This document shows, piece after piece, positions 1 to 36,308 of a DNA stretch of 36,308 nt (positions within the stretch are counted from its first letter, which is position 1; each line of letters opens with the position of its first letter). The notes below the pieces were generated by a model. That model worked only from the letters and a program-made list of their open reading frames with translations, was not told the origin of the DNA and searched no databases. Source of the stretch: a virus (lineage: Duplodnaviria > Heunggongvirae > Uroviricota > Caudoviricetes). The DNA lies in the IMG/VR virus record IMGVR_UViG_2563366905_000008; one strand, 5' to 3'. Position numbers and translations under genes: made by a program.

Positions 1-906
1 ATGAAAATAATACTTCTGTTTTTAGCAGCCCTGGCAAGTTTTACCGTACACGCACAGCCCCCCTCACAGACCGTAGAACAAACAGTCCGGCATATTTATC
101 AGAACTATAAATCAGATGCCACTGCCCCTTATTTTGGTGAAACCGGAGAGCGAGCGATAACTTCTGCGCGTATTCAACAGGCGCTTACCCTGAACGACAA
201 TCTTACGCTGCCGGGCAATATTGGCTGGCTGGATTATGATCCGGTTTGTGATTGTCAGGATTTTGGCGATCTGGTGTTAGAAAGCGTAGCGATAACCCAA
301 ACTGACGCCGATCATGCCGATGCCGTTGTGCGCTTTCGTATCTTTAAAGACGATAAAGAAAAGACCTCGCAGACACTGAAAATGGTGGCGGAAAATGGTC
401 GTTGGGTCATTGGCGATATTGTCAGCAATCATGGCAGCGTCTTACAAGCGGTTAATAGCGAGAATGAAAAAACGCTGGCCGCTATAGCTTCGTTGCAAAA
501 AGAACAGCCGGAAGCCTTTGTTGCCGAACTCTTTGAACATATTGCTGATTATAGCTGGCCGTGGACGTGGGTGGTTTCCGACTCTTACCGCCAGGCGGTC
601 AATGCCTTCTATAAAACCACCTTCAAGACGGCCAACAATCCCGATGAAGATATGCAAATAGAACGGCAATTTATTTACGACAATCCGATCTGTTTTGGCG
701 AAGAGTCGTTATTTTCACGCGTTGATGAAATTCGAGTCCTGGAGAAAACCACCGATTCCGCCCGCATTCATGTTCGCTTTACGCTGACCAATGGCAACAA
801 CGAAGAGCAAGAACTGATTTTACAGCGGCGCGAAGGTAAGTGGGAAATCGCTGATTTTATCCGCCCGAACAGCGGCAGCCTACTTAAGCAGATTGAGGCA
901 AAATGA
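1..906 (+). CDS. Secreted/periplasmic protein of unknown function; probable host chromosomal flank
   Basis: 301-aa ORF starting at window position 1. N-terminus MKIILLFLAALASFTVHA looks like a Sec signal peptide. The two halves of the protein look like a duplicated domain (DYDPVCDCQDF... vs IYDNPICFGEE...). No phage hallmarks. Confidence 0.6.
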   Translation: MKIILLFLAALASFTVHAQPPSQTVEQTVRHIYQNYKSDATAPYFGETGERAITSARIQQALTLNDNLTLPGNIGWLDYDPVCDCQDFGDLVLESVAITQTDADHADAVVRFRIFKDDKEKTSQTLKMVAENGRWVIGDIVSNHGSVLQAVNSENEKTLAAIASLQKEQPEAFVAELFEHIADYSWPWTWVVSDSYRQAVNAFYKTTFKTANNPDEDMQIERQFIYDNPICFGEESLFSRVDEIRVLEKTTDSARIHVRFTLTNGNNEEQELILQRREGKWEIADFIRPNSGSLLKQIEAK

Positions 907-1100
907 TCAGACATGAGATAAATGAAGGGGAATCCGTGAGATAAATAACGAATTGGAGTGGGTTACCACGGGTTCTGGTGAACAAAACTGAAATTCTTTT
1001 CCGCTATACGATAGATAAGTCGGGCATTGAAATCATCCTTCCTGGCAACTTAGAATCGAGTTTGCTGAAACATGATCCGTAACAAAAAAGGATGATTCCA

Positions 1101-1253
1101 ATGGCCACTAACAATAACAAACGTGACACTTTTGACTCCAGTGAAAAGCCTGAGGGCCTGGTTGTTGCAACTGTCATCAACTCGCGCAAGAAAAAGAGTT
1201 CGTCAGACACATCAAACAAGCCAGAGCAATCGTCACTCAAAGATAAGAAGTAG
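1101..1253 (+). CDS. Small hydrophilic 50-aa ORF (MATNNNKRDTFDSSEKPEGL...KDKK), hypothetical
   Basis: ATG at 1101 preceded by AAGGA about 9 nt upstream; in-frame TAG at 1251-1253. Low-complexity, Lys/Ser-rich. Below the ORF-track size cut-off, so found by reading the sequence. Confidence 0.25.
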   Translation: MATNNNKRDTFDSSEKPEGLVVATVINSRKKKSSSDTSNKPEQSSLKDKK

Positions 1254-1271
1254 TGTTCATGCCTGATGGTA

Positions 1272-1895
1272 TTACCGACAAACTCGTCGGATATCAACTC
1301 TGGCAATCTGTTCTGCAGGTATATAGGTTGCCAGAGTTCCCCATCCGTCATCTGCCACACCACTATCGCATTCTGTCCAGATATTGCTCCCGACTGTAGT
1401 CCGGTGCGTGACGTATAAGATTATATCTCCCTTATTACCTAACGTGACAGGACCGTTAGGCCGTCCTGCAAATCGCCCGGGTGCTCGTGAAAGTAAAACA
1501 GAGCCATCCTTAAGATATACATAGATTTCAGAAAAAGTGAAATCCATCTGATTGAACAATGACTGCCATGCTGAGCTGGTGTCATCAGACCACGAAATAT
1601 CATGATTCCACAGGAATCTGTACATCCATTTGCGACCGTATCTGCGCCACAATGCACCGTAAATAAAAGCGCAAAGAAGCGCTGGTGGTGTCGCAAGCCA
1701 CGAATTCAGACCTGCCCACATAACAGCCTGGTAAACCATCATTGACAGCAGGCCAAAAATCAGCGTCGTAAATGTCACCTCGATGGGCTTGTGATGGTCT
1801 TTCAGGCCCACGTTCGCAATAAAATAGCCGATGTATCCACTGGTCAGTGTCACCAGTGTTGCCCACGGCAGATTCAGCAGGGATGCATCAAACAT
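1272..1895 (-). CDS. Membrane protein, three N-terminal TM helices plus ~110-aa soluble C-terminal domain; possible prophage-edge cargo or host gene
   Basis: Track ORF 1272..1925; I place the start at the ATG at 1895 (MFDASLLNLPW...) because GGAGG sits 4-5 nt upstream. Hydrophobic segments at roughly residues 8-30, 44-64 and 75-95 of that product. Confidence 0.55.
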   Translation of the reverse strand: MFDASLLNLPWATLVTLTSGYIGYFIANVGLKDHHKPIEVTFTTLIFGLLSMMVYQAVMWAGLNSWLATPPALLCAFIYGALWRRYGRKWMYRFLWNHDISWSDDTSSAWQSLFNQMDFTFSEIYVYLKDGSVLLSRAPGRFAGRPNGPVTLGNKGDIILYVTHRTTVGSNIWTECDSGVADDGWGTLATYIPAEQIARVDIRRVCR

Positions 1896-1920
1896 ATTTC
1901 CTCCGGTGATATGCTTTTCC

Positions 1921-1962
1921 TGCAAGAATAAAAAAAGCGCAACAGGTTATCCATTGCGCTTT
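1921..1962 (-). terminator. Intrinsic terminator for minus-strand early transcript
   Basis: Perfect 9-bp stem AAAGCGCAA (1934-1942) / TTGCGCTTT (1954-1962) with 11-nt loop. On the minus-strand RNA it is followed by UUUUUUAUUCUU. Lies between the Cys-rich ORF and the membrane protein gene. Confidence 0.5.
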
Positions 1963-1990
1963 CTGAAAAACAGATATTTATTAAAGGGCA

Positions 1991-2233
1991 TTAATCCCTG
2001 GGTGGCGGGCTGTCACCAGTCAGACCTTTCCTGCAGTTCAGTACACACTTACCATTATTATCCAGGGAAAGGGATGCCCGATTAATTGCCTGTTCACATT
2101 TATGCAGAATTTCTCGTGCCCTGGCAACAGACAAACCGCAAAGGTGATGCCTGATAATGTCTTCTGCCACTTCTGTGCTGTCAGGTTCACTGTAAGCGAT
2201 ACAACCACGTAACCCACAGTTGCGCATAAACAT
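1991..2233 (-). CDS. Small Cys-rich protein (80 aa), hypothetical; last gene of early operon
   Basis: ATG at 2233 with GGAGG 4 nt upstream, directly after the mor stop. Six Cys residues. Followed by the terminator at 1921-1962. Confidence 0.5.
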   Translation of the reverse strand: MFMRNCGLRGCIAYSEPDSTEVAEDIIRHHLCGLSVARAREILHKCEQAINRASLSLDNNGKCVLNCRKGLTGDSPPPRD

Positions 2234-2251
2234 AAAGCCTCCGCGTTATAA

Positions 2252-2638
2252 TTAATCCCGGTCGTCATCCGGTTCGTCATCGTCTTCAAATAACTGCCCC
2301 TGTAACCGGCTGATTTCTTCTTTTCTTACACGCTTCACCACGCTGTAGACCCACTGAAGCGAAACACCAAATTTGCGGGCCAGTTCGTGGTGGTTGCGTC
2401 CGTTAAACTCCCTGAAGATTTCCCGGTCGCGCTGACTGACCTTCCATACCATGCCCATCGGAAAATAAACGTTTTGCCCGCCCCAGACCTGCATCATGCG
2501 GTTCGCGACGGCCTGACCAATCTGGTCGGCAACTTCGGGCTCAATATCAATAATCTCGCGAACGGTCTCAGAGGTATGCTGTGCCAGTTCCACCAGGAGT
2601 TCCGGCCCTTTACTTCGAAACTGATTCAGGTCGCTCAT
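2252..2638 (-). CDS. mor: Mor/C-family transcriptional activator (Mu middle operon regulator-like)
   Basis: 128 aa; C-terminal HTH region REIFREFNGRNHHELARKFGVSLQWVYSVVKR and acidic tail typical of Mor/C proteins; sits after the GemA-like gene as in Mu. Confidence 0.75.
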   Translation of the reverse strand: MSDLNQFRSKGPELLVELAQHTSETVREIIDIEPEVADQIGQAVANRMMQVWGGQNVYFPMGMVWKVSQRDREIFREFNGRNHHELARKFGVSLQWVYSVVKRVRKEEISRLQGQLFEDDDEPDDDRD

Positions 2639-3059
2639 GTTTGACTCCCGCAGCTCTGTGCTGCCACTTCTTCAGTTTCTCAATAACACTGCTTGCCTGT
2701 TCAGTACTGAGCCAGCGCAGGGCGCTGATGCCCGTTTCCCGCTTGATCCACCTCGCTAATGCATTTTCTGAACGGTCACGAACAATGCCGGCAGCAGCCA
2801 TTTCAAGCCATAGCGCACGAATTTTCCTGGACTGCGGATGGTTATCCAGCGGTAAACCGGAGCTGGCTTTTCTGGCTGGTTTAACGCGAAAGCCTTTCTT
2901 TTTCATGGATTCCAGCACGCAGTTTAGTTGTGTGGTATCCATTCCTTTGGTTGAGGCTTTACCGGTCAGCCCCTGTAACATCTGGCGGTAGGTGTCTTCA
3001 TCCATACCCAGTTCATTACGGGCAATATGGATAAGCTGTATCAGGCGTTTTTTCTGCAT
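2610..3059 (-). CDS. gemA: GemA-like protein (Mu gp16 / DUF1018-like)
   Basis: 149 aa; N-terminus MQKKRLIQLIHIARNELGMDEDTYRQML matches the GemA-family pattern as I recall it; positioned immediately upstream of mor. Confidence 0.65.
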   Translation of the reverse strand: MQKKRLIQLIHIARNELGMDEDTYRQMLQGLTGKASTKGMDTTQLNCVLESMKKKGFRVKPARKASSGLPLDNHPQSRKIRALWLEMAAAGIVRDRSENALARWIKRETGISALRWLSTEQASSVIEKLKKWQHRAAGVKHERPESVSK

Positions 3060-3060
3060 A

Positions 3061-3267
3061 TCATCTCCTTTTTTTCAGTCTGTCGGCAACAATGTCGGTT
3101 GCAGCTGGCAGGGTGACTGGCCAGAACAACATGACGGCGGTCATGTACAGGATGTAATGCGCGGTGTCGTAGTGCCTGCCATAGCCCAGGGAACGATGAA
3201 GTCTTGCGCTGCATGATCCTGCGTACATATACCAGAAAAGAAAACAGACAATGGTTTCAGTAGTCAT
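3061..3267 (-). CDS. Small membrane protein (68 aa), hypothetical
   Basis: Internal ATG at 3267 of track ORF 3061..3423, preceded by GGGGAGG about 8 nt upstream. Product MTTETIVCFLFWYMYAG... has two hydrophobic helices. Confidence 0.45.
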   Translation of the reverse strand: MTTETIVCFLFWYMYAGSCSARLHRSLGYGRHYDTAHYILYMTAVMLFWPVTLPAATDIVADRLKKRR

Positions 3268-3487
3268 TCTGAATACCTCCCCATTCGATATGAATATTAC
3301 GGGCAGCAATGACAGGGTCGTTATTCCACCATGCACCTGACATGTATTTTTCAACCTGTTCGCGTCCGGCAATAACACCAATTGTGATCCCCGGCCTGAC
3401 GTTCTTAAAAAAGGCGCGGGCAAAAAGGTATCTGGCAGATATTCGGCAGGCTTTTAATTTCCGGCTTTTACCTGATAGCGTAATCAT
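3257..3487 (-). CDS. Hypothetical early protein (76 aa)
   Basis: ORF tightly packed between neighbouring early genes on the same strand. Confidence 0.4.
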   Translation of the reverse strand: MITLSGKSRKLKACRISARYLFARAFFKNVRPGITIGVIAGREQVEKYMSGAWWNNDPVIAARNIHIEWGGIQNDY

Positions 3488-4167
3488 CTGGCCTCCAGTT
3501 TCTGTTGTGCCTGCCCACTGACCGGGCGGTGCAGTCTGACGTTCTGCCCTTCACGAAACCCCGCATAGCGCGAGGCGTCGCCATTGCGGCTTCTTCCCGG
3601 TTTACGCGCTCTGGTGGTTTGCGTTTGCGGGTATTTATGTTCCAGCCACTGCTGCATCAGTTCACGTTCGTCATCGGTCAGGGCGAAGGACTGTATTTCA
3701 CTGATAACGGCCAGCACCCAGCCTTCAGCAAACTGGTCACCACGGCTGGTACGGGTGGCAGTTTTTATTCTTTTGTTCTGTGTGCTGATATACTGCTGAC
3801 GCGCCTTTTTCAGCTGACGGGCCAGCACTTCCCAGGTGTATGCAGCCAGTGCCGCACGTTCCCGGTTGCCGTAGAACCCCACACCCGGATATGTGCCGGG
3901 GTGAATGATGGAGTTAACACCAAATGCCTCGCGGATGATGTTCATCAGGCCCAGCATGTAGCGCGGTGGACGGAGACTGCCTGTCGGCCAGTAATGACTG
4001 ATGGTTTCATCAATATCACTCATGGCAATGTCGGAATGTGTGATGCCGTGAACATCCATCAGTTTACGGGCACGGCGCAGTGCCAGAGCGGCCTCGTGTG
4101 GGTTGCCGGATGCGGCCAGCGCCAGCAACTTTTTCAATTTCTCAATGTGTTTATTCTGGTCTGTCAT
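3484..4167 (-). CDS. Hypothetical early protein, possibly DUF2786-like
   Basis: 227 aa; N-terminal KLKKLLALAASGNPHEAALALRRARKLM motif; stop overlaps next gene start (ATGA-type coupling). Confidence 0.6.
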   Translation of the reverse strand: MTDQNKHIEKLKKLLALAASGNPHEAALALRRARKLMDVHGITHSDIAMSDIDETISHYWPTGSLRPPRYMLGLMNIIREAFGVNSIIHPGTYPGVGFYGNRERAALAAYTWEVLARQLKKARQQYISTQNKRIKTATRTSRGDQFAEGWVLAVISEIQSFALTDDERELMQQWLEHKYPQTQTTRARKPGRSRNGDASRYAGFREGQNVRLHRPVSGQAQQKLEAR

Positions 4168-4469
4168 TGTTCAGTATCTCCGGTGTACATGACGCCCAGC
4201 CGTGCGGCAAGGCGTTCCAGTTTTTTCTGTTTGTGGAAGTCAATCAGCCGGCCCATCCCCTGAAGGCGCAACTGCTCTGTCATGATTTCCAGGTCTGCCA
4301 GCTCTGCCGCGAGGTCACTTTCGCTGCCCTGTCCGTTCAGGTTGCGGGCGGCACTGGCCGCCAGTTCAGCGGCCTCTTCTGTCAGTTTCAGGGCCTGTGC
4401 GTCCGGCCCGAAACGCTGCAGGGCCAGACGATAGAGGGCAGTGCGTGTGAGTATGGTGTTCCGTGTCAT
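4164..4469 (-). CDS. MazG-like nucleotide pyrophosphohydrolase domain protein (101 aa)
   Basis: Two acidic helix motifs, LTEEAAELAAS and SDLAAELADLEIMTEQL, resembling the EExxE/ExxD metal-binding motifs of all-alpha NTP pyrophosphohydrolases. Confidence 0.5.
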   Translation of the reverse strand: MTRNTILTRTALYRLALQRFGPDAQALKLTEEAAELAASAARNLNGQGSESDLAAELADLEIMTEQLRLQGMGRLIDFHKQKKLERLAARLGVMYTGDTEQ

Positions 4470-4478
4470 ACCGCGCCC

Positions 4479-4751
4479 TCAGTGCTTCCGGTCAACAATG
4501 ATGTGCAGATCGCCTTCTGCAGTGATTTCCATCCGGTACGGCACCTCGTGCTCTGCCGCGTGGGTGAGTGTGTTCACCAGTATCTGCAGGGCGGCCTCCT
4601 TTCCGTTAGTCGCCACAATGGCCTGCGTGGCCATGCTGATTAACGCCGTCAGGGCGCACATGATATCGGTGAGGTCACGGCATTCACACTCGTTGAGGTA
4701 CCGTTCAACAAGGGCGCGGGCGCGCTGATGTGCTTCCTGTGGGGTAATCAT
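4479..4751 (-). CDS. Hypothetical early protein (90 aa)
   Basis: ORF in the early operon with 4-nt overlap to the upstream gene. Confidence 0.5.
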   Translation of the reverse strand: MITPQEAHQRARALVERYLNECECRDLTDIMCALTALISMATQAIVATNGKEAALQILVNTLTHAAEHEVPYRMEITAEGDLHIIVDRKH

Positions 4752-4942
4752 TGCGCGTCCTCCCTGTCCGGGCGTGAGAACTCCATAACGGGCACATCTG
4801 CCGAAAAATGCTGGCTGCAGTACGGGCAGACCAGGGTGACGCGTACCGCAGGGATGTGGTATTTACCGGACATCACGGCGATGGCGCTGTGAAAACGCAG
4901 GGTTGTAATATCTCTTTCGCACTGAATACATTTAAATATCAT
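4748..4942 (-). CDS. Zinc-ribbon protein (64 aa), hypothetical
   Basis: CxxC ... CxxC arrangement (CIQC ... CPYC); AGGAG RBS upstream of ATG at 4942. Confidence 0.5.
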   Translation of the reverse strand: MIFKCIQCERDITTLRFHSAIAVMSGKYHIPAVRVTLVCPYCSQHFSADVPVMEFSRPDREDAQ

Positions 4943-5036
4943 GATGAATTCTCCTGTTTCCGGCGTGCAGAAGCCCGCGGCGCTGACGCCGGAATAAAAA
5001 AGAAAATGTTTTTATTAAATAATTAACGTGGTGTGT

Positions 5037-5567
5037 TTACTGCACATCCTGCTCAAAAGGAATTATTGAAAAATCCTCAATATCGCTTTTTATGGTAATA
5101 CCGGGAATATTTTTCACGGCCTCTTTTTCATTCAGGATGGCGTCTTTATTTATTTCCTCTTTTACACGAATAAAGCGCTCAAGCCCCAGACGTCTCAGTA
5201 GTTCAATAACATTATCCGCTCCGCGAATGCTGACTGACGGCGGACGGTTTCGCCACTGCACCTCGCCGGTGGTGAGGTTAGCAAACTTCACCTTCCCGTT
5301 GCCGGTCAGTTCATCACGGTGTGCCTCACACCATGTCTGAATACCGGACTGCAGTTCGGCCATGCGTTTTTTCAGGCTCTCGGTGAGCGGGGCATAACGT
5401 GCGGTGATATCGCCAATGGCGTCATTCATTTCTGTTTCAGCCCTGACCAGTTCACGTTGTGCGTCACCGAGCAGTCTGATGCCCTCAATGACCTCTTCGC
5501 GTGTCCCTGGTACCCAGAGTGCCGCTGCGGACTTGATACGTTTTGCCCCTTTTGTACTTTTTGCCAT
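5037..5567 (-). CDS. gam: Gam-like host-nuclease inhibitor / DNA end-binding protein
   Basis: 176 aa; long stretches match Mu Gam as I remember it (RIKSAAA, ETEMNDAI, WCEA.RDELT, RPPSVSIRG, ERFIR, DFSIIPFEQ). Confidence 0.85.
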   Translation of the reverse strand: MAKSTKGAKRIKSAAALWVPGTREEVIEGIRLLGDAQRELVRAETEMNDAIGDITARYAPLTESLKKRMAELQSGIQTWCEAHRDELTGNGKVKFANLTTGEVQWRNRPPSVSIRGADNVIELLRRLGLERFIRVKEEINKDAILNEKEAVKNIPGITIKSDIEDFSIIPFEQDVQ

Positions 5568-5594
5568 ATTTTATGATTTCTCCGGTTATGCTGA

Positions 5595-5864
5595 TTACCA
5601 CAAAGATTCCGGCCACACGACGCGACAGCCGTGCAGTTCGAAAACGCCCTGACGGAAACGTCCCCTGTTGTCATGTCCGGTATACAGATAACAGGCCTTT
5701 CCCTGCTCAAGCATGCGCATGCAATGCGCACTCCGGGAAACGCGGATGACAGGTTTGTTACCCCTGATGGTGATGCTTTGTACATCCGTGTTCGTCGCCT
5801 TAAGCGCCATAATGGCTGACTGCACTTTGCTGATTTGCTGGTTGATACCTGTGGTGGATTTCAT
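5595..5864 (-). CDS. Hypothetical early protein (89 aa)
   Basis: ORF immediately downstream of the B gene on the same strand. Confidence 0.45.
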   Translation of the reverse strand: MKSTTGINQQISKVQSAIMALKATNTDVQSITIRGNKPVIRVSRSAHCMRMLEQGKACYLYTGHDNRGRFRQGVFELHGCRVVWPESLW

Positions 5865-5866
5865 TA

Positions 5867-7033
5867 TTAAACCCCTTTGACAACGTCAGCGTTGACCTGT
5901 GGAACCCCGATTTCAGCGGCCAGATTCATGGCGGCTATTACCAGGTTACTGACGGCCAGCGGATACAGCAGGCTGACCATATTTTTACGATGACTTCCCG
6001 GATTGCTCAGGCGGGCGCGTATGGCATCCACTGCGCTGGCGTCCATAATGTCCGTCAGTTGTTTACCGGCCCGTTGCAGTTTGAACGTCAGAAACTCTTC
6101 AAGGTTATTGTCCAGAGGCAGAAGTTCGACCACCTCACAGCGCTGAACGACTTCACGGACTTCCATATTGCGTTCAGACAGTTTTGTCGCCAGTTCCGGC
6201 TGGCCAATCAGCACGATGGACAGCAGTTTTTTGAAACCGGACTCCAGCTCAAAAAAGCGTTTGAGGTGTTTCAGTGTCGGAATAGGCAGACTGTGGGCCT
6301 CCTCAATCACCAGAACGTGGCTGAACCCCGCCTGGCTGCTGTCTTTCAGGACGCGATGCAACTGGCGAAAGCGGGCGTCCTGACTGCGTCTGATGCTTTC
6401 CAGTGGTGCGATGGTACTGATAATGGCTTCGGCAATCGCTGCTGCCTTCAGGGTTTTCCCTTTCACATCGTTGTCTTCCATAGCGATGATGTATGGCTCG
6501 ATAACAATTACCGGCGCATTCTCGCGGTTGATACGTTCAGTCAGGTCGCGGCGCAGCGTGGATTTACCCGCACCGGACTCACCGATGACGGCCATAAACC
6601 CACCATGACGGGCTGTCTGGTACAACGCCTCACGCACGTAGCGAATGTCCGGGGTGGTGAACACATCATCAGAACCCTGCATGGCTTCGTCGGCGAACGG
6701 GTCACGGAAAAGACCAAACGCTTTTTTGGTTGCCGGGAATAACACCTGTTTTTTGAGTAACATATTCTCTTCCTCACTGAGGCTCGTTTTATCTGTGGTA
6801 CCCGCTGTACGGGGCGTGGTCGCGCCCTGTACAGCATCAAAACTCTTCGCTGTATCAATCCCCTGACTTTCCAGCCAGGACGCAAGACGCCGGCGCACTT
6901 CTCCGGGGCTGGTGCGGGGCCACGCGTTATGATTCACAATCTGGGCCAGCGTGGCCTCAGAAACATCGACAGCTCTCGCCACCACCGCCTGTGGAATACG
7001 GGCCTCTTTCAGTTGCTGCTTCAGTACCAGCAT
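5867..7033 (-). CDS. Transposition ATPase (Mu B-like AAA+ protein with N-terminal HTH)
   Basis: Walker A GESGAGKST and Walker B VLVIEEAH. I place the start at the ATG at 7033 (MLVLKQQLKEA...), which has GGAGG upstream and sits just after the transposase stop. Confidence 0.85.
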   Translation of the reverse strand: MLVLKQQLKEARIPQAVVARAVDVSEATLAQIVNHNAWPRTSPGEVRRRLASWLESQGIDTAKSFDAVQGATTPRTAGTTDKTSLSEEENMLLKKQVLFPATKKAFGLFRDPFADEAMQGSDDVFTTPDIRYVREALYQTARHGGFMAVIGESGAGKSTLRRDLTERINRENAPVIVIEPYIIAMEDNDVKGKTLKAAAIAEAIISTIAPLESIRRSQDARFRQLHRVLKDSSQAGFSHVLVIEEAHSLPIPTLKHLKRFFELESGFKKLLSIVLIGQPELATKLSERNMEVREVVQRCEVVELLPLDNNLEEFLTFKLQRAGKQLTDIMDASAVDAIRARLSNPGSHRKNMVSLLYPLAVSNLVIAAMNLAAEIGVPQVNADVVKGV

Positions 7034-7043
7034 GTTTCCCTCC

Positions 7044-8813
7044 TCAGTTGCCGTTAACAATGCTGATAACACTGCTGCGGGCCGGTGTGGTCAGCGTGGC
7101 CATGACTTCATCCAGTGCGGCTTCCGGTACGCCGTCCGGGTACTGTGCCGTTAACTGGCGGTAATGTTCCGGCGTCCAGGTAAGGCCGTCGGCGCTGAAC
7201 TTATCGCGCAGGGCTTTCGCGGCCTCCACATGAGTCATGGGACGTTGTTCAGTGCGCGGCCCGCGTACGTCAGAGGCCTGACCACGCTTCGGCATATAGG
7301 CCGGAAGTGTGGTGTCGTCGATATGTTTATACGGGTCAAGCTGCCCGCCGAACGGCAGCGCCTTCGCCTTGCGTGCGGCGGCTGCATCTGCGGCGTTGTC
7401 TGTACCGGTAACCAGCGCTTCGGTTTCTTTTGCCGCCATCTGTGCCGGGGTTTCCGGCAGGGCTTTGTAACTTTCGCCAAATACCGCCGCGCCTTCAGCA
7501 AAGCCAAACTCGTTCTTTCTGACCTCTTCGACCAGGAAGAACGTCTCGTGGCCGTCCTCACCGGTCAGAACCACCTGTGCCACATCGCTGCGCCACGGGT
7601 TACGGGTAATCATCAGTTTTTCACCGACCAGTACGTCAGGTACCGTTGATACGTCAAATTCAGTGCCCCGGAACGAGACACGAAGTTTTGGCGTGACTTT
7701 GCGGAGTTCTGGTGCCGCCACAGCCAGTTCACGGCATACCTCAACGGAAGGCGCTTTTTTCAGCTGCTCAGCAGTAATCTTCAGCCAGATATCCGTGCGG
7801 GTTTTACCGTGGCGGCTGTGAACAGCCGTGGCGTTAAAGTGGCTGCGCCATTTCGCGGCCAGCGCGTTGAGTTCTTCCAGACTGTGAACCGGCCGGAACT
7901 TCAGACCCGGCTCCAGCTTGCGTTCGATAATGTCACGCGCCTTTTCCACCTGTCCGGTGGCGCGGGCGTTATGCGGCTTGTGCGCTATCAGGTCGATGCC
8001 CAGTGAGCGGCACATGTTTTTCGTCATACCCGCGGTGTTTGCCGAGCCGGGGTCGAGATAGAGTATTTTCGGCACGCCGTGCAGCACGTCTGCGCCGCCA
8101 CGCTCCTGCATGGCGTTGATAAGCACAGAACACAGGTTCTCACCGGATTCCGCGCCCGTCACATACTCAACGTAAATCCAGCCGCTGGCATGGTCGGTAA
8201 TCTCGTAACTCCACACGCGGTCACTGGCGATACGGGCAAGGTTAGCGGGCTTGTTCTTGTAGAACTTCGCGCTGTCCATCACCTGCAGCCCTTTATGTCC
8301 ATTGCTCAGGTAGTAAAGCGTGCAGAGTGAGGCGTCAATCTGCCAGACATGATTGGGATGCAGACTGGCCACTTCGGTATGCGGCGCAGGGGCATCCAGT
8401 TGTTCCGGGTGCAGGCCATAGTTACGCAGGGCACGACTGATGGCATCTTCGGACAACGGGAAAAACTCACCGGTGGTTTCATCTGTTCTGCCTGCGGTGA
8501 TAAAGCCGTTAGCCCGCAGGGTTTCCACTGCATCTGCGATGGAATAGAGACGCTTACCGTTCTTGCGGGTGGCCTCACGCAGTGTGGCAGATATCAGCGC
8601 GGCTTCGTCGCGGGTCAGGGCGCTGCGCCCGGCATCGGCGCGTTTTTTGCGTTTATCAGTCACAGAGACCTCCTTCAGCCTGCGCAGCAGAGTGGCGCGG
8701 GACATGCCAAGTTCAGCACAGGCAGCGTCATATATTGCACCGCGTTTACCATGCCCCGCGTCACGTGCCGCGCGGGCGACATAAACCAGTCGTTCAGTCA
8801 GGGCAGCATTCAT
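7044..8813 (-). CDS. Mu-type DDE transposase (A protein)
   Basis: 589 aa; N-terminal HTH (GMSRATLLRRLKE); integrase-core motifs VWQIDAS, LYLDPGSANT and QVEKA; GGAGG RBS. Confidence 0.9.
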   Translation of the reverse strand: MNAALTERLVYVARAARDAGHGKRGAIYDAACAELGMSRATLLRRLKEVSVTDKRKKRADAGRSALTRDEAALISATLREATRKNGKRLYSIADAVETLRANGFITAGRTDETTGEFFPLSEDAISRALRNYGLHPEQLDAPAPHTEVASLHPNHVWQIDASLCTLYYLSNGHKGLQVMDSAKFYKNKPANLARIASDRVWSYEITDHASGWIYVEYVTGAESGENLCSVLINAMQERGGADVLHGVPKILYLDPGSANTAGMTKNMCRSLGIDLIAHKPHNARATGQVEKARDIIERKLEPGLKFRPVHSLEELNALAAKWRSHFNATAVHSRHGKTRTDIWLKITAEQLKKAPSVEVCRELAVAAPELRKVTPKLRVSFRGTEFDVSTVPDVLVGEKLMITRNPWRSDVAQVVLTGEDGHETFFLVEEVRKNEFGFAEGAAVFGESYKALPETPAQMAAKETEALVTGTDNAADAAAARKAKALPFGGQLDPYKHIDDTTLPAYMPKRGQASDVRGPRTEQRPMTHVEAAKALRDKFSADGLTWTPEHYRQLTAQYPDGVPEAALDEVMATLTTPARSSVISIVNGN

Positions 8814-8816
8814 TGG

Positions 8817-9728
8817 TTATGCCTCCAGCCCGTTAATCTGTGGCGTCGGCTCAGTCAGCCATGAAGGCGCGACATCGCCTGTTGGCTCGTCCGGCAGGTC
8901 AAATGTGGAGCGCAGGCTACGCGCTGTGCTTTCCAGTTGACAGACCAGGCCTGCCATGAAGTCTCTGGGGGTATCAATCATGTTTTCAGCACAATATGCA
9001 CACAGCGTCTCAAAAGCGCTGGACAGTCGGACGGCGATAGCTGATTCCGCCTCAACCGCTAACGCTGTCACTTCCGCCCGCAGTTTCTTCACCTCTTCGT
9101 CAGGCTCAGGCGGCTGAATACGGGATTTCTTCTCCAGTCTGGTGGAGAGTGAGTCTATTTTTTCATTTTTGTCGGCCAGCACGCGCTGTTGTGCTGCGTT
9201 GGTTTCGCGGGCTTCGCGAAGAGACTGACGCAATTCACGTACTGACATGCGATCAACGTCGTCAAGCGTCAGTCCGGCAACTGTGCCACCGTCGGCCAGT
9301 TCGGCAAGGTCTTCATCATCCTCTAACATCAATTCGTACAGTTTTGATCTTCCCAAATGCGAAAACGTTTTCGCTTTTGATGTCAGCTCTGGAGATAAAA
9401 ACTTCAGAGCAGCTTGGGCCATTTTTTGGGCTATGCGTGGCTCAAGGTTCAACTGTTCTTTGACGATTTGTACGTATTCTCCATGAGGTTCATTTTCCTT
9501 CAGGATAACCAAACGTTTACCTGCCTCCAGCATAGCCTCCGCACTCTGGTCCATATAAAACCGAGTTTCGTGAACGATGCGATTACGTTCATAGGGCAGG
9601 CCGTCGCCGAACTGCTGCATGATCTCCATACGATGCTGTGTCATGGCATTCAGGCTGACGTTGAGATCATCAGACAGCGGTATCTCGGCGTTCAGTTCAG
9701 TGCTAACCGGTGATTTGGTGCGTCCCAT
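8817..9728 (-). CDS. Hypothetical protein (303 aa) upstream of transposase
   Basis: AAGGAG RBS; stop is tightly coupled to the transposase start; coiled-coil-rich middle region. Confidence 0.55.
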   Translation of the reverse strand: MGRTKSPVSTELNAEIPLSDDLNVSLNAMTQHRMEIMQQFGDGLPYERNRIVHETRFYMDQSAEAMLEAGKRLVILKENEPHGEYVQIVKEQLNLEPRIAQKMAQAALKFLSPELTSKAKTFSHLGRSKLYELMLEDDEDLAELADGGTVAGLTLDDVDRMSVRELRQSLREARETNAAQQRVLADKNEKIDSLSTRLEKKSRIQPPEPDEEVKKLRAEVTALAVEAESAIAVRLSSAFETLCAYCAENMIDTPRDFMAGLVCQLESTARSLRSTFDLPDEPTGDVAPSWLTEPTPQINGLEA

Positions 9729-9738
9729 TGATTACTCC

Positions 9739-10047
9739 TTACAAACGACTACCTGAAATGACACGTTGGTTGATTTCGTTAATACGATCCTGCGCTCGTG
9801 CCATCTCGTTACTGTGAGCCATGGCGATCTGCAGTAACTGGATGCCAGGAGCAAAACGTCCATTCTCCAGTTTCAGGGCCAGCCCTTCTTCAATGAGGGT
9901 GTTGAGTGCCCGGTTGATGTTTGCCGGTGACTCGTGCAGTGCTGCTGCCAGTTCACCGTTGGAAATACCGTTCAGGGCATGACCGCGCAGCGCTTTGAGT
10001 ACCCGGAGGATGCGACTGCCGGAGCTTGAAACATTCGTCTTACTCAT
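9739..10047 (-). CDS. Winged-HTH DNA-binding protein, hypothetical regulator
   Basis: Track ORF 9739..10053; the ATG at 10047 has better SD spacing. Product contains an HTH-like segment ISNGELAAALHESPANINRALNTLIEEGLA. Confidence 0.5.
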   Translation of the reverse strand: MSKTNVSSSGSRILRVLKALRGHALNGISNGELAAALHESPANINRALNTLIEEGLALKLENGRFAPGIQLLQIAMAHSNEMARAQDRINEINQRVISGSRL

Positions 10048-10099
10048 CTGCATACCTCTTTTTCAATATGTGATAATCTTTTTCGCATGCTGTATCTTT

Positions 10100-10288
10100 T
10101 TAAGCGGCGTCAGTGATGGTTTTTAATCCCAGCTTGACGGCGATTTCATGGGCTTTGCCATAGTTCGCTTTTACCTGTCCATTCAGTACGCGGTAAACCT
10201 CTGCTCGGGTGTAGTTGTTCTGTTTTGCCCACTGGGTAAAGGTGATTCCGTTGCGGCGGAAATGGGCTTTGACCTGCTCTGCAGTCAT
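10100..10288 (-). CDS. Small HTH DNA-binding protein (Cro/Ner-like early regulator)
   Basis: 62 aa; divergent from the repressor gene; AAGGAGG RBS; first gene of the minus-strand early operon. Confidence 0.6.
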   Translation of the reverse strand: MTAEQVKAHFRRNGITFTQWAKQNNYTRAEVYRVLNGQVKANYGKAHEIAVKLGLKTITDAA

Positions 10289-10340
10289 TGTTGCCTCCTT
10301 TATTAACGCAATGATGTTTGCTCTATATATGTTAGATTAT

Positions 10341-10358
10341 TATCCCAAAAATGGGATA
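10341..10358. promoter_or_regulatory. Candidate operator: 18-bp palindrome TATCCCAAAAATGGGATA
   Basis: Perfect inverted repeat TATCCCA-AAAA-TGGGATA in the divergent region between the Cro/Ner-like and repressor genes. Confidence 0.4.
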
Positions 10359-10728
10359 TGTAAATAGGTATTGGACAAAAATGTCACTTGGCTCACGATT
10401 AAAAGAAGAAAGAAACCGCCTAGGATTTAGTCAGTCTGAGTTTGCTGAATTGGTGGGGGCATCCTATAAAAGCCAATTGCGGTGGGAAAAGGATGAATCC
10501 GCTCCCGGAGCAGATGCTTTGGCAATTTGGGCTACTTTAGGGCTTGACGTGCTTTACGTTGTTACAGGACAGAGAGGGGATGTAATGACCAATGTTGTCC
10601 CAAAAATGTCACCAGAAAAACAAAAATTAATGGACGCATTTGATGAAATGACTCCGGAACAACGACGCTCATTTCTTGAGGTTGGGCGATTCTATACTCA
10701 ACCCAAACCAAGTAAATTTACAGGCTGA
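10351..10728 (+). CDS. XRE-family HTH repressor (immunity repressor candidate)
   Basis: HTH motif LGFSQSEFAELVGASYKSQLRWEKDE; divergent from the early operon. Alternative start at ATG 10381 (MSLGSRLKEE...) is plausible because the first start lies inside the palindrome. Confidence 0.7.
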   Translation: MGYVNRYWTKMSLGSRLKEERNRLGFSQSEFAELVGASYKSQLRWEKDESAPGADALAIWATLGLDVLYVVTGQRGDVMTNVVPKMSPEKQKLMDAFDEMTPEQRRSFLEVGRFYTQPKPSKFTG

Positions 10729-10814
10729 TTCTGACCCGGACACAAAGGACAGGTGGTTGATCTGGACGCTTTCAGAAAGCGCCGTCAGTAGCATGGCAGG
10801 AATGGGCTGATTTA

Positions 10815-10845
10815 CCGGAAAGCATTGTGCTTTCCGGTTTTGTTT
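10815..10845 (+). terminator. Intrinsic terminator downstream of repressor gene
   Basis: Perfect 9-bp stem CCGGAAAGC / GCTTTCCGG with 5-nt loop, followed by TTTTGTTT; abuts the stop of the convergent methyltransferase gene. Confidence 0.55.
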
Positions 10846-11609
10846 CAGAAGTTGCAGATTACCAGTTCACGGCGCGGCGTGGGTTTACCCGCCAGACTGT
10901 AGTTGATATTCACCGTCTGTATGTTCAGTTCAGTGAACACCCGACGCATCTGCGGAATGTCGTTCACCGAGATAATCATCTTTCCTCTGATGCACCGGGC
11001 CAGTTCTGCGAGTAGTGTGTAGTTCTCTTCAGGAAAATCCACACCATAGCCTTCCGTACCCAGGTACGGTGGGTCGCAGTAGAACAGCGTGTGCGGACGA
11101 TCATAACGCTCAATGCACTGTTGCCAGTCCATGTGTTCTATGACTGTTCTGGAAAGCCGCAGGTGTGCTGCTGACAGTTCTTCTTCAATACGCAGCAGGT
11201 TGAAGCGTGGCGGGGATGTGGTGGAGGTACCGAAGCTGTGCTCTGCCACCTTGCCGCCAAACGCCTGCTTCTGAAGGTAGTAGAACCGTGCCGCACGCTG
11301 GATATCCGTCAGTGTTTCTTCCGGGGTGATCTGCAGCCATTTGTAGATCTGACGGCTGACCAGCGCCCATTTGAACTGGCGGACAAATTCTTCCAGGTGA
11401 TGCTTTACCACCCGGTACAGATTCACCAGTTCACCGTTGATATCATTAATGACTTCGATCTTGCCGGGTGTCTTAAGAAAATAGAGCGCTGCTGCCCCAC
11501 AGAACGGCTCCACATAACATTCATGCGCCGGAAACAGCGGCAGAATGTGTTTTGCAAGGCGGCGTTTGCCACCAATCCATGGAACGATGGGTAATGTCTG
11601 CATTTTCAT
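10845..11609 (-). CDS. DNA N6-adenine methyltransferase (Dam-like, D12 class)
   Basis: 254 aa; AdoMet-binding motif EPFCGAAALYF near the N-terminus and catalytic DPPY motif (FYCDPPYLGTEGY). Confidence 0.85.
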   Translation of the reverse strand: MKMQTLPIVPWIGGKRRLAKHILPLFPAHECYVEPFCGAAALYFLKTPGKIEVINDINGELVNLYRVVKHHLEEFVRQFKWALVSRQIYKWLQITPEETLTDIQRAARFYYLQKQAFGGKVAEHSFGTSTTSPPRFNLLRIEEELSAAHLRLSRTVIEHMDWQQCIERYDRPHTLFYCDPPYLGTEGYGVDFPEENYTLLAELARCIRGKMIISVNDIPQMRRVFTELNIQTVNINYSLAGKPTPRRELVICNF

Positions 11610-11800
11610 AATCTGTAAGCCTTTTACAATTATTAAAAATATGGCAGGCTAGTCTGGTCTCGCGAGACTGACTGAACCTCGGTCGGCTCACAGCCACTTC
11701 TGTGGGACGATGGCCAGTCCGGTGGGTCCGAAGCACCGGGCTGGTCGTTCTTTCATGATGCGGCAGGGATAGTGGGATTTCTGTTAATGTGGTTTAGGGA

Positions 11801-12016
11801 TTATCCGGGGTGATTGTCTGCCTTTATCTGGTCCAGGGCATAAGTGATCCCTTCTGCAAAAACAGAAGTATCGAACTGCTTTTGTATTTCCTGAAAATGA
11901 ACAGTGGCACGACAGATACTCAGTTCTCCGCGATGTAACCGGATAATATCTTCCAGAACATTGTTCACTGCTTCGGCACGGCGCTGATGTTCTGTTAACG
12001 TTAATCGGGGATTCAT
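11801..12016 (-). CDS. Hypothetical small protein (71 aa)
   Basis: AAGGAG RBS 6 nt upstream of ATG at 12016; AT-richer than surrounding phage genes. Its start codon overlaps the divergent plus-strand ORF. Confidence 0.4.
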   Translation of the reverse strand: MNPRLTLTEHQRRAEAVNNVLEDIIRLHRGELSICRATVHFQEIQKQFDTSVFAEGITYALDQIKADNHPG

Positions 12017-12419
12017 GATGCACTCCTTAAATGATGATTTTTATGTACTCACCGGCAAAATATTCTGCCGATTACTGAACACGCATCCGGCACCTCAGGT
12101 TTTGATTTATTCTGGTTTTTTCCATATCCCGGACCAGGTTGATCACGACCAGAAAAAGTGCCGGTATTTTATTGATACGCTGATATGGCTTCGGGATAAC
12201 AGCTATATTCGTTACTCTCAGTTGCTGGCTGTGGGAGCGGCTGATGTCGTCCTCACGGAAAAAACGCTCTGTCTGCTCAATGCCATGCCGACCTTTCTGC
12301 AGCCCCGGCCCGTACCATTTAAAGAGTTGCTTCTGGATGCAGTAAAAACCGGCGAAAATGCAGTCATCGCTGAATGCGTATCCCGGATTATGCGTTACGT
12401 GTTTAATGAACGTAAGTGA
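12015..12419 (+). CDS. Hypothetical protein (134 aa)
   Basis: Uninterrupted 134-codon ORF in an AT-richer stretch where no minus-strand ORF exists. Weak RBS. The 3' end overlaps the convergent P-loop gene by 25 bp. Confidence 0.4.
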   Translation: MMHSLNDDFYVLTGKIFCRLLNTHPAPQVLIYSGFFHIPDQVDHDQKKCRYFIDTLIWLRDNSYIRYSQLLAVGAADVVLTEKTLCLLNAMPTFLQPRPVPFKELLLDAVKTGENAVIAECVSRIMRYVFNERK

Positions 12420-13138
12420 GGTTTATCTGCTGTCTGCATAATCCCGATAGCCAGTGCGAGGGGAAGTAATTCCGGGGAAACTCTTTCAAACAGCGATGCC
12501 CATTCTCCTCTCGCCATCACTCTGTCCAGCCCGCCCCCCAGCTGCATTTCAGCAATCTTCCTGATTTCCCGGAACAACGCCGCTTTGATCTCTTCATGCT
12601 CAGCTTTATTTTCCGGTGTCAGAATGTATTCGTCGAAGAACCGGGGAGGCTGGTTAACGGGGATTGTGTTTACCGGGATGTGTTCCTGTTTCCCGTACTT
12701 CGGGGACGAACAACATTCTGTTGGCTGACCGGTGAGTTTACGTAACTCCTTCATGAGCAGCTCCTGATCGTAAACTGTCATCAGTGCCGCAATGGTGGCA
12801 TGCAGTGCATCGGGCAGTATCCAGGGTTGCCGGCCCGTGGGGCATATAACATCCAGTAGCTCATTCGTCCGACAGATACGCTCCTCGCCGTATGACAACA
12901 GGCCCTGTCCCGTGTATTCCTCCAGCCTGATCACTGTGCCAGCCCGTGGCTTCTGCCAGGTCGTCAGATCATCGCCACTCATACGGCGCTCACCGTCCAC
13001 GTCTGCGGCATCGACAATGACGCTGTTTCCGAGTTCCTGTTTCACCACTTCCTCTATCCGCGCCAGTACGTAACTTTTACCGCTGCCCACAGGACCGGAC
13101 ACGGTGACAGTGATGACCGGATTCAGTGTATGTGTCAT
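12395..13138 (-). CDS. P-loop NTPase, small kinase-like protein, function unknown
   Basis: 247 aa; Walker A GPVGSGKS at residues 15-22, followed by an hhhhD-like VIVDAAD; GAGGAGA RBS 7 nt upstream of ATG. Confidence 0.6.
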   Translation of the reverse strand: MTHTLNPVITVTVSGPVGSGKSYVLARIEEVVKQELGNSVIVDAADVDGERRMSGDDLTTWQKPRAGTVIRLEEYTGQGLLSYGEERICRTNELLDVICPTGRQPWILPDALHATIAALMTVYDQELLMKELRKLTGQPTECCSSPKYGKQEHIPVNTIPVNQPPRFFDEYILTPENKAEHEEIKAALFREIRKIAEMQLGGGLDRVMARGEWASLFERVSPELLPLALAIGIMQTADKPHLRSLNT

Positions 13139-13198
13139 GTTGCATTCTCCTCTGTGAATAATTCATCGTTTATCCTGCACATCCCGTATCCCCGGCTC

Positions 13199-13218
13199 TC
13201 TTAACGCGCTTTAAAATC
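13199..13218 (+). promoter_or_regulatory. Candidate late promoter element, copy 1 of TCTTAA-N5-TTTAAWATC
   Basis: TCTTAAcgcgcTTTAAAATC, 50 bp upstream of the first lysis gene; same motif and spacing recur at 26296 and 32647. Confidence 0.35.
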
Positions 13219-13268
13219 CTTCGCGCCCTGTATTTGTGATGCTGTCTCCACCAGACAAGGAGACACAC

Positions 13269-13619
13269 ATGAAAAACCTGAAAAAATTCATTCCCCCTGT
13301 TAAAAAACCTCGCCTCAGCGGCTGGCTGCTGACCTCAGTGCTGTTGCTGGGCACCATCGCTCTGGTCTCACCACAGCAGTTACCTGTTGTGATCTACAAG
13401 CTGGCACTCATCACACTGGCAGCAGTGCTGGGTTACTGGCTTGACCGTTCGCTCTTCCCCAAAGCCCGTCCCGGTCAGTACCTGAAACATGACGACAGGC
13501 TGATGGCTGAAGGGCGTTTCCCTGTGCAGACCGGCCTTCACCTTGTATTTTCTGCTGCGTTAATCCGCCGTGCACTGATTGTTGCAGCGGTCTGTCTGGC
13601 TGTGGCAACAGGACTGTGA
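13269..13619 (+). CDS. Membrane protein, holin candidate
   Basis: AAGGAGA RBS 5 nt before ATG at 13269; about three hydrophobic helices; immediately precedes the endolysin gene. Confidence 0.5.
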   Translation: MKNLKKFIPPVKKPRLSGWLLTSVLLLGTIALVSPQQLPVVIYKLALITLAAVLGYWLDRSLFPKARPGQYLKHDDRLMAEGRFPVQTGLHLVFSAALIRRALIVAAVCLAVATGL

Positions 13620-13621
13620 CC

Positions 13622-14350
13622 ATGAACTGGCCTCAAATCACCCTCATTATTCTGTTCGCCTTTGGTCTGGGCGTAACCGCCATCAGACACGGCGAACCAC
13701 GTAACGATAAATACAGCTTCTGGTGGCAGCTTGCTGGCAACCTGGTGATTGTCTGGCTGCTCTGGTGTGGCGGCTTTTTCAGCCAGGCATGCGCAGCACA
13801 ACCTCCGCAGGCTGCGCTGCAGTATCGCGATGATGTGATCCGTAATGCCCGGCTTGAATGGGGACTGTCTGCGCCGGTGGCCGATTTCGCCGCGCAACTG
13901 CATCAGGAAAGCGGCTGGCGACCTGATGCGGTCTCGCCGGCTGGCGCTCAGGGACTGGCGCAGTTCATGCCCGCCACTGCTGACTGGATAAGTCAGCTGA
14001 TGCCGGGGCTTAACAGCCGTGAGCCGTTTAATCCGGCATGGGCCATCCGGGCGCTGGTCAGCTATGACCGCTGGCTGTGGCAGCGCGTCAGCGCCGCCAG
14101 TGACTGCGAGCGTATGGCCATGACACTGTCGGGCTATAACGGTGGTCTGGGCTGGGTACAACGGGACAGGCGGCTTGCATCACAGAAAGGTCTGGACAGC
14201 ACCCGCTGGTTCGGACATGTCGCCACGGTGAATGCCGGACGCAATGCGGCCAGCTGGCGGGAGAACCGCCATTATCCGCAGCGCATCCTGCGCGAACTGG
14301 CACCGCGATATCTCACATGGGGAGGCAGCAGTTGTGTGGCATCTGGTTAA
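13622..14350 (+). CDS. Lytic transglycosylase endolysin (SLT domain) with N-terminal signal-anchor
   Basis: N-terminal hydrophobic segment ITLIILFAFGLGVTAI; SLT-type catalytic region QLHQESGWRPDAVSPAGAQGLAQFMPAT. Confidence 0.8.
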   Translation: MNWPQITLIILFAFGLGVTAIRHGEPRNDKYSFWWQLAGNLVIVWLLWCGGFFSQACAAQPPQAALQYRDDVIRNARLEWGLSAPVADFAAQLHQESGWRPDAVSPAGAQGLAQFMPATADWISQLMPGLNSREPFNPAWAIRALVSYDRWLWQRVSAASDCERMAMTLSGYNGGLGWVQRDRRLASQKGLDSTRWFGHVATVNAGRNAASWRENRHYPQRILRELAPRYLTWGGSSCVASG

Positions 14351-14984
14351 AAAGCTGCCGTGGCGCGGCATTCTGCTGGTCATTCTTATCAATGCCTTTC
14401 TGGTCGGCCTGTATGCCATGGGATACAGAAGTGGTCATGACTCTGCAAAGCGTGACGGTGATACCGCGCTCAGTCAGTTGCAGTCAGCATTTGACGCGTA
14501 CAAAACGGAGCAGGCAACGCTTGAGAATGCTGCGCTGCGGGCCTGGGCCAGACGGTATCAGGAGCAGGTGGCTGCCGGGCAGCGGGCTGAAGCCGGTTAT
14601 CTTGAGCAGATTGCTCAACTGGAGAGCCGGAATAAACAACTACAGGGGCAAATTAACGATGTCACACAGCGCTGGATTGATGAAAAAGGTAAGAGCCATC
14701 CCATTGAGTGCGTGTTTACTCGCGGTTTCGTGCGCCAGTACAACGCCGCACTCGGATATGACAACGCATCCGTCGACAGCGGTCATTCAGACTCAGTTGC
14801 CGCCGCTGGCACCCGCTCTGGCACAGCGACCGGGCAACCTGAAACCGCTGACGCCCGGTTACGCAATTCGGGTGTCTCCCAGCGTGACGTCCTCGCCAAC
14901 ATCATCGACAACGCAGGGCAATGTCGTCGCTGGCGAAACCAGATAAACGCGCTGCTGGATGAACGGGAAGGATTACAGAAATGA
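14334..14984 (+). CDS. i-spanin (Rz-like): N-terminal TM plus coiled coil
   Basis: GTG at 14334 with GGAGG 8 nt upstream; N-terminal TM WRGILLVILINAFLVGLYAM followed by a Gln/Ala-rich helical region. Confidence 0.55.
   Translation: MWHLVKKLPWRGILLVILINAFLVGLYAMGYRSGHDSAKRDGDTALSQLQSAFDAYKTEQATLENAALRAWARRYQEQVAAGQRAEAGYLEQIAQLESRNKQLQGQINDVTQRWIDEKGKSHPIECVFTRGFVRQYNAALGYDNASVDSGHSDSVAAAGTRSGTATGQPETADARLRNSGVSQRDVLANIIDNAGQCRRWRNQINALLDEREGLQK
14680..14946 (+). CDS. o-spanin (Rz1-like lipoprotein) nested in the +1 frame of the i-spanin gene
   Basis: MKKVRAIPLSACLLAVSC: signal peptide with lipobox-like AVSC, then a proline-rich mature region (PPLAPALAQRPGNLKPLTPGY). Confidence 0.55.
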   Translation: MKKVRAIPLSACLLAVSCASTTPHSDMTTHPSTAVIQTQLPPLAPALAQRPGNLKPLTPGYAIRVSPSVTSSPTSSTTQGNVVAGETR

Positions 14985-15307
14985 CACTGCAGGTTGAATT
15001 CTGGACGGTGGTGGGCTTTCTCATCACCTTCATGAGCTTTGTTGGCGGTATGGCCAAATGGCTGTTCAGTAAAGCGGAGGAACGTCAGGCTGCACGATTC
15101 GCCTCCCTTGAACAGGCCCTGCAACAGTCCGCCTCCAACTGGGGCGAGCTGGAAAAGGAATTTATGCGATTTAAAGCGGATTTACCGCTGAATTATGTCC
15201 GTCGCGAGGATTATATCCGTGGCCAGACAGTCATCGAGGCCAAACTGGACGCACTTTACAACAAACTGGAAGTGGTACAGCAGTACCGCAATACCGGAGG
15301 TCAATAA
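14981..15307 (+). CDS. Membrane protein (108 aa), lysis-associated candidate
   Basis: N-terminal TM FWTVVGFLITFMSFVGGMA followed by a coiled-coil region; ATGA overlap with the i-spanin stop. Confidence 0.5.
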   Translation: MTLQVEFWTVVGFLITFMSFVGGMAKWLFSKAEERQAARFASLEQALQQSASNWGELEKEFMRFKADLPLNYVRREDYIRGQTVIEAKLDALYNKLEVVQQYRNTGGQ

Positions 15308-15618
15308 TGGTCGATATTACCCGGGTACGCCGCGAATCCCTGCGCTGGAGTCTGCTGGTTGCCCTGAACAAAACCCGCCCTTACACCGCCAGCGAAACGT
15401 TGCTGCTGGACGTGTCCCGTGCCATCTACCCGGACACCACGCAACTGGAGCTGCGCCGGGAGCTTGATTATCTGGCAGATCGCAAAATGGTGGAGCTGGA
15501 GAAGAGACCGTCCGGTGACTGGTTTGCCGATCTGAGTCGCCTTGGTGTGGATATTGTGGAATACACCGTGGAATGCGGCCCGGGTATTGCCCGCCCGGAA
15601 AAATACTGGAGTGAGTGA
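15307..15618 (+). CDS. Hypothetical late protein (103 aa)
   Basis: ORF with coupled start/stop in the late operon, upstream of the terminase genes. Confidence 0.5.
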   Translation: MVDITRVRRESLRWSLLVALNKTRPYTASETLLLDVSRAIYPDTTQLELRRELDYLADRKMVELEKRPSGDWFADLSRLGVDIVEYTVECGPGIARPEKYWSE

Positions 15619-16169
15619 TTATGGGACGTCGCAGCAGCATTGATTCTCTGCCGACGGAGGTCCGCCGCTGGCTGGAGCGGGCACTGACGGAGAATAACTT
15701 CAGTGGATATGCCCGGCTGGAAGCCCTGCTGAAGGAGAAGGGATACGTCATCACCCGCTCTTCCCTGCAGCGGTTTGGCTACAAAATGGAGCGACAACTG
15801 GCCCGCATCCGCGCCGCCACCGAGGCCGCGCGTCTGATGGCACAGGAAGCCGGTGACGAGGCGGACGATCGTTCTGCCGGGATGATGGCACTGATTCAGA
15901 CCGAGATGCTGGATGTTCTGATGCGTCTGCAGGAAATCGGGGAAAATGATGACCCTGCAAAACGCGCAAAACTGCTGGCCACTGCTTCGGAAAGTATAGC
16001 CACACTGGTACGTGCTTCGGTGACCCACAAGCGATTCCGGGCCGAGGTTCTGGCAAAAATTGAGGCCCGGATGAATGCTCTGGAAAAACAGGCGAAGTCC
16101 GGTGACACCCGCCTGAGTCTGGAAACCCTGAAGATGGTGCGGGAACAGATTTACGGGGTGATCTCATGA
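15615..16169 (+). CDS. Terminase small subunit-like protein (Mu gp27-like)
   Basis: N-terminus MGRRSSIDSLPTEVRRWLERAL matches the conserved start of Mu gp27-family proteins as I recall it; immediately upstream of the large terminase. Confidence 0.6.
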   Translation: MIMGRRSSIDSLPTEVRRWLERALTENNFSGYARLEALLKEKGYVITRSSLQRFGYKMERQLARIRAATEAARLMAQEAGDEADDRSAGMMALIQTEMLDVLMRLQEIGENDDPAKRAKLLATASESIATLVRASVTHKRFRAEVLAKIEARMNALEKQAKSGDTRLSLETLKMVREQIYGVIS

Positions 16170-17482
16170 CAGCGGCCATTCAGCTGTATCCCTACCAGCA
16201 GGCGTGGTTTCTGGATCGTGCCCGTTTCAAGATTGGCATGTTTGCCCGCCAGACGGGCAAGACGTTCACCACCACGCTGGAACTGGTTGATGACTGTTTT
16301 GAAACAGAGGCATCAGGGGGACGCACTCGCTGGGTGATCCTATCGCGTGGGGAGCGTCAGGCAAAAGAAGCCATGGTGGAGGGGGTGAAAAAACACTGCA
16401 GCGCCTACCGGATGGCGGCCCGTGAGGTGGAAAGTTATTACCGTGCTGAAAGCGGCGAACGCTACACCATGCTTGAGGTGGAGTTACCCGGTGGCTCCCG
16501 TATCACGGCCCTGCCGGCAAATCCCGACACGGCACGTGGGTTTGCGGCTAACGTCTTTCTGGATGAGTTCGCCTTCCATGCCGACAGTCGCAAAATCTGG
16601 ACCGCCCTGTTTCCGGTCATTTCCAACGGCTACAGACTGCGTGTGACATCGACGCCGAACGGCAAGGGAAACAAGTTTTATGAACTGATGACCAGCAACG
16701 CCCTTGAAAATGTCTGGTCACGTCACATCGTGGATATTTACCGTGCCGTGCGCGACGGCCTTCCGCGTGACATTGCACAGATGCGACAGGCGCTCAACGA
16801 TGATGACGCCTGGGCACAGGAGTTTGAACTGAAGTGGCTGGATGAGGCATCGGCCTGGCTGACGTTTGAACTGATTGACGGCGTGGAGCACGATGCTGCC
16901 GGACTGCCGGTGCACTATACGGGTGGCCCCTGCTTTGTGGGGGTGGATATTGCTGTCCGTAATGACCTGTTTGTGATCTGGGTGCTTGAACAGGTGGGGG
17001 ATGTCTACTGGACCCGGGAAATCATCACCCGTAAACGGGCCACCTTTGCTGAGCAGGATGCTTTGCTGGATGACGTATTTTTCCGTTATCGCGTGCTGCG
17101 CTGCTGTATGGATCAGACAGGAATGGGGGAAAAGCCTGTGGAAGATGCTCAGGAGCGCCACGGCAGGAGTCGTGTGGAGGGGGTGATATTTAACAGCCCG
17201 AACAAGCTCACCCTCGCGACCCGTGGCAGGGAGATGTTTGAGGACCGCCGCCTGCGTATTCCGGCGGGAGATGTGGTACTGCGCAGTGATCTGCATAAAC
17301 TCCGTAAGATCACCGGACCTACCGGAGCGCCTCGCTTTGTGGCGGAAAGTGATGCAGCAGGTCACGCCGACCGTACATGGGCCTGTTTTCTGGCTATTAA
17401 CGCCACTGACGGACCGTCAGGGCCGGTGGTGGCGCGTTCGCGCCGCCGCCGTGAAGCCGCCCGCATGCTGGAGGGATTCTGA
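16166..17482 (+). CDS. Terminase large subunit
   Basis: 438 aa; Walker A-like ARQTGKT near the N-terminus; acidic nuclease-type motifs in the C-terminal half; position between small terminase and portal. Confidence 0.85.
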   Translation: MTAAIQLYPYQQAWFLDRARFKIGMFARQTGKTFTTTLELVDDCFETEASGGRTRWVILSRGERQAKEAMVEGVKKHCSAYRMAAREVESYYRAESGERYTMLEVELPGGSRITALPANPDTARGFAANVFLDEFAFHADSRKIWTALFPVISNGYRLRVTSTPNGKGNKFYELMTSNALENVWSRHIVDIYRAVRDGLPRDIAQMRQALNDDDAWAQEFELKWLDEASAWLTFELIDGVEHDAAGLPVHYTGGPCFVGVDIAVRNDLFVIWVLEQVGDVYWTREIITRKRATFAEQDALLDDVFFRYRVLRCCMDQTGMGEKPVEDAQERHGRSRVEGVIFNSPNKLTLATRGREMFEDRRLRIPAGDVVLRSDLHKLRKITGPTGAPRFVAESDAAGHADRTWACFLAINATDGPSGPVVARSRRRREAARMLEGF

Positions 17483-18975
17483 TGGCAAAAGGTATCTGGG
17501 TTTCACCCGATGAGTTCGTGGCGTTCACCGAACCCAAAAAATCACTGACCGCGCAGATTGCCTCGCGCAGTCGCGCCATCGACTTTTACGCTCTGGGAAT
17601 GTACCTGCCCAACCCTGATCCCATTCTCAAGGCTCAGGGACGGGATATCCGTATCTACCGCGAACTGCGCACCGACCCGCTGGTCGGGGGCTGTATCCGC
17701 AGACGTAAAGCAGCGCTCAAATCACTGGAGCGTGGACTGGAGCGCGGTCACGCTTCTGCCCGGGTCTTCCGTTTCATCCGCGACATGCTCGACGATCTGG
17801 ATCTGTCCCGCATCATCGGTGAGATGAGCGATGCCGTGCTCTACGGGTATCAGCCCTGTGAAATCATGTGGGGCCGTTCGGTCAGGGCGTGGGCGGTGAC
17901 GGATATTGTCGGCAAACCGCCTGAGTGGTTTCAGTTTGATACGGACAACTGCCTGCGCTTCCGGGCGCGTGATGCGGGTGTGGAGGGTGAGCTGCTGTCA
18001 CCGTCAAAATTCGTGGTGCCGGCACAGGATGCCTCGTATGACAATCCTTACGGTTTCCCTGACCTGTCCATGTGCTTCTGGCCGGTCGCCTTCAAGAAAG
18101 GCGGGATGAAATTCTGGCTCCGCTTTGCCGAAAAGTTTGGCTCCCCATGGGTGATCGGTAAGCACCCGAGGGGTGCAAATGATGCAGAGATTGAAAAACT
18201 GCTGGACTCCATGGAGCAGATGGTGGAGGACGCGGTGGCCGCCATCCCTGATGACAGCAGCATCGAACTCAAAGCAGCGGATGGCAAGGCGGACAGCAGC
18301 GAGGTATTCCGCGAGCTGATCACACTGTCACGCAGTGAGATCTCCATTGCATTACTCGGTCAGAATCAGACCACGGAAGCGAACAGTAACAAGGCCTCTG
18401 CACAGGCCGGGCTGGAGGTGACGGCTGATATCCGCGATGCGGATGCGGACATCATTCAGGCGGCAGTGAATCAGGTTATCAGAACGGTGGTCACCCTGAA
18501 CTTCGGCGATGTGCCGTGTCCGGTCTGGGCCATGTGGGAACAGGAGGCCATTGATGACACCCGCGCCACCCGCGACGAAAAACTCACCCGGGCGGGTCTG
18601 CGTCTGACCCCGCAGTACTTCATGCGGGAGTACCAGCTGCAGGAGGGGGATATTGACCTCTCTGATGCACCGGTTGCGGACGGGGCAGTGCCTGCGGAGT
18701 TTGCCGAGGCGATAAGCGCCGATCATGATGCACAACAGCAGCTTGACGACGCGCTGGACATTCTGATGAACGGAGGTGTGTTAAATGGCACGCTGGACCC
18801 CGTCCTGGCACCTCTGTTTAAGCGGGTCGAAAACGGGGTTAACCCGACTGAGCTGCTGGGCGAACTGGCGGAGCTCTACCCTCAGATGAACACGGACGAT
18901 CTGCAGGAACGGCTGGCCCGCATTCTCTTTGTGGCAAATATCCGGGGGCGTCTGCATGAGCGTGACAACGGCTGA
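17482..18975 (+). CDS. Portal protein (Mu gp29-like)
   Basis: 497 aa directly after the terminase with ATGA overlap; size and position typical of Mu-like portal. Confidence 0.8.
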   Translation: MAKGIWVSPDEFVAFTEPKKSLTAQIASRSRAIDFYALGMYLPNPDPILKAQGRDIRIYRELRTDPLVGGCIRRRKAALKSLERGLERGHASARVFRFIRDMLDDLDLSRIIGEMSDAVLYGYQPCEIMWGRSVRAWAVTDIVGKPPEWFQFDTDNCLRFRARDAGVEGELLSPSKFVVPAQDASYDNPYGFPDLSMCFWPVAFKKGGMKFWLRFAEKFGSPWVIGKHPRGANDAEIEKLLDSMEQMVEDAVAAIPDDSSIELKAADGKADSSEVFRELITLSRSEISIALLGQNQTTEANSNKASAQAGLEVTADIRDADADIIQAAVNQVIRTVVTLNFGDVPCPVWAMWEQEAIDDTRATRDEKLTRAGLRLTPQYFMREYQLQEGDIDLSDAPVADGAVPAEFAEAISADHDAQQQLDDALDILMNGGVLNGTLDPVLAPLFKRVENGVNPTELLGELAELYPQMNTDDLQERLARILFVANIRGRLHERDNG

Positions 18976-19777
18976 ACTGGCGTACTGCATGACGCTTCCC
19001 CCGAAGCGGGCAGTCAGTTACCTGAAGTCCAAAGGGTATCAGATTACCTGGGACTGGGAAGAAATGTGGCAGGAGGCCCATGCCCGCGCCTTTACCGTTG
19101 CTAAAGTGACCCGCCTGGATATCCTGGAAGATATTCGCGGGGCACTGCAGCAGGCTGTCGATGAAGGAAAAACCGATCGCTGGTTCCGGCAGGAGCTGGA
19201 GCCGGCGCTGAAGCGCAAGGGATGGTGGGGACCGCGTGACACGACTGACCCGGTAACGGGTGAACCGGTCACCATTCAGCAGGGCAGTCCGTGGCGGCTC
19301 GATACCATCTTTCGCACCAATATGTCCGTACTCTACAGCGCTGGTCGTTGGGCGGAGCAAATGGAAAACGTCGACGACAGGCCGTACTGGATGTATACCG
19401 GCATCAACGACAGCCATACCCGCAGGAGCCATCTGGCGCTGCATGGTCTGGTGCTGCGCTGGGATGACCCGTTCTGGCAGGCATTTTACCCGCCGAACGG
19501 CTGGCGCTGCCGCTGTAGTGTGATTGCCCTGAGTGCGGCGGATGTACGTGCCCGTGGCCTGAAGGTTATCAGCTCCGGCTCTGCCATGGGCCAGGAACTG
19601 AAACTGGTCTCAGAGAAAACCGGCGAAATGCGGAACGTGGCCACCTTTAATACCGGCACCACGAAGGTGACCACCGACGTCGGCTGGTCTTATGCACCGG
19701 GGGCAGCATACCGTCCCGACCTGGCCCGCTATCAGGGTACGCTTCAGCCACTGGCACAACAGGAACTGAGAGGATAA
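18956..19777 (+). CDS. Head morphogenesis protein (Mu F-like)
   Basis: ATG at 18956 (MSVTTAELAY...) overlapping the portal stop; Mu gene order portal then F. Confidence 0.7.
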   Translation: MSVTTAELAYCMTLPPKRAVSYLKSKGYQITWDWEEMWQEAHARAFTVAKVTRLDILEDIRGALQQAVDEGKTDRWFRQELEPALKRKGWWGPRDTTDPVTGEPVTIQQGSPWRLDTIFRTNMSVLYSAGRWAEQMENVDDRPYWMYTGINDSHTRRSHLALHGLVLRWDDPFWQAFYPPNGWRCRCSVIALSAADVRARGLKVISSGSAMGQELKLVSEKTGEMRNVATFNTGTTKVTTDVGWSYAPGAAYRPDLARYQGTLQPLAQQELRG

Positions 19778-19779
19778 CA

Positions 19780-20238
19780 ATGGCTTCCGATAACCTGGTC
19801 AGTATCACCATTAACGATAAATCCCTGCGCCGGAGCCTCCGTGCGCTGGACCTGGCTGCCACAGACCTGGAGCCCGCGATGCGCAAAATCGCCGGAACCC
19901 TGCTGGCGGAAACACAGTTTAACTTTCTTGATGAGGGGCGTCCGGGGTGGATCCCCTCGCTGGCAGCGGAAGAGCGTGACGGGCAGACACTGCAGGATAC
20001 CGGACGTCTGATGGGGTCAGTATCAACCGACCATGATGACCGGCAGGCTGTTGTGGGGACCAACGTTGTTTACGGTGCCATTCACCAGTTCGGGGGTAAA
20101 ACGGGGCGTAATGAGTCTGTTGAACTTCCGGCCCGCCCGTTCCTGCCGGTGACGGGGGATGGAGAACTCCAGCCTGAAGTGGTAATCCCCATCCTCGATA
20201 CCATTGTCCGCCATCTTGAATCAGCGGCCCGTCTCTGA
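19780..20238 (+). CDS. Virion morphogenesis protein (Mu G-like)
   Basis: 152 aa; position after the F-like gene; size as expected for Mu G. Confidence 0.7.
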   Translation: MASDNLVSITINDKSLRRSLRALDLAATDLEPAMRKIAGTLLAETQFNFLDEGRPGWIPSLAAEERDGQTLQDTGRLMGSVSTDHDDRQAVVGTNVVYGAIHQFGGKTGRNESVELPARPFLPVTGDGELQPEVVIPILDTIVRHLESAARL

Positions 20239-20282
20239 GGTTTCTCCCTTCAGGCGGGTGATTTATCATTGCCAGCGGATGA

Positions 20283-20326
20283 GGGGCTGTATTACCTTTA
20301 TAAAGGCTTTACAGCCTCTGTTTTAT
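20283..20326 (+). terminator. Candidate intrinsic terminator after G-like gene
   Basis: Stem GGCTGTA / TACAGCC with an inner CCTTTATAAAGG palindrome, followed by TCTGTTTTAT. Confidence 0.45.
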
Positions 20327-20377
20327 AACCGCCTCCGGTTCACCGCATTGCTTTCCCTGTCCTTCTCCCCTGATGTT

Positions 20378-20397
20378 TTCTAAAGCAGATTAAAATC
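20378..20397 (+). promoter_or_regulatory. Degenerate copy of the late-promoter motif upstream of the scaffold/protease gene
   Basis: TTCTAAagcagaTTAAAATC, about 55 bp upstream of the ATG at 20453; 4/6 and 8/9 matches to the two halves of the motif. Confidence 0.3.
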
Positions 20398-20452
20398 GCC
20401 GGGCCTGCATTTCTCACAAACTGTCTCCGACAACATAACGCGGGACAGCAAA

Positions 20453-21568
20453 ATGTCAGCCATTCACATTTTTAAAGCCGGTACTCATACCGATATGCAC
20501 GGCAAAAAACTGCCGTTCACGCCAGACGATCTTGCCGCCTGCGTGAAAGCCTATGACCCGTCCGTCCATGAAGCACCACTCGTGATTGGTCATCCCAGAA
20601 CGGAAGACCCGGCGTGGGGCTGGGTGAAAACCCTGTCGCTCAGCGGTGTCGATCTGATGGCAGAGCCTGCCCAGCTGGATCCGCAGTTTGCTGAGATGGT
20701 CACCGACGGACGATTCAAAAAAGTGTCCGCCTCTTTCTATCTCCCGGATTCACCGTCCAATCCGAAGCCCGGCGTGCTCTACCTTCGCCATGTGGGCTTT
20801 CTCGGGGCACAGCCACCTTCCGTCAAGGGGCTGAAACAGGTGTCCTTCAGTGAGCAGGAAGAAGGTGTGGTGGAGTTCGCCGACTGGCAGGCAATCACGA
20901 ATGCCTCCCTGTGGGGAAAGCTGCGCGATTTTCTGATCGCCCGCTTCAGTCTGGACGAAGCAGAAAAAGTCCTGCCGGAATGGCAGCTCAACAGTCTGCG
21001 CGAAGAGGCGTACCGCGACACACTGTCGCAGGATGCAGCAGGTGCACAATTCAGTGAGACAGGCCAGGTGCCGTCTTCCGCAAGTAACGAGGAATCATCG
21101 ATGACAAAAGAAGAGATTGAAGCCCTTCAGGAGGAGAACCGCCGCCTGAAGCAGCAGGCTGCTGATCGCGATGCGCGTGATGCACAGGTCAGACAGGAGC
21201 AACTGCATAAGGACAATGTGGCCTTTGCAGAAAAACTGGTCGCAGAGGGCCGTCTGGCTCCCCGCGCCTCCTCCGTGGTGGTTGCCCTGCTGGATGCCGT
21301 CGCCGGTGGCGACAAGCCGGTGGAGTTTGCTGAGGGGGAAAGCCGCACGCCGCTGGCCACCGCCTTCCGTTCATTGCTCTCCGACGGGGAGCCGGTGATG
21401 AATTTCGCCGAACAGGCCACAAAAGAGCGTGTCGGCGACACGGTGAAGGTGGATGTGGCGGAGTTTGCGGAAGCCGATCCTGAGCGTCTGGCCCTGCATC
21501 AGAAAGCAGTGGCCCTGTCGAAAAAAGAAGGCATCAGCTATGAGGCTGCTGTCGCACGCTGCCTGTAA
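20453..21568 (+). CDS. Head protease/scaffold protein (Mu I-like)
   Basis: 371 aa; central charged coiled-coil (EEIEALQEENRRLKQQAADRDARDAQVRQEQ); position immediately before the major capsid gene. Confidence 0.75.
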   Translation: MSAIHIFKAGTHTDMHGKKLPFTPDDLAACVKAYDPSVHEAPLVIGHPRTEDPAWGWVKTLSLSGVDLMAEPAQLDPQFAEMVTDGRFKKVSASFYLPDSPSNPKPGVLYLRHVGFLGAQPPSVKGLKQVSFSEQEEGVVEFADWQAITNASLWGKLRDFLIARFSLDEAEKVLPEWQLNSLREEAYRDTLSQDAAGAQFSETGQVPSSASNEESSMTKEEIEALQEENRRLKQQAADRDARDAQVRQEQLHKDNVAFAEKLVAEGRLAPRASSVVVALLDAVAGGDKPVEFAEGESRTPLATAFRSLLSDGEPVMNFAEQATKERVGDTVKVDVAEFAEADPERLALHQKAVALSKKEGISYEAAVARCL

Positions 21569-21582
21569 TTTAAGGAGAAATC

Positions 21583-22536
21583 ATGTCTGATTACTTAAAA
21601 GGTAAACGTGTCGTTGATCCGGTACTGACCAGTATCGCCCGAGGCTATAAAAATGCCGCATTCATTGGCGAACGTATTTTCCCCGTCGTGCTGACGGACA
21701 AGGAAGGCGTGCGTGTGCCGACCTTCGGGAAAACCGCCTTTGTGGAATATGACACCGAGCGTGCCGTCGGGGCAGACAGTAATGTTCTGGTCCGTGAGAA
21801 AACCGGCACGCTTGATCTGGTGCTGGGTGAGCACGATCTGGCTGCGCCGGTGGACTATCGCGAGCAGGCGGAGTCCATGTTTAACGAGGAGAGCAAGGCC
21901 ATCCGTCGCGCCACGAATGGCGTGAATCTGCGCCGTGAACTTATCGCCGCCCGTCTGGCTCAGGATGAAAAGGTCTACCGTACCGGGCACGTTAAAAAAC
22001 TGACAGCCAGTGATCGCTGGGCCGGTGGTAAGGGGGACCCCATCAGGGTGATTGAAGCCGGTATGGAAGCGGTCCGTACGGCCACGGGGCTGCGTCCTAA
22101 CCTGATGACCATGGGTGCCGGCGTGATGGCGCTGCTGAAGTTCCACCCGGCGATTCAGGCTGCCATCGGAGCCAACGAACGCAAGCGCATCACCACGGAG
22201 ATCCTGCAGGACCTCTTTCAGATCGAAGAGATCGTCATCGGTGCCCCTGTCTCCCTGCCGTCCATGAAAGCGGCGATGGATAAGGACAGCGTGCCGGCGG
22301 ATATCTGGGGAGATAATCTGATGCTGCACTATGTCGGCAAACCACAGCCGGGGGCGGACAGCGCGGACGAGAACGAGCCGTCCTTCGGCTACACCCTGCG
22401 TCGTAAGGGGATGCCTGTTGCTGACAAATACGACGGAGCCGGCGGCAAGGTGAAGTACTGCCGTTATACCGATATCTACAAAGTCGCCGTGGTTGGTGGC
22501 GATGCCGGGTATCTCATTACCGGTATCAGTAAATAA
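21583..22536 (+). CDS. Major capsid protein (Mu T-like)
   Basis: 317 aa, AAGGAG RBS, follows the scaffold gene; size typical of Mu-like major head subunit. Confidence 0.8.
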   Translation: MSDYLKGKRVVDPVLTSIARGYKNAAFIGERIFPVVLTDKEGVRVPTFGKTAFVEYDTERAVGADSNVLVREKTGTLDLVLGEHDLAAPVDYREQAESMFNEESKAIRRATNGVNLRRELIAARLAQDEKVYRTGHVKKLTASDRWAGGKGDPIRVIEAGMEAVRTATGLRPNLMTMGAGVMALLKFHPAIQAAIGANERKRITTEILQDLFQIEEIVIGAPVSLPSMKAAMDKDSVPADIWGDNLMLHYVGKPQPGADSADENEPSFGYTLRRKGMPVADKYDGAGGKVKYCRYTDIYKVAVVGGDAGYLITGISK

Positions 22537-22545
22537 GGAGGCGTT

Positions 22546-22884
22546 ATGGGAACCACTCAGCAGGTCATTCTGATCACAACCGTAACGGCAGGGGCCGCAC
22601 TGACACAGCAGCGTTTTGTCGGGGCAGATAATACCCCCTGTAAAGCCGGTGCCGCAGCGCTCGGGGTTGCCGAAGTAGATGCTGTTACCGGCGACAGCAC
22701 GCCGGTGAGCGTTCTGGGCATTATTGCTGTCGAGGCCGGGGCCGCTGTCAGCCGTGGTGTGGCTGTTCAGTCAGATGCTCAGGCCAGAGCCGTGCCGCAG
22801 TCCGGCGACGGTAAATCCTGTGGTATTGCACTTGATGAAGCCGGGGGTGAAGGCGACGTCATTCGTATCCTGCGCGGGGTGTGA
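22546..22884 (+). CDS. Small Gly/Ala/Val-rich head protein (112 aa)
   Basis: Position between the capsid and head-completion genes; composition typical of small capsid-associated proteins. Confidence 0.55.
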   Translation: MGTTQQVILITTVTAGAALTQQRFVGADNTPCKAGAAALGVAEVDAVTGDSTPVSVLGIIAVEAGAAVSRGVAVQSDAQARAVPQSGDGKSCGIALDEAGGEGDVIRILRGV

Positions 22885-22885
22885 C

Positions 22886-23332
22886 ATGTACTGCACCCTG
22901 GAGGATTTGCTTGCGCAGGTGCCGGAGCGGACGCTTATCGAGCTCACCAGTGAAGAGATGGACTTCGACTCGCCTGCAACAGTGAATACCCGTGTGGTGG
23001 ACAGCTGTATCCGCTATGCCGACGAGCTGATTGATGCCCATCTGCGCGGACGCTATATCCTGCCACTGGCAGAGATACCGACTGTTCTGCGGGACATTGC
23101 CATCACGCTGGTCCGTTACCGGCTCTACGCCCGCCGCCCGGAAGGTGACCTCCCGGATACGGTGAAGGATGACCACAAAGAAGCGCTGCGGCAACTCAGG
23201 GAGTTACGTGATAACAGGCTCACGCTGGGGCTGCCGTCCACTCAGAAAGATGTGCCTGAGCCTGGCGAGTTTCGTGTACGCAGTCGCCCGGCCACTTTCG
23301 GCGGTCGTGACGGTTTACTGGAGAAATACTGA
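22886..23332 (+). CDS. Head-tail joining protein (Mu gp36-like)
   Basis: ATG at 22886 (MYCTLEDLLAQ...). The track ORF extends upstream to 22724 in an implausible overlap with the preceding gene. Confidence 0.6.
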   Translation: MYCTLEDLLAQVPERTLIELTSEEMDFDSPATVNTRVVDSCIRYADELIDAHLRGRYILPLAEIPTVLRDIAITLVRYRLYARRPEGDLPDTVKDDHKEALRQLRELRDNRLTLGLPSTQKDVPEPGEFRVRSRPATFGGRDGLLEKY

Positions 23333-23796
23333 TGAACGTTCTGCCCGTCCTTGATGCGGTACTGGCCCGGTTACGCGAGAAGCTGCCGCAACTGCAGGTG
23401 GAGTACTTCCCGGAGAAACCGGCTGAATATCGCCTGAACCATCCGGTTGGCGCGTTGCTGTTGAGCTATGCCGGTTCGCGCTTTGACAGGCCGGATGATA
23501 CCGGTGCGGTGATCCAGCCTCAGACTATCCAGCTCTGCGTCACGGTGGTCTTCCGCCAGCTCAACGGTAAAAAAGGGGCGATTAATGTCCTGGATGCTGT
23601 CCGTCGCATTCTCGGTGGCCACACCCCGCCCGGCTGCCGCCGCCGTATCTGGCTGACCCGCGAGGTGTTTATCGGTGAAGTCAGGGGGCTGTGGCAGTAC
23701 GCTCTCGACTTCGCGACTGAAAGCGTCTTTATCGAAGACAGCGATTTACCGTCCGGCCCGCTGTTAACCGAAGTGAACTATGAGGAAAGCGAGTGA
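23332..23796 (+). CDS. Head/tail completion protein (Mu gp37-like)
   Basis: 154 aa, ATGA-coupled to the previous gene; position before the sheath gene. Confidence 0.6.
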   Translation: MNVLPVLDAVLARLREKLPQLQVEYFPEKPAEYRLNHPVGALLLSYAGSRFDRPDDTGAVIQPQTIQLCVTVVFRQLNGKKGAINVLDAVRRILGGHTPPGCRRRIWLTREVFIGEVRGLWQYALDFATESVFIEDSDLPSGPLLTEVNYEESE

Positions 23797-24047
23797 TGAA
23801 AGAATACCGCTATTCCGGCCCGGCCAGCGGCGTCACGCTGTCGGACGGAACCGAAATCCTGCTCTGGCCGGGGAAGACGGTTTCCCTGCCGGAGGAGCAT
23901 GACTACGTGAAGGTACTGGTGGCGCTGAAGCATCTGACGCCGGTACCTGAAGAGACTAAACCCGCCGTCACACCGGCTGTGCAGTCACCAAAGCGCAGAA
24001 GCAGCAGTGACAGCGAAGTGAAAACGGAGGACTCCCATGGCAGCTAA
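23793..24047 (+). CDS. Small hypothetical structural protein (84 aa)
   Basis: Coupled ORF directly upstream of the sheath gene. Confidence 0.5.
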   Translation: MMKEYRYSGPASGVTLSDGTEILLWPGKTVSLPEEHDYVKVLVALKHLTPVPEETKPAVTPAVQSPKRRSSSDSEVKTEDSHGS

Positions 24048-25464
24048 CTATCTGCATGGCGTCGAAACCATTGAGGTGGAAAACGGTGCCCGCCCGGTTA
24101 AAACGGTGAAATCTGCCGTTATTGGCCTGATTGGTACCGCACCAATGGGGGACGTCAATACGCTGGTGCAGTGCCTGTCTGAGAAAGATGCTGCTGCGTT
24201 TGGCAACCAGCTCACCGGCTTTACCATTCCGCAGGCGCTGGATGCGATTTATGACCATGGTGCAGGCACCGTTCTGGTCATTAACGTCCTCGACCCGGCG
24301 AAACATAAAACGGCGATCGAGGATGAGGTGGTTACCTTTGACAAATCGACAGGGCAGGCCAGACTGGCGCATCCGGTTGTCGCTAATGTGGTGGTGAAAA
24401 ACAGTGAAGGCAGCACCGCCCACACGGCGAACACGGACTACCGTGTTGATGCGCAGGCGGGTGTGCTCACGAACCTGGGCAAGGCTATTGAAGCCGGTGG
24501 CAGCGTGAAGGTGAGCTATGAGTACGCGGACCCGTCGAAGGTGACTGCGGCGGACATCATCGGCGGGGTGAACAGCGCCGGAAACCGTACCGGCATGAAG
24601 CTGCTTAACGACAGCTTTAACCTGTACGGCTATTTCGCCAAAATTCTGATTGCGCCAGTGTTCTGCACCCAGAAGAGTGTCGCAGTTGAGCTTATCGCCA
24701 TGGCAGAGAAGCTGGGCGCGGTAACCTACATTGATGCTCCTGTCGGTACCACCTTTGCACAGGCTCTGGCAGGTCGTGGCCCGGAAGGCACCATCAACTT
24801 CAATACCAGCTCCGACCGCGTCCGTCTGTGCTATCCGCACGTCAAGGTGTACGACGCGGTCACCAACAGCGAACGGCTGGAGCCGCTGAGCCAGCGTGCT
24901 GCAGGTCTGCGTGCCAGGGTCGACATGGACAAGGGTTACTGGTGGTCGTCCTCCAACCAGGAGATTCTGGGTATCACTGGTGTGGAGCGCCAACTGTCAG
25001 CAATGATTGACGACCCGCAGAGCGAGGTGAACCTGCTCAACGAACAGGGGATCACCACGGTATTCAGCAGTTACGGCAGCGGCCTTCGTCTGTGGGGTAA
25101 CCGGACGGCAGCATGGCCAACGGTCACCCATATGCGTAACTTTGAGAACGTTCGCCGCACCGGTGATGTGATCAACGAGTCCATTCGTTATTTCAGCCAG
25201 CAGTACATCGACATGCCGATTACTCAGGCGCTGATTGATGCACTGACGGAGTCGGTCAACGCCTACGGTCGCAAAATGACTGGTGATGGTGCGGTACTGG
25301 GCTTCCGTTGCTGGTTTGATCCGGCCCGCAATCCGGAGACGGAGCTGGCCGCCGGGCACCTGTTGCTTAGCTACAAATATACGCCACCACCGCCGCTGGA
25401 GCGACTGACGTATGAGACTGAGATCACCTCGGAATACCTGTTAACCCTGAAAGGGGGCAACTGA
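24037..25464 (+). CDS. Contractile tail sheath protein
   Basis: 475 aa; position before the tube gene; size typical of P2 FI / Mu L-like sheath. Confidence 0.85.
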   Translation: MAANYLHGVETIEVENGARPVKTVKSAVIGLIGTAPMGDVNTLVQCLSEKDAAAFGNQLTGFTIPQALDAIYDHGAGTVLVINVLDPAKHKTAIEDEVVTFDKSTGQARLAHPVVANVVVKNSEGSTAHTANTDYRVDAQAGVLTNLGKAIEAGGSVKVSYEYADPSKVTAADIIGGVNSAGNRTGMKLLNDSFNLYGYFAKILIAPVFCTQKSVAVELIAMAEKLGAVTYIDAPVGTTFAQALAGRGPEGTINFNTSSDRVRLCYPHVKVYDAVTNSERLEPLSQRAAGLRARVDMDKGYWWSSSNQEILGITGVERQLSAMIDDPQSEVNLLNEQGITTVFSSYGSGLRLWGNRTAAWPTVTHMRNFENVRRTGDVINESIRYFSQQYIDMPITQALIDALTESVNAYGRKMTGDGAVLGFRCWFDPARNPETELAAGHLLLSYKYTPPPPLERLTYETEITSEYLLTLKGGN

Positions 25465-25985
25465 TGTCAAAGATTGAGATAAACCGAATCACGAATGCCA
25501 ACATCTATCTGGATGGTACTAACCTGCTGGGACGGGCTGAGGAAGTTAAACTCCCCGATGTCTCCATGATTATGCAGGAGCACAAGGCACTGGGGATGGT
25601 GGGTAAGGTGGAACTCCCGGCTGGTTTTGACAAACTGGAAGGCGAAATCAAATGGAACAGCTTTTACCGCGATGCGATGCTGTCTGCCGCGAACCCGTAC
25701 AGGTCGCTGGCACTGCAGTGTCGTTCCAGCGTCCAGCGCTACAGCTCGCAGGGGCTGATCGACGAAATCCCGCTGGTCACCTTCCTGACGATTATGTTCA
25801 AGAAGAACCCGCTGGGGACGTTCAAACAGCACGAGAACGCCGAGTTCTCCAGTAGCTTCACCTGCACGTATATCAGACAGGTACTGGATGGTGAAGAGCT
25901 GCTGCAACTGGACTATCTGGCCAACATCTTCCGGGTCGGCGGTGTTGATCAACTGACTGACTACCGCATCAATATCGGGGGCTGA
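25464..25985 (+). CDS. Tail tube protein
   Basis: 173 aa, ATGA-coupled to the sheath gene; P2 FII / Mu M-like size and position. Confidence 0.8.
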   Translation: MSKIEINRITNANIYLDGTNLLGRAEEVKLPDVSMIMQEHKALGMVGKVELPAGFDKLEGEIKWNSFYRDAMLSAANPYRSLALQCRSSVQRYSSQGLIDEIPLVTFLTIMFKKNPLGTFKQHENAEFSSSFTCTYIRQVLDGEELLQLDYLANIFRVGGVDQLTDYRINIGG

Positions 25986-25987
25986 CG

Positions 25988-26269
25988 GTGACCGTCGAGA
26001 TTGAAGATAAAGGCGGAAACTGTGGTTCGATTGGTATGGGGAATGGCACGTGGTTTACCCTCCTTGATATTCCGGGGGTGGAACACCTTTTTAATACCCA
26101 GAAAACCAATGACCCGATTGACTGCACACGTTCAAAGGCCCGCAAACTGGCGGATTTGATTGAGGCATGGGAGCCTCCCGACCACTGGTTCTCCGGCACC
26201 GGCAAATCTGAAGGAAAGGCACTTCTCATCGCCTTCCTGCGTAACTGCAAAGGCTTTCGCACTCGCTGA
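25988..26269 (+). CDS. Hypothetical small protein (93 aa), possible moron inside the tail operon
   Basis: GTG at 25988 two nt after the tube stop with a G-rich RBS; complex, non-repetitive product; followed directly by an intrinsic terminator. Confidence 0.4.
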   Translation: MTVEIEDKGGNCGSIGMGNGTWFTLLDIPGVEHLFNTQKTNDPIDCTRSKARKLADLIEAWEPPDHWFSGTGKSEGKALLIAFLRNCKGFRTR

Positions 26270-26275
26270 CATCAC

Positions 26276-26299
26276 AGGGGCTTCGGCCCCTTTCTTCTT
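26276..26299 (+). terminator. Intrinsic terminator after the 93-aa ORF
   Basis: GGGGC-TTCG-GCCCC hairpin followed by TTTCTTCTT. Confidence 0.55.
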
Positions 26300-26315
26300 A
26301 ATCCCCTTTAATATC
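26296..26315 (+). promoter_or_regulatory. Candidate late promoter element, copy of TCTTAA-N5-TTTAAWATC
   Basis: TCTTAAtccccTTTAATATC, 52 bp upstream of the tail chaperone start; overlaps the T-tract of the preceding terminator. Confidence 0.35.
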
Positions 26316-26367
26316 TGCCAGCCTCACCACCGGACATACTGCTCTGAACTTACACAGGAGCACGATC

Positions 26368-26703
26368 ATGTCACAGACCCAGTCCGATACTTTTACGCTG
26401 TCTTATCCCTTCACCACTGCTGCCGGTACCAGAATTGAGCAGGTTGAACTGAAACGCCTGACGGTAAAAGACCTGAAGCAGGTGCGCAAAATCAGCAAAA
26501 ACCCGGCAGACTGGGACGAACCGCTGATTGCCCGCAGTACTGGTCTTCTCCCGGAAGATCTCGACAATATGGACCTGGCTGATTACCTGCAGTTACAGAA
26601 ACGATTTCAGCTCATCACGGGGATGGGTGAGAGCGACAAAGGCGCTGACGCAGGCGCAGGGGCTGCTGGCGAGATGGTTCCGGTTTCAGCCGGGGGAGAT
26701 TGA
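26368..26703 (+). CDS. Tail assembly chaperone, short form (P2 E-like)
   Basis: 111 aa with AGGAG RBS; position between tube and tape measure genes. Confidence 0.7.
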   Translation: MSQTQSDTFTLSYPFTTAAGTRIEQVELKRLTVKDLKQVRKISKNPADWDEPLIARSTGLLPEDLDNMDLADYLQLQKRFQLITGMGESDKGADAGAGAAGEMVPVSAGGD

Positions 26704-26785
26704 TGCCCTCGATACTGACGATCTGGAGATGTGGCTGGAGCAGGCTGAAGAGCAAATCAAAAGCGAGTACGGCGACAAATCATAG
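26368..26785 (+). CDS. Putative frameshifted long form of tail assembly chaperone (E+E'-like), +1 frame extension
   Basis: A second ORF (track 26528..26785) in the +1 frame overlaps the 3' end of the chaperone gene. Only its C-terminal part (EIDALDTDDLEMWLEQAEEQIKSEYGDKS) looks protein-like. The -1 frame gives an Arg-rich, implausible peptide. Confidence 0.35.
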
Positions 26786-26860
26786 TACAGACAGCCGCCA
26801 GTAGCGGCTGTTCTGCGTTATCCCCTCACGTCTTTTCACCTTCCCCGGAGGTTAACCACT

Positions 26861-29812
26861 ATGTCGGGACAGTTTTCAGTCGGCGTTGTTATCGGCGGGA
26901 TGATTGGCAGCACATTCCGTTCTGCAATGAGCGGTACCCGCCGTGCGCTTGATTCCCTGAGCGATACCTCACGCCGCCTGCAGGAACGTCAGAACGCTTT
27001 AACCCGTGCAACAGAACGTTATGGTCAACTGGGTTCTTCCCGGATGCAGCATCTCAACAGCGAGCTGCTGCGGGTAAGCCGCACCATGGAGCAAATTGAG
27101 CGCCAGCAGCGCCGTCTGTCAGCGGCATCCGCTACCAGTGATGCGCTGAAAGCTAACCGCATGGCGCTGTATGGTCAGGGGATTGAAGCATATGGCATGG
27201 CACAGACTGTTTATCATACGGTTTCCCCTGCCGTTCAGCAGTCCATGTCTTTTCAGGACAAAATGATTGATATGTCGATCACCGCAAAATATGACAATAA
27301 AACGCGGGATGCACTTGCCGGACAGATAAAAGGCTGGGCGCTTAAATACAATCAGTATCAGGATGAGCTGCAGGAGGCGGTGGGTTCGCTCATCAGCGAC
27401 AATATTGATAACTTGTCAGATATCGGTTTTCTGATGCCGGATATTGCCCGCGCGGCAACGGCAACACGCACGTCATCTCAGGACTGGGCAAAAGTGGCCG
27501 CAGTCTGGCAAAACTCCCTGAAAGGTGCCGCCAGAGATTTTGGTGCCGTTCAGAATATTATGGCTTATGCCGGTGACCAGGGGTCATTTGAAATCCCGGA
27601 TCAGGTCAAATGGATGCAGTCCCTGGCCCCAATGATGGCGGGCGTTGCCAGTGGAAAAGAGGCTGTTGCTGAAATCGGAGCCAGTCTCCAGATAGCAAAA
27701 ATCGGTGCAGGTTCCACCGACGAAGCAGCCAATAATTTTAAAAACTTTCTTACCAAAATTTTTGCCCGCGATACTCAGAAACAGTTTGCTGATCTGGGTA
27801 TTGATTTGCAGGGATCTATTGCGAGTTATAAGGCTGCGGGGATCTCTCCGATTGAAGGGATGTTGAGTGTTATAGAACGTTACCTCAATGCCAAAAGCCC
27901 CGAAGCGCTGGCCGGCTTCAAATCTGCCATGAAAATAAAGAATGATACGGCAAGAGATGAGGCACTTCAGGCTCTGGCGAAAAACTTTGGTCTGGGTGAT
28001 ATGTTCGCGGATATGCAGGTCATGGCATTTATCCGCCCGATGCTGGCCAACATGGACAGATATCGCGAGATCCGCGCCGGTGCTCTCAGGGCTGCGGATA
28101 ACGATTTGCTTGCCAGTGCTTATGATCAGCGGCTGAAATCTCCCCTTGAAGCCACTAAAGCACTTATGGTCAGCAGTCGCGATCTGGCTATTACGCTGGG
28201 CGATCAACTCGCCCCCTCTTTTATTTCTCTGACTCAGGAGTTGATCCCACTCATTCAGGGGACAAAACACTGGGTAGCGACTCACCCGCAATTTGTCAGT
28301 GGGGCTTTTAAGCTCATCAGTGCGCTCCTTGCGATTAAGATAGCGACTGTTGGTCTCAAACTGGGGCTGAATCTCCTTATTTCCCCCTTTGTGAACGTCT
28401 GGAAAACTGCTGTTTTACTTCGGGCCAACTGGCTTCGTCTGTCGCTCGCACTGGGGCAAGGCGGTAAGCTCCGCTGGCTGGTGACCGGATTTAGCGCCGT
28501 CGCCAGAGGAGCCAGAACACTGAGTGGCGTGCTCTCCGGGGGGCTGGTTCGCGGAATTATGCTCGCCGGACGTGCTGTTCTCTGGATTGGACGTGCGCTG
28601 ATGATGAATCCCATCGGTCTCGTTATCACCGCTGTCGCGGCAGCAGCTTACCTTATCTACCGCAACTGGGGGGCAGTCAGTGGCTGGTTTAAACAGCGCT
28701 GGGCAGACATTCAGGAAGCCTTTAACGGCGGCATTGTGGGAACTGGTAAGTTGCTGATTAACTGGTCGCCGGCAGGCCTGCTCTATAAAGCCTTTGCGGC
28801 TGCGCTGAAATATTTCGGCGTTGCTCTGCCGGCAAAGTTCACCGACTTCGGTGGCCATCTTATCGACGGTCTGATTAACGGTATCAAAAACAAATGGGGG
28901 TCGCTCAAATCCAGTGTAACCGGAATGGGTGACAGCATCAGTAGCTGGTTTAAACAGTGCTGGGCTGACATTCAGGAAGCCTTTAACGGCGGTATCGCGG
29001 GAACTGGTAAGCTGCTGATTAACTGGTCGCCGGCAGGTCTGCTCTGTAAAGCCTTTGCAGCTGCGCTGAAATATCTTGGTGTTGATCTGCCGGCAAAGTT
29101 CACCGACTTCGGTGGCCATCTTGTCGACGGTCTGATTAACGGTATCAAAAACAAATGGGAGTCGCTCAAATCCAGTGTAACCGGAATGGGTGACAGCATC
29201 AGTGGCTGGTTCAGCGAAAAGCTGGGCATTCATTCGCCGAGCCGCGTGTTTATGGGCTTTGGTGACAATATCGCGCAGGGGGCCGCCATTGGCCTGCAGC
29301 GGACCACTCCGCTTGCAGCTCTGGCCGGGCAGCGAATGGCCAGTGAACTGCTCCCCAGAATGCCCGTGAGCATTCAGGGGCCAGAAATACGGGATAACAC
29401 TTCAGGTGTTCGCTTCAGTATGCCGTTGCCCGATATCAACGGGTTTATGTCGTCTGCTAAAAATGCGATCGGAGCCGTAATCAATAGTTTGTCTTCCATG
29501 CCCGTTATTCCGCTCTCCACCCGGGCATCGGTTTTACCAGGGCAACGTCTGGCAAATGAGATGACACCGGATGTTCCCCGTATCCCCTCGCCTGAAATCC
29601 TGGCTGCCGGATATTCAGGCCGTGGTGCAGCTGCAACCGGCGGTGGAACGTCTGGTGGTATCCAGGTCAGCTTTAATCCTCAGTTTTTCCTCAATGGCAG
29701 GGAAACCACAGCGCCTGCAGGACTGACTGGTGCCCTGAATATGAGTCTGCATGAGCTGGAAAAAATGCTGGAGCGTCTGCTGGCTCAGAAACAACGTAAG
29801 GAGTACCGCTGA
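26861..29812 (+). CDS. Tail tape measure protein
   Basis: 983 aa, largely helical, central hydrophobic segments and Gly-rich C-terminal part; follows the chaperone pair. Confidence 0.85.
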   Translation: MSGQFSVGVVIGGMIGSTFRSAMSGTRRALDSLSDTSRRLQERQNALTRATERYGQLGSSRMQHLNSELLRVSRTMEQIERQQRRLSAASATSDALKANRMALYGQGIEAYGMAQTVYHTVSPAVQQSMSFQDKMIDMSITAKYDNKTRDALAGQIKGWALKYNQYQDELQEAVGSLISDNIDNLSDIGFLMPDIARAATATRTSSQDWAKVAAVWQNSLKGAARDFGAVQNIMAYAGDQGSFEIPDQVKWMQSLAPMMAGVASGKEAVAEIGASLQIAKIGAGSTDEAANNFKNFLTKIFARDTQKQFADLGIDLQGSIASYKAAGISPIEGMLSVIERYLNAKSPEALAGFKSAMKIKNDTARDEALQALAKNFGLGDMFADMQVMAFIRPMLANMDRYREIRAGALRAADNDLLASAYDQRLKSPLEATKALMVSSRDLAITLGDQLAPSFISLTQELIPLIQGTKHWVATHPQFVSGAFKLISALLAIKIATVGLKLGLNLLISPFVNVWKTAVLLRANWLRLSLALGQGGKLRWLVTGFSAVARGARTLSGVLSGGLVRGIMLAGRAVLWIGRALMMNPIGLVITAVAAAAYLIYRNWGAVSGWFKQRWADIQEAFNGGIVGTGKLLINWSPAGLLYKAFAAALKYFGVALPAKFTDFGGHLIDGLINGIKNKWGSLKSSVTGMGDSISSWFKQCWADIQEAFNGGIAGTGKLLINWSPAGLLCKAFAAALKYLGVDLPAKFTDFGGHLVDGLINGIKNKWESLKSSVTGMGDSISGWFSEKLGIHSPSRVFMGFGDNIAQGAAIGLQRTTPLAALAGQRMASELLPRMPVSIQGPEIRDNTSGVRFSMPLPDINGFMSSAKNAIGAVINSLSSMPVIPLSTRASVLPGQRLANEMTPDVPRIPSPEILAAGYSGRGAAATGGGTSGGIQVSFNPQFFLNGRETTAPAGLTGALNMSLHELEKMLERLLAQKQRKEYR
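28685..29206 (+). repeat. In-frame tandem duplication (2 x 261 bp) inside the tape measure gene
   Basis: Copy 1 28685-28945 and copy 2 28946-29206 encode 87-aa units differing at 8 residues (WFKQRWADIQEAFNGG... vs WFKQCWADIQEAFNGG...). Confidence 0.8.
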
Positions 29813-30696
29813 TGTTTGCCGTACTGGGTGATATTGAGTTTGAGCTGATTACCTACTGGGACGGCTTCGAGGCCACGTTCGGCGTCGATTATGCGGAGCA
29901 TGCCCGCATCGGGGGTAAGCCTGGCCTGCAGTTCGTCGGCGACAGGCTGGACGAAATCCAGATAACTCTGGTTTTCCATCAGCATTATTGTGTACCCGAC
30001 GTGGAGCTGGCGAGACTGCGAACAGCCATGAAAGCCCATCAGGCACTGGCGCTGGTCTTCGGCAACGGTGACTATCGCGGCTGGTTCGTGATTACCGATG
30101 TGACTGCAACCAGCGAGCAGACTGACAGTACCGGCAACGTGCTGGCTGTCAGTGCCACCGTGTCTCTCCGGGAATACACCGGTGACCCGAAAAATCCTCT
30201 GCAACCACCGGCAATACGCACGAAGCTCCCGGGTGTCGGGGCGGTCTCCGGTGCCATTCCTTCACCTTCAGGGGTGGCGCAGTTCATCCGCAACGGCGTC
30301 AACTATGCGAAACAGGCGCAGTCTGTACTCCAGACCACTATCAGCGCCGTTCGGGTGACACAGAAAATGAAGGATAACCCCGTTGTCGCACTGACCCGTG
30401 TGCCGGGGCTGATGAGCGGACTGGGTAATATCTCCGGGGCTCTGGGGAAAAGTGTTCCGGCGTTTAACGCACTCTCTGAATCCATGCCCGATGCCATCAG
30501 TCTGGCCAGAACAGCCAGCGAAGCAGCCACGTATGTACAGCAGGCACAGTCTGCGCTGAGTGGTGTGGACAAAAGAAATATTGCAGGTGCTCTGGATACC
30601 GTTTCCGGGCAGCTTAACGCCGCCGGCACAGCATTCAACCGCATGTCTCCGGGATTAAGTGCAATGGCCGCCAGAATACTGACGAGGAGTGTGTGA
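29812..30696 (+). CDS. Tail protein with P2 gpU-like N-terminal domain and Ala/Ser-rich C-terminal extension
   Basis: ATGA-coupled to the tape measure gene; N-terminal ~130 aa resemble gpU-type tail proteins; position after the tape measure gene. Confidence 0.6.
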   Translation: MFAVLGDIEFELITYWDGFEATFGVDYAEHARIGGKPGLQFVGDRLDEIQITLVFHQHYCVPDVELARLRTAMKAHQALALVFGNGDYRGWFVITDVTATSEQTDSTGNVLAVSATVSLREYTGDPKNPLQPPAIRTKLPGVGAVSGAIPSPSGVAQFIRNGVNYAKQAQSVLQTTISAVRVTQKMKDNPVVALTRVPGLMSGLGNISGALGKSVPAFNALSESMPDAISLARTASEAATYVQQAQSALSGVDKRNIAGALDTVSGQLNAAGTAFNRMSPGLSAMAARILTRSV

Positions 30697-30908
30697 TGTT
30701 TCTTGAACATGTTACCCGTGACGGAGAGCGCTGGGATTCGCTGGCATGGCAGTACTACGGTGACCCGCTGGGCTATCCCCGGATTATTGCCGCCAATCCG
30801 CACGTGGCCATCACGCCGGTGCTGCCCTCCGGGCTGTTGTTACTGATCCCGGTGATTGAGGCTGAAGAAGCCCGTACAGAAGAGGATATTGCCCCATGGC
30901 TGAGATAA
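30693..30908 (+). CDS. Tail protein X-like (P2 gpX family)
   Basis: 71 aa; motif WDSLAWQYYGDPLGYPRIIAANPHV resembles gpX-type tail proteins. Confidence 0.65.
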   Translation: MMFLEHVTRDGERWDSLAWQYYGDPLGYPRIIAANPHVAITPVLPSGLLLLIPVIEAEEARTEEDIAPWLR

Positions 30909-32050
30909 ACAGCACTGCGCAAGTCACATCAGCGTTAACCGGCGTCAGCGATGTGCTGACACCGGTGTTCACTCTGTGGTATCTGCAGAAAAACATCACC
31001 TCTGATATCGCGCCTTATGTCACCCGTGTGACCTGGAGCGATAACATCAAAAATGAGTCCGATACCATTGAGGTGGAACTGGACGACACCGATGGCCGCT
31101 GGCTGGATAAATGGTATCCGGGCAAGGGTGACACGCTGACGCTGAAAATGGGCTATCAGGGCGAGAAGCTGCTGTCCTGCGGTACGTTCTCTATAGACGA
31201 GATCGAAGTGAGTTCGCCCGCTTCCGTTGTTTCTATCCGTGGGGTGGCCACCTCGGTTAACAGTGCCCTGCGGACTAAAACCAGTCGTGGTTTTGAGAAC
31301 ACCACGCTGGCGGCCATCGCGGGAAGGATTGCCCGAAAGCACCGGCTGAAACTGGTGGGCAGCATTGAGACCATCAGAATCGACCGGGTGACCCAGTATG
31401 CTGAAACCGACGTGGGTTTTCTGCGCCGGCTGGCCAGCGAGTATGGTTATGCAGTGAAAGTGGTCAGTGACCAGCTGATTTTTTCTCATCTGGCCACACT
31501 GCGCAGTCAGGAGCCGGTCAGGCAGTTAAAACCGCAGGATGTGGCCCGCTTTTCCCTGCGTGACACCATCAACCGGGTCTATAAATCTGCAAAGGTAAAA
31601 CACCAGAAAAGCAGCAGTAAAAAACTGATCGTCTACGAAGCTGATGGTGGCACCCGTGAAAGCGACAAAAAGCTCAAAGGTGGTAAGGTTACCAGCGCTG
31701 ACTCACTTAAAGTTAACAGCCGCGTCAGCGACCCGGACAGTGCCCGGATTAAAGCGGATTCAGCACTGGCCAGACATAACGAATACCAGCAGAACGGCTC
31801 CCTGACGCTGACGGGAACACCTCAACTGACAGCAGGCAACAAAATTGAACTGGTGGGTTTTGGGCAGTTATCCGGGCCATGGCTCATAACCACTGCCCGC
31901 CATGCGTTTGACCGTAACAGCGGCTACACCACAGAGCTGGAAGTGGCACGGGGGCCAGTCACAAGAGGGAAAAAACAAAAAACTCAGAAACTCACGGTTT
32001 ATCACCCGGATGGCAGTACATCGACGGTGATTAAGGAGAAGAAAAAATGA
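30896..32050 (+). CDS. Tail protein D-like (late control D family)
   Basis: 384 aa; position after the X-like gene and before the spike gene; basic C-terminal tail. Confidence 0.75.
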   Translation: MAEINSTAQVTSALTGVSDVLTPVFTLWYLQKNITSDIAPYVTRVTWSDNIKNESDTIEVELDDTDGRWLDKWYPGKGDTLTLKMGYQGEKLLSCGTFSIDEIEVSSPASVVSIRGVATSVNSALRTKTSRGFENTTLAAIAGRIARKHRLKLVGSIETIRIDRVTQYAETDVGFLRRLASEYGYAVKVVSDQLIFSHLATLRSQEPVRQLKPQDVARFSLRDTINRVYKSAKVKHQKSSSKKLIVYEADGGTRESDKKLKGGKVTSADSLKVNSRVSDPDSARIKADSALARHNEYQQNGSLTLTGTPQLTAGNKIELVGFGQLSGPWLITTARHAFDRNSGYTTELEVARGPVTRGKKQKTQKLTVYHPDGSTSTVIKEKKK

Positions 32051-32643
32051 CTGGTGTCACTCGTCAGGTCGGTACGGTCAGTGCCGTTGATGCCGACAGG
32101 GTTCAGGCCCGCGTTCGTCTGCCTGAATGCGATAACCTGCGCACAAACTGGCTTAACGTGCTGCAGCGCAATACCCAGGATAACAAAGATTACTGGCTCC
32201 CTGACGTGGGGGAGCAGGTTGAGGTGCTGCTCGATGCCAACGGCGAGGATGGTGTTATTCTGGGCGCGGTGTATTCAGACGTCGATAAACCACCGTTCAG
32301 TGACAAAAATATCCGGGGAACCCGGTTTGCTGATGGTGCAGAGTACAGCTACAACCGGAAGACGCACACTCTGACCATCCGGGGCGGCATTGAGCATATT
32401 GTCATTGAGTGTGGTGCTGATGTGGTATTGAAAACACAGAAAGCCACGATTGACGCACCAGAAACCGAACTTACCGGAGATCTGCGTGTCAGGGGTAAGC
32501 TGATTTACGAAGGAGGCATGGCGGGTTCTGGTGGTAAAGGTGTTACCGCGACCATCCATGGCAATATCGAGATTAAAGGGAATGCCCACTCCACAGGTAG
32601 CATGCTGTCTGACGGCCAGAACTCTAATCACCATTCCCACTGA
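32047..32643 (+). CDS. Baseplate spike/assembly protein V-like
   Basis: 198 aa, AAGGAG RBS; Gly-rich C-terminus; position before the W-like gene. Confidence 0.75.
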   Translation: MTGVTRQVGTVSAVDADRVQARVRLPECDNLRTNWLNVLQRNTQDNKDYWLPDVGEQVEVLLDANGEDGVILGAVYSDVDKPPFSDKNIRGTRFADGAEYSYNRKTHTLTIRGGIEHIVIECGADVVLKTQKATIDAPETELTGDLRVRGKLIYEGGMAGSGGKGVTATIHGNIEIKGNAHSTGSMLSDGQNSNHHSH

Positions 32644-32646
32644 CCT

Positions 32647-32666
32647 TCTTAAACGCCTTTAATATC
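32647..32666 (+). promoter_or_regulatory. Candidate late promoter element, copy of TCTTAA-N5-TTTAAWATC
   Basis: TCTTAAacgccTTTAATATC, 32 bp upstream of the W-like ATG. Confidence 0.35.
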
Positions 32667-32697
32667 GGCGTTCCCGCACAGGGGCAATACTGCCCCC

Positions 32698-33045
32698 ATG
32701 AAAACAACCTCAGTATTCTGGCAACCGACCCTGCAGGCTCCCGGCGAAATTGTCCGGGGGCTGGATGATATCCGGCAGGCGATTCAAATTATCCTGCGGA
32801 CTCCCCGCGGCAGCGACCCGCATCGCCCGGAGTTCGGCAGCAATCTGCATCTTTATATCGACTGGCCTGTAGACCGGGCCATTCCGCATGTGGTGCGCGA
32901 ATCCGTCGATGCCATCCGGCGCTGGGAGCCCCGCTGCCAGCTTATGTCAGTTAAACCCGCCGTCGACGGCGAACATCTTACGCTCCGGGTGAGCTGGAAA
33001 GGCTCAGACGGACAGACCCGGACTCAGGAGCTGCTATGGCGCTGA
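32698..33045 (+). CDS. Baseplate protein W-like (gp25/lysozyme-like fold family)
   Basis: 115 aa; motif GSDPHRPEFGSNLHLYIDWP typical of gpW/gp25-family baseplate wedge proteins. Confidence 0.75.
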   Translation: MKTTSVFWQPTLQAPGEIVRGLDDIRQAIQIILRTPRGSDPHRPEFGSNLHLYIDWPVDRAIPHVVRESVDAIRRWEPRCQLMSVKPAVDGEHLTLRVSWKGSDGQTRTQELLWR

Positions 33046-34139
33046 CAGAACCCGATTTTATTGAACGCGATGCCGACAAAATCACGGCAGAAATGATTGC
33101 GAAGTATGAAGCGGATACCGGCAAAACGCTGTACCCGGCACAGGCAGAACGTCTGCTGATTGATCTGTGGGCCTATCGCGAAATGCTGGTCAGGGTTGCG
33201 GTACAGGAGGCAGCAAAGCAGAATCTGGTCGCCTTTGCCCGTGAGCCGATGATTGATTACCTCGGTGAACTGGTCGGTGTATACCGTCTTGCCGCGCAGC
33301 CTGCCACCACCACGCTCCAGTTCTCCGTAGATGAGGCACTGGCCATTGATGTGCTGATCCCGGCAGGCACCCGCGTCAGCGCTTCCGACAGCGTTATTTT
33401 TGCCACCGATACAGATGTGGTACTGAAGGCCGGATTGCTGCTGGTCAATGTCACGTCCACCTGTACCGAACCCGGTACCGCTGGTAACGGCTGGCAACCG
33501 GCGCAGGTCAGTCAGTTACTCGATGAGATTGATAACGTCGACCTGCTGGTGAGCAATCTGACGGCCAGTTCCGGCGGTTCAGAACAGGAAGACGATGACA
33601 GGCTCCGGGAGCGTATCAGGCTGGCCCCGGAGTCATTCACCAATGCCGGAAGCCGTGGCGCATACCGCTTTCATGCCATGCAGGCCCATCCCAACATTGT
33701 CGATGTTGCTGTGCTTTCCCCGGTTCCCGGGACCGTAGATCTGTATCCGCTGCTCAGTACCGGTCTGCCGGACGGCGGTGTTCTCACGCTGGTAGAGAGT
33801 TTCTGCTCTGATGAGAAAGTCAGGCCACTCACTGATACAGTGCGGGCTAAAACACCAGTGAAGGTGGATTACACCATTGAAGCCAGGATTACGATCTATC
33901 GTGATCAGGATGCCAGGTCTGTAAAAGATGCCGCTAACAGCGCCATCCAGAACTGGGTGGCATCACGTGCCGCCACGCTGGGGCGTGATATTGTCCCCAG
34001 CCAGATTATCAGTGCATTGTCCGTTTCCGGGGTGTACCAGGTTGAACTGGTGACACCGGCACTGAGGGTAGTGGCAGAAAACGAATGGGCAAACTGTACG
34101 GCGATCACACTTAACATGAGTGGAGTGTCTGATGACTGA
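33036..34139 (+). CDS. Baseplate protein J-like
   Basis: 367 aa, overlaps the W-like stop; size and position match P2 gpJ. Confidence 0.8.
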   Translation: MALTEPDFIERDADKITAEMIAKYEADTGKTLYPAQAERLLIDLWAYREMLVRVAVQEAAKQNLVAFAREPMIDYLGELVGVYRLAAQPATTTLQFSVDEALAIDVLIPAGTRVSASDSVIFATDTDVVLKAGLLLVNVTSTCTEPGTAGNGWQPAQVSQLLDEIDNVDLLVSNLTASSGGSEQEDDDRLRERIRLAPESFTNAGSRGAYRFHAMQAHPNIVDVAVLSPVPGTVDLYPLLSTGLPDGGVLTLVESFCSDEKVRPLTDTVRAKTPVKVDYTIEARITIYRDQDARSVKDAANSAIQNWVASRAATLGRDIVPSQIISALSVSGVYQVELVTPALRVVAENEWANCTAITLNMSGVSDD

Positions 34140-34710
34140 GCCATTACAACTCCCGCCACCGCTTGAGGGTGATATCAGTCTCAGGACGCTGGGAAGACTG
34201 GCAGGGCGGCTGGATAACATCGACCTGAGCGTACTGATGGTCTTTCTCGTCGATATCGTCGACAGTTCTGCGCTGCCATGGCTGGGCGAGCAGTTCTCAC
34301 TGTCTGGCGATGGCTGGGAGCTGGCGGAATCGGACGATGTTCGCCGCATGCTTATAAAAGCAGCCATCGAACTACACCGGTATAAAGGGACGCCGTGGTC
34401 AATCCGGGAAGTTATCCGCCGTTTTGGCTTTGGTGAAGTGGATCTGATTGAAGGCACAGGTCGTCTCAGTTACGACGGCAATCGCAGCTATAACGGACTG
34501 TTTGTTCATGGAGATGCAGCCGCCTGGGCGGTTTATCGCGTTATTCTGAAACAGCCCATTACTAACGATCAGGCCGCGATGCTGCGTCAGACGCTCGCTG
34601 CATTTGCACCGGCCCGCTGCCATCTGGCCAGCCTGGAGTATCAGTCTGTGGCTATTCGCTATAACAATACCGCCATCCATGATGGCAGTTATAACCACGG
34701 GAGCAGTTGA
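34132..34710 (+). CDS. Tail protein I-like
   Basis: ATG at 34132 (MTEPLQLPP...) overlapping the J-like stop; conserved HRYKGTPWSIREV-type segment. Confidence 0.65.
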   Translation: MTEPLQLPPPLEGDISLRTLGRLAGRLDNIDLSVLMVFLVDIVDSSALPWLGEQFSLSGDGWELAESDDVRRMLIKAAIELHRYKGTPWSIREVIRRFGFGEVDLIEGTGRLSYDGNRSYNGLFVHGDAAAWAVYRVILKQPITNDQAAMLRQTLAAFAPARCHLASLEYQSVAIRYNNTAIHDGSYNHGSS

Positions 34711-36308
34711 TTATGGGAAACCTGAATGAAACAGAAAAGTGGGAAGAAAATATCTATCAACTGGAGACATCAGATCCGGTTCTGGGTGGTGCTGACGGGA
34801 TATCAAATCGAGCCCCCCGGCAACTGGCAAACAGGACGAAATGGCTGAAGAAGAAAACGGAGGAAGCCGCACAGTCACTGGCTGAACACGTGCGTTCCCG
34901 TAACCACCCGGACGCGACACTGACAGCTAAGGGGTTCACCCAACTGAGCAGTGCCACCAACAGCACCTCTGAAACGCTGGCCGCCACACCAAAAGCCGTC
35001 AAGGCTGCATACGACCTTGCAGCCGGCAAGGCGCCTGCCAGCCACACTCACCCGTGGAACCAGATAACGGGAGTGCCTGCTGCTTCGCTGACGGCAAAAG
35101 GCACCGTACAACTGAGCAGCGCCACGGACAGTCAATCAGAAACTGAGGCTGCCACGCCGAAGGCTGTGAAAATCGCGTATGATCTGGCCCGGGGAAAATA
35201 CACAGCCCAGGATGCAACAACGACCCGTAAAGGGATCGTACAACTGAGCAGTGCCACTAACAGCACGTCTGAAACGCTGGCCGCCACACCAAAGGCCGTC
35301 AAGGCTGCATATGACCTGGCTGCCGGCAAGGCCCCCGTCAGCCACACTCACCCGTGGAGTCAGATAACGGGAGTGCCTGCTGCCTCGCTGACGGCAAAAG
35401 GCACCGTACAACTGAGCAGCGCCACGGACAGTCAATCAGAAACTGAGGCTGCCACGCCGAAGGCGGTCAAGGCTGCATACGACCTTGCAGCCGGCAAGGC
35501 GCCCGTCAGCCACACTCACCCGTGGAGTCAGATAACGGGAGTGCCTGCTGCCTCGCTGACGGCAAAAGGCACCGTACAATTGAGCAGTGCCATCAACAGC
35601 ACGTCTGAAATACTGGCCGCCACACCGAAAGCGGTCAAGGCTGCATACGATCTGGCAAACGGAAAACAACCGGCAGATGCCACGCTCACTGCTCTGGCAG
35701 GGCTTGCCACTGCAGCAGATCGGTTGCCTTATTTTACCGGAGCAGACCGCGCAGCGCTGGCAACCCTTACAGCTATTGGTCGCGCTATTATCGCTAAGGG
35801 CAGTATAAAAGATGTCCTCAATTACCTTGGTTTGGGGGAAGGCTCTGCACTGCCTGTTGGTGTGCCTGTTCCATGGCCCACCGCCACGCCGCCAGCAGGC
35901 TGGTTGAAGTGCGACGGACGCTCCTTTACAAAAGAACAATATCCTGTTCTGGCCCGAGTCTACCCGACCCTCCGCCTGCCTGATTTGCGCGGTGAGTTTA
36001 TCCGTGGATGGGACGACGGACGAAAGGTTGACACCGGGCGTGCCCTGCTAAGCAGCCAGAGCGGAATGATTGAAAAACACCGTCATATTGTTGTTGCCAA
36101 TGATGGTTACGACACAAAAGATGAATGGGAACTGGCTGCGATTTTCAAAAAGACATACACACAAGGACGGGGACTTGATGCCACAAATACAGGAGGGAGT
36201 CTGATCCCATCACCGACACTTCATTCACGAGGGAGTATCGGTAATACTGGCGGGAGTGAAACCCGTCCACGAAATATTGCCTTTAACTACATTGTCAGGG
36301 CGACCTAA
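34707..36308 (+). CDS. Tail fiber protein with tandem fiber repeats and C-terminal tail-collar-like domain
   Basis: 533 aa ending with TAA at the window edge; five repeats of [LT]TAKG.VQLSSAT...ATPKAVK.AYDLA; C-terminal YPVLARVYPTLRLPDLRGEFIRGWDDG resembles the phage tail collar motif. Confidence 0.8.
   Translation: MIMGNLNETEKWEENIYQLETSDPVLGGADGISNRAPRQLANRTKWLKKKTEEAAQSLAEHVRSRNHPDATLTAKGFTQLSSATNSTSETLAATPKAVKAAYDLAAGKAPASHTHPWNQITGVPAASLTAKGTVQLSSATDSQSETEAATPKAVKIAYDLARGKYTAQDATTTRKGIVQLSSATNSTSETLAATPKAVKAAYDLAAGKAPVSHTHPWSQITGVPAASLTAKGTVQLSSATDSQSETEAATPKAVKAAYDLAAGKAPVSHTHPWSQITGVPAASLTAKGTVQLSSAINSTSEILAATPKAVKAAYDLANGKQPADATLTALAGLATAADRLPYFTGADRAALATLTAIGRAIIAKGSIKDVLNYLGLGEGSALPVGVPVPWPTATPPAGWLKCDGRSFTKEQYPVLARVYPTLRLPDLRGEFIRGWDDGRKVDTGRALLSSQSGMIEKHRHIVVANDGYDTKDEWELAAIFKKTYTQGRGLDATNTGGSLIPSPTLHSRGSIGNTGGSETRPRNIAFNYIVRAT
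34920..35663 (+). repeat. Tandem repeat array inside the tail fiber gene (about five ~37-aa units; higher-order ~300-bp period)
   Basis: Near-identical DNA segments beginning caactgagcagtgcca at 34941 and 35241, with a further copy near 35577. Confidence 0.8.

What the first reader, a model, noticed from the sequence alone, without database searches (positions are those of the whole stretch)
1272..2233. Genes at the early-arm terminus: Cys-rich 80-aa protein, terminator, then a separately transcribed membrane protein
After the Mor-like gene the early operon carries a small Cys-rich protein and then a strong intrinsic terminator (1921-1962). Immediately beyond it, a 207-aa membrane protein gene with its own GGAGG RBS follows. 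Prophage-edge membrane proteins are often superinfection-exclusion or abortive-infection cargo, but this gene could instead be host DNA with the prophage end lying inside 1896-1990.
Basis: inference. Interest (0 to 1): 0.5.

Follow-up and report, generated by a model that had tools for sequence, protein, structure and literature searches.

The report
Prophage-end membrane gene behind a terminator
The membrane-protein gene belongs to a Mu-like transposable prophage, not to the host; it is optional phage cargo from an uncharacterised family (three membrane helices plus an Sm-like barrel) set behind a conserved terminator, and its function is untested.

Summary
The 80-aa ORF (1991-2233, -), a strong intrinsic terminator (stem 1932-1964, T-run 1930-1936) and a 207-aa membrane-protein gene (1272-1895, -) with a GGAGG ribosome-binding site are all present.

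Host yqhG homology stops at 903. The prophage end (TGATCAGAC...) starts at 904. The same end, gene and terminator occur at other chromosomal sites in other strains. Two sister insertions carry 6-bp target duplications, not 5-bp.

The module is optional cargo. 132 E. coli genomes have the gene, while 642 have the adjacent GemA-Mor genes. The ST131 relative ends about 150 bp after mor.

The protein is a borderline relative of Pfam DUF6338 (phrog_12870). It has three transmembrane helices and an Sm-like C-terminal barrel, and matches no defence, PDB or MscS sequence. Relatives sit in unrelated prophages and mobile elements.

"Separately transcribed" is plausible but unproven. A weak sigma-70-like promoter (TGGATA-17-TATTCT) is embedded in the terminator. 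A late-promoter-type box (TTAA-N6-TTAA) lies just upstream.

The function, exclusion or abortive infection, is inferred and not shown.

The Cys-rich ORF is a rare orphan gene and its cysteines are mostly not conserved.

The parts
1..903 (+). Host gene yqhG, truncated by the insertion. The intact gene continues ...GGCAAAA ACCGCCGCCAGATTAAAACAATGA; here the phage's TGA supplies the stop codon.
   Evidence: Megablast to 5,424 E. coli genomes ends at 903. The intact locus was read in strain APEC E18055.
904..950 (+). Left end of the transposable prophage. It starts TGATCAGAC and carries two direct repeats TGAGATAAAT (914-923 and 937-946), which are likely transposase-binding sites.
   Evidence: Identity with the CUVET21-PYO5 prophage starts exactly at 904. 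The other end of that prophage reads TGATGCGCCGCGCGATAAATG...GTGCGATAAATGG in inverted orientation. The ends are conserved in alignment A3. 6-bp duplications CCCTCT (L007) and CGGCGC (L032) flank sister insertions.
1027..1056 (+). Sigma-70-like promoter (TTGAAA-18-TAGAAT, 10/12) inside the phage end, pointing inward toward the small ORF.
   Evidence: Promoter scan. AGAATC of the -10 region is invariant in six aligned phage ends, including Serratia copies and a solo end on a plasmid (A3).
1101..1253 (+). Small hydrophilic ORF of 50 aa from ATG 1101 (53 aa from ATG 1092), convergent with the membrane gene. It belongs to family phrog_15726, of unknown function.
   Evidence: PHROG hits: 3.5e-5 for the window copy, 1e-41 for the DA33135 copy, 1.3e-6 for the Serratia copy. 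NCBI's pipeline annotates it in DA33135, C51 and strain 3-72. A conserved N-terminal motif NNK.D..D.SEKP is visible.
1272..1895 (-). Gene for a 207-aa inner-membrane protein with three transmembrane helices and a C-terminal Sm-like beta-barrel. It matches phrog_12870 and is a borderline relative of Pfam DUF6338.
1900..1904 (-). Ribosome-binding site GGAGG of the membrane gene.
   Evidence: Read directly from the sequence. It is conserved across loci in alignment A2.
1925..1953 (-). Candidate weak sigma-70 promoter embedded in the terminator. The -35-like TGGATA (1953-1948) lies in the top of the stem and the loop, the spacer is 17 nt, and the -10-like TATTCT (1930-1925) follows the T-run directly.
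   Evidence: It is the best promoter-like site within 110 nt upstream in 6 of 10 variants (8/12 matches), across three unrelated lower stems. It was below the scan tool's threshold. There is no experimental support.
1932..1964 (-). Intrinsic terminator of the early operon. It has a 14-pair stem followed by a T7 run (1930-1936).
   Evidence: A hairpin plus T-rich run is conserved at this position in 10 of 10 relatives, with different stem sequences.
1981..1994 (-). TTAATGCCCTTTAA: a late-promoter-type dyad (TTAA-N6-TTAA) that overlaps the stop codon of the 80-aa ORF and ends 18 nt before the hairpin. It is a presumed binding site for the Mor-family activator.
   Evidence: The window has 4 matches against 0.16 expected by chance. 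The other three precede late operons, each with a -10-like hexamer 24-29 nt downstream. A box or near-box lies between mor and the hairpin in 9 of 10 relatives.
1991..2233 (-). Orphan 80-aa ORF, the last gene of the early operon in this variant.
   Evidence: Only 4 protein clusters are known. A 78-aa homologue at 35% identity occupies the same position in strain ST69 and is annotated there. Against L003 there are 9 synonymous and 8 non-synonymous codon changes. It has no family match. The AF2 model has pLDDT 49. It is absent from the C51/DA33135 and Klebsiella variants.
2252..2638 (-). Gene for the Mor-family transcription activator.
   Evidence: Pfam Mor at 9.3e-44.

Best explanation
Region 904-2233 is the variable cargo end of the early arm of a roughly 38-kb transposable (Mu-like) prophage. 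In this prophage the early operon runs outward toward the left end.

Shown:
- The phage end is at 904.
- The membrane gene, the terminator and a convergent small ORF travel with the phage to different chromosomal sites.
- The module is dispensable for this phage group.
- The terminator is conserved as a structure.

Inferred, expression: early-operon transcripts (Mor plus the 80-aa orphan protein) stop at the terminator. The membrane gene is expressed on its own from a weak sigma-70-type promoter. Its -35 lies in the terminator's stem-top and loop, and its -10 (TATTCT) directly follows the T-run. Mor bound at the TTAA-N6-TTAA box just upstream may boost it.

Inferred, protein: the product is an N-out/C-in inner-membrane protein. 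Its cytoplasmic Sm-like barrel probably assembles it into a ring.

Inferred, function (weakest step): it acts at the membrane to exclude or abort infection by other phages, which benefits the lysogen.
For: Phage, not host:
- Searches show the same module next to ydgC/folM, gspL, yfiB, ygfM and xylR in different strains.
- 6-bp duplications flank two sister insertions.

Optional cargo:
- 132 genomes carry the gene against 642 with GemA-Mor.
- The EC958 prophage has an intact phage end about 150 bp after mor.

Moron-like spread of the family:
- One relative lies between the capsid and head-completion genes of an HK97-like prophage.
- Others lie beside tape-measure genes, a reverse transcriptase with an FtsH-like protease, and a resolvase.

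Terminator.

Embedded promoter: TGGATA or TAGACC, a 17-nt spacer, then TAT(T/G)CT is retained across three unrelated lower stems.

Activator box:
- 4 matches against 0.16 expected.
- The geometry at the three late promoters puts the box centre near -42.5. This resembles the Mu Pm Mor site centred at -43.5 (PMC4390567).
- In the Serratia, Citrobacter and Salmonella relatives, a -10-like hexamer (AACAAT, CAATAT, CAACAT) sits exactly 24-29 nt after the box, so the predicted start falls in the 5' arm of the hairpin.

Against: - Nothing tests the function. There are no hits to PADLOC, Pfam, NCBIfam or PDB sequences.
- The embedded promoter scores only 8/12. It fell below the scan threshold and is missing in the Citrobacter, Klebsiella and Serratia variants.
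- In the window's variant no acceptable -10 lies 24-29 nt after the box (GCAATG is there), and the box-to-hairpin distance varies among variants: 10, 18 or 30 nt.
- Where present, the protein is more conserved than Mor (57-66% against 34-43% identity in the Klebsiella, Serratia, Citrobacter and Salmonella loci). That would also fit a role in the phage's own cycle.
- Ring assembly and membrane topology are inferences. No multimer model was made.
Confidence: 0.45

Rival explanations
1. The membrane gene serves the phage's own lytic cycle. It would be a Mor-activated middle or late gene, for example a lysis-timing or holin-like pore or a membrane anchor, rather than a benefit to the lysogen.
For: - A late-promoter-type box lies between mor and the gene in 9 of 10 variants.
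- In three genera the box is followed by a correctly spaced -10-like hexamer. This is the same position that Mu's middle promoter Pm is thought to occupy downstream of mor (recalled, not checked; the Mor site geometry is from PMC4390567 and PMC4287176).
- The protein is better conserved than Mor across genera.
- A three-helix N-out/C-in topology is that of class I holins (my own knowledge). The helical part gives weak holin matches in BFVD at E 0.006-0.5.
Against: - The gene is absent from the ST131/EC958-type prophage, which has an intact end, and from about 80% of E. coli genomes that carry this GemA-Mor.
- A separate holin, transglycosylase and lysis cassette exists at about 13.2-15 kb.
- Relatives occur in unrelated phages at moron positions.
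- The holin matches are not significant.
- The window's own variant lacks a good -10 at the activator distance.
Confidence: 0.25
2. The gene has no promoter of its own. It is expressed only by residual read-through of the terminator from the early promoter, so the terminator acts as an attenuator that sets a low dose of a potentially toxic membrane protein.
For: - No site of 9/12 or better lies between the terminator and the start codon.
- In Serratia only 12 nt separate the T-run from the ribosome-binding site of the downstream ORF.
- The gene has the same orientation as the early operon in every relative.
Against: - The terminator is strong: a 14-pair stem, U7 and -19.8 kcal/mol.
- The stem-top and loop hexamer and the TAT(T/G)CT hexamer keep a 17-nt spacing across unrelated stems.
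- An activator box is conserved upstream.
Confidence: 0.2
3. The membrane gene is host DNA and the prophage ends inside 1896-1990.
For: None was found. The only argument is the terminator lying between the early operon and the gene.
Against: - yqhG homology ends at 903 in 5,424 genomes, and none has this gene next to yqhG.
- Window 904-3100 is 100% identical at another locus in CUVET21-PYO5.
- The terminal repeats and the TG end lie at 904-946.
- The gene is found in only 132 of 5,426 genomes, and in every locus inspected it lies inside the prophage.
Confidence: 0.01
4. The protein is a small MscS-type mechanosensitive channel, since both have three transmembrane helices followed by a cytoplasmic Sm-like beta domain.
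For: The architecture and inferred topology are alike. My own knowledge of MscS: N-out, three transmembrane helices, a middle beta domain with an Sm-like fold, and a heptamer.
Against: - The profile-to-sequence comparison with E. coli MscS gives probability 0.2%.
- There is no Pfam MS_channel hit.
Confidence: 0.03

Closest known systems
Phage morons and lysogenic-conversion cargo at prophage edges, such as lambda bor/lom, P2 old/tin, HK97 gp15 and P22 SieA (recalled from my own knowledge)
   Same: - It is a self-contained accessory gene at the extreme end of a prophage and is insulated by a terminator.
- It varies in presence among otherwise near-identical phages.
- It is found in unrelated phages at inter-module positions.
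- It encodes an inner-membrane protein.
   Different: - It has no sequence or fold relationship to any named exclusion or abortive-infection protein.
- The candidate promoter is embedded in the upstream terminator rather than being a clear stand-alone promoter.
- No phenotype is known.
Pfam DUF6338 (PF19865), an uncharacterised family, and PHROG 12870
   Same: - The window protein matches phrog_12870 at 1e-99 over its full length.
- 13 of 29 family members match DUF6338 over the TM2-TM3-linker region.
   Different: - The window protein itself gives no Pfam hit at E <= 0.1.
- Of the six relatives scored individually, four matched at 23.9-28.5 bits, around the 26.5-bit cut-off, and only one passed.
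- Neither family has a known function, and only one paper in the library mentions DUF6338.
Phage Mu middle promoter Pm and Mor (Mor dimer on two 5-bp inverted repeats separated by a G/C-rich 6-mer, centred at -43.5; PMC4390567, PMC4287176)
   Same: - A 5+6+5 dyad (ATTAA-TGCCCT-TTAAT) lies just downstream of mor.
- The same dyad type sits about 42.5 nt upstream of the predicted starts of three late operons in this prophage and in two relatives.
   Different: - Here the downstream gene is a membrane protein, not a C-type activator.
- In this variant no -10 sits at the Pm-like distance.
- Binding by this Mor protein is untested.
BcepMu-type transposable phages. This layout is recalled from memory; the BcepMu paper itself could not be read here.
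   Same: - The early operon (transposase, MuB-like ATPase, Gam, GemA, Mor) points outward to one end.
- The lysis, head and tail genes lie on the other strand.
- The termini are TG...CA and insertion sites vary.
   Different: - No DNA or protein match of this module exists in any sequenced phage record except one 32%-identical ORF.
- The target duplication measured here is 6 bp.
Sm/LSm/Hfq ring proteins
   Different: - Sequence identity is only 10-23%, and no Sm profile hit was found.
- The domain is fused to three membrane helices.
- RNA binding and ring formation are untested.

Membership tests
Transposable (Mu-like) prophage: is the gene inside the element? | Element termini with a terminal TG and repeated transposase-binding motifs in inverted orientation at both ends | tested here: met
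   The left end reads TGATCAGACATGAGATAAATG...GTGAGATAAAT at 904-946. The right end of the identical prophage in CUVET21-PYO5 reads TGATGCGCCGCGCGATAAATG...GTGCGATAAATGG. The window itself stops inside the tail-fibre gene, so its own right end is not visible.
Transposable (Mu-like) prophage: is the gene inside the element? | Short target-site duplication flanking the element, with different insertion sites in different genomes | tested here: met
   The 6-bp duplications are CCCTCT (L007) and CGGCGC (L032). Insertions lie at yqhG, folM/ydgC, gspL, yfiB, ygfM, xylR and ycaL. CUVET21-PYO5 carries three copies. The duplication of the window's own copy (expected GCAAAA) could not be checked.
Transposable (Mu-like) prophage: is the gene inside the element? 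| Mu-type early genes: DDE transposase, MuB-like ATPase, Gam, GemA and Mor | tested here: met
   Pfam matches GemA at 1e-40 and Mor at 9e-44. RefSeq annotation of the identical prophage lists the integrase/transposase, an ExeA-family ATPase and Gam.
Intrinsic (Rho-independent) terminator | A G+C-rich hairpin immediately followed by a U-run, and more stable than shuffled sequence | tested here: met
   14 pairs plus T7. -19.8 kcal/mol and z = -3.8.
Intrinsic (Rho-independent) terminator | Structure conserved while the sequence changes | tested here: met
   Stems are GCGCAA/TTGCGC, GCACGGTA/TACCGTGC, ACACAGTGG/CCACTGTGT, GGGCAGA/TCTGCCC, GAAGATGAGC/GCTCATCTT and GCACG/CGTGC. Each sits before a T-rich run at the same position. 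Termination in vivo was not tested.
Pfam DUF6338 (PF19865) | Score at or above the gathering threshold of 26.5 bits | tested here: not met
   The window protein has no hit at E <= 0.1. Relatives score 23.9-28.5 bits and one of six passes. 13 of 29 match at E <= 0.01. I treat this as a sister group, not a member.
PHROG 12870 | Full-length profile match | tested here: met
   E = 9.9e-100, residues 1-205 on profile positions 1-204 of 210. The family has no assigned function.
Known anti-phage defence, superinfection-exclusion or abortive-infection families | Sequence match to a PADLOC model | tested here: not met
   No PADLOC family at E <= 1 for the membrane protein, the 80-aa ORF or the 53-aa ORF.
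Known anti-phage defence, superinfection-exclusion or abortive-infection families | Protection phenotype on phage challenge | not testable with these tools
   This needs expression in a naive host followed by plaque assays.
MscS mechanosensitive channel family | Homology to the MS_channel core (TM3 plus beta domain) | tested here: not met
Holins (class I, three transmembrane helices) | Significant sequence or fold match to a holin family, and location in a lysis cassette | tested here: not met
   Only non-significant BFVD matches at E 0.006-0.5. The phage's annotated holin lies elsewhere (window ORF 13236-13619). The extra 110-residue Sm-like domain is atypical for holins.
Mor-dependent (Pm-like) promoter | A 5+6+5 dyad centred about 43 nt upstream of the start, with a -10 hexamer but no -35 | tested here: inconclusive
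   The dyad is present (1994-1981) and enriched, with 4 matches against 0.16 expected. The expected -10 position holds GCAATG in the window. In the Serratia, Citrobacter and Salmonella relatives it holds AACAAT, CAATAT and CAACAT.
Zinc-ribbon or Cys-rich small protein (the 80-aa ORF) | Conserved Cys/His ligand pattern | tested here: not met
   Only C63 is invariant once the ST69 homologue is aligned. There is no family hit. The AF2 model has pLDDT 49, showing two helices and a hairpin.

The most novel reading that the evidence does not exclude
The DUF6338-like proteins (three transmembrane helices plus an Sm-like barrel) are a widespread, uncharacterised phage-borne membrane effector: 523 clusters at 50% identity, found in Mu-like and HK97-like prophages and in mobile islands of Gamma- and Alphaproteobacteria. 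They would form ring-shaped pores or gates that exclude or abort superinfecting phage. In this phage group the gene would be wired through an unusual compact element in which the early-operon terminator hairpin also carries the gene's own promoter. Either the -35 lies in the loop, or, in other genera, a Mor-box promoter starts inside the 5' arm of the hairpin. Upstream transcripts would then terminate while the gene's own transcripts cannot form the hairpin.
Probability: 0.25. Interest if true: 0.6.

Novelty: new variant of a known kind. Interest (0 to 1): 0.4.

Why it matters
It settles the boundary question: the prophage starts at 904 and clips the last codons of yqhG.

It turns a vague 'edge membrane protein' into a defined candidate. 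That candidate is an optional, mobile, well-conserved phage cargo family with a distinctive architecture and no known function. It is present in about 2% of complete E. coli genomes and in many other Proteobacteria.

If it proves to be an exclusion or abortive-infection effector, it adds a new membrane-acting family to prophage-encoded defence.

The work also yields a testable late-promoter motif (TTAA-N6-TTAA followed 23 nt later by a -10-like hexamer) for this common group of E. coli transposable prophages. It further yields a testable overlap of terminator and promoter.

Tried and rejected
- **Host-DNA reading.** Rejected by locus comparison.
- **5-bp duplication.** Rejected; two sister insertions show 6 bp.
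- **Hairpin as the Mor site.** The arms differ completely among phages with similar Mor proteins, so the hairpin is an RNA structure, not a conserved DNA site.
- **Sigma-70 promoter between the T-run and the ribosome-binding site.** There is no room for one: 12 nt in Serratia and about 20 nt here.
- **MscS relationship.** hhalign gives 0.2%.
- **Holin relationship.** Only non-significant BFVD matches.
- **Defence-model search.** Nothing found. NCBIfam gave only noise. The PDB sequence search gave only noise.
- **Sequenced phages.** The only tblastn hit is a 32%-identical ORF at the end of a 20-kb 'Synechococcus phage' record, and its neighbours are uninformative.
- **Structure of the 80-aa protein.** pLDDT is 49, too poor for a fold search. 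The ST69 homologue could not be added to the alignment submitted for prediction.
- **afdb50 fold search.** The library was not available.
- **Literature.** DUF6338 appears in one unrelated paper. The BcepMu primary paper is not in the library. The KS10 paper gave no usable detail on this module.
- **E. coli relative with the Citrobacter/Salmonella-type upstream region.** A search for one, to inspect its late promoters, found none.
Full report
**What is in the sequence**

The window begins with host gene yqhG (1-906, +). On the minus strand, reading toward the window's left edge, lie these genes:
- a DDE transposase (7044-8813)
- a MuB-like ATPase (5867-7072)
- Gam (5037-5567)
- a DUF2786 protein (3484-4167)
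- GemA/gp16 (2610-3059)
- Mor (2252-2638; Pfam Mor 9e-44)

Next comes an 80-aa ORF with six cysteines (1991-2233). Its ATG lies 18 nt after the Mor stop and follows a GGAGG.

A hairpin with 14 pairs (1964..1932) and a T7 run follows. The terminator scan finds it. As RNA it folds at -19.8 kcal/mol, with z = -3.8 against shuffles.

The 207-aa ORF runs from the ATG at 1895 to the stop at 1272, preceded by GGAGG at 1904-1900.

**Where the prophage ends**

- Megablast of 1-3100 against 5,426 complete E. coli genomes matches yqhG in 5,424 of them, and the match always ends at 903.
- Window 904-3100 is 100% identical to a segment of strain CUVET21-PYO5, where it lies next to ydgC.
- In an uninterrupted genome yqhG continues ...GGCAAAA ACCGCCGCCAGATTAAAACAATGA. 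The element therefore begins with TGATCAGAC at 904, removes the last codons of yqhG and supplies a TGA stop.
- The first 45 nt carry two direct repeats TGAGATAAAT (914-923 and 937-946).
- The other end of the CUVET21-PYO5 copy reads TGATGCGCCGCGCGATAAATG...GTGCGATAAATGG in inverted orientation. The flanking host DNA there shows a 6-bp duplication, CCCTCT.
- A second, diverged relative in strain C51 is flanked by CGGCGC.

The expected 5-bp duplication is therefore 6 bp in this phage group.

The prophage is about 38.4 kb. Its lysis, head and tail genes and a Gin-like invertase lie on the other strand. The window stops inside the tail-fibre gene, so its own right junction cannot be read. CUVET21-PYO5 carries three copies. 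The membrane gene lies 368 bp inside the element, which refutes the reading that it is host DNA.

**The module is optional cargo**

In other E. coli strains the same end, small ORF and membrane gene lie at gspL, yfiB, ygfM and xylR.

The stretch between mor and the phage end varies:

| Variant | Content between mor and the phage end |
|---|---|
| ST131 strain EC958 | nothing; an intact end TGATTAGACTTGAGATAAATGA lies about 150 bp after mor |
| C51, DA33135, strain 3-72 | terminator, membrane gene, convergent small ORF |
| Klebsiella | terminator and membrane gene (no convergent ORF was called) |
| the window | the same, preceded by the 80-aa ORF |
| ST69 | the same, preceded by a 78-aa homologue at 35% identity |
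| Serratia | a 95-aa ORF placed after the terminator |

The membrane gene is found in 132 of 5,426 genomes. GemA-Mor at 95% identity or more is in over 600.

Outside Enterobacterales, relatives at 30-45% identity occur in these settings:
- between the capsid and head-completion genes of an HK97-like prophage (Pseudochrobactrum)
- beside tape-measure and tail-tip genes (Ensifer and a Rhizobiaceae genome)
- next to a reverse transcriptase and an FtsH-like protease (a Rhizobiales genome)
- next to a resolvase (Afipia)

This is how morons behave.

One counterpoint: where the gene is present in the Mu-like lineage, it is better conserved than its neighbours. In the Klebsiella, Serratia, Citrobacter and Salmonella loci it is 57-66% identical, against 34-43% for Mor.

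**The protein**

It matches phrog_12870 at 1e-99, a family with no function. It has no Pfam, NCBIfam or PADLOC match. A search of 5.8 billion proteins gave 71 homologues, none with a functional name: all 'hypothetical' or unnamed except one cluster labelled only 'DUF6338 family protein'. A profile search of 1.84 billion representatives found 523 clusters, and nearly all of the 150 listed are stand-alone proteins of about 200-215 aa.

Thirteen of 29 aligned members touch Pfam DUF6338. Those checked score 23.9-28.5 bits against a cut-off of 26.5. I call it a sister group of DUF6338 rather than a member.

The basic stretches KDHHK after helix 1 and RRYGRK after helix 3 suggest an N-out/C-in topology with the Sm-like domain in the cytoplasm. 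That is my inference from the positive-inside rule.

Sm domains usually form 6- or 7-membered rings. A ring of 18-21 helices is therefore a reasonable but untested model.

**How the gene may be expressed**

The hairpin plus T-rich run is present at the same place in all ten Enterobacterales variants examined, yet the stems are unrelated in sequence. This argues for a selected RNA structure: the terminator of the early operon.

There is no space for a promoter between the T-run and the ribosome-binding site. Two cis-elements stand out.

*First element: a promoter inside the terminator.* The top of the stem and the loop keep a -35-like hexamer: TGGATA in the window, L003, ST69 and strain 3-72, and TAGACC in DA33135 and Serratia Ag1. 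It sits exactly 17 nt upstream of TAT(T/G)CT, which directly follows the T-run.
- This 8/12 site is the best promoter-like match within 110 nt in 6 of 10 variants, across three different lower stems.
- It was below the scan tool's 9/12 threshold.
- It is absent in the Citrobacter, Klebsiella and Serratia L010 variants.

*Second element: a late-promoter-type box.* TTAA-N6-TTAA occurs four times in the window against 0.16 expected by chance.
- Three copies (13201, 26298 and 32649) lie upstream of the lysis, tail-assembly and baseplate operons. Each is followed 24-29 nt later by GATGCT, CATACT or AATACT. All three are conserved in two diverged relatives.
- That places the dyad centre near -42.5. 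In Mu, the Mor dimer binds two 5-bp inverted repeats separated by a G/C-rich 6-mer, centred at -43.5 (PMC4390567, PMC4287176).
- The fourth copy (1994-1981, TTAATGCCCTTTAA) overlaps the stop codon of the 80-aa ORF and ends 18 nt before the hairpin.
- A box or near-box lies between mor and the hairpin in 9 of 10 variants.
- In the Serratia, Citrobacter and Salmonella variants a -10-like hexamer (AACAAT, CAATAT, CAACAT) sits exactly 24-29 nt after the box. The predicted start then falls inside the 5' arm of the hairpin. Such a transcript could not form the terminator.
- In the window's variant the corresponding position holds GCAATG, so Mor-dependent initiation here is unproven.

I therefore regard separate transcription as plausible. 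Its route (embedded weak promoter, Mor-activated, or mere read-through) remains open.

**The 80-aa ORF**

- It has a good ribosome-binding site and lies inside the early operon.
- Its family is tiny, with four clusters.
- Against the 90%-identical copy there are 9 synonymous and 8 non-synonymous codon changes, with most nucleotide differences at third positions (3/6/10). This suggests mild purifying selection.
- The 78-aa ST69 homologue keeps the core IIRH..GL....AR..L..C and a proline-rich tail, but only one cysteine (C63) is invariant across the alignment. A zinc-binding role is therefore not supported.
- NCBI's pipeline annotates the ST69 copy but not the window-type copy.
- The structure prediction was poor, with pLDDT 49.

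It is best described as a real but orphan accessory early gene.

**Verdict**

The cargo interpretation is supported in its structural sense, and the host-DNA alternative is refuted. The defence function remains an inference from context.

Novelty is moderate:
- an uncharacterised but widespread phage cargo family with a distinctive fold combination
- a possibly dual-purpose terminator/promoter element
- a defined late-promoter motif for this prophage group

Noticed in passing
window 13201-13214, 26298-26311, 32649-32662 (+); weaker variant at about 20381-20394: TTAA-N6-TTAA boxes lie upstream of the lysis, tail-assembly and baseplate operons. Each has a -10-like hexamer (GATGCT, CATACT, AATACT) 24-29 nt downstream. 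A degenerate copy (CTAAAGCAGATTAA followed by CAAACT) lies before the head protease gene. These are probably the Mor-dependent late promoters of this prophage group, and they are conserved in L032 and L035.
   Followed up: partly
window 1027-1253 (+): A conserved 50-53-aa hydrophilic, Ser/Lys-rich ORF (phrog_15726) has its own conserved sigma-70-like promoter inside the phage end. It converges on the membrane gene, with only 18 nt between the two stop codons. Its transcript would run antisense through the membrane gene up to the hairpin at 1932-1964, which reads as a weaker terminator in that direction.
   Followed up: partly
window 913-1057; for example L006 3001-3144 (plasmid pEND_Eco 18055): A solo copy of the prophage left end (about 144 bp, 88-89% identical) lacks the terminal 9 nt but includes the inward promoter. 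It occurs on roughly 109 E. coli plasmids (about 125-240 kb, many from poultry) and at some chromosomal sites, and is unannotated there.
   Followed up: partly
L007 4044-4053 and 42455-42460; L032 about 3745 and about 40920: This phage group makes 6-bp target duplications (CCCTCT and CGGCGC), not the 5 bp of Mu. Both termini start with TGAT.
   Followed up: yes
NZ_CP116948.1 (strain CUVET21-PYO5): This genome holds three copies of a prophage identical to the window's over its left-end genes (membrane gene, Mor and GemA) at different sites, which suggests recent transposition. No genome in the collection has the window's yqhG junction.
   Followed up: partly
L033 (ST131 strain EC958) 2800-2965: The common ST131 relative of this prophage lacks the whole terminal module. 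Its phage end lies about 150 bp after mor, next to ycaL.
   Followed up: yes
L020 371-6460: In a Rhizobiales genome the family member sits between an FtsH-like AAA protease and a reverse transcriptase (RVT_1). This looks like a defence-island neighbourhood.
   Followed up: no
L035 30363-30911 and 38813-39205: The related prophage in mouse E. coli strain 3-72 carries two Mor-family genes. One lies next to the repressor region and one is at the usual place before the membrane gene.
   Followed up: no
PP438431.1 94-726 (L037): The only sequenced-phage record with a homologue (32% identity) is a 20-kb 'Synechococcus phage Ssp-JY41'. There the gene also sits at the very end of the record. Its neighbours are all hypothetical proteins.
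   Followed up: partly
window 10845-11609 (-); L012-L014: The prophage encodes a Dam-like methylase in its regulatory region (annotated in relative L032). A distant homologue of the membrane protein (43% identity) lies directly downstream of a D12-class methyltransferase on short metagenomic contigs.
   Followed up: no

What the first reader, a model, noticed from the sequence alone, without database searches (positions are those of the whole stretch)
1991..36308. Genome layout differs from canonical Mu: early arm leftward, late arm rightward, diverging from the immunity region
In Mu all early and late genes are transcribed in one direction away from the repressor end. Here transposase, B, Gam and Mor are on the minus strand and lysis through tail fiber on the plus strand, which I recall being described for BcepMu-type phages. 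The Gam-like protein nevertheless looks very close to Mu Gam and the tail is P2-like, pointing to a mosaic.
Basis: partly seen in the sequence, partly recalled or inferred. Interest (0 to 1): 0.45.

Follow-up and report, generated by a model that had tools for sequence, protein, structure and literature searches.

The report
Ordinary BcepMu/B3-type transposable E. coli prophage
The window holds most of a common E. coli transposable prophage whose back-to-back early and late gene arms are the long-described BcepMu/B3 genome layout, so the finding is real but ordinary.

Summary
After the host gene yqhG (1-903), a transposable prophage starts at 904. Seventeen consecutive genes lie on the minus strand (1272-10288: cargo gene, Mor, GemA, Gam, ATPase, transposase, Cro/Ner-like). 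A repressor gene lies on the plus strand (10381-10728). Next comes a 2.4-kb accessory block of mixed orientation (Dam and three unknowns, 10845-13138). Then 29 consecutive plus-strand genes run from lysis to the tail fibre (13269-36308).

It is not a misassembly. 115 complete E. coli genomes carry at least 80% of window bases 1-25000 in one place, and one is collinear at about 99% from 904 to 36041. The isolated phage PhiKM is about 96% identical.

Gene by gene it is syntenic, with the same strands, with Burkholderia phage BcepMu (24-76% amino-acid identity). The early arm also matches Pseudomonas phage B3. The literature already describes this layout as an inversion of the early operon, with a Tn552-type transposase and, for BcepMu, a P2-like tail.

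The P2-like tail is a lineage trait, not a fresh import. Gam is about equidistant (62-67%) from Mu and Pseudomonas Gam proteins.

Recent mosaicism lies elsewhere: the immunity region, the TerS/TerL cassette, the Gam/DUF3164 slot, cargo genes and the invertible fibre.

Verdict: already known, low interest.

The parts
1..903 (+). Host gene yqhG, interrupted near its 3' end by the prophage. The stop codon TGA at 904-906 is supplied by the phage end.
   Evidence: 100% match to yqhG in many E. coli genomes, ending exactly at 903.
904..960 (.). Prophage left end. It begins 5'-TGAT and carries two 9-bp boxes, GAGATAAAT, at 915-923 and 938-946. These are presumed transposase-binding sites.
   Evidence: The same architecture (TGA., boxes at positions 12-20 and 35-43) occurs, inverted, at the right end of near-identical prophages and at both ends of BcepMu and B3. 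Two relatives have 6-bp target duplications.
1272..1895 (-). Cargo gene between the early-operon terminator and the left end. It encodes a 207-aa protein with a hydrophobic N-terminal half (judged by eye) and no known function.
   Evidence: PHROG 12870, unknown function. No Pfam, NCBIfam or PADLOC hit. Other prophages carry a different gene here.
1932..1964 (-). Terminator-like hairpin (14 pairs followed by a T run) that would end the leftward early transcript.
1991..2233 (-). Small ORF downstream of mor. An equivalent ORF is annotated in strain A20. Function unknown.
   Evidence: No family hits.
2252..2638 (-). The only Mor/C-family transcription activator. It is the last named gene of the early arm.
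   Evidence: Pfam Mor, E=9e-44. 54% identical to BcepMu gp01, 30-32% to Mu Mor and Mu C. There is no second copy.
2610..3059 (-). GemA / gp16 family gene.
   Evidence: 44% identical to BcepMu gp02 and 36% to Mu GemA.
3061..4942 (-). Semi-essential early genes: six ORFs, including a DUF2786/DUF7168 protein at 3484-4167.
   Evidence: The DUF2786 homologue is also present in B3 and H72.
5037..5567 (-). Gam, the Ku-like host-nuclease inhibitor.
   Evidence: Pfam Phage_Mu_Gam, E=6e-41. 63% identical to Mu Gam and 67-68% to Pseudomonas phage Gam. Absent from BcepMu, B3 and KP12, which carry a DUF3164 protein in this slot.
5867..7033 (-). AAA+ ATPase (ExeA/AAA_22 type), the transposition helper analogous to MuB.
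   Evidence: 59% identical to BcepMu gp08 and 55% to B3 ORF11. No match to MuB.
7044..8813 (-). DDE transposase of the rve / Tn552-related type.
   Evidence: Pfam rve. 68% identical to BcepMu gp09 and 57% to B3 ORF12. No match to MuA.
8817..10288 (-). DUF3102 protein (8817-9728), winged-helix regulator (9739-10047) and a 62-aa HTH protein (10100-10288). The last is the first gene of the early operon and is analogous to Cro/Ner.
   Evidence: Homologues in the same order in BcepMu (gp10, gp12, gp16) and B3 (ORF13, 14, 17).
10289..10380 (.). Divergent control region. It holds a leftward sigma-70-like promoter (TTTACA-17-AATAAT, 10364 to 10336) with a perfect palindrome ATCCCAAAAATGGGAT (10342-10357) overlapping its spacer and -10 hexamer. 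The palindrome is a candidate operator.
   Evidence: This is prediction only. Bases 10342-10603 have no DNA similarity to PhiKM, which points to a different immunity type.
10381..10728 (+). cI-type HTH repressor, followed by a terminator-like hairpin at 10814-10838.
   Evidence: Pfam HTH_3. 36% identical to BcepMu gp17, 46% to the B3 ORF18 repressor and only 45% to PhiKM. Terminator.
10845..13138 (.). Accessory block of mixed orientation: Dam methylase (10845-11609, minus), and unknowns at 11801-12016 (minus), 12015-12419 (plus) and 12395-13138 (minus).
   Evidence: Pfam MethyltransfD12. PHROGs of unknown function. Dam is 63% identical to B3 ORF48. The block is present in PhiKM, but KP12 has only the Dam gene.
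13199..13243 (+). Predicted activator-dependent late promoter 1, upstream of the holin. Motif TCTTAA-N6-TTAAAATC, 19 bases, then the -10-like hexamer GATGCT.
13269..15618 (+). Lysis cassette (holin, SLT transglycosylase, Rz-like protein) and two small conserved genes.
   Evidence: 31-61% identical to BcepMu gp21-26.
15621..17482 (+). TerS (Mu gp27 family) and TerL (438 aa, Terminase_6N/6C). This cassette differs from that of the closest relatives.
   Evidence: Pfam. No DNA similarity to PhiKM across 15615-17418. TerL is 24-25% identical to the TerL of PhiKM, KP12 and BcepMu, and 32% to that of B3.
17482..24047 (+). Mu-type head module: portal, F, G, protease/scaffold, major capsid protein, DUF2190, gp36, gp37.
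   Evidence: Pfam Portal_Mu, Phage_Mu_F, Phage_Mu_Gp36. 44-61% identical to BcepMu and 27-48% to Mu for four of the proteins.
20297..20312 (.). 16-base element TTTATAAAGGCTTTAC in the G-I gap, at 51% of the prophage length.
   Evidence: 100% conserved at the same place in BcepMu (18739 of 36748), KP12 and PhiKM, inside otherwise unalignable DNA. Function untested.
20378..20422 (+). Predicted late promoter 2, upstream of the protease gene I. This is the same position as Mu gene I's upstream gap.
   Evidence: BcepMu has TAAAGCCGATTAAAAGA at the equivalent place.
24037..34710 (+). P2-type contractile tail and baseplate module: FI sheath, FII tube, E, tape measure, U, X, D, V, W, J, I.
   Evidence: Pfam Phage_tube, P2_GpU, GPD. 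31-76% identical to BcepMu gp39-51 and 25-39% to P2.
26296..26340 (+). Predicted late promoter 3, upstream of the tail-assembly gene. A hairpin at 26277-26292, read by eye, precedes it.
32647..32691 (+). Predicted late promoter 4, upstream of baseplate gene W.
   Evidence: BcepMu has TTTTAGCCGGCTTTAATATC-N19-CAACAT at the equivalent V-W gap.
34713..36308 (+). Tail fibre gene. Its 3' part (35824-36308) belongs to an invertible segment and is in the opposite orientation from that in strain CUVET21-PYO5.
   Evidence: Pfam fibre repeats and collar domain. 51% identical to P2 H over 258 aa. Bases 35824-36308 match L006 4082-3598 on the opposite strand at 99.8%. A recombinase gene 76% identical to Mu Gin lies just beyond the window in relatives.

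Best explanation
The window holds the left 35.4 kb of a roughly 38-kb transposable (Mu-like in lifestyle) prophage, inserted in E. coli yqhG. It belongs to the BcepMu/B3 organisational class. Relative to Mu, the whole early block from the repressor gene to mor is inverted.

The control region therefore lies inside the genome at about 10.3 kb. A Cro/Ner-like gene heads an 8.4-kb leftward early operon. This operon encodes the regulators, a Tn552-type DDE transposase, its AAA+ helper ATPase, Gam, GemA and Mor. It runs towards the left end and stops at a terminator (1932-1964). The repressor gene is transcribed rightward on its own.

Inference: the single Mor/C-family activator, made last from the early operon, acts in trans on four activator-dependent promoters in the rightward arm. 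These sit upstream of the holin, head gene I, a tail-assembly gene and baseplate gene W. They would turn on lysis, a Mu-type head and a P2-type tail. Mu uses two tiers here (Mor, then C); this phage would use one.

Shown here: gene content, order and strands; the terminal repeats; 6-bp target duplications and different insertion sites in relatives; synteny with BcepMu and B3.

Inferred: the promoters, the operator, the terminators, the Mor targets and actual replicative transposition.
For: - Layout and gene identities.
- Synteny with the same strands in BcepMu for about 40 genes, and with the early arm of B3 and H72. All 14 DNA matches to BcepMu are on the same strand.
- Against Mu, mor, gemA and gam match on the opposite strand, while head and fibre genes match on the same strand.
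- Ends: TGA. with two conserved boxes, shared with BcepMu and B3.
- 6-bp target duplications: CCGGCA in strain A20 (dcuC-dpiA) and TTTCTG in strain ST69 (ssnA). This is the published footprint of B3/Tn552-family transposases (PMC8705779).
- Four different insertion sites.
- Not an assembly artefact: 115 complete genomes carry at least 80% of window bases 1-25000 in one place; one is collinear at about 99%; PhiKM is 96% identical.
- Literature on the layout.
- Late promoter motif: four plus-strand hits, all in late-arm gaps, against 0.16 hits of any kind expected in the whole window. All four have the same 19-base spacing to a -10-like hexamer, and related elements sit in the equivalent BcepMu gaps.
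- Only one Mor/C gene.
- Terminators and early promoter.
Against: - Nothing contradicts the classification.
- At the nucleotide level the window is far from BcepMu itself. Only 26% of it aligns, at 68% identity. It is therefore BcepMu-like in architecture rather than a close relative.
- The regulatory scheme is pattern-based. The motif was derived from the same four sequences it is counted on, so that count is partly circular. One of the four has 2 mismatches. No transcription data exist here.
- Only one candidate operator palindrome was found.
- The right end, and therefore this copy's own target duplication, lies outside the window.
- The accessory block at 10.8-13.1 kb has no assigned function or regulation.
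Confidence: 0.95

Rival explanations
1. The window is a misassembly or a chance juxtaposition of two different prophages, joined around 10.3-13.2 kb.
For: GC content dips to 46% at 10-11 kb, and gene orientation is mixed between 10.8 and 13.1 kb.
Against: A closed genome (NZ_CP116948) is collinear with window 904-29211 in a single 99.1% alignment, and 115 complete genomes carry at least 80% of bases 1-25000 in one place. PhiKM is collinear across 10604-13642. BcepMu and B3 have homologous genes on both sides of the same junction in the same order.
Confidence: 0.01
2. The prophage is a Mu derivative that recently inverted its early region.
For: The order mor-gemA-gam-B-A-ner-like / repressor is exactly Mu's c-to-mor block read backwards. 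Gam is 63% identical to Mu Gam.
Against: There is no detectable similarity to MuA, MuB, c or ner. Only 2% of the DNA aligns with Mu. The inverted arrangement is conserved in phages as distant as BcepMu and B3, whose transposases are 57-68% identical to this one, so it is ancient.
Confidence: 0.01
3. The prophage is a recent three-way hybrid: a BcepMu-type early region that lately acquired gam from Mu and a tail from P2.
For: Gam is absent from BcepMu, B3 and KP12. The tail proteins hit P2. The fibre is 51% identical to P2 H, and a Gin homologue 76% identical to Mu Gin lies next to it in relatives.
Against: Window, Mu and Pseudomonas H72 Gam proteins are mutually 62-67% identical, and the nearest Gam outside E. 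coli is from Pseudomonas phages. Gam sits in the same relative slot in H72, a phage with the same layout. Tail proteins are 46-76% identical to BcepMu but only 25-39% to P2, and a P2-like tail is a published trait of BcepMu. Only the fibre and invertase end looks like a comparatively recent exchange with enterobacterial phages.
Confidence: 0.05

Closest known systems
Escherichia phage PhiKM (PQ738613, filed under Bcepmuvirus) and the prophages in about 2% of complete E. coli genomes
   Same: The DNA is 95-98% identical over most of the length, with the same gene order and strands and the same Gam, Dam and accessory block. One closed genome is about 99% identical from 904 to 36041.
   Different: Compared with PhiKM, the operator and repressor N-terminus (10342-10603) and the TerS/TerL cassette (15615-17418) share no DNA similarity. 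Bases 8927-10341 are only 80% identical. The insertion site (yqhG) was not seen in the collection. The left-end cargo gene varies between copies.
Burkholderia phage BcepMu (NC_005882; Summer et al. 2004, as summarised in PMC2771037)
   Same: Two-arm layout with Mor next to the left end, a Tn552-type transposase plus ExeA-type ATPase, a cI/Cro-like pair at the interface, an SLT lysis cassette, a Mu-type head, a P2-type tail, and TG..CA ends with two boxes. Related elements occur upstream of the holin, gene I and gene W. The same 16-base element lies in the G-I gap.
   Different: Amino-acid identity is only 24-76%, and only 26% of the DNA aligns. BcepMu has DUF3164, HU and SSB-like genes instead of Gam. 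It has no Dam block; gp18-20 are all on the plus strand. It has no fibre inversion system, a different TerL (24% identical) and an acyltransferase at its right end.
Pseudomonas phage B3 and B3-like H72 (Beetrevirus)
   Same: An inverted early operon with the same gene order: Mor, GemA, DUF2786, (Gam or DUF3164), ATPase, transposase, DUF3102, regulators, then a divergent repressor. Transposase is 57% identical, ATPase 55%, H72 Gam 67% and Dam 63%.
   Different: B3 has a siphovirus tail module with no similarity to this one. Its head proteins are more distant (25-37%). Its Dam gene lies in the late arm, next to a Com-like gene.
Escherichia phage Mu (Muvirus)
   Same: The lifestyle is inferred to be the same: a transposable phage with a TG..CA end (shown at the left end here, at both ends in relatives). 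It shares Mor/C, GemA and Gam, TerS, portal, F and G homologues, the relative gene order within each arm, and a large intergenic gap upstream of head gene I. Relatives carry a Gin-type invertible fibre.
   Different: Mu transcribes its early and late genes in one direction. MuA, MuB, c and ner have no detectable homologues here. Mu has two activators (Mor, then C), while this phage has one. Mu's tail module and lysis genes are different, and Mu makes 5-bp target duplications (established knowledge) against 6 bp here.
Enterobacteria phage P2 (Peduoviridae)
   Same: Tail sheath, tube, U, D, V, W, J and I homologues at 25-39% identity, and a fibre 51% identical over 258 aa.
   Different: There is no P2-type capsid, cos, integrase, replication or Ogr/Cox control genes. 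The terminase large subunits are only 21% identical. The order of the tail sub-operons differs: here FI..D comes before V..H.

Membership tests
BcepMu/B3-organisation transposable phages (Tn552-related transposase group) | rve/Tn552-type DDE transposase with an adjacent ExeA/AAA_22-type ATPase, instead of MuA/MuB | tested here: met
   Pfam rve and AAA_22. 68% and 59% identical to BcepMu gp09 and gp08, and 57% and 55% to B3 ORF12 and ORF11. No hit to MuA or MuB.
BcepMu/B3-organisation transposable phages (Tn552-related transposase group) | [quoted passage not shown] | tested here: met
   Definition taken from PMC2771037, PMC5977238 and PMC8705779. One variation here: a 2.4-kb accessory block lies between the repressor gene and the late arm.
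BcepMu/B3-organisation transposable phages (Tn552-related transposase group) | TG..CA termini with repeated transposase-binding boxes | tested here: met
   Left end at 904, with boxes at 915-923 and 938-946. Near-identical prophages have a matching inverted right end, and BcepMu and B3 have the same geometry. The right end of this copy is outside the window.
BcepMu/B3-organisation transposable phages (Tn552-related transposase group) | 6-bp target-site duplication and many insertion sites | tested here: met
   CCGGCA in strain A20 and TTTCTG in strain ST69, both exactly 6 bp. Four different insertion loci were seen. This was tested on relatives, not on this copy.
BcepMu/B3-organisation transposable phages (Tn552-related transposase group) | Replicative transposition, and virion DNA carrying random host DNA at both ends | not testable with these tools
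   This needs virion DNA sequencing or induction experiments. Up to 4 places per genome in the table is suggestive only.
BcepMu-like myophages (architecture: Mu-type head plus P2-type tail) | Mu-type TerS, portal, F, G and gp36 head genes, followed by a P2-type FI-FII-E-T-U-X-D-V-W-J-I-H tail cassette | tested here: met
   Pfam Phage_Mu_Gp27, Portal_Mu, Phage_Mu_F, Phage_Mu_Gp36, Phage_tube, P2_GpU and GPD. Same order as BcepMu gp27-52.
Genus Bcepmuvirus in the strict sense | High genome-wide nucleotide similarity to BcepMu. The current ICTV genus guideline is roughly 70% (from my own knowledge). | tested here: not met
   Only 25.9% of the prophage aligns to BcepMu, at 68% identity, and there is no megablast hit. 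The GenBank taxonomy line nevertheless files PhiKM under Bcepmuvirus.
Muvirus (Mu, D108) | MuA/MuB transposition proteins, c/ner control, unidirectional early-to-late transcription, and a Mor-then-C cascade | tested here: not met
   No MuA, MuB, c or ner similarity. There is a single Mor/C gene and the early arm is inverted.
Peduoviridae (P2-like) | P2-type capsid/terminase module, cos ends, tyrosine integrase and Ogr-type late control | tested here: not met
   Only tail proteins and a distant TerL (21%) match P2. The ends are transposon-like.

The most novel reading that the evidence does not exclude
Nothing about the layout is new, but three side observations could be if they are undocumented.

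(a) Gam and DUF3164 occupy the same early-arm slot as alternatives in two independent pairs of close relatives: window/PhiKM versus KP12, and H72 versus B3. This suggests that DUF3164 is a functional stand-in for the Ku-like end-protecting Gam in transposable phages.

(b) A single Mor-family activator may drive all four late operons directly through a conserved element, TCTTAA-N6-TTAAWATC, centred near -42.5.

(c) A 16-base element, invariant between E. coli and Burkholderia phages, sits at the genome midpoint. Mu keeps its strong gyrase site at its own midpoint.
Probability: 0.25. Interest if true: 0.35.

Novelty: already known. Interest (0 to 1): 0.1.

Why it matters
It matters little beyond correct annotation. 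The divergent two-arm layout, the Tn552-type transposase and, for BcepMu, the P2-like tail were described between 2004 and 2018. This particular prophage is nearly identical to a sequenced phage (PhiKM) and to prophages in about 2% of complete E. coli genomes.

Practical value:
- It fixes the prophage boundary at 904.
- It shows that the element is a mobile transposable phage that disrupts host genes (yqhG here).
- It locates the truly variable modules: immunity region, terminase, the Gam/DUF3164 slot, cargo genes and the invertible fibre.

The side leads are cheap to test: DUF3164 as a Gam analogue, one-tier Mor control of four late promoters, and a conserved central element. They would add modestly to transposable-phage biology.

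Tried and rejected
- Misassembly. Rejected by collinearity in closed genomes and in PhiKM.
- Recent import of gam from Mu. Rejected because Gam is about equidistant among lineages, and the nearest Gam outside E. coli is from Pseudomonas phages.
- Function for the cargo and accessory genes (1272-1895, 1991-2233, 11801-13138). Pfam, PHROGs, PADLOC and NCBIfam gave only 'unknown function' families or nothing.
- Sequence link between the transposase or ATPase and solved MuA or MuB structures. No meaningful PDB hits.
- More copies of the candidate operator palindrome. Only one perfect copy; the 3-mismatch hits are at chance level.
- Mu gix-like crossover sites near the fibre. None within 7 mismatches. 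The inversion instead maps to repeats of about 220 bp.
- Toussaint & Van Gijsegem 2018 and Summer et al. 2004 are not held in the library. Their content is cited only through papers that quote them.
- The large protein-database searches, structure prediction and metagenome scans were not used, because the question was settled without them.

Full report
**What is in the window**

Bases 1-903 are the E. coli gene yqhG. The match is 100% in many genomes and ends exactly at 903. From 904 the sequence matches prophages found in many E. coli genomes. In 115 of 5,426 complete genomes, one place holds at least 80% of window bases 1-25000. Strain CUVET21-PYO5 is collinear with window 904-29211 at 99.1% in a single alignment, and at 98.9% on to 36041. 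The isolated uropathogenic-E. coli phage PhiKM is about 96% identical and is filed under Bcepmuvirus. Klebsiella phage KP12 is about 85% identical.

**Checking the observation**

I used ORFs, the PGAP annotation of the 99%-identical prophage and Pfam, PHROGs and NCBIfam scans.

- The minus strand carries 17 consecutive genes from 1272 to 10288. They are a cargo gene, a small ORF, Mor, GemA, six small early genes including a DUF2786 protein, Gam, another small gene, an AAA+ ATPase, an rve transposase, a DUF3102 protein, a winged-helix regulator and a 62-aa HTH protein.
- A cI-type HTH gene lies on the plus strand (10381-10728).
- A block of mixed orientation follows: Dam minus, unknown minus, unknown plus, unknown minus (10845-13138).
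- Then 29 consecutive plus-strand genes run from the holin (13269) through lysis, TerS/TerL, a Mu-type head and a P2-type tail to the fibre, which ends at 36308.
- AT skew flips at about 14 kb.
- Mu itself is unidirectional apart from c, gp15 and the alternative G-segment genes.

So the description is right, with three corrections. The element starts at 904, not 1991. A 2.4-kb accessory block separates the repressor gene from the late arm. Gam is 63% identical to Mu Gam, not 'very close'.

**Is it an artefact?**

No. The junction region is collinear in closed genomes and in PhiKM. Distant phages have homologous genes on both sides of it in the same order.

**What it is**

A gene-by-gene tblastn shows synteny with Burkholderia phage BcepMu on identical strands.

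| Protein | Identity to BcepMu |
|---|---|
| Mor | 54% |
| GemA | 44% |
| ATPase | 59% |
| Transposase | 68% |
| DUF3102 protein | 43% |
| Cro/Ner-like HTH protein | 49% |
| Repressor | 36% |
| Holin | 52% |
| SLT transglycosylase | 61% |
| Portal | 59% |
| F | 61% |
| Capsid | 44% |
| Sheath | 76% |
| Tube | 67% |
| Baseplate proteins | 48-63% |

The early arm is also syntenic with Pseudomonas phages B3 and H72, with the transposase 57% identical.

MuA, MuB, c and ner have no detectable counterpart, and there is no sequence link to solved transposase structures. Against Mu, the mor, gemA and gam matches are on the opposite strand, while the head and fibre matches are on the same strand. Mu's c-to-mor block is therefore present in inverted orientation, including the repressor gene, which becomes rightward.

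The literature describes exactly this:
- BcepMu has genes 1-13 on the bottom strand and 17-52 on the top strand, lysogeny control at the interface, a Tn552/IS1604-type transposase and a P2-related tail cassette (PMC2771037).
[quoted passage not shown] **Evidence that it is a transposon-like element**

The left end reads TGATCAGACATGAGATAAATG-N11-GTGAGATAAAT. The right ends of near-identical prophages read, inverted, TGATGCGCCGCGCGATAAATG-N11-GTGCGATAAAT. BcepMu and B3 ends have the same geometry, with boxes at positions 12-20 and 35-43.

In strain A20 the prophage lies between dcuC and dpiA and is flanked by CCGGCA. In strain ST69 it lies in ssnA and is flanked by TTTCTG. Both duplications are exactly 6 bp, which is the published footprint of B3/Tn552-family transposases. 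With yqhG here and yphD in CUVET21-PYO5, that makes four different insertion sites.

**How it probably works**

This section is inference, except where stated.

- The 92-bp gap 10289-10380 holds a leftward sigma-70-like promoter (TTTACA-17-AATAAT). A perfect palindrome, ATCCCAAAAATGGGAT, overlaps its spacer and -10 hexamer and is a candidate operator.
- The early operon would run 8.4 kb leftward and stop at a 14-pair hairpin with a T run at 1964-1932. The cargo gene 1272-1895 lies beyond that terminator.
- The repressor gene is followed by a hairpin terminator at 10814-10838, placed between it and the convergent dam gene.
- Only one Mor/C-family gene exists.
- Four late-arm intergenic gaps share the pattern TCTTAA-N6-TTAAWATC, then 19 bases, then a -10-like hexamer (nAWRCT). 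They lie at 13199 (before the holin), 20378 (before head gene I), 26296 (before the tail-assembly gene) and 32647 (before baseplate gene W). All four are on the plus strand.
- The search returned five hits in the whole window (the fifth lies in host yqhG), against 0.16 expected. That count is partly circular, because the pattern came from these same sequences.
- Independent support comes from BcepMu, whose DNA is otherwise barely alignable. It carries TAAAGCCGATTAAAAGA before its holin and before gene I. It carries TTTTAGCCGGCTTTAATATC-N19-CAACAT before gene W.
- The near-dyad would be centred at about -42.5. From memory, this is close to where Mor and C bind their Mu promoters.

I therefore propose a one-tier cascade. 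Mor, made last from the leftward operon, activates four rightward late operons in trans.

**The 'mosaic' claim**

The P2-like tail is a lineage trait. The tail proteins are 46-76% identical to BcepMu but only 25-39% to P2, and this was published for BcepMu.

Gam is present in PhiKM and in the B3-like phage H72, but absent from BcepMu, B3 and KP12. Window, Mu and H72 Gam proteins are mutually 62-67% identical. The best matches outside E. coli are Pseudomonas phages at 67-68%. There is therefore no sign of a recent transfer from Mu.

Recent mosaicism lies elsewhere:
- Against PhiKM there is no DNA similarity at 10342-10603 (operator plus repressor N-terminus, a different immunity type).
- There is also none at 15615-17418, the TerS/TerL cassette, where TerL is only 25% identical.
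- The Gam slot holds a DUF3164 protein in KP12.
- The left-end cargo gene and the accessory block vary between copies.
- The 3' end of the fibre gene (35824-36308) is found on the opposite strand in CUVET21-PYO5. Next to it in relatives lies a recombinase 76% identical to Mu Gin.
- BcepMu lacks such an inversion system. A 2,610-bp inversion in an E. coli BcepMu-like prophage has been reported (PMC11610265).

**Membership**

All architectural features of the BcepMu/B3 class that I could test are met.

- Strict genus membership with BcepMu is not met. Only 26% of the DNA aligns, at 68% identity.
- It is not a Muvirus. It has no MuA, MuB, c or ner, its early arm is inverted, and it has one activator rather than two.
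- It is not a P2-like phage, because only the tail matches.

**Verdict**

This is a routine member of a described class and nearly identical to sequences already in the databases. Interest is low. The side observations are the only potentially new leads, and they are untested: the Gam/DUF3164 alternation, the shared late-promoter element, and the invariant 16-base element at the genome midpoint.

Noticed in passing
window 5037-5567; L008 31722-32333; L009 2942-3460; L007 2581-3204: Gam and a DUF3164 protein occupy the same early-arm slot as alternatives in two independent pairs of close relatives: window/PhiKM versus KP12, and H72 versus B3. BcepMu also has DUF3164 and no Gam. This suggests that DUF3164 may be a functional stand-in for Gam.
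   Followed up: partly
window 20297-20312 (BcepMu L003 18739-18754): The 16-base element TTTATAAAGGCTTTAC is 100% conserved between the E. coli, Klebsiella and Burkholderia phages, inside an otherwise unalignable G-I intergenic gap. It sits at 51% of the genome length, the relative position of Mu's strong gyrase site.
   Followed up: partly
window 13199-13243, 20378-20422, 26296-26340, 32647-32691: Four late-arm intergenic gaps share TCTTAA-N6-TTAAWATC-N19-(-10-like hexamer). Related elements sit at the equivalent BcepMu gaps. These are probably targets of the single Mor-family activator.
   Followed up: partly
window 35824-36308; L006 1975-4082 and 4146-4718: The 3' end of the tail-fibre gene lies on the opposite strand in a 99%-identical prophage. 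There, three copies of a roughly 220-bp repeat (one direct, two inverted) and a recombinase 76% identical to Mu Gin indicate an invertible host-range segment, possibly with more than two states. BcepMu lacks such a system.
   Followed up: partly
window 15615-17418: The TerS/TerL cassette shares no DNA similarity with the otherwise 95-98% identical phage PhiKM. TerS is 48% and TerL 25% identical. The swap is clean and bounded by the start of TerS and the last roughly 60 bases of TerL.
   Followed up: partly
window 10342-10603: The operator region and the repressor N-terminus share no DNA similarity with PhiKM, and the repressor proteins are 45% identical. The two phages are therefore probably heteroimmune.
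   Followed up: no
window 1272-1895 and 904-1566: The gene between the early terminator and the left end encodes a 207-aa protein of unknown function whose N-terminal half looks hydrophobic (PHROG 12870). It differs between copies: several genomes match only from about 1566, and strains A20 and ST69 carry a different 645-bp gene there.
   Followed up: partly
window 28659-29211: The tape-measure gene contains tandem repeats of about 270 bp and is shorter here (983 aa) than in CUVET21-PYO5, whose gene is 3,213 bases long. This implies a polymorphism in tail length.
   Followed up: no
L002/L006 (NZ_CP116948.1): In strain CUVET21-PYO5 the prophage has yphD on its left flank and a truncated APC-family permease next to glsA/copA on its right flank. 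From memory, these loci are far apart in K-12. The search reports four matching places in that genome. This suggests a chromosomal rearrangement between prophage copies.
   Followed up: no
L004 right end versus L003, L007 and window-type ends: Mu's right end (TGAAGCGGCGCACGAAAAAC...CACGATAAATGCG) visibly resembles the BcepMu, B3 and E. coli-type ends (TGAAGCGCGGCGCGATATTTC...GCGCGATAAAT), although the transposases show no detectable sequence similarity.
   Followed up: no

Follow-up and report, generated by a model that had tools for sequence, protein, structure and literature searches.

In phage Mu, the semi-essential early region holds the genes kil, gam, sot, arm and gemA. A second point of reference is Atd1, a MazG-like protein of Pectobacterium phage PcCB7V, which depletes (p)ppGpp, blunts the toxicity of TIR-STING and retron-TIR systems, and acted on ppGpp but not on rNTPs (bioRxiv 10.1101/2022.06.09.495361). 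The window analysed here, a stretch of 36,308 nucleotides from IMG/VR record IMGVR_UViG_2563366905_000008, is a BcepMu-like prophage that is 96% identical to Escherichia phage PhiKM (PQ738613). We assign a probability of roughly 70% to the reading that a block of small genes in this window forms the accessory ('semi-essential') end of a BcepMu-like E. coli prophage's early operon, composed of Gam, a set of lineage-conserved genes and a set of sporadic cassettes.

Layout of the early operon

Eight tightly packed ORFs fill positions 3061-5864 of the minus strand, with a MuB-like ATPase on one side and gemA-mor (2252-3059) on the other (Table 1), as a first-pass annotation of the sequence had described. 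That annotation also placed the block in the semi-essential early region of a Mu-like phage, which agrees with the order A, B, eight ORFs, GemA and Mor on one strand, and the same order is found in 72 related viral contigs. RefSeq names the MuB-like gene 'ExeA family protein' and uses a start that gives 388 aa.

A GGAG-type Shine-Dalgarno site precedes each of the eight ORFs, all of which match a PHROG family (E 1e-33 to 1e-76) and are annotated in RefSeq. Between the window and PhiKM, genes with enough differences to count have dN/dS values of 0.03-0.45, the highest being that of p90, in keeping with purifying selection. Plus-strand ORFs at 3505-4263, 4080-4643 and 4808-5026 and an alternative minus-strand ORF at 5426-5785 were rejected as genes, having no PHROG match.

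Since most stop and start codons overlap or are nearly adjacent, the genes are probably co-transcribed and translationally coupled. Promoter-like and terminator-like sites in the block are as numerous as in shuffled sequence, and from this lack of excess we infer that the operon is continuous. The eight short genes follow A and B on the same strand and run on into gemA and mor, and their products are probably made within the first minutes of lytic growth.

Table 1. Features of the block and its flanks (positions in the window; E values follow the matches)
Feature	Position	Strand	Length (aa)	Match or basis
A (transposase)	7044-8813	-		
MuB-like AAA+ transposition ATPase, upstream flank	5867-7072	-		AAA_22 3.9e-20; phrog_296 'DNA transposition protein' 2e-93
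p89	5595-5864	-	89	phrog_2041 9.9e-37
Mu Gam family	5037-5567	-	176	PF07352 5.6e-41; phrog_491 9.7e-74
Hairpin (inner stem-loop 4958-4994)	4949-5004	-		folding and conservation
Zn64, predicted zinc ribbon	4748-4942	-	64	phrog_3401 1.6e-40
p90	4479-4751	-	90	phrog_3691 4.4e-51
Putative MazG-clan protein	4164-4469	-	101	phrog_2245 5e-33
DUF2786 + DUF7168 protein	3484-4167	-	227	PF10979 4.4e-11; PF23771 1.9e-26
p76	3257-3487	-	76	phrog_3681 6.5e-55
TM68	3061-3267	-	68	phrog_6436 2.2e-45
GemA (Mu gp16 family), downstream flank	2610-3059	-		PF06252 9.8e-41
Mor-family middle-operon activator, end of early operon	2252-2638	-		PF08765 9.3e-44

Gam, a predicted zinc ribbon and a putative MazG-clan enzyme

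The first-pass list of small genes had missed the largest, although its expectation of nuclease inhibitors was right insofar as this gene belongs to such a family. Its product is Mu Gam: PF07352 scores 140.4 bits against a cut-off of 28.3, and the match is full-length, with residues 23-169 covering profile positions 1-148 of 149. The gene's dN/dS against PhiKM is 0.03. As a Ku-like protein, Gam would bind DNA ends and shield linear phage DNA from RecBCD-type exonucleases; for this Gam, both end binding and exonuclease block are predictions from family membership only.

The zinc ribbon with a CxxC...CxxC pattern that had been proposed for Zn64 was borne out by four invariant cysteines, C5-x2-C8 and C39-x2-C42 (motif CxxC...CPxC), in nine homologues with identities down to 22%. 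These conserved CxxC knuckles point to a zinc ribbon with predicted metal binding, and the gene has a dN/dS of 0.06. None of the curated Zn-ribbon Pfam models reached its cut-off with Zn64, and the corresponding profile found no credible match in the PDB. Matches of this profile to Ika and Tako were disregarded, as they contained no passing stretch.

The 94-nt gap between Gam and the zinc-ribbon gene contains a hairpin, directly upstream of the ribosome binding site of the latter. Its minimum free energy is -26.6 kcal/mol (z = -3.72), and none of 200 shuffled sequences folds as well. Relatives from Klebsiella, Pantoea and Erwinia keep the hairpin, including those with a different upstream gene, and it shows one compensatory pair, from C-G to U-A. 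Rfam, at its gathering threshold, recognised no family anywhere in the window. The conserved hairpin divides the block into two groups of genes and may be a site of processing or regulation, which weighs against the reading put forward here.

The 101-aa protein had been called MazG-like. A strong PHROG match (phrog_2245, labelled 'nucleoside triphosphate pyrophosphohydrolase') and a conserved motif speak for this call, but the protein falls below the Pfam and NCBIfam cut-offs, and the data support MazG membership at the superfamily level only. Its best Pfam match is PRA-PH, with 15.5 bits against a cut-off of 21.3 (E 0.024), and TIGR03188 scores 15.0 bits against 42.7; together with phrog_4856 and phrog_1992 these count as further weak matches, and several weak matches all lie within the MazG clan (MazG, MazG-like and PRA-PH). 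Members of this superfamily have a four-helix-bundle fold that assembles into dimers or tetramers, and they hydrolyse nucleoside polyphosphates with the help of Mg2+. Their metal-binding signature EExxE...ExxD, borne on two helices, is present as E31-E32-A-A-E35, followed after 20 residues by E56-L-A-D59. Among 81 remote relatives, E31 never varies and conservation reaches at least 90% at E32, E35, E56 and D59, and in 15 close relatives the acidic residues are likewise invariant or at least 90% conserved. Eight of the 81 match Pfam MazG (E ≤ 1e-3), two match MazG-like and one matches PRA-PH, and remote relatives in phages carry the annotation NTP pyrophosphohydrolase. In total, 3405 relatives were found at E ≤ 1e-3, and the motif occurs in 136 of 142 newly retrieved top hits. 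A tblastn search with the protein found only four phage records, all of them Escherichia or Klebsiella phages.

PDB searches with the 101-aa protein itself and with a narrow profile did not find MazG. A broad profile gave weak matches to 5ie9, YpjD (2gta) and iMazG (2q73/2q5z), with E values of 0.016-0.15, and both halves of the motif align to the NTP-PPase 5ie9 (E 0.016). Because the broad profile also matches designed helical bundles, helical composition inflates weak matches, and we set aside the matches to designed helical bundles or coiled coils and to a STAS protein as artefacts of this kind. The only PDB match of the protein itself and of the narrow profile, a helical segment of IWS1 (E 0.003-0.8), was judged spurious, since it covers half of the protein and misses the motif. 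An AlphaFold2 monomer model, built from a 15-sequence alignment, is all-helical (residues 9-20, 22-47 and 50-91) and poor (pLDDT 62.6, pTM 0.34); with it, Foldseek returned only noise and no match at E ≤ 0.001, and the model was discarded on both grounds.

Its motif and clan suggest that the protein most likely hydrolyses a nucleoside polyphosphate, with (p)ppGpp or a (d)NTP as the predicted substrate. A tentative alternative to any role in immunity is that it is a nucleotide-pool enzyme ('house-cleaning' or dNTP-balancing) for replicative transposition and would act, as the MazG of cyanophages or integrons does, on dNTPs or non-canonical dNTPs. The nearest solved relatives found with the broad profile, 5ie9, YpjD and integron iMazG, are house-cleaning NTP-PPases, and the gene is strictly conserved in the lineage, adjoins conserved genes and has a dN/dS of 0.17. 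However, these structural matches are weak and point to no substrate, and the sole functionally tested small phage MazG-domain protein in the literature searched uses ppGpp, not rNTPs.

Lineage-conserved and sporadic genes

Besides the zinc ribbon and the small MazG-clan enzyme, the lineage-conserved genes would comprise those for p89, the DUF2786-DUF7168 protein and a two-helix membrane protein. The DUF2786-like assignment of the first-pass annotation is secure (43.0 bits against a cut-off of 23.9, residues 8-44) and extends to a second domain, DUF7168 (92.8 bits against 25.5, residues 46-189), in that N-to-C order. This two-domain early gene is found throughout the transposable phages, usually immediately upstream of gemA; its place beside gemA is conserved in those of the Gamma-, Beta- and Alphaproteobacteria, with Pseudomonas B3 and JBD24 among them. 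This wide conservation favours a conserved phage function over a host-specific inhibitor, and by this measure the protein looks core-like rather than host-specific. The protein is basic and widely conserved, and its most likely role is a general one in phage DNA or regulation. Weak KH-like domains are the sole structural neighbours of the DUF2786/DUF7168 protein. A type I KH fold for the DUF7168 core was rejected, as the core shows neither the beta-alpha-alpha-beta-beta-alpha topology nor the GXXG loop between the first two helices.

The basic p89 occupies the slot right after B, where it is present in 26 of 37 species loci carrying B, and has invariant residues P38, G63, G68, C80 and W84. It matched nothing in Pfam, PDB or NCBIfam, and a homologue search returned only 'hypothetical protein' entries, none with Pfam domains. 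For TM68, the proposed two-helix membrane protein, there are indeed two uncharged, conserved stretches of 17-20 residues, but the Kyte-Doolittle maximum of 1.52 is borderline. Both segments are aromatic-rich and, in 15 distinct homologues, lie on either side of a conserved basic loop, AELHR; TM68 is a probable two-helix membrane hairpin.

The other genes, namely p90, p76 and a 71-aa single-pass membrane gene, appear to be sporadic cassettes that come and go between close relatives. The acidic p90 is found in 3 of 80 species loci and in 43 of the 72 viral contigs, and is the fastest-evolving gene of the block (dN 0.10, dN/dS 0.45), with 29 distinct variants, some of them chimeric; the allele in the window is only 82% identical to its counterpart in PhiKM and E. 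coli prophages. The basic p76 occurs in 5 of 80 species loci, where it is 70-100% identical. Profiles of p89, p90 and p76 had no credible match in the PDB. The membrane gene lies on a 219-bp segment that is present in 533 of 629 E. coli copies but missing in this one, and its loss fuses six foreign codons onto the MazG-like gene, whose last six codons are those of the deleted neighbour.

The block is found in 629 of 5426 complete E. coli genomes, and 619 of these copies cover at least 80% of it; within E. coli it is almost invariant. Across the 72 contigs, a synteny comparison of the kind suggested in the first-pass annotation found constant gene order with 15 presence/absence architectures, as is typical of accessory cassette regions. 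The absence of individual genes from close relatives lends indirect support to their being dispensable for growth. The variable slots hold either Gam or DUF3164, and p90, p76 and the 71-aa membrane gene are present or absent; in more distant relatives, alternative cassettes fill the block. The split between core and accessory genes was drawn from tblastn presence/absence at E ≤ 1e-3 to 1e-4, a range in which divergent homologues may be missed.

Counter-defence and comparison with described systems

The first-pass annotation had proposed host-takeover and anti-defence roles for the block. Gam, the Atd1 precedent and the cassette-like content agree with this proposal, but none of the products could be matched to a known protein of defence or anti-defence. 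None of the eight products matched PADLOC defence-system models at E ≤ 0.01, NCBIfam gave nothing meaningful for any of them, and there was no PADLOC, NCBIfam or solved-structure match indicating defence or counter-defence. Profile searches, the check that had been suggested, placed Gam and the DUF2786-DUF7168 protein above Pfam cut-offs but turned up nothing pointing to either activity, and a search of the literature on DUF2786, DUF3164 and PhiKM found no functional study. The products are not all known core proteins either, as only one of the eight has a known role. The six products without known function are thus anti-defence candidates, and an anti-defence function of the block is, by analogy, a plausible hypothesis. 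Judging from their sporadic distribution, p90, p76 and the 71-aa membrane gene are the block's best candidates for counter-defence or host takeover.

In its strong form, the proposal makes the block mainly a counter-defence island, which we regard as unlikely. A nucleotide alarm or immune signal, for instance (p)ppGpp or cyclic nucleotides, would be broken down by the MazG-like enzyme, and the zinc ribbon, p89, p90, p76 and the DUF2786 protein would inhibit host nucleases or sensors stoichiometrically. Such an island would fit a Mu-type semi-essential region with a nuclease-inhibitor family member inside it, a phage MazG-like counter-defence enzyme as precedent, content that differs among relatives, and the fast evolution and chimeric alleles of p90. 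It would also fit the observation that in distant relatives the DUF2786 slot holds a protein matching phrog_1518, 'host nuclease inhibitor'. However, we found no similarity to characterised anti-defence proteins in these searches, the genes for DUF2786-DUF7168, p89, the zinc ribbon and the MazG-like protein are conserved in hosts whose defence repertoires differ widely, dN/dS is below 1 in every gene with enough differences to measure, and the near-invariance across E. coli copies also argues against an island.

A more specific idea, which we consider improbable, is that the zinc ribbon, the MazG-clan enzyme and the next gene (DUF2786-DUF7168 or, in distant relatives, the protein of the 'host nuclease inhibitor' PHROG) form a conserved, translationally coupled counter-defence module behind a conserved regulatory hairpin, removing a nucleotide alarm and blocking its effector during replicative transposition, with DUF3164 as an unrecognised substitute for Gam. 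Finally, that some of the 64-90-aa ORFs are chance ORFs of a GC-rich prophage region is hardly credible, for although they are short and without a Pfam family, and another, plus-strand ORF is annotated across the zinc-ribbon gene in the GenBank record of PhiKM, all have Shine-Dalgarno sites and PHROG matches at E ≤ 1e-36, homologues at 22-70% identity retain the invariant residues, synonymous changes outnumber non-synonymous ones (8 versus 2 in Zn64), and the antisense ORFs match no family.

The accessory early-operon tail is our preferred reading. The block consists of ordinary early genes of a very common transposable prophage, and describing it is annotation rather than discovery. Roughly one complete E. 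coli genome in nine carries the prophage, with many clinical isolates among them, so that its early genes will be expressed in very many strains upon induction. Three features make the block a practical test bed: a short list of conserved genes of no known function, a clear split between lineage-conserved and sporadic genes, and a probable nucleotide pyrophosphatase, with a related phage enzyme as its counter-defence precedent. Should host immunity indeed be blocked by the MazG-like enzyme or the sporadic cassettes, known counter-defence strategies would extend to enterobacterial transposable phages; if they do not, the block would be ordinary phage housekeeping.

The block matches PhiKM and the equivalent E. 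coli prophages annotated in RefSeq at 96% identity over its full length, with the same gene order. With proteins of Pseudomonas phages B3, JBD24 and H72 and of Ralstonia Mu-like phages, the DUF2786-DUF7168 protein has its two-domain architecture and early-region location in common, at 34-38% identity over about 90% of its length, in a family without a characterised member. Like 5ie9, B. subtilis YpjD and integron iMazG, the MazG-clan protein is about 100 residues long, but its similarity to solved NTP-PPases is marginal, and by itself it reaches no curated family threshold. Atd1, to which we liken it by description and not by sequence, provides a working model in which (p)ppGpp would be depleted and alarmone-triggered toxins would stay silent. 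Phage Mu differs from the window phage, which belongs to the BcepMu lineage (genus Bcepmuvirus) and has an early operon divergent from the structural genes; beyond Gam, GemA and Mor, which pass Pfam cut-offs here, the small proteins of the block match no Mu family with the tools used. In common with the semi-essential early region of Mu, however, the block has its position after A and B, its strand logic, its gemA-mor end, a Gam-family gene and many small genes.

Gene content of the early block

Between the genes for the MuB-like ATPase (B) and GemA we read eight open reading frames (ORFs) directly from the sequence. Both the extent (3061-5864) and the gene count given for this block by the first-pass annotation are correct, but that annotation had not recognized Gam among the small genes. 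Within the first 10 kb of the window, every long ORF with family support is on the minus strand.

Minus-strand genes of the early region, from high to low coordinates
Feature	Coordinates	Strand	Support
DUF3102 protein	8817-9728	minus	
Transposase (A), 589 aa	7044-8813	minus	
MuB-like AAA+ protein (B)	5867-7072	minus	AAA_22 3.9e-20; phrog_296 'DNA transposition protein' 2e-93
p89, 89 aa	5595-5864	minus	
Gam, 176 aa	5037-5567	minus	PF07352; phrog_491 9.7e-74
Zn ribbon, 64 aa	4748-4942	minus	four invariant Cys
p90, 90 aa	4479-4751	minus	
MazG-like, 101 aa	4164-4469	minus	phrog_2245 5e-33
DUF2786-DUF7168, 227 aa	3484-4167	minus	
p76, 76 aa	3257-3487	minus	
TM68, 68 aa	3061-3267	minus	
GemA	2610-3059	minus	PF06252 9.8e-41
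Mor	2252-2638	minus	PF08765 9.3e-44

The genes are tightly packed. Four junctions overlap, three of them by ATGA (4748-4751, 4164-4167 and 3484-3487) and one by 11 nt (3257-3267); the other gaps are 1, 2 and 9 nt, with 27 nt between p89 and Gam, and the sole long gap, of 94 nt, separates Gam from the Zn ribbon. Promoter-like and terminator-like motifs are no more frequent within the block than in shuffled sequence.

Several lines of sequence evidence agree that the small ORFs are real genes. Direct reading finds a GGAG-type ribosome-binding site before each of the eight, all eight match PHROG families (E 5e-33 to 2e-76), and homologues of the small ORFs at 22-70% identity keep invariant residues. 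Synonymous changes dominate in comparison with Escherichia phage PhiKM (dN/dS: Gam 0.03, Zn ribbon 0.06, DUF2786 0.11, MazG-like gene 0.17, p90 0.45), and the long antisense ORFs over the block have no matches. The GenBank record of PhiKM places a plus-strand ORF (L001:7969-8190) over the conserved Zn-ribbon gene; the four cysteines, conserved in the minus-strand frame, show that frame to be the correct one. The record of Klebsiella phage KP12 clone KP12_2 is labelled Vequintavirinae, but the part of it examined here, its final ~6 kb, is an early region of the BcepMu-like type.

A conserved scaffold with accessory cassettes

Over its full length the block is 96% identical to that of PhiKM (PQ738613, genus Bcepmuvirus), and it is carried by 629 of 5426 complete E. 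coli genomes, with at least 80% of it covered in 619 of these 629 copies. RefSeq annotates six of the same eight genes as 'hypothetical', one as 'DUF2786 domain-containing' and one as 'host-nuclease inhibitor Gam family'. The host gene adjacent to the prophage differs between the window and its best E. coli match, as expected of a transposable phage.

Gene order is constant in 72 IMG/VR contigs in which the MazG-like gene occurs alongside B and GemA, but these contigs show 15 presence/absence architectures. The Zn ribbon, p90, a 71-aa membrane gene, p76 and TM68 are each variably present, a 128-aa ORF can occupy the DUF2786 slot, and distant relatives have additional cassettes between B and p89. 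The pattern is one of accessory cassettes on a conserved scaffold. In more distant relatives (L124:5266-5727 and L154:5263-5721), DUF2786 is replaced after the MazG-like gene by a 152-aa Zn-ribbon protein that has an N-terminal CxxC...CxxC and a match to phrog_1518 'host nuclease inhibitor' (2e-20).

The window itself lacks 219 bp present in PhiKM (L001:7125-7343; junction at window ~4184). The missing segment encodes the 71-aa gene, a single-pass membrane protein (phrog_3958), and through the deletion the 101-aa MazG-like ORF has acquired the final six codons of that gene. As 533 of the 629 E. coli copies keep the 71-aa gene, the window is a minority form.

p90 is found in 3 of 80 species loci and p76 in 5 of 80, and both are commoner among E. 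coli-type viral contigs. Compared with PhiKM, p90 evolves faster than any other gene of the block: its nucleotide identity is 88% (94-100% for the other block genes), its amino-acid identity 82% and its dN 0.10. It has 29 distinct variants, some clearly chimeric, and occurs as two or more allele types, with L091 and L106 as chimeric forms. p89, which has five invariant residues, comes after B in 26 of 37 B-carrying loci; searches found no family or structure for it.

Outside the block, after mor and beside the host junction, lies a minus-strand gene of 207 aa (1272-1895; phrog_12870) with an N-terminal hydrophobic segment. Only five related loci carry such a gene, PhiKM having a different small gene instead, and it is a possible candidate for a lysogenic-conversion or exclusion gene.

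The Gam slot, the downstream hairpin and the family assignments

The Gam protein matches PF07352 over its full length (140 bits, cut-off 28.3). Gam of phage Mu binds DNA ends and shields them from exonucleases such as RecBCD, and by this family knowledge Gam is the one product of the block to which an established role can be assigned. In relatives this slot can contain a DUF3164 protein (PF11363, 3e-80; phrog_846) in place of Gam, as it does in 31 of the 72 IMG/VR relatives and also in KP12_2 (L003:3110-3721). Since the two alternate in one slot even where A and B are ~93% identical, and the hairpin downstream is conserved, DUF3164 may replace Gam functionally. A literature search on the function of DUF3164 found nothing.

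This hairpin lies in the 94-nt gap on the mRNA (minus) strand, immediately before the ribosome-binding site of the Zn-ribbon gene, with a stem-loop at 4958-4994 and an outer stem at 4949-5004. Its predicted minimum free energy is -26.6 kcal/mol (z = -3.72), and none of 200 shuffled sequences folds as well. It is kept in Klebsiella, Pantoea and Erwinia relatives better than the flanking coding sequence, whether the upstream gene is Gam or DUF3164; a single compensatory exchange of C-G for U-A is seen, and in PhiKM one pair is broken. No Rfam family matched it. An intrinsic terminator is ruled out on either strand, because the U-run precedes the stem rather than following it. The fold prediction has this U-run paired, in the outer stem, with the ribosome-binding site of the Zn-ribbon gene; one may speculate that this would suit a role in translational control.

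The zinc ribbon proposed in the first-pass annotation holds up well, with C5, C8, C39 and C42 invariant among homologues down to 22% identity. In relatives that lack p90 its gene overlaps the start codon of the MazG-like gene, and in one database entry (P0022) the two appear as a fusion protein. The two-helix membrane protein also proposed there would be TM68, which is probably a membrane hairpin: a basic AELHR loop lies between two segments of 17-20 residues that are uncharged and rich in aromatic residues, segments and loop are conserved, and the Kyte-Doolittle maximum of 1.52 is slightly below the usual threshold of 1.6.

For the MazG-like protein, the earlier assignment rests on mixed evidence. 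The phrog_2245 family it matches is 'nucleoside triphosphate pyrophosphohydrolase', and four weak, independent matches all belong to a single superfamily (phrog_4856, phrog_1992 'MazG-like pyrophosphatase', Pfam PRA-PH and TIGR03188). When 1.84 billion representatives were scanned in full with HMMER, 3405 relatives were retrieved at E<=1e-3, and the motif E[ED]xxE...ExxD is present in 136 of 142 newly retrieved top matches. An alignment of 81 remote relatives, with identities of 30-54%, shows no change at E31 and at least 90% conservation of E32, E35, E56 and D59; eight of these relatives match Pfam MazG, two MazG-like and one PRA-PH. Remote relatives from sequenced phages carry the label NTP pyrophosphohydrolase. 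A broad profile reaches solved NTP pyrophosphohydrolases (5ie9, E 0.016, with both acidic motifs aligned; YpjD 2gta, 0.08; integron iMazG 2q73/2q5z, 0.12-0.15), although the same profile also matches designed helical bundles. The protein itself falls under every curated cut-off searched, direct PDB searches retrieved no MazG structure, its AlphaFold model is poor (pLDDT 62.6), and a fold search on it returned noise. On balance, the 101-aa protein probably belongs to the all-alpha NTP-pyrophosphohydrolase superfamily and is probably still catalytically intact.

The genomic context of DUF2786-DUF7168, a basic protein (pI 10.1), is more informative than its fold. A one-genome-per-species scan found it in 80 loci across Gamma-, Beta- and Alphaproteobacteria, and 178 phage records carry it, among them many Mu-like phages of Ralstonia as well as Pseudomonas B3, JBD24 and H72. 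Of 82 loci with this protein, 64 also have GemA at a distance of a few kb at most, almost always on the downstream side. This breadth across proteobacteria and phages favours a general phage function, probably tied to GemA, over a host-specific inhibitor.

Possible roles and relation to known phages

The analysis establishes the gene content and order of the block, its conservation pattern, the family memberships and an intact catalytic motif. We infer that all eight genes are expressed from the early promoter, along with A and B, as lytic growth begins. Gam would then guard DNA ends, and the MazG-clan enzyme would split a nucleoside polyphosphate. The substrate could be (p)ppGpp, as for Atd1 of Pectobacterium phage PcCB7V, whose action on (p)ppGpp blunts the toxicity of TIR-STING and retron-TIR (bioRxiv 10.1101/2022.06.09.495361), or (d)NTPs in pool sanitising.

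The first-pass annotation had proposed the block as a source of inhibitors of host nucleases or nucleotide-signalling defences. This reading is a reasonable hypothesis that has precedents, and the products do not all turn out to be known core proteins; it is weakened, however, for the most conserved gene, DUF2786-DUF7168. The sporadic and faster-evolving p90, p76 and 71-aa membrane gene would be the likeliest host-interaction or counter-defence genes. The chief value of the analysis is a prioritised list of candidates.

In structure and organisation the block holds nothing unexpected. PhiKM and hundreds of RefSeq genomes already contain it, annotated mostly as hypothetical, and it is the BcepMu-lineage counterpart of the semi-essential early region of phage Mu.

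What the first reader, a model, noticed from the sequence alone, without database searches (positions are those of the whole stretch)
10845..13138. Accessory island between immunity region and lysis cassette: Dam-like methyltransferase, P-loop kinase-like protein and two small unknown genes with overlapping divergent/convergent ends
Four genes sit between the repressor and the first late gene, where a transposable phage has no core genes. The P-loop protein (Walker A GPVGSGKS at residues 15-22, 247 aa) has the architecture of a small nucleotide or polynucleotide kinase. The 134-aa plus-strand ORF overlaps the P-loop gene tail-to-tail by 25 bp and the 71-aa gene start-to-start by 2 nt. The stretch 11610-12420 is visibly more AT-rich than the flanking phage genes, suggesting separate acquisition. 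A kinase plus small partner next to an orphan methyltransferase could be a defense, anti-defense or DNA-modification module.
Basis: partly seen in the sequence, partly recalled or inferred. Interest (0 to 1): 0.7.

Follow-up and report, generated by a model that had tools for sequence, protein, structure and literature searches.

The report
Variable cargo slot in Mu-like prophage
The four genes are real and sit in a swappable cargo slot of a BcepMu-like transposable prophage of E. coli, but the "kinase" is a chimeric protein built on a tiny, uncharacterised P-loop domain that related phages combine with many different tail modules, and the methyltransferase next to it is an independent, ordinary orphan Dam.

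Summary
All ORFs, the Walker A motif and both overlaps are exactly as described. The AT-richness is modest: 47% GC against 55% for the window.

The window is a BcepMu-like transposable prophage. The stretch between its repressor and its first late promoter is a variable slot. At least six different gene contents occur there in relatives that share the same lysis cassette.

The "island" is not one unit but three independently assorting modules:
- **Dam module (10843-11756):** an orphan D12/Dam methyltransferase with its own upstream region.
- **Three-gene set (trio):** the 71-aa gene, the antisense 134-aa gene and a ~89-aa helical protein. Their head-to-head and tail-to-tail arrangement is conserved in Serratia.
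- **Mini P-loop gene:** a ~75-aa domain encoded next to the holin.

The 247-aa protein fuses the mini P-loop gene to the third trio member. The P-loop domain also occurs alone (68-90 aa). In other phages it carries at least nine short C-terminal modules in shuffled combinations.

It matches no kinase, no Pfam family above threshold and no solved fold. Kinase architecture is not supported, and function remains untested. The most likely reading is phage-host or phage-phage conflict cargo.

The parts
10814..10838 (.). Terminator-like hairpin (11-bp stem) between the convergent repressor gene and Dam. It is the likely end of both transcripts.
10845..11609 (-). Orphan D12-class (Dam family) N6-adenine DNA methyltransferase, 254 aa, with the DPPY motif.
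   Evidence: Pfam PF02086 at 8.5e-29, 101.5 bits against a cut-off of 22. PADLOC MTase_II at 1.3e-111. TIGR00571 at 114.6 against a cut-off of 114.85. PDB relatives DpnM at 5e-17 and E. coli Dam at 5e-14. dN/dS about 0.06-0.1.
11610..11756 (-). Upstream region that travels with Dam in every relative (E30, KP12, Serratia, L032, L035). The transcript of the full 191-nt Dam-s71 intergenic region (11610-11800) is predicted to be structured.
   Evidence: blastn breakpoints at 11753-11756. Match H31. RNA fold z = -2.4.
11801..12016 (-). s71: a 71-aa protein of unknown function (phrog_4490) and first member of the conserved trio.
   Evidence: 38% identity to the Serratia 73-aa orthologue, E = 7e-12. 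AAGGAG Shine-Dalgarno inside the first codons of the 134-aa ORF.
12015..12419 (+). m134: a 134-aa protein (phrog_2266) embedded antisense between the two minus-strand genes. Its sequence pattern resembles a winged helix, which is an inference only. It is dispensable: precise 318-bp deletion variants exist.
   Evidence: 52-53% identity to the Serratia 139-aa orthologue. Paralogue in L014. Deletion of 12069-12386 in L013, L052, L053 and L066.
12395..13138 (-). P247: a chimeric 247-aa protein (phrog_3787). Its order is mini P-loop N-domain, module A, Pro-rich linker, module B.
   Evidence: dN/dS about 0.2.
12914..13138 (-). N-domain (aa 1-75): a mini P-loop domain. Across 34 diverse sequences, G20 and K21 are invariant, S/T22 is present in 33, E50 in 31 and W61 in 27.
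   Evidence: AF2 pLDDT 89.9. No fold neighbour.
12725..12826 (-). Module A (aa 105-138, PWILPDALHATIAALMTVYDQELLMKELRK). It is also the C-terminal module of the 141/158-aa proteins annotated 'ABC transporter ATPase' and of N-D-C-A proteins.
12431..12595 (-). Module B (aa ~182-236, motif D-x-V-x-x-R-x-x-W). It is homologous to the stand-alone 89-aa third gene of the Serratia trio.
   Evidence: 46% identity, E = 2e-11..
13198..13269 (+). First late (lysis) promoter region and right-hand boundary of the slot. It contains the dyad TTAACGCGCTTTAA at 13201-13214, then 24 nt, then ATGCTG at 13239-13244. The real holin ATG is at 13270.
   Evidence: Conserved in 10 related loci. The same motif with the same 24-nt spacing lies ahead of three other operons. 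A Mor activator gene is in the window.

Best explanation
**What it is (shown).** The region is the variable cargo slot of a BcepMu-like transposable prophage. It lies between the immunity region and the first late (lysis) promoter. In this phage the slot holds three modules that assort independently.

**Module 1: Dam.** This is an orphan Dam-family N6-adenine methyltransferase with its own upstream region. I infer that it methylates phage, and perhaps host, DNA using SAM. That would protect progeny DNA from restriction and possibly alter Dam-sensitive regulation.

**Module 2: the trio.** This lineage-specific set has the order s71(-), m134(+), B(-). The middle gene is embedded antisense, head-to-head with s71 and tail-to-tail with B. 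Because there is no intergenic space, the promoter of each gene must lie inside a neighbour's coding sequence. I infer that transcription of m134 and of the minus-strand genes interfere with each other, so that m134 and s71/B are expressed alternately.

**Module 3: the mini P-loop gene.** Its 5' end abuts the late promoter region. It encodes a ~75-aa phosphate-loop domain followed by exchangeable short C-terminal modules.

**The 247-aa protein.** It is a fusion of module 3 (N-domain plus module A) with the third trio member (module B). It is not a nucleotide or polynucleotide kinase.

**Most likely mechanism (inferred).** The constant N-domain binds a nucleotide or phosphate ligand through its invariant GK[ST] and may oligomerise. 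The interchangeable helical C-terminal modules direct it to different partners. That would make this an accessory protein of phage-host or phage-phage conflict rather than of core phage development.
For: **Phage identity.** Window 10605-13643 is 94.8% identical to Escherichia phage PhiKM, a Bcepmuvirus. The window also carries Mor, GemA, Gam, a MuB-like AAA protein and a transposase.

**Slot variability.** Six layouts were seen between the repressor and the holin. In complete E. coli genomes, 636 of 5,426 carry the lysis cassette, 556 carry the Dam module, and 482 carry the trio plus P247 at 80% coverage or more.

**Module boundaries.** blastn puts the Dam module at 10843-11756 and the trio plus P247 block at 11757-13197. 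Homology to the Dam-less M9682-C1 type resumes at 12673, inside P247.

**Fusion origin of P247.**
- The Serratia trio has a stand-alone 89-aa gene matching only residues 182-233 of P247.
- Proteins of 141/158 aa consist of N plus A only.
- Proteins of 182 aa join a truncated N-A part to module B.

**N-domain family.**
- A search of 1.84 billion cluster representatives gave 65 hits. Nearly all of the longer ones match only over query residues ~1-75.
- Stand-alone forms of 68-90 aa occur in unrelated phages.
- K21 is invariant and S/T22 is present in 33 of 34 sequences.
- The AF2 model has pLDDT 89.9.

**Mosaic architectures.** N-A-B, N-A, N-C-B, N-I-C-B, N-D-C-A, N-D-C-E, N-D-C-H, N-I-C-G, N-F-G, N-D-F, N-E and N-G.

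**Position.** In all BcepMu-like viral contigs recovered with the N-domain query, the gene lies divergent from the holin. This holds even where the holin is only 62-68% identical.

**Dam.**
Against: - No experiment or homology assigns a function to s71, m134, module A, module B or the N-domain. PADLOC, Pfam, NCBIfam and PDB profile searches are all negative.
- No convincing sigma-70 promoter was found for P247 or m134, so expression timing is unknown.
- DSSP on the AF2 model calls no beta-strands, so even the P-loop fold assignment rests on the sequence motif.
- A few family members have a degenerate Walker A (GAESSGKN).
- Within E. coli, s71 and m134 show weak purifying selection (dN/dS about 0.4-1), based on few substitutions.
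- Constant-N, variable-C patterns can also arise simply because a recombination boundary lies inside a gene.
Confidence: 0.55

Rival explanations
1. A small nucleotide or polynucleotide kinase (P247) works with two small partners and the adjacent Dam as one defence, anti-defence or DNA-modification module.
For: A Walker A motif is present. Weak sub-threshold hits include Zeta_toxin, uridine kinase and cytidylate kinase, limited to the P-loop segment. The genes are adjacent in 482 E. coli genomes.
Against: - All P-loop family hits are below the curated cut-offs and cover only about 45 residues.
- The conserved domain is only ~75 aa and also exists alone.
- There is no fold match to kinases.
- Dam, the trio and the P-loop gene occur without one another.
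- The Serratia trio lacks the P-loop entirely.
Confidence: 0.05
2. The trio, or m134 paired with s71 or P247, is a toxin-antitoxin or abortive-infection module. It would be kept in the prophage by addiction, with m134 as a DNA-binding antitoxin.
For: The proteins are small, the genes are tightly packed and overlapping, and m134 has a winged-helix-like pattern. The location is a prophage cargo slot.
Against: - The genes are divergent and convergent, not co-transcribed as in type II systems.
- A precise m134 deletion with intact s71 and P247 is found in at least two distinct viral contigs (IMG/VR) and one metagenome contig. m134 is therefore not an indispensable antitoxin.
- There are no PADLOC or Pfam toxin or antitoxin hits.
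Confidence: 0.1
3. The genes are regulators of the phage's own late development or lysis timing, which would make them a semi-core function. For example, m134 could be a DNA-binding regulator, and the P-loop gene could be co-controlled with the divergent late promoter.
For: The N-domain gene always abuts the late promoter region, even in divergent relatives. The dyad operator lies 63 nt from the P247 ATG, similar to the 36-57 nt seen at the other dyad-associated promoters. m134 resembles a winged helix.
Against: - E30-type, KP12 and Serratia phages keep the same late promoter and lysis cassette without the P-loop gene.
- The left-side motif ATYNTGCA is conserved even where no divergent gene follows, as in KP12.
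- The P247 side lacks the ATRCTG element found 24 nt from the dyad at the three plus-strand late promoters.
- m134 deletions are tolerated.
Confidence: 0.12
4. s71 and m134 are decaying or non-functional ORFs, and only Dam and P247 are real genes.
For: dN/dS is about 0.4-1 among E. coli variants. m134 is unannotated in PhiKM and deleted in some prophages. The family is very narrow, limited to Escherichia and Serratia.
Against: - Orthologues in Serratia keep length, order, orientation and both junctions at 38% and 53% protein identity.
- s71 has a strong Shine-Dalgarno sequence.
- An m134 paralogue exists in L014.
- Full-length PHROG families exist for both.
Confidence: 0.08

Closest known systems
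Orphan Dam-family (D12 class) phage and bacterial methyltransferases: DpnM, E. coli Dam and phage Dam enzymes
   Same: It scores above the PF02086 threshold, has the DPPY catalytic motif and the FxGxG-like SAM motif, and has no adjacent nuclease. The solved relatives listed include DpnM (methyltransferase DpnII 1) and E. coli Dam; I know these two as GATC enzymes from general knowledge, not from a test here.
   Different: The relationship is distant (E = 5e-17 to DpnM). It falls 0.25 bits short of the TIGR00571 'dam' cut-off, and its specificity is untested.
The repressor-to-holin slot of BcepMu/KS10-type transposable phages, and prophage accessory ('moron') hotspots in general
   Same: KS10 has two hypothetical genes (gp11, gp12) between its repressor gp13 and holin gp10, and the BcepMu repressor (gp17) and holin (gp21) are likewise several gene numbers apart (PMC2628397). 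Here the same slot carries at least six alternative contents.
   Different: None of the cargo seen here matches a catalogued defence system. The hotspots of P2/P4-type phages that carry known defence systems are recalled from memory and were not tested.
P-loop NTPases, specifically the Walker A segment of ABC-type nucleotide-binding domains and the minimal designed 'phosphate-loop' proteins (PDB 6c2u, 9jix)
   Same: It has the beta-strand, GxxGxGK[ST], helix, 'xIxID' strand pattern. The profile matches ABC nucleotide-binding domains at 4e-5 and the designed proteins at 7e-5 and 9e-4. PGAP names the 141/158-aa forms 'ABC transporter ATPase'.
   Different: Only about 35-60 residues align. There is no ABC signature, Q-loop or H-loop, and no kinase lid. 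The whole conserved domain is ~75 aa. A confident model has no structural neighbour in the PDB.
Polyvalent proteins and polymorphic-toxin-style domain shuffling in mobile elements (Iyer, Aravind and colleagues; recalled from memory)
   Same: A constant N-terminal module is followed by combinatorially exchanged C-terminal cassettes within one phage lineage.
   Different: These proteins are small (110-364 aa). No cassette matches a known toxin, immunity or anti-restriction domain. No delivery or secretion signal is evident.
Face-to-face promoter switches of P2/186-type phages and other antisense-coupled phage gene pairs (recalled from memory)
   Same: The divergent genes must have overlapping 5' transcripts, and convergent overlap occurs at the other end. 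The arrangement is conserved across genera.
   Different: No promoters have been mapped. There is no evidence that any trio protein is a repressor. The intergenic distance is zero rather than tens of bases.

Membership tests
D12-class / Dam-family N6-adenine DNA methyltransferase | Match to PF02086 above the gathering score | tested here: met
   101.5 bits against 22, covering profile positions 1-248 of 253.
D12-class / Dam-family N6-adenine DNA methyltransferase | Catalytic DPPY motif and an N-terminal SAM-binding FxGxG-type motif | tested here: met
   The translation shows ...LFYCDPPYLGTEGY... and ...EPFCGAAALYF....
D12-class / Dam-family N6-adenine DNA methyltransferase | NCBIfam TIGR00571 'dam' subfamily cut-off | tested here: inconclusive
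   114.6 bits against a cut-off of 114.85.
D12-class / Dam-family N6-adenine DNA methyltransferase | GATC specificity and in-vivo methylation | not testable with these tools
   Indirect only. The solved relatives listed include DpnM and E. coli Dam, which I know as GATC enzymes from general knowledge. GATC is mildly under-represented in the window (104 against 141 +/- 11).
Small nucleotide / polynucleotide kinase (P-loop kinase) | Walker A motif | tested here: met
   GPVGSGKS at residues 15-22. K21 is invariant across the family.
Small nucleotide / polynucleotide kinase (P-loop kinase) | Significant match to a kinase family model over a full P-loop core (about 150-200 aa including lid and substrate domain) | tested here: not met
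   The best Pfam and NCBIfam hits are all below their cut-offs and confined to residues ~4-50. Conservation across homologues ends at about residue 75.
Small nucleotide / polynucleotide kinase (P-loop kinase) | Structural similarity to solved kinases | tested here: not met
ABC transporter ATPase (the PGAP name for the 141/158-aa relatives) | PF00005 above threshold, together with the ABC signature, Walker B and H-loop | tested here: not met
   PF00005 appears only at E = 0.004-0.017, below its 25-bit cut-off, and covers only the Walker A part. No LSGGQ-like motif is present in the sequence.
Catalogued anti-phage defence systems (PADLOC-DB 2.0) | Significant match of any component to a defence-system model | tested here: not met
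   s71 and m134 gave no hits. P247 gave only E >= 0.005 hits to the P-loop parts of Csx3, mad8, SngB and HerA. The Dam hits are generic MTase models.
Type II toxin-antitoxin module | Two co-directional, co-transcribed small genes, with an antitoxin that cannot be lost while the toxin stays intact | tested here: not met
   The genes are head-to-head and tail-to-tail on opposite strands. m134 is precisely deleted while its neighbours remain intact in several contigs.
DUF2513 (PF10711) winged-helix proteins (the UniRef label of the Serratia m134 orthologue) | Match to the Pfam model | tested here: not met
   No PF10711 hit was found for m134, P0031 or P0024 (E up to 5) or for the L014 paralogue (E up to 0.5). 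The label exists only in UniRef. The winged-helix reading rests on the sequence pattern alone.
Core gene set of BcepMu-like phages | Present at this position in all relatives | tested here: not met
   The P-loop gene is absent from E30-type, KP12 and Serratia prophages that share the flanking genes. About 76% of E. coli genomes with the cassette have the block.

The most novel reading that the evidence does not exclude
The ~75-aa mini P-loop domain may define a new class of phage conflict protein. In this reading the domain is a minimal nucleotide-binding switch or oligomerisation unit. It occurs alone in some phages and, in BcepMu-like prophages, is fused to combinatorially exchanged helical cassettes. 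The cassettes would re-target it to different host or rival-phage proteins. One concrete possibility is that it acts as a dominant-negative 'half-site' that poisons ABC/SMC-type defence ATPases. The adjacent s71-m134-B trio would then be an antisense-coupled expression switch for one such cassette.
Probability: 0.2. Interest if true: 0.75.

Novelty: new member of a known kind. Interest (0 to 1): 0.45.

Why it matters
This prophage family is in about 12% of complete E. coli genomes (636 of 5,426), and the listed carriers include O25b:H4-ST131 isolates. Three points follow from the analysis.

- **A defined diversity hotspot.** The repressor-to-late-promoter slot is sharply bounded and can now be mined systematically for new defence or counter-defence genes.
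- **Corrected annotations.** The labels 'P-loop kinase' and 'ABC transporter ATPase' are misleading. The real object is an uncharacterised minimal phosphate-loop domain with modular partners. That makes it a tractable target for biochemistry, and it bears on how small a natural P-loop protein can be.
- **A natural test case for antisense coupling.** The conserved antisense-embedded gene trio allows study of expression coupling between overlapping protein-coding genes.

The Dam gene itself is ordinary.

Tried and rejected
**Structure and fold searches**
- AF2 of the full 247-aa protein with an 11-sequence alignment gave pLDDT 42 and was unusable.
- PDB sequence-profile searches for m134, s71 and module B found nothing.
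- hhalign of s71 against module B gave 2% probability, so they are not paralogues.

**Family and database searches**
- Pfam, NCBIfam and PADLOC found nothing for s71 and m134.
- The DUF2513 lead from UniRef could not be reproduced. The literature on DUF2513 is empty.
- Rfam found no RNA family in 9700-13700.
- PADLOC on alternative cargo from the same slot gave only weak hits: KwaA at 8e-5 and LmuB at 3e-4.
- Literature searches for the WP accessions and for BcepMu-like hotspots in ST131 found nothing relevant.

**Searches for further relatives and context**
- The genome-contig scan with the N-domain alignment was swamped by the generic Walker A pattern. It gave one true locus and one false one, a PilT-type ATPase in L011.
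- Viral and metagenome scans for m134 returned only near-identical E. coli prophages plus the Serratia one.
- Phage and plasmid tblastn searches found only PhiKM and two large E. coli records filed as plasmids.

**Ideas considered and dropped**
- A divergent late promoter for P247 sharing the Mor-type dyad. The left-hand conserved motif is also present where no divergent gene exists (KP12), and the P247 side lacks the ATRCTG element.
- The 24-nt direct repeat flanking s71 as a recombination scar. It is only 75% identical, has two copies, and may be chance.
Full report
**1. Observation**

- 10845-11609(-), 254 aa
- 11801-12016(-), 71 aa, here called s71
- 12015-12419(+), 134 aa, here called m134
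- 12395-13138(-), 247 aa, here called P247

GPVGSGKS is at residues 15-22 of P247. m134 and P247 overlap tail-to-tail by 25 nt (12395-12419). m134 and s71 overlap start-to-start by 2 nt (CATG at 12014-12017).

All four are real genes rather than chance ORFs:
- Each matches a PHROG family end to end.
- PGAP calls all of them in E. coli genomes.
- s71 and P247 have strong Shine-Dalgarno sequences.
- The three unknowns have orthologues in Serratia.

The AT-richness is real but modest. Region 11610-12420 is 47.2% GC against a window mean of 54.8% (6th percentile of equal-sized windows). It comes from s71 and m134 (45-46%). P247 is average at 53.6%, and the immunity region is equally AT-rich.

**2. 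What the window is**

Window 10605-13643 is 94.8% identical to Escherichia phage PhiKM, which GenBank classifies as a Bcepmuvirus. The window encodes these functions:
- Minus strand: Mor (2252-2638), GemA, Gam, a MuB-like AAA protein and a DDE transposase.
- An immunity region with an IclR-like protein, a 62-aa DNA-binding protein and an HTH repressor at 10351-10728(+).
- Plus strand: holin, SLT endolysin, spanin, terminase and the remaining late genes.

The real holin start is the ATG at 13270, preceded by AAGGAG, not the GTG at 13236.

In the related phages KS10 and BcepMu the repressor-to-holin interval also holds only hypothetical genes (PMC2628397).

**3. The interval is a variable slot**

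Relatives that share the flanking early genes and the lysis cassette carry different contents between the repressor and the holin:

| Source | Content of the slot |
|---|---|
| Window, ST131 strain 5506 (L003), PhiKM | Dam, s71, m134, P247 |
| M9682-C1 type (L004, L023-L028) | No Dam; 328-aa and 193-aa plus-strand genes; a 158-aa 'ABC transporter ATPase' equal to P247 residues 1-~155 |
| E30 | NA37 nucleoid-associated protein, a 401-aa protein, then Dam directly followed by the holin |
| Klebsiella phage KP12 | 177-aa gene, Dam, a DUF2441 protein |
| Serratia | Dam, 73-aa, 139-aa and 89-aa genes |
| L054/L055 | 182-aa P-loop variant, m134, s71, an extra 126-aa gene, Dam |
| L032-L035 | Still other cargo |

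Counts among 5,426 complete E. coli genomes:
- 636 carry the lysis cassette.
- 556 carry the Dam module.
- 482 carry the trio plus P247 block at 80% coverage or more.

So the block is common. It is about 76% of carriers, although clonal over-sampling of some lineages may inflate that share. It is nonetheless dispensable.

**4. Module boundaries (blastn)**
- The Dam module spans 10843-11756. It always includes the 146 nt upstream of Dam, with breakpoints at 11753-11756 in five independent relatives.
- The trio plus P247 block spans 11757-13197.
- Conservation with phages that lack the block resumes at 13198, the start of the late promoter region.
- Homology to the M9682-C1 type resumes at 12673, which is inside P247 at about codon 155.

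**5. Dam**

The 254-aa protein is a D12-class N6-adenine methyltransferase:
- PF02086 scores 101.5 bits against a cut-off of 22.
- DPPY and SAM-binding motifs are present.
- PADLOC MTase_II scores 1e-111.
- The solved relatives found include DpnM and E. coli Dam.
- TIGR00571 falls 0.25 bits below its cut-off.

No nuclease neighbour is present, so it is an orphan. It is under strong purifying selection (dN/dS about 0.06-0.1). Its presence without the other genes (E30, KP12) and its absence where the P-loop gene is present (M9682-C1) show it is an independent module. This is an ordinary phage feature.

**6. P247 is not a kinase**

Sequence families give no support:
- Every P-loop family hit in Pfam and NCBIfam is below its curated threshold and limited to residues ~4-50.
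- PDB sequence search finds only Walker A segments. The best single hit is, tellingly, a de novo designed minimal ATPase.
- A family profile hits the Walker A, helix and next strand of ABC domains, plus designed 'phosphate-loop' proteins.

Close homologues reveal the protein's anatomy:
- 141/158-aa forms end after module A.
- 182-aa forms join a truncated N-A part to the C-terminal part.
- 247-aa forms have everything.

An exhaustive HMM search of 1.84 billion cluster representatives found only 65 hits. Nearly all of the longer ones match only over query residues ~1-75.

That N-domain also exists as stand-alone 68-90-aa proteins in unrelated, GC-rich phage contigs and elsewhere. Conservation across 34 diverse sequences:

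| Residue | Conserved in |
|---|---|
| G20, K21 | 34/34 |
| S/T22 | 33/34 |
| E50 | 31/34 |
| W61 | 27/34 |
| P64 | 25/34 |
| Acidic 'LEE' after the last strand | about 22-23/34 |

The conclusion is a minimal phosphate-loop domain of unknown activity. Neither kinase nor ABC-ATPase membership is met.

**7. Mosaic architecture**

I mapped nine recurring short modules (A-I) onto the family. The architectures found were:
- N-A-B (this window)
- N-A
- N-(partial A)-B
- N-C-B
- N-I-C-B
- N-D-C-A
- N-D-C-E
- N-D-C-H
- N-I-C-H
- N-I-C-G
- N-F-G
- N-D-F
- N-E
- N-G
- N-C

Modules also occur without N. Module B is the Serratia 89-aa gene, and module A stands alone in P0091 and P0096. All modules match only PHROGs of unknown function.

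In every BcepMu-like viral contig recovered with the N-domain query, the gene lies divergent from the holin. This holds even where the holin is only 62-68% identical and the N-domain 45-59% identical (L032, L033, L035). The locus is therefore a positionally fixed gene with a constant head and cassette-like tails.

**8. The trio**

Serratia BcepMu-like prophages carry Dam(-), 73 aa(-), 139 aa(+), 89 aa(-), then the holin.
- The 73-aa protein is 38% identical to s71 (E = 7e-12).
- The 139-aa protein is 52-53% identical to m134.
- The 89-aa protein is 46% identical to P247 residues 182-233 only.

The junction geometry is conserved. The head-to-head junction is a 1-nt gap in Serratia against a 2-nt overlap here. 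The tail-to-tail overlap is 37 nt against 25 nt here.

The conserved unit is therefore s71, m134 and B. The P-loop part is a later fusion partner.

m134 shows a sequence pattern (…F..T..WL...GYI…(wing)…LT.K.L..LN…) that resembles a winged helix. No model confirms this, and the UniRef 'DUF2513' label could not be reproduced.

A precise 318-bp deletion of m134 (12069-12386) that leaves s71 and P247 intact occurs in at least two distinct viral contigs (IMG/VR) and one metagenome contig. This argues against m134 being an essential antitoxin.

Within E. coli, purifying selection is clear for P247 (about 0.2). It is weak for s71 and m134 (about 0.4-1), on few substitutions. The trio was found only in Escherichia and Serratia.

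**9. Regulation**

A hairpin at 10814-10838 separates the convergent repressor and Dam genes.

The right boundary of the slot is a conserved promoter-like region. It consists of the dyad TTAACGCGCTTTAA (13201-13214), then 24 nt, then ATGCTG (13239-13244), followed by the holin Shine-Dalgarno and ATG. Its core is invariant in ten related loci.

The same motif occurs five times in the window, which is eight matches counting both strands, against 0.46 expected by chance:
- At 26298 and 32649 it lies ahead of plus-strand operons with an identical 24-nt spacing to ATACTG.
- At 1981-1994 it lies ahead of a minus-strand gene with the same 24-nt spacing but a weaker CAATGG element.
- The fifth site, 5867-5880, lies inside the MuB-like gene.

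With a Mor-family activator encoded in the window, these are very probably the activator-dependent late promoters. A dyad centred near -43.5 would be consistent with what I recall of Mu Mor/C promoters.

No convincing promoter was found for P247 or m134. The idea that the dyad also drives P247 divergently was not supported. Whether the cargo is expressed in lysogeny or late is therefore open.

**10. Interpretation**

Shown:
- The slot is variable.
- It holds three independently assorting modules.
- P247 has a fusion origin.
- The N-domain is a distinct, small, conserved phosphate-loop family with shuffled tails.
- Kinase, ABC-ATPase, toxin-antitoxin, known-defence and core-gene memberships all fail their tests.

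Inferred, at moderate to low confidence:
- The N-domain binds a nucleotide or phosphate ligand, and the exchangeable helical modules provide target specificity. This pattern is typical of proteins under diversifying conflict selection.
- The trio's zero-spacer antisense layout couples expression of m134 negatively to s71/B.
- Dam protects phage DNA from restriction.

Rivals and their weights are listed separately. They are a single kinase-based module, a toxin-antitoxin or abortive-infection module, a late or lysis regulator, and decaying ORFs.

**11. Novelty and score**

A cargo hotspot in a prophage and an orphan Dam are known kinds of thing. The specific proteins are uncharacterised, and the mini P-loop family with combinatorial cassettes is, as far as these searches show, undescribed. 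Without any functional evidence I rate this as a new member of a known kind, with interest 0.45. There is about a 20% chance that it hides a new type of conflict protein.

Noticed in passing
window 13201-13214, 26298-26311, 32649-32662, 1981-1994 (and 5867-5880): A dyad TTAAnnCnCTTTAA recurs five times (8 matches on both strands against 0.46 expected). At the three plus-strand intergenic sites it is followed after exactly 24 nt by ATRCTG, and a start codon lies about 36-57 nt beyond the dyad. At 1981-1994, ahead of a minus-strand gene, the same spacing leads to a weaker CAATGG. With a Mor-family gene at 2252-2638(-), these look like the activator-dependent late promoters of this phage.
   Followed up: partly
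window 12069-12386; L013, L052, L053, L066: A precise 318-bp deletion removes most of the 134-aa gene and leaves both neighbours intact. It recurs in at least two distinct viral contigs (IMG/VR) and one metagenome contig.
   Followed up: partly
window 11779-11802 and 11990-12013: An imperfect 24-nt direct repeat (75% identity) brackets the 71-aa gene exactly. The second copy contains the ribosome-binding region of the 134-aa gene. It may be chance or a module junction.
   Followed up: no
window 11610-11800: The Dam-s71 intergenic region contains a perfect 12-bp palindrome, GTCTCGCGAGAC. Its minus-strand RNA folds more stably than shuffles (z = -2.4). The first 146 nt of the region always travel with Dam.
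   Followed up: partly
L014 7588-8034 (-): One E. coli prophage carries a second, divergent paralogue of the 134-aa protein (148 aa, 28-31% identity), plus a Dam fragment, between the trio and Dam. This indicates duplication or recombination within the slot.
   Followed up: partly
L005 1525-3740; L034 6502-9308; L004 2798-4456: Alternative cargo occupies the same slot. One set is an NA37 nucleoid-associated protein plus a 401-aa protein with a weak KwaA-like hit (8e-5). Another is a 173-aa Cys-rich coiled-coil protein, a 153-aa membrane protein and a 297-aa protein. A third is a 328-aa plus 193-aa pair. None matches a catalogued defence system.
   Followed up: partly
window 1-906 (+) and 1-1700: An ORF running in from the window's left end encodes a DUF3828 protein in a GC-poor stretch (about 45-47%). 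It is probably host flank or terminal cargo beyond the prophage's Mor end.
   Followed up: no
L002 (GenBank OM835952, 'Klebsiella phage KP12 clone KP12_2'): The record is labelled Vequintavirinae. The contig, however, has the transposase, the immunity region, the holin/SLT cassette and the Mu-type gp27, terminase and portal-like (FluMu gp29) genes of a BcepMu-like phage. It is likely a co-assembled prophage rather than part of a Vequintavirus.
   Followed up: no
whole window: GATC is mildly under-represented (104 sites against 141 +/- 11 in shuffles) even though the phage carries its own Dam-family methyltransferase.
   Followed up: no
L001 (PhiKM, PQ738613) 7411-7812: The 134-aa gene is intact (97.8% identity) but unannotated in the PhiKM GenBank record. 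Dam is annotated there with a longer N-terminus (284 aa) than in PGAP (254 aa).
   Followed up: yes
L010 6004-6396: In a non-Mu prophage of an Enterobacterales bacterium, a 130-aa N-domain protein lies between two small upstream ORFs and an HNH-like ORF followed by apparent small and large terminase genes (assignments made by eye from the translations, not tested). In GC-rich phage contigs (L036-L040) the stand-alone domain lies among small ORFs whose roles I only guessed from their sequences. The domain is therefore not tied to one genomic context.
   Followed up: partly

Follow-up and report, generated by a model that had tools for sequence, protein, structure and literature searches.

The dam locus and its upstream spacer

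The DNA analysed here (the window, 36,308 nucleotides in all) is a BcepMu-like transposable prophage of E. coli. The product of its dam gene matched PHROG 56 'DNA methyltransferase' (2.5e-99), and the relatives of this gene in RefSeq and GenBank are annotated as DNA adenine methylases. A gene for a Mor-family activator is located elsewhere in the window (2252-2638, minus strand), and HTH proteins of the phage are encoded at 10351-10728, 10100-10288 and 9739-10053. An ORF search of the spacer upstream of dam (11610-11800) found no com-like reading frame, and GATC was absent from 11600-11800 when the sequence was read, leaving this region without the Dam/OxyR site cluster of the Mu type. The sole ORF of the spacer, a 71-aa frame with a GTG start, was considered as a Com-like or other small protein and set aside, since it overlaps the dam start and would be broken by indels in the loops of related sequences.

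The first-pass annotation had described in this spacer a 12-bp perfect palindrome and a 13-bp stem with a 9-nt loop, and both were present. The stem is formed by GGCCAGTCCGGTG (11712-11724) and CACCGGGCTGGTC (11734-11746), its two non-Watson-Crick positions being G.U on the plus strand and A.C on the minus strand as had been claimed, and it is followed directly by GTTCTTTCAT at 11747-11756. Taken alone, the palindrome is not unusual, with five perfect 12-bp palindromes in the window compared to 9.3 +/- 3.3 in dinucleotide shuffles. Stems of at least 13 pairs with at most two G.U pairs were rare in shuffles (0.15 per shuffled window), and the window had three overlapping matches at two places on the plus strand and none on the minus strand. 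Folding of both strands of the 191-nt spacer, a check that had been proposed, gave -74.2 kcal/mol for the plus strand (z = -3.5, equalled by 0/200 shuffles) and -50.1 kcal/mol for the minus strand (z = -2.4).

The palindrome and the 13-bp hairpin are parts of a larger conserved element of about 11623-11760, and the observation was judged to be real because of this conservation, that is, recurrence together with compensatory changes in every helix. The spacer may well be the control region of the prophage dam gene, transcribed on each strand from one of a pair of convergent promoters with predicted starts ~92 bp apart (Table 1).

Table 1. Coordinates of dam and of the features upstream of it
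Feature	Position	Strand	Basis or remark
dam	10845..11609	-	D12-class DNA adenine methyltransferase, 254 aa; gene under control
5' UTR of late dam mRNA, ~139 nt (predicted)	11610..11748	-	From two predicted starts
RBS region GGCUUACAG	11613..11621	-	3 nt before AUG; target of anti-RBS segment
-35 hexamer TTTACA (predicted)	11623..11628	+	16-bp spacer to -10; from sequence
Extended -10 TGg-CAGGCT (predicted)	11642..11650	+	Conserved, 6-8 nt before palindrome
cis-antisense small RNA, ~100 nt (both ends predicted)	11657..11760	+	Covariance model, fold, pair counts, strand tests
Palindrome GTCTCGCGAGAC	11657..11668	+	Predicted 5'-terminal hairpin of RNA; hairpin also in dam leader
P5 5' strand UGACUGAAC	11669..11677	+	Pairs with 11747-11755
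P3 hairpin UCGGCUCACAG, loop CCACUU, CUGUGGGACGA	11683..11710	+	Covariation
Anti-RBS segment CUGUGAGCC	11685..11693	-	Complement of P3 5' strand
P4 (13-bp hairpin of the first-pass annotation)	11711..11747	+	One extra U.G pair possible at base
P5 3' strand GUUCUUUCA (the 'tail' after the 13-bp hairpin)	11747..11755	+	Covarying helix
-10 hexamer CATCAT of Mor-type late dam promoter (predicted)	11755..11760	-	Start predicted near 11748
Mor/C-type dyad TTAATGTGGTTTAG	11784..11797	.	Motif search; centre 42.5 bp from predicted dam start

Distribution and conservation of the element

A covariance model built from 31 relatives scored 104 bits on the plus strand of the window (11635-11757) and 13 bits on the minus strand, and in most of the other dam loci searched it located the element upstream of dam on the opposite strand. 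The element was found in 556 of 5426 complete E. coli genomes (about one in ten) and in many other genera, again with compensatory changes in every helix, and its loci span the Gamma- and Betaproteobacteria including Pseudomonas phage B3. Standard pairs occupied 91.7% of the pair cells compared to 71.2% in shuffles, 34 of the 36 pairs changed on both sides, and controls in which the pairing was slid had 26-50% of cells paired. Covariation in related prophages had been set as a test and the outcome was positive, all helices keeping their pairing over 94 distinct sequences.

A search of the whole window against Rfam release 15 at gathering thresholds gave no match. Relaxed to E <= 10 for 11400-12100, it returned only chance microRNA and lncRNA matches far below threshold, and 12 diverse family members yielded nothing except one tRNA elsewhere. 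The covariance model found no copy of the element in Mu itself including the mom region, and a literature search found no description of an RNA in BcepMu-like or Mu-like prophages or beside phage methylases. The element is a conserved, putative RNA control module, not catalogued before, that is located ahead of DNA-modification genes in hundreds of Mu-like phages.

Linkage to these genes was assessed with 108 IMG/VR loci collected by a DNA pattern blind to dam. A Dam homologue on the opposite strand adjoined the promoter in 97 of the 108, and several of the other 10 carried com, com with an N6_N4 methylase or com with Mom. The element was likewise located ahead of com-dam, com-N6_N4 methylase and com-mom operons, Com (PF10122) lying in some relatives between the element and the modification gene. 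All loci with a readable and identifiable flank had the element beside a DNA-modification gene or com, at its 5' end. The module and dam move as a unit between different phage contexts. In B3-like phages the element is located inside the tail operon on the opposite strand, and at these loci the late tail operon must read through it.

Structure of the predicted plus-strand RNA

The predicted RNA begins with a 5' hairpin, continues into a three-way junction in which P5 closes P3 and P4, and ends in a U/C-rich 3' end, with a predicted fold of -50.9 kcal/mol (z = -3.7). The arms of the palindrome forming the 5' hairpin covary in the family (e.g. GTTCTCGAGAAC, GTCATCGATGAC, GCCTACCGGTAGGC, GCTGCGTCGACGCGGC) and in most lineages the hairpin is a perfect palindrome through its centre. 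P3 had 92.7% of cells paired with 10 of 11 pairs changing on both sides, its lower-stem G.U pairs being conserved and its loop variable in sequence and length. P4 had 93% of cells paired and all of its 13 pairs changed on both sides (13/13), with G.U alternating with A-U and G-C on the plus strand and a loop usually beginning with UU. The junction motif CCUUGG/CCUCGG was conserved.

The tail GUUCUUUCA, described in the first-pass annotation as following the hairpin, is not a plain U-tract; it is the 3' strand of P5, which covaries and closes the three-way junction. In an alignment that was not fitted to P5, 87% of its cells were paired and seven of eight pairs changed on both sides. Variants included GGGAGAGC/GCUCUUUU, GGAAGC/GCUUCC, GGUAGC/GCUAUC, GACAGC/GCUGUC and CAGGGC/GCCCUG, and cognate duplexes averaged -10.0 kcal/mol compared to -6.0 kcal/mol for non-cognate ones (0/5000 permutations). 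Homology to relatives with different neighbours stops at about 11755.

Strand preference agreed with what had been noted for the single hairpin, as G.U pairs outnumbered A.C pairs on the plus strand by 506 to 165, about 3:1. The mean MFE was -50.7 kcal/mol for the plus strand and -38.2 kcal/mol for the minus strand, the plus strand being the better in 40 of 42 lineages, and P5, which lies outside the model, favoured the plus strand in 34 of 42. A reading by hand of window-type and Photorhabdus-type loci put the P5 3' strand beyond the predicted dam start. The earlier proposal of a plus-strand small RNA or regulatory leader is thereby supported for the plus strand through covariation, strand bias and promoter; a regulatory leader also holds, but on the minus strand.

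A simple terminator of hairpin plus U-tract seems unlikely, the 'tail' being a P5 strand. P4 is GC-rich and the 9 nt after it are the covarying P5 3' strand, the 8 nt after P5 contain on average 3.7 U (range 0-7), and a simple terminator scan picked out no more than a 6-bp sub-hairpin. The terminator, if there is one, may be branched.

Other structures were tried and dropped. A helix of AGCCU (11617-21) with AGGCU (11646-50) from RNAalifold had no compensatory and four uncompensated single changes, and its arms are better explained as the complement of the SD and the -10 hexamer. An outward extension of the palindrome hairpin through the -10 hexamer met uncompensated variants (TAGAAT, TAAGCT, TAGACT, CATACT). 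As a repeated operator the palindrome had no other copy (<=3 mismatches) at a regulatory position, with 11 matches compared to 15 expected. The single-sequence MFE of the window RNA contains a hairpin CUGACUGA/UCGGUCGG that is specific to E. coli and not conserved.

Predicted convergent promoters and the dam leader

TTTnCA occurs at a distance equal to that of the predicted plus-strand -35 hexamer in enterobacterial and many betaproteobacterial relatives. Among 43 lineage representatives the -10 hexamer had T1 in 37, A2 in 42 and T6 in all 43, its positions 3-5 varying without compensation. TG was at -15/-14 in 24 of the 43 (most other offsets 0-3, two others 14 and 8), and the end of the hexamer was 6-8 nt from the palindrome in 38. 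By its sequence the putative small RNA would thus have a promoter of its own opposite the leader of its target, as a cis-antisense RNA does. Two other candidates were discarded: the promoter predicted by a scan, TTTTCA-16-TACAAT (11603-11630), whose -10 position 2 is free to vary in relatives, and GAAAAT as the -10, a hexamer that is unconserved beyond the enterobacterial group.

On the minus strand, the predicted -10 hexamer of dam is 23 nt after the 13-mer of the dyad, a geometry common to four other late promoters in the window, which has five sites with a dyad, 23-24 nt and xAxxxT. CAnnnT was located 23-24 nt from the dyad in every relative in which a dyad was found, though the intervening sequence is non-homologous. 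The Mor dyad of Mu is centred at -43.5 (PMC4287176), and the comparable position of the dyad here suggests a Mor/C-dependent late promoter, with activation as a prediction. Given the two predicted start sites, leader positions 11657-11748 would be complementary to the small RNA, an overlap that would end some 35-48 nt short of the start codon.

The minus-strand MFE of the window pairs CUGUGAGCC with GGCUUACAG over 9 bp (duplex -15.9 kcal/mol), a predicted helix that would occlude the translation start. An equivalent duplex of -12 to -17 kcal/mol with covarying variants abuts the start codon in most lineages. Cognate pairs averaged -12.0 kcal/mol compared to -9.8 kcal/mol for non-cognate ones (0/5000 permutations), and the wobble pairs are G.U on the minus strand only. 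The helix was the stronger on that strand.

A proposed switch and its alternatives

The conserved structures, strand bias, promoter motifs with their geometry, anti-RBS complementarity and modification-gene linkage observed here may be read together as a convergent sense/antisense switch that restrains a potentially harmful late gene, a reading in which we infer the direction of regulation and to which we give an even chance. Both transcripts and their ends are predictions; so is the pairing of the two RNAs in the cell and, most of all, whether the effect is positive or negative. Under this switch a Mor-activated late promoter would start the dam mRNA near 11748 with a leader of 139 nt, in which CUGUGAGCC would form either a weak local hairpin or a pairing with GGCUUACAG just before the AUG that hides the RBS. 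A sigma-70 extended -10 promoter would make the structured RNA from 11657 to about 11760, fully complementary to the dam leader and with its 3' end on top of the dam promoter. The small RNA would most likely be a threshold-setting negative regulator. Its transcription would cross the dam core promoter, and the RNA would pair with stray dam leaders, beginning at the P4 loop, and either lock them in the RBS-closed form or expose them to double-strand RNases. The methylase would be made only in the Mor-driven late burst, which would also silence the small-RNA promoter. Untimely expression of Mom is toxic and is guarded against at several levels, among them through a competing promoter and through a block on translation (PMC3378877).

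Several observations count against this switch. The plus-strand -10 (CAGGCT/TAGGCT) is far from consensus and its GGC could owe its conservation to the anti-SD role of AGCCU in the leader, the RNA would end in a moderate U/C-rich tract only, a branched terminator would be unusual, and the model does not account for the exact symmetry of the 5' hairpin about its centre. In the B3-like lineages examined, anti-RBS pairing beside the start codon was not evident. A complete duplex of small RNA and leader would also sequester the anti-RBS segment, so that the RBS should open, and simple thermodynamics therefore favours activation over repression.

With the same architecture the small RNA could accordingly be an activator that strips the anti-RBS segment from the RBS or triggers its removal by processing, the dam or com leader being closed by default and expression needing both Mor-driven transcription and the RNA. 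We consider this rather unlikely, although the MFE of the window leader is the RBS-closed form and the P3 5' strand GGCUCACAG has almost the same sequence as the RBS region GGCUUACAG and is a perfect match to the anti-RBS segment. Relatives containing com have the com RBS inside the closed helix, which would seem to call for an opener of some kind; in Mu that role is filled by the dedicated activator Com (PMC3378877). Against an activator, late transcription from the convergent promoter should silence the RNA promoter at the very time the enzyme is required, and a constitutive activator would make a closed leader pointless unless the RNA were itself regulated. As far as we know, inhibitors make up nearly all of the cis-antisense RNAs that have been studied well in phages, plasmids and transposons. 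A broader version strikes us as doubtful to a similar degree: a widespread, uncatalogued two-strand RNA switch would gate phage DNA-modification enzymes of all kinds (Dam, N6_N4 methylase and Mom, both where Com is present and where it is absent). The antisense RNA with its three-way junction would be a positive key that captures the anti-RBS segment of a self-closing leader, and the phage-specific perfect palindrome at the start of the RNA would be an operator that sets the time at which the key is made.

The conservation might instead belong to a structured dam or com 5' leader on the minus strand together with promoter elements in the DNA, a functional small RNA being absent. The strand-specific, covarying anti-RBS helix would suit this, as would the complementarity of the discriminator and the P5 5' strand, which has no strand preference and fits a long leader hairpin. 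We nevertheless hold it to be improbable, as the roughly 3:1 excess of G.U over A.C and the greater stability in 40 of 42 lineages both fall on the plus strand, P5 favours that strand and is partly outside the predicted dam transcript in some lineages, and the plus-strand TGn-TAnnnT keeps a constant distance to the hairpin. There is a similarly slim chance that the plus-strand RNA is real with its main job elsewhere, as a trans regulator of host or phage mRNAs or in protein binding or titration, its place beside dam reflecting shared mobility. The three-way junction and CCUUGG/CCUCGG are conserved beyond what perfect-complement pairing needs, and the module travels as a unit with dam across phage contexts. 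Set against this are the constant place of the element at the start of DNA-modification genes or com where the flank was readable and identifiable, and the free variation of the hairpin loops, as expected of an RNA that targets its complement; no candidate for a target in trans emerged. That the element is a mere terminator or insulator hairpin, keeping stray plus-strand transcription from the late and lysis genes and giving a functionless RNA, appears highly improbable even with a GC-rich hairpin and pyrimidine-rich tail just upstream of a Mor-type late promoter region. A terminator needs neither three covarying helices and a closing helix that contains the 'tail' nor a dedicated promoter 100 bp upstream and conservation over two proteobacterial classes, and in B3-like phages, where the element is within the tail operon on the opposite strand, lysis genes need no insulation.

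To our knowledge, enforcement of the timing of such genes is known in detail only for Mu mom. The module described here appears to be a different, RNA-based solution to timing in a large group of transposable phages of Gamma- and Betaproteobacteria, among them the classical Pseudomonas phage B3 as well as a prophage present in about one-tenth of complete E. coli genomes. If confirmed, it would represent a new conserved RNA family suitable for Rfam, define a late promoter for dam and open the anti-RBS switch to testing. Confirmation would also correct annotations in which small "hypothetical" ORFs and extended dam starts are now called over the element, and provide a compact natural part for holding a toxic gene tightly off. 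Were the positive-key reading true, the module would act on a dangerous enzyme as an AND gate made of RNA and would be the counterpart of Com at the RNA level.

Comparison with known systems

In type I systems such as hok/sok and tisB/IstR-1, the toxic mRNA hides its own RBS and a structured antisense RNA binds upstream and keeps translation off. The module would share the self-closed RBS and the structured small antisense RNA binding upstream, but its product is a 254-aa enzyme rather than a small membrane toxin, it is part of the lytic cycle under a late activator, and no processing step is known for it. The sar RNA of phage P22 is a short RNA from a promoter inside the ant leader on the opposite strand and limits ill-timed ant expression. 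The likeness would lie in a short opposite-strand RNA from a leader-internal promoter limiting a gene that should stay silent at the wrong time; sar pairs directly with the ant RBS whereas here an intramolecular segment would close the RBS, and the two RNAs have no relationship in sequence or structure.

Interference between the convergent promoters pR and pL constitutes the lysis-lysogeny switch of coliphage 186, where neither product is a dedicated structured RNA. The two predicted promoters of the module likewise face each other less than 100 bp apart, so that the firing of one should interfere with the other, but one of their products is predicted to be a dedicated structured RNA. MtlS of Vibrio cholerae is a cis-antisense sRNA to the mtlA 5' UTR that represses translation by extensive complementarity and proximity of the loci (PMC4615234). 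It resembles the module as an sRNA transcribed opposite a 5' UTR, and differs in acting on a host metabolic gene and in being an unrelated RNA which, in the part of the description consulted, has no three-way junction or anti-RBS leader switch.

The mom operon of Mu offers a further parallel, a late DNA-modification gene of a transposable phage that is under control and whose premature expression is harmful (PMC3378877). Both have, in the module by prediction, a dyad for a Mor/C-family activator centred near -43 (PMC4287176), a second promoter in the region that competes with that of the modification gene (momP2 in Mu; PMC3378877) and an RNA structure that hides the start region, and relatives of the element carry com and even mom. 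Mu, however, is without the element, and the window is without com and without GATC/OxyR sites in 11600-11800. The translational block is at the com-mom junction in Mu and upstream of com or dam here. No RNA product is known for momP2, which is a divergent promoter; the second promoter of the module is convergent and is predicted to make a conserved structured RNA.

Genomic setting of the dam gene

The prophage is BcepMu-like and transposable, with Escherichia coli as its host; the spacer region is 100% identical in E. coli strain A20, and phage PhiKM (genus Bcepmuvirus) shares 96% identity over 1.7 kb around it. Leftward early genes on the minus strand include those for a Ner-like protein, a transposase, Gam, GemA and a Mor-family activator (2252-2638), while the rightward lysis and structural genes begin with a holin at 13269. 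A three-gene cargo (11801-13138) separates the dam promoter from the lysis promoter and is missing in shorter relatives. A strong terminator-like hairpin at 10814-10838 (ACCGGAAAGCA-TTG-TGCTTTCCGGT, then TTTGTTT) sits between dam and a converging repressor-like gene (10351-10728, plus strand) and may work in both directions. The dam CDS annotated in PhiKM (L001 3038-3892) extends 90 nt further at the 5' side than the window ORF and runs into the leader and the element, as an extra A in an upstream A-run opens the longer frame. The conserved start codon and ribosome-binding site (RBS) point to the shorter ORF as the genuine gene.

Coordinates of genes, predicted late promoters and RNA helices
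Feature	Position	Strand or direction	Remark
dam	10845-11609	-	between early and lysis/structural blocks
5' hairpin (palindrome)	11657-11668	+	family alignment
P5 helix	11669-11677 with 11747-11755	+	family alignment
P3 hairpin	11683-11710	+	family alignment
P4 hairpin	11711-11747	+	family alignment
Predicted late promoter of dam	11755-11797	leftward	dyad 11784-11797, CATCAT 11755-11760
Cargo gene 1	11801-12016	-	PHROG 4490
Cargo gene 2	12015-12419	+	PHROG 2266
Cargo gene 3	12395-13138	-	PHROG 3787, has P-loop
Predicted late promoter	13201-13243	rightward	ahead of holin; hexamer GATGCT
Predicted late promoter	20381-20422	rightward	ahead of gene at 20453
Predicted late promoter	26298-26340	rightward	ahead of gene at 26368
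Predicted late promoter	32650-32691	rightward	ahead of gene at 32698

A conserved predicted RNA fold on the plus strand

The first-pass annotation had proposed a plus-strand small RNA or regulatory leader in the 190 bp upstream of dam, and the palindrome, stem and tail that it described were all located in the sequence. A 12-bp palindrome is by itself unremarkable (five in the window versus about nine in shuffles); a stem of at least 13 pairs with at most two G.U pairs is rare, at 0.15 per shuffled window. The sole other plus-strand hairpin of this kind (6804-6835) falls within a minus-strand ORF (5867-7072) beside the transposase gene. Folding of the spacer gave -74.2 kcal/mol (z = -3.5) for the plus strand versus -50.1 kcal/mol (z = -2.4) for the minus strand.

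Homology with phages of other gene neighbourhoods comprises dam and approximately 146 bp upstream, with a sharp edge at about 11755, directly past the hairpin and its tail. A Dam protein query of IMG/VR and one genome per species retrieved 160 loci, and the upstream element was alignable in Trabulsiella, Erwinia, Buttiauxella, Citrobacter, Serratia, Brenneria, Symbiopectobacterium, Photorhabdus, Xenorhabdus and a Francisella MAG. A covariance model built on 31 alignable loci matched most of the 99 further dam loci against which it was run, and the strong matches all lay immediately upstream of dam on the opposite strand. Hosts of the matches included Methylophilaceae, Nitrosomonas, Nitrosovibrio, Burkholderia, Paraburkholderia, Chromobacterium, Iodobacter, Aquitalea and Pseudomonas. 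By the same model the element is present in Pseudomonas phage B3 and absent from phage Mu. In B3 (L164 3239-3360; NC_006548 ~25725-25846, minus strand) it spans the annotated ORF46 and slightly overlaps the end of ORF45. Both encode very small hypothetical proteins and precede com (ORF47), and ORF46 especially may have been miscalled on top of the RNA gene.

The family alignment supported four elements: the 5' hairpin, P3, P4 (the 13-bp stem of the first-pass annotation) and P5. Pairing is conserved in related prophages, with 34 of 36 pairs varying on both sides among 94 distinct sequences. In the same set, standard pairs made up 91.7% of pair cells versus 71.2% in shuffles and 26-50% in slid controls, and the covariation score was 0.628 versus 0.240. 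P5 forms where a purine-rich stretch past the 5' hairpin pairs with the tail past P4, closing a three-way junction, and was an independent test since it was absent from the covariance model. Its covarying variants were GGGAGAGC/GCUCUUUU, GGAAGC/GCUUCC, GGUAGC/GCUAUC, GACAGC/GCUGUC, CAGGGC/GCCCUG and GACGGGU/GCCCGUC, and cognate duplexes averaged -10.0 kcal/mol versus -6.0 kcal/mol for non-cognate ones (0 of 5000 permutations as low). Because the P5 strands covary, the tail GUUCUUUCAU, which does follow the hairpin as first described, is a helix strand and not a plain terminator U-tract. The U/C-rich stretch after P5 averages 3.7 U per 8 nt, and a branched terminator at the RNA 3' end would be unusual.

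The preference for a plus-strand RNA was borne out, with G.U exceeding A.C (506 versus 165; 308 versus 81 outside the model-building sequences) and the plus strand folding better in 40 of 42 lineages. From hairpin start to tail, the mean fold was -50.7 versus -38.2 kcal/mol and the mean z -4.6 versus -2.7 for the plus and minus strands (42 lineages), and P5 favoured the plus strand in 34 of the 42. The G.U excess, fold energies and P5 preference together indicate that a plus-strand RNA is under selection.

In most lineages the 5' hairpin is perfectly palindromic across its centre, and its sequence varies between phages (centres CGCG, TCGA, GTCGAC, GTGCAC, CCGG, TGGCCA and ACGCGT). An RNA hairpin alone does not require perfect central symmetry, which hints at a dimeric DNA-binding protein or other constraint, and the palindrome may serve as an operator spanning +1 to +12.

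Predicted convergent promoters and the predicted dam leader

The promoters, start sites and RNA 3' end given here are predicted from conserved motifs. In 38 of 43 lineage representatives, a hexamer precedes the 5' hairpin by 6-8 nt. The window has CAGGCT (11645-11650), most relatives have TAGGCT, and Burkholderia has TAGAAT. T1, A2 and T6 are conserved in 37, 42 and 43 of the 43, and the middle positions change without compensation elsewhere, the pattern of a -10 element and not of a helix strand. TG occurs at -15/-14 in 24 of 43 representatives versus 0-3 at most other offsets (14 and 8 at two), and a -35-like TTTACA (11623-11628) lies 16 bp upstream of the hexamer. The RNA is predicted to start at about 11657, where the palindrome begins, and would be about 100 nt long with a predicted end at 11757-11762. 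In Pantoea stewartii ATCC 8199 (L085), homology upstream of dam ends directly behind the -10 hexamer (…GGCAGGCTA) and gives way to unrelated sequence; the RNA gene there looks disrupted by an insertion or rearrangement.

The window contains five predicted late promoters of Mor/C type, in which a dyad of the type TTAAAC-N2-GTTTAA is followed after 23-24 nt by a hexamer xAxxxT. The dam dyad had no hexamer on its rightward side; a further dyad at 1982-1994 is without a clear hexamer. The centre of the dam dyad lies 42.5 bp from the predicted dam start, matching the Mor dyad of Mu at -43.5 (PMC4287176). Each relative with an identified dyad has a CAnnnT hexamer 23-24 nt away from it, and the intervening 23 nt are unrelated between groups. 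This geometry and its conservation make dam look like a Mor-dependent late gene, with an mRNA that should start near 11748 and a predicted leader of 139 nt, complementary to the small RNA across 11657-11748. The predicted RNA's 3' end overlies the dam -10. In the shortest arrangement, with dam back to back with holin, a single dyad has hexamers equidistant on both sides, which looks like a bidirectional late promoter for dam and the lysis genes. Such two-sided dyads also occur in L010, L011, L012, L014, L087, L093 and Photorhabdus and Xenorhabdus loci. In E. coli G5 (L003 3190-3270) a lone Mor-type dyad is flanked by CATGAT leftward and GATGCT rightward.

In the folded predicted leader, CUGUGAGCC, the complement of the P3 5' strand (11685-11693), pairs with GGCUUACAG (11613-11621), which ends 3 nt short of the AUG. 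In most lineages an equivalent duplex of -12 to -17 kcal/mol sits directly at the start codon, with matching variants CUGCAAGUC/GGCUUGCAG, CCGUGAGCC/GGCUCACG, CCGUAGGCC/GCCUACG and CCGUUGGCC/GCCAAUGG; the pairing was not evident in B3-like lineages. Cognate duplexes averaged -12.0 versus -9.8 kcal/mol when permuted (0 of 5000 permutations), and the helix is weaker when read on the plus strand (-9.4) than on the minus strand. The same mRNA segment could alternatively pair within the weaker P3 complement, giving a choice between open and closed RBS. The discriminator and the P5 5' strand share a short complementarity that shows no strand preference and fits a longer leader hairpin.

Association with DNA-modification genes

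A dam-blind DNA pattern (TAGGCT...GGCTCACAG...CTGTG) found 108 loci in IMG/VR. A Dam homologue lay on the opposite strand in 97 of them, 15-75 nt from the promoter or about 175-190 nt where an ORF, a Mu Com-like zinc finger, intervened. Several of the other ten loci carried com alone, com with an N6_N4 methylase (PF01555) or com with Mom (PF25680). The element precedes com and an N6_N4-family methylase or Mom-family protein in L194, L214, L246, L259, L257 and L270; in L270 com and the modification-enzyme genes read as one ORF. In B3-like phages the unit lies within the tail operon, in the order tail chaperone, element (opposite strand), com, dam and tape measure. The element consistently neighbours the 5' end of a DNA-modification operon, and judged from these arrangements the regulatory cassette has evidently been swapped among unrelated DNA-modification enzymes.

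Rfam release 15 gave no match at thresholds and nothing meaningful at E <= 10, and no description of the RNA was found in the searchable literature. Both antisense RNAs and leaders that occlude an RBS are familiar kinds of regulator. The element represents a new, widespread family whose architecture is unusual and which is tied specifically to phage DNA-modification genes.

Proposed regulation and comparison with Mu

The module would combine two convergent promoters with predicted starts about 92 bp apart, a dam leader able to close its own RBS and a structured antisense RNA covering that leader. The small RNA is most likely a negative, threshold-setting regulator. It would interfere with transcription from the dam promoter and would also pair with stray dam leaders. 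The opposite sign is a serious rival, as a full duplex of RNA and leader would sequester the anti-RBS segment and leave the RBS open, making the RNA an activator of dam. Late transcription would, however, switch off the RNA promoter at the very time the enzyme is needed, which argues for the negative sign. Inhibition is also favoured because cis-antisense RNAs of mobile elements are, to our knowledge, nearly always inhibitors, and because the P4 loop usually starts with UU, like the recognition loops of these antisense RNAs.

Premature Mom expression is toxic in Mu, where mom is restrained by an activator-dependent promoter, the competing promoter momP2 and a translational block lifted by Com (PMC3378877, PMC4287176). 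We read the module described here as answering the same problem in another way.

Follow-up and report, generated by a model that had tools for sequence, protein, structure and literature searches.

A two-part element, most likely a Mor-type activator box with a weak -10 hexamer, before the late operons of a BcepMu-type prophage

Layout of the prophage and its late arm

The window (the whole stretch of 36,308 nucleotides that was analysed, IMG/VR record IMGVR_UViG_2563366905_000008) is a Mu-like transposable prophage of the BcepMu type from E. coli. The early genes are read leftward, and their operon ends with a single activator gene of the Mor/C family, at the place given by the initial annotation:

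2252-2638, minus strand: Mor/C-family activator gene at the far end of the leftward early operon (Pfam PF08765, E = 9e-44)

Several small early proteins of unassigned function are encoded between 2610 and 5000. The late tail and baseplate genes are P2-like (V, W, J, I, FI, FII, T, U, X, D). The gene order is that of the BcepMu-type phages (Bcepmuvirus: BcepMu and phiE255; also Klebsiella KP12 and Escherichia PhiKM), which likewise carry a Mor gene at the left end.

Five gaps of more than 20 bp interrupt the late arm: before the holin gene, 20239-20452, 26269-26366, 32643-32696 and 26703-26859. The last of these was left without annotation by PGAP and is most likely a frameshifted extension of the tail chaperone, by comparison with BcepMu gp42/gp43. 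Each of the others contains one copy of the 20-bp motif TCTTAA-N5-TTTAAWATC, as initially annotated.

The motif and its downstream hexamer

Three exact copies of the motif, all on the plus strand (13199, 26296 and 32647), were found in the whole window, and none in dinucleotide-preserving shuffles (mean 0.00, maximum 0). When up to 3 mismatches were allowed, 6 matches were obtained against 0.52 expected, including the degenerate copy at 20378. The start codons follow closely (ATG at 13269, 20453, 26368 and 32698): the distances from motif end to ATG were 50, 55, 52 and 31 nt respectively, which bears out the range of 30-55 bp reported earlier.

At its core the motif has a 16-bp dyad, CTTAA-N6-TTAAW with a G+C-rich N6, i.e. 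the two 5-bp inverted repeats and 6-bp G/C-rich spacer of Mor/C promoters. A second element, nAnnCTG, lies exactly 19 bp past the motif end in all four copies; its first six bases form a hexamer with A at position 2 and T at position 6, and the distance from the dyad centre to the first base of the hexamer is 30.5 bp at every site. Four invariant columns within seven were obtained in 5 of 20000 shuffles and in 1 of 20000 sets of random 60-mers from the window (p about 1e-4). When both strands were scanned with the relaxed two-part pattern TAA-N6-TTA-N25-A..CT, these four sites were the only matches. A further TTAA-N6-TTAA at 1981-1994 adjoins a terminator and has no hexamer.

The features of the four candidate late promoters are as follows:

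13199-13218, plus strand: putative activator box of late promoter 1 (lysis and head operon), exact copy of the motif
13200-13215, plus strand: promoter 1 dyad CTTAA-CGCGCT-TTAAA, then AATC; matches the two-part pattern
13238-13243, plus strand: promoter 1 -10-like hexamer GATGCT at the common 19-bp offset; 1 of 6 matches in the -35 region
13250, plus strand: promoter 1 predicted start, an A preceded by C
13269, plus strand: holin ATG, with AAGGAG upstream
20304-20317: weak terminator-like hairpin upstream of promoter 2
20378-20397, plus strand: putative activator box of late promoter 2 (protease/scaffold, head and tail sheath operon), 3 mismatches
20379-20394, plus strand: promoter 2 dyad TCTAA-AGCAGA-TTAAA, its spacer less G/C-rich than the other three; matches the two-part pattern
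20417-20422, plus strand: promoter 2 -10-like hexamer CAAACT; predicted start near 20429, ATG at 20453
26276-26291, plus strand: intrinsic-terminator-like hairpin AGGGGCTTCGGCCCCT, whose T-rich tail enters the left arm of the promoter 3 box
26296-26315, plus strand: putative activator box of late promoter 3 (tail chaperone, tape measure and baseplate hub operon), exact copy
26297-26312, plus strand: promoter 3 dyad CTTAA-TCCCCT-TTAAT
26335-26340, plus strand: promoter 3 -10-like hexamer CATACT; predicted start A at 26347, ATG at 26368 with AGGAG upstream
32647-32666, plus strand: putative activator box of late promoter 4 (baseplate W-J-I and tail fibre operon), exact copy
32648-32663, plus strand: promoter 4 dyad CTTAA-ACGCCT-TTAAT
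32686-32691, plus strand: promoter 4 -10-like hexamer AATACT, followed by 6 nt and then the W ATG at 32698-32700

No -35 was found at the four sites (at most 2 of 6 matches at spacers of 16-18 bp), in agreement with the initial annotation, and a scan for consensus sigma70 promoters returned nothing at these positions. The hexamers are themselves poor as -10 elements, so their assignment depends on spacing and conservation.

Conservation in related phages

A scan of the prophage and its relatives, as the initial annotation had suggested, detected the two-part element at the four window sites. BcepMu and a Pasteurella phage carry it in the four corresponding late gaps, as do 77 of 80 related prophage loci (Enterobacterales, Burkholderiales, Pseudomonas and Neisseriales, i.e. 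gamma- and beta-proteobacteria), and it likewise occupies each of these gaps in the other BcepMu-type phages named above. In the 80 loci, the late strand gave 226 pattern matches, which cluster at the four syntenic positions, and the opposite strand gave 22. A site occupies the promoter 1 position in 31 related loci as well as in BcepMu and the Pasteurella phage, the promoter 2 position is the best conserved (75 of 80 loci), and the promoter 3 and 4 positions gave 65 and 53 matches among the related loci; since the 80 loci share descent, all these counts overstate independence. Selection on the sites is indicated because the sequence between dyad, hexamer and ATG is not conserved.

In BcepMu, the dyad at the promoter 2 position is CGTAA-AGCCGA-TTAAA, and a terminator followed by a box is likewise found before promoter 3. 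The dyad of Pasteurella phage AFS-2018a is a near-perfect palindrome, TTTAAAGCGCTTTAAA, with TATACT, TATTCT, TAAACT or TAATAT 23 nt on. Komp_PAO1_1 has no more than four such dyads in 40 kb, each of them with the hexamer. For an offset test, 278 syntenic dyads were picked without regard to the hexamer: A...T was present at offset 37 in 224 of them (81%), at other offsets in 0-16%, and in 2 of 45 dyads located elsewhere. The hexamer consensus is sAtaCT-G; position 1 is almost never T (C or G in 179 of 199 unique homologous sites), and C-A occupies the predicted -1/+1 in 126 of the 199.

These data bear on the initial annotation of TTTAAWAT as a -10 element. In a reading of this kind, TAAWAT within the motif would be the -10, with transcription starting about 7 nt on and TCTTAA acting as a close upstream activator contact. 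TAAAAT and TAATAT do resemble TATAAT well in three of the E. coli copies, and they too have no upstream -35, so that an activator would still be needed. Among the 199 unique homologous sites, however, TAAWAT ends in G in 119, in T in 75, in C in 4 and in A in 1, and a TAAAAG hexamer is without the T that sigma70 -10 elements conserve most strongly. The same reading leaves the 6-bp spacing between TCTTAA and the hexamer without a role, and it does not account for the palindromic symmetry (near-perfect to perfect in the Pasteurella phage), the rigid downstream hexamer, the C-A at the other start or the W ATG at 7 nt; we regard it as very unlikely. TTTAAWAT is instead the right arm of the proposed activator dyad plus adjacent bases, with a last T that is often G in relatives, and the motif most likely marks late promoters as the docking site of a Mor-type activator, not as a -10 box.

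It is extremely improbable that the motif is no promoter at all, i.e. that it is terminator-associated, a site used in recombination or by a transposase, or a small repeat that spread through common descent. The promoter 3 copy does abut the terminator hairpin at 26276-26291, and the repeat at 1981-1994 also adjoins a terminator, but a convincing hairpin lies upstream of only one of the four sites. Moreover, all the sites are on one strand and upstream of operon starts, and the distances to the hexamer, the C-A and the W ATG are fixed across very diverged sequences.

The Mor-type activator and phage Mu

A tblastn search of the window with its own Mor and with the Mor and C proteins of Mu detected no second Mor/C gene; a cascade with a single activator step is therefore probable, against two in Mu. 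The window Mor is only about 30% identical to Mu Mor. When it was aligned with Mu Mor and C, the conserved DNA-binding residues of the family (GG..Y.P and F.G.N..EL..Y) were present, and the C-terminal QGQLF was also kept; a C-terminal Q..LF clamp-binding-like motif is shared with Mu C (PMC12867686). By analogy with Mu, this protein is proposed to bind the dyads.

The Mor site of Mu spans 16 bp, with two 5-bp inverted repeats and a 6-bp G/C-rich spacer (PMC4390567, PMC4287176); it is centred at -43.5 (PMC4390567), as is the dyad of the C site (PMC2582627). The +1 of Mu Pm was set at position 9224 of AF083977 by fit to the published -57G and -54A, which places the published -51 to -36 dyad at AGTAA-AGCCGG-TTAAT and the -10 at TATCCT. 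This hexamer lies 30.5 bp from the dyad centre, as in the window. The right arm TTAAT is identical, the -10 is likewise imperfect and no -35 is present, and in both phages the activator gene ends the early operon and adjoins gemA. In contrast, the left arm is CTTAA in the window and AGTAA in Mu, and the early and late arms diverge in the window but are colinear in Mu. Furthermore, Mu Mor drives one promoter, whose product C then acts on the late genes, whereas four or five late promoters appear to be under direct control of the window Mor. A point against the proposal comes from cryo-EM work suggesting that Mor and C, bound as tetramers, cover about 26 bp (bioRxiv 10.1101/2025.05.02.651988): no second upstream pair of half-sites was evident in the window.

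The late promoters could instead be served by another small early phage protein, or by a host protein, bound to the dyad. This is unlikely, although small early proteins of unassigned function are at hand and Mor is linked to the dyad by analogy. Pseudomonas phage JBD25 encodes a Mor homologue (40% identical) and has none of these dyads, so specificity does not simply follow family membership. On the other side, the dyad matches the published Mor site in architecture, in position and in its right arm, TTAAT, and the motif is kept from Pasteurellaceae to Burkholderia hosts, which argues for a phage-encoded factor. In addition, all the complete genomes examined in which the motif occurs encode a Mor with 45% or more identity to that of the window (BcepMu 57%, Pasteurella phage AFS-2018a 45%).

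Boxes of other activator types were also sought. The late promoters of P2 and 186 depend on Ogr/B zinc-finger activators, with TGT-N12-ACA near -55. As in those phages, the P2-like tail and baseplate genes of the window would be under activator-dependent promoters, but none of the 11 TGT-N12-ACA matches was at the right distance from any site, no Ogr-like gene is annotated in the window, and the promoter positions differ from P2 PV and PF. The MuC consensus TTAT-N5-6-ATAA (PMC12867686) had zero matches in the whole window; the sites are not late promoters of the MuC type. The absence of both boxes likewise counts against another binder.

The W start codon and a candidate dam promoter

Among 53 relatives, the W ATG follows the hexamer end at 7 nt in 40 and at 8 nt in 6, with differing intervening sequence, and the spacing is likewise kept in BcepMu and in the Pasteurella phage. 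No Shine-Dalgarno was found before the W ATG of the window (32698-32700). As the A of this ATG is the predicted +1, the W mRNA would be leaderless, and a transcript starting at the ATG would explain the fixed distance of 7-8 nt. Leaderless phage mRNA is known from lambda cI, transcribed from PRM. The W gene resembles it in having its start codon at the predicted +1 without a Shine-Dalgarno; it differs in being a late structural gene, with a predicted start and a spacing that is conserved across a phage family.

A fifth candidate site, on the opposite strand, has a dyad and a hexamer of its own:

11755-11798, minus strand: candidate Mor-type promoter facing dam (10845-11609, minus strand)
11798-11783, minus strand: dyad CCTAA-ACCACA-TTAAC
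11760-11755, minus strand: hexamer CATCAT, predicted start near 11748

On the window statistics alone this site could be chance. A dyad with a CAnnnT hexamer at 25-26 nt was present in 14 of 15 unique IMG/VR loci (Dam at least 80% identical) and in KP12, and the sequence between dyad and hexamer diverges among those loci. The site probably drives dam on the minus strand.

Proposed late control

Late control by a Mor-type activator is an expected kind of control for a phage, and we hold with good confidence that the late arm of this prophage is run by one Mor/C activator through a module of dyad and weak -10. If it acts as Mu Mor does at Pm, the activator would bind the 16-bp dyad as a dimer or tetramer. 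The dyad, centred about 43 bp before the transcription start, would stand in for the missing -35, and the activator would bring host sigma70 RNA polymerase to the weak hexamer 30.5 bp past the dyad centre. Transcription is predicted to begin about 7 nt past the hexamer (13250, 20429, 26347 and 32698), which would divide the late arm into one unit for lysis and head, a second for protease, head and sheath, a third for tail chaperone, tape measure and hub, and a fourth for baseplate W and fibres. The last of these transcripts would start at the A of the W ATG, with leaderless translation of W, and dam would probably be driven from the fifth site on the other strand. The activator-dependent late promoters proposed in the initial annotation thus stand as to their kind (no -35, position before late operons, Mor-site architecture and a Mor/C gene), by sequence and analogy, but not as to their anatomy.

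For the family as a whole we lean, by a little, towards a joint reading: that BcepMu-type phages of gamma- and beta-proteobacteria use a single Mor-type activator for their late genes, with the rigid module "Mor box, 23 nt, weak -10" at four syntenic positions, that the leaderless W mRNA is conserved from Pasteurella to Pseudomonas, and that a fifth promoter reads into dam by way of a leader of about 140 nt, which is conserved and structured and may hide the ribosome-binding site. In the searchable literature we found no start mapping, footprint or reporter assay for this prophage or for BcepMu-type phages, and no description of their late promoters, of which an earlier mention is possible.

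The late, C-dependent promoters of Mu are also several, with a -10, no -35 and a dyad at -43.5 (PMC2582627). The parallel drawn initially between the four sites and the four late promoters of Mu holds for two positions, before the lysis genes (Plys) and before the protease/scaffold gene I (PI). It does not extend to the remainder: there is a fifth candidate site facing dam, and neither a second activator nor a Pm-like middle promoter was found in the window. The tail promoters lie before the tail chaperone and W in the window, but before P in Mu. Control of a DNA-modification gene by the same activator may be a further likeness (Pmom in Mu, the dam candidate here), although com-mom of Mu is unrelated to the dam gene of the window.

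Prophage identity and gene layout

E. coli strain A20 carries a prophage to which the late arm of the window is 99.7% identical; among the phages of the collection searched, Escherichia phage PhiKM, Klebsiella phage KP12 and Phi06_2974 B were nearest. On the basis of the A20-copy annotation and the BcepMu genome, the window is a BcepMu-type transposable prophage. The type is common: the late arm was matched in 646 of 5426 complete E. coli genomes (about 1 in 9), and such prophages occur in many other proteobacteria. Genes are placed as follows:

from ~10288 downward to the Mor-family gene, minus strand: early genes
7044-8813, minus strand: transposase A
5867-7072, minus strand: B
between B and gemA in the early gene order, minus strand: gam
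2610-3059, minus strand: gemA
2252-2638, minus strand: Mor-family gene, at the far end of the early genes
from 13269, plus strand: late genes, the first being the holin gene (ATG at 13269)

The protein encoded at 2252-2638, initially annotated as Mor/C-like, is indeed a family member (Pfam PF08765, E = 9e-44). In the window, no second Mor/C gene was found by tblastn with the window Mor, Mu Mor and Mu C, and no promoter resembling Pm, the Mor-activated middle promoter of phage Mu, was found. The small genes 11801-12016 (minus) and 12015-12419 (plus) start back to back with a 2-bp overlap at 12015-12016, which leaves no space for promoters between them; one of these gene calls may be wrong.

Anatomy of the probable late promoters

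The initial annotation had reported a 20-bp motif, TCTTAA-N5-TTTAAWATC, upstream of late operons. This observation holds, because three exact copies are present in the window (13199, 26296 and 32647), shuffled sequence giving none, and because the few non-coding gaps of the late arm contain one copy each, including the degenerate copy at 20378 (3 mismatches). The copies precede the holin/lysis, protease/scaffold, tail chaperone and baseplate W genes. The motif core is a 16-bp dyad: CTTAA, six bases that are mostly G/C, and TTAAW.

When the four sites were aligned on the motif, a second common element was found exactly 19 bp after it: the hexamers GATGCT, CAAACT, CATACT and AATACT, with G as the next base in every case. 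A stretch of seven columns with four invariant ones at a single offset arose in 5 of 20000 shuffles and, for random 60-mers drawn from the window, in 1 of 20000 sets. A position weight matrix that covered all 52 columns of the four sites was overfitted (in BcepMu, its genome-wide ranks were first for the site before gp49, third before gp32 and tenth before the holin gene) and simple two-part patterns were used instead. With both strands scanned, TAA-N6-TTA-N25-A..CT matched the window at the four sites only.

The relaxed dyad by itself is not rare in the window (8 observed, about 5 expected from base composition by our own estimate). TAA-N6-TTA dyads at 32181 and 32496, inside gene V, lack a hexamer and were taken as chance occurrences. 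A perfect TTAA-N6-TTAA (1981-1994) lies between the two small genes located past Mor on the minus strand (1991-2233 and 1272-1895); it was rejected as a promoter, having no correctly spaced hexamer on either strand and being followed on the minus strand by an intrinsic-terminator-like hairpin (~1961-1931), and may be a chance match (about 0.25 expected, again our own estimate).

Upstream of the four hexamers, the best match to TTGACA at 16-18 bp spacing was 2/6. A consensus promoter scan gave no match at the four sites and a single weak sigma70-like match on the plus strand of the whole late arm; neither Ogr-type nor MuC-type boxes were found at the four sites. Sites resembling sigma70-consensus promoters were fewer in 13050-33000 than in shuffled sequence (4 versus 9.1 +/- 2.9 expected).

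Two terminator-like hairpins were located in the late arm:

20304-20317: weak terminator-like hairpin, before the second box
26276-26291: strong terminator-like hairpin, abutting the third box

Together with the boxes, these hairpins divide the late arm into four units, of which the first two match Mu Plys and PI in position (gene order).

Comparison with phage Mu

The Mor site of Mu Pm consists of two 5-bp inverted repeats and a G/C-rich hexanucleotide spacer, 16 bp in total (PMC4390567); it is centred at -43.5 and spans -51 to -36, in place of a -35 element (PMC4390567; PMC4287176). A related C dyad, also centred at -43.5, is present at the four Mu late promoters, which have a -10 without a -35 (PMC2582627). 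The +1 of Pm was set in AF083977 to make -57 a G and -54 an A, according to the published positions, which gives AGTAA-AGCCGG-TTAAT as the Pm dyad and TATCCT as its -10. Between the dyad centre and the first hexamer base there are 30.5 bp, in Pm as in all four window sites, whose right arm (TTAAT or TTAAA) matches that of Pm. On this comparison with Mu, the motif is best read as an activator box that occupies roughly -51 to -32 and the downstream hexamer as the real -10, with predicted starts at 13250, 20429, 26347 and 32698. The MuC consensus, TTAT-N5-6-ATAA (PMC12867686), has zero matches in the window.

Conservation in relatives

In BcepMu, whose Mor is 57% identical to that of the window, the two-part element precedes the holin gene, gp32, gp41 and gp49, the same four gaps as in the window. 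Pasteurella phage AFS-2018a (Mor 45% identical) is A+T-rich, with colinear early and late genes, and the element precedes its lysis, protease, tail chaperone and W genes. Its dyad is a near-perfect palindrome, TTTAAAGCGCTTTAAA, and 'AATC' plus 19 nt leads to much better hexamers (TATACT, TATTCT, TAAACT and TAATAT). Extra TTTAAA half-sites with a period of 10-11 bp were seen upstream of the AFS-2018a scaffold and tail-chaperone boxes (16724-16770 and 22242-22262); they would suit the higher-order (tetramer) binding of Mor-type proteins that Mu cryo-EM reports. Pseudomonas phage Komp_PAO1_1 has just four TAA-N6-TTA dyads in 40 kb, all four with the hexamer.

For a broader survey, one genome per species was scanned with a head-tail adaptor protein alignment, giving 80 loci of ~20 kb each from Enterobacterales, Burkholderiales, Pseudomonas and Neisseriales. 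The pattern TAA-N6-TTA-N25-A...T was found in 77 of these loci, with 226 matches on the late strand versus 22 on the other; by syntenic position, matches lay before the lysis (31), scaffold (75), chaperone (65) and W (53) genes, and two fell elsewhere. To avoid circularity, dyads were also picked without regard to the hexamer: A...T stood at offset 37 in 224 of the 278 dyads of the syntenic zones (81%), at any other offset in 0-16% of them, and at offset 37 in 2 of 45 dyads outside these zones. A non-promoter role of the motif would fit none of these positional regularities and is considered highly improbable.

Columns left free by the search pattern were counted over 199 unique sites. The left flank is T-rich; TTA is followed by A (192/199), by A two bases on (183/199), and then by K and C. 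Hexamer position 1 is C or G in 179 sites and T in 1, position 5 is C or A, G directly follows the hexamer in 147, and C-A occupies the predicted -1/+1 in 126. In the initial annotation, TTTAAWAT within the motif had been likened to a sigma70 -10 element. That anatomy is disfavoured, both by all the evidence for the downstream hexamer and by the base at the final T, which is G in most relatives (of the 199 homologous sites, 119 have G here and 75 have T). A hairpin, AACGCC...GGCGTT, around the W box was rejected as functional since it is not conserved among relatives.

Proposed activation by the Mor homologue

Anatomy, geometry and conservation of the window sites, and the activator gene, were observed directly. 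For the mechanism, we infer that the dyad is bound by the Mor homologue, which, like Mor at Pm, would bring sigma70 RNA polymerase to the weak -10. Acting directly at late promoters, it would place late expression one step after early expression, which suggests that this lineage uses one step with a Mor-like box in place of the two-step cascade of Mu (Mor, then C). Binding of the dyad by another factor would suit the B3-like Pseudomonas phage JBD25, which has a Mor homologue (40% identical) and zero such dyads, and which therefore gives no independent support to the link between motif and Mor; we regard such a factor as unlikely.

The C-terminus of the window Mor (2252-2290, minus) contains QGQLF, then an acidic tail, EDDDEPDDDRD. 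QGQLF resembles QPDLF, the clamp-binding motif needed for MuC function (PMC12867686), and from this likeness a coupling of Mor to the sliding clamp is possible.

This kind of element is already known from Mu; what is new is the revised anatomy, together with some minor unexpected features. No earlier account of these promoters or of mapped starts was found in the searchable literature, whose coverage excludes the BcepMu genome paper. The outcome is a testable map of late transcription, with five predicted starts (including that of the dam site described below), operator bases and an activator gene.

Start codons at the predicted promoters

In the window, six bases separate the hexamer from the W start codon (AATACT gccccc ATG, 32686-32700), and a Shine-Dalgarno sequence is absent. 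BcepMu and AFS-2018a have the same arrangement, likewise with no visible Shine-Dalgarno sequence. Among relatives, the distance from the end of the hexamer to the first start codon in the W frame is 7 nt at 40 of 53 sites and 8 nt at 6, and the six intervening bases vary from clade to clade. A transcript whose first base is the A of the ATG would account for this spacing, which supports the downstream hexamer as the -10. A leaderless late W mRNA, kept across the family, is thus predicted from sequence. The same ATG arrangement was found at 17 of 75 scaffold promoters.

The motif can be used for annotating late operons and for fixing start codons. For gp32 of BcepMu, the ATG chosen in the annotation (18850) shares bases with GATGAT, the predicted -10 hexamer (18849-18864 region). 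Another ATG in frame, at 18862, lies 8 nt after the hexamer and is aligned to the N-terminus of the E. coli protein; this makes an error in the annotated start probable, and the gp32 mRNA may be leaderless.

A fifth candidate site and the dam leader

A further candidate faces the dam methylase gene (10845-11609):

11798-11783, minus strand: fifth dyad, CCTAA-ACCACA-TTAAC
11760-11755, minus strand: hexamer CATCAT, at the same spacing as in the four sites

On window data alone, this site could be due to chance. Among unique IMG/VR loci with Dam at least 80% identical, 14 of 15 have a dyad at -184 to -193 and CAnnnT 25-26 nt later, as does KP12, and the sequence between dyad and hexamer diverges among those loci. 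This candidate site recalls the C-dependent mom promoter of Mu.

The predicted transcript would start near 11748 with GAAAGAACGACC, 139 nt upstream of the dam ATG at 11609, giving a ~140-nt leader (11610-11748, minus). With the conserved, predicted leaderless W start, this structured leader adds a small, new and checkable observation on phage gene expression. The leader is conserved and structured in relatives, with one hairpin having 5 compensatory pairs; an Rfam search with it gave no real match. In a long-range helix that covers the ribosome-binding region, CTGTGAGCC pairs with GGCTTACAG immediately upstream of the dam ATG; a small alternative hairpin (CACAG/CTGTG) could compete with this helix. 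Through the leader, dam may be controlled at the level of translation, in a way comparable to the Com and mom system of Mu.
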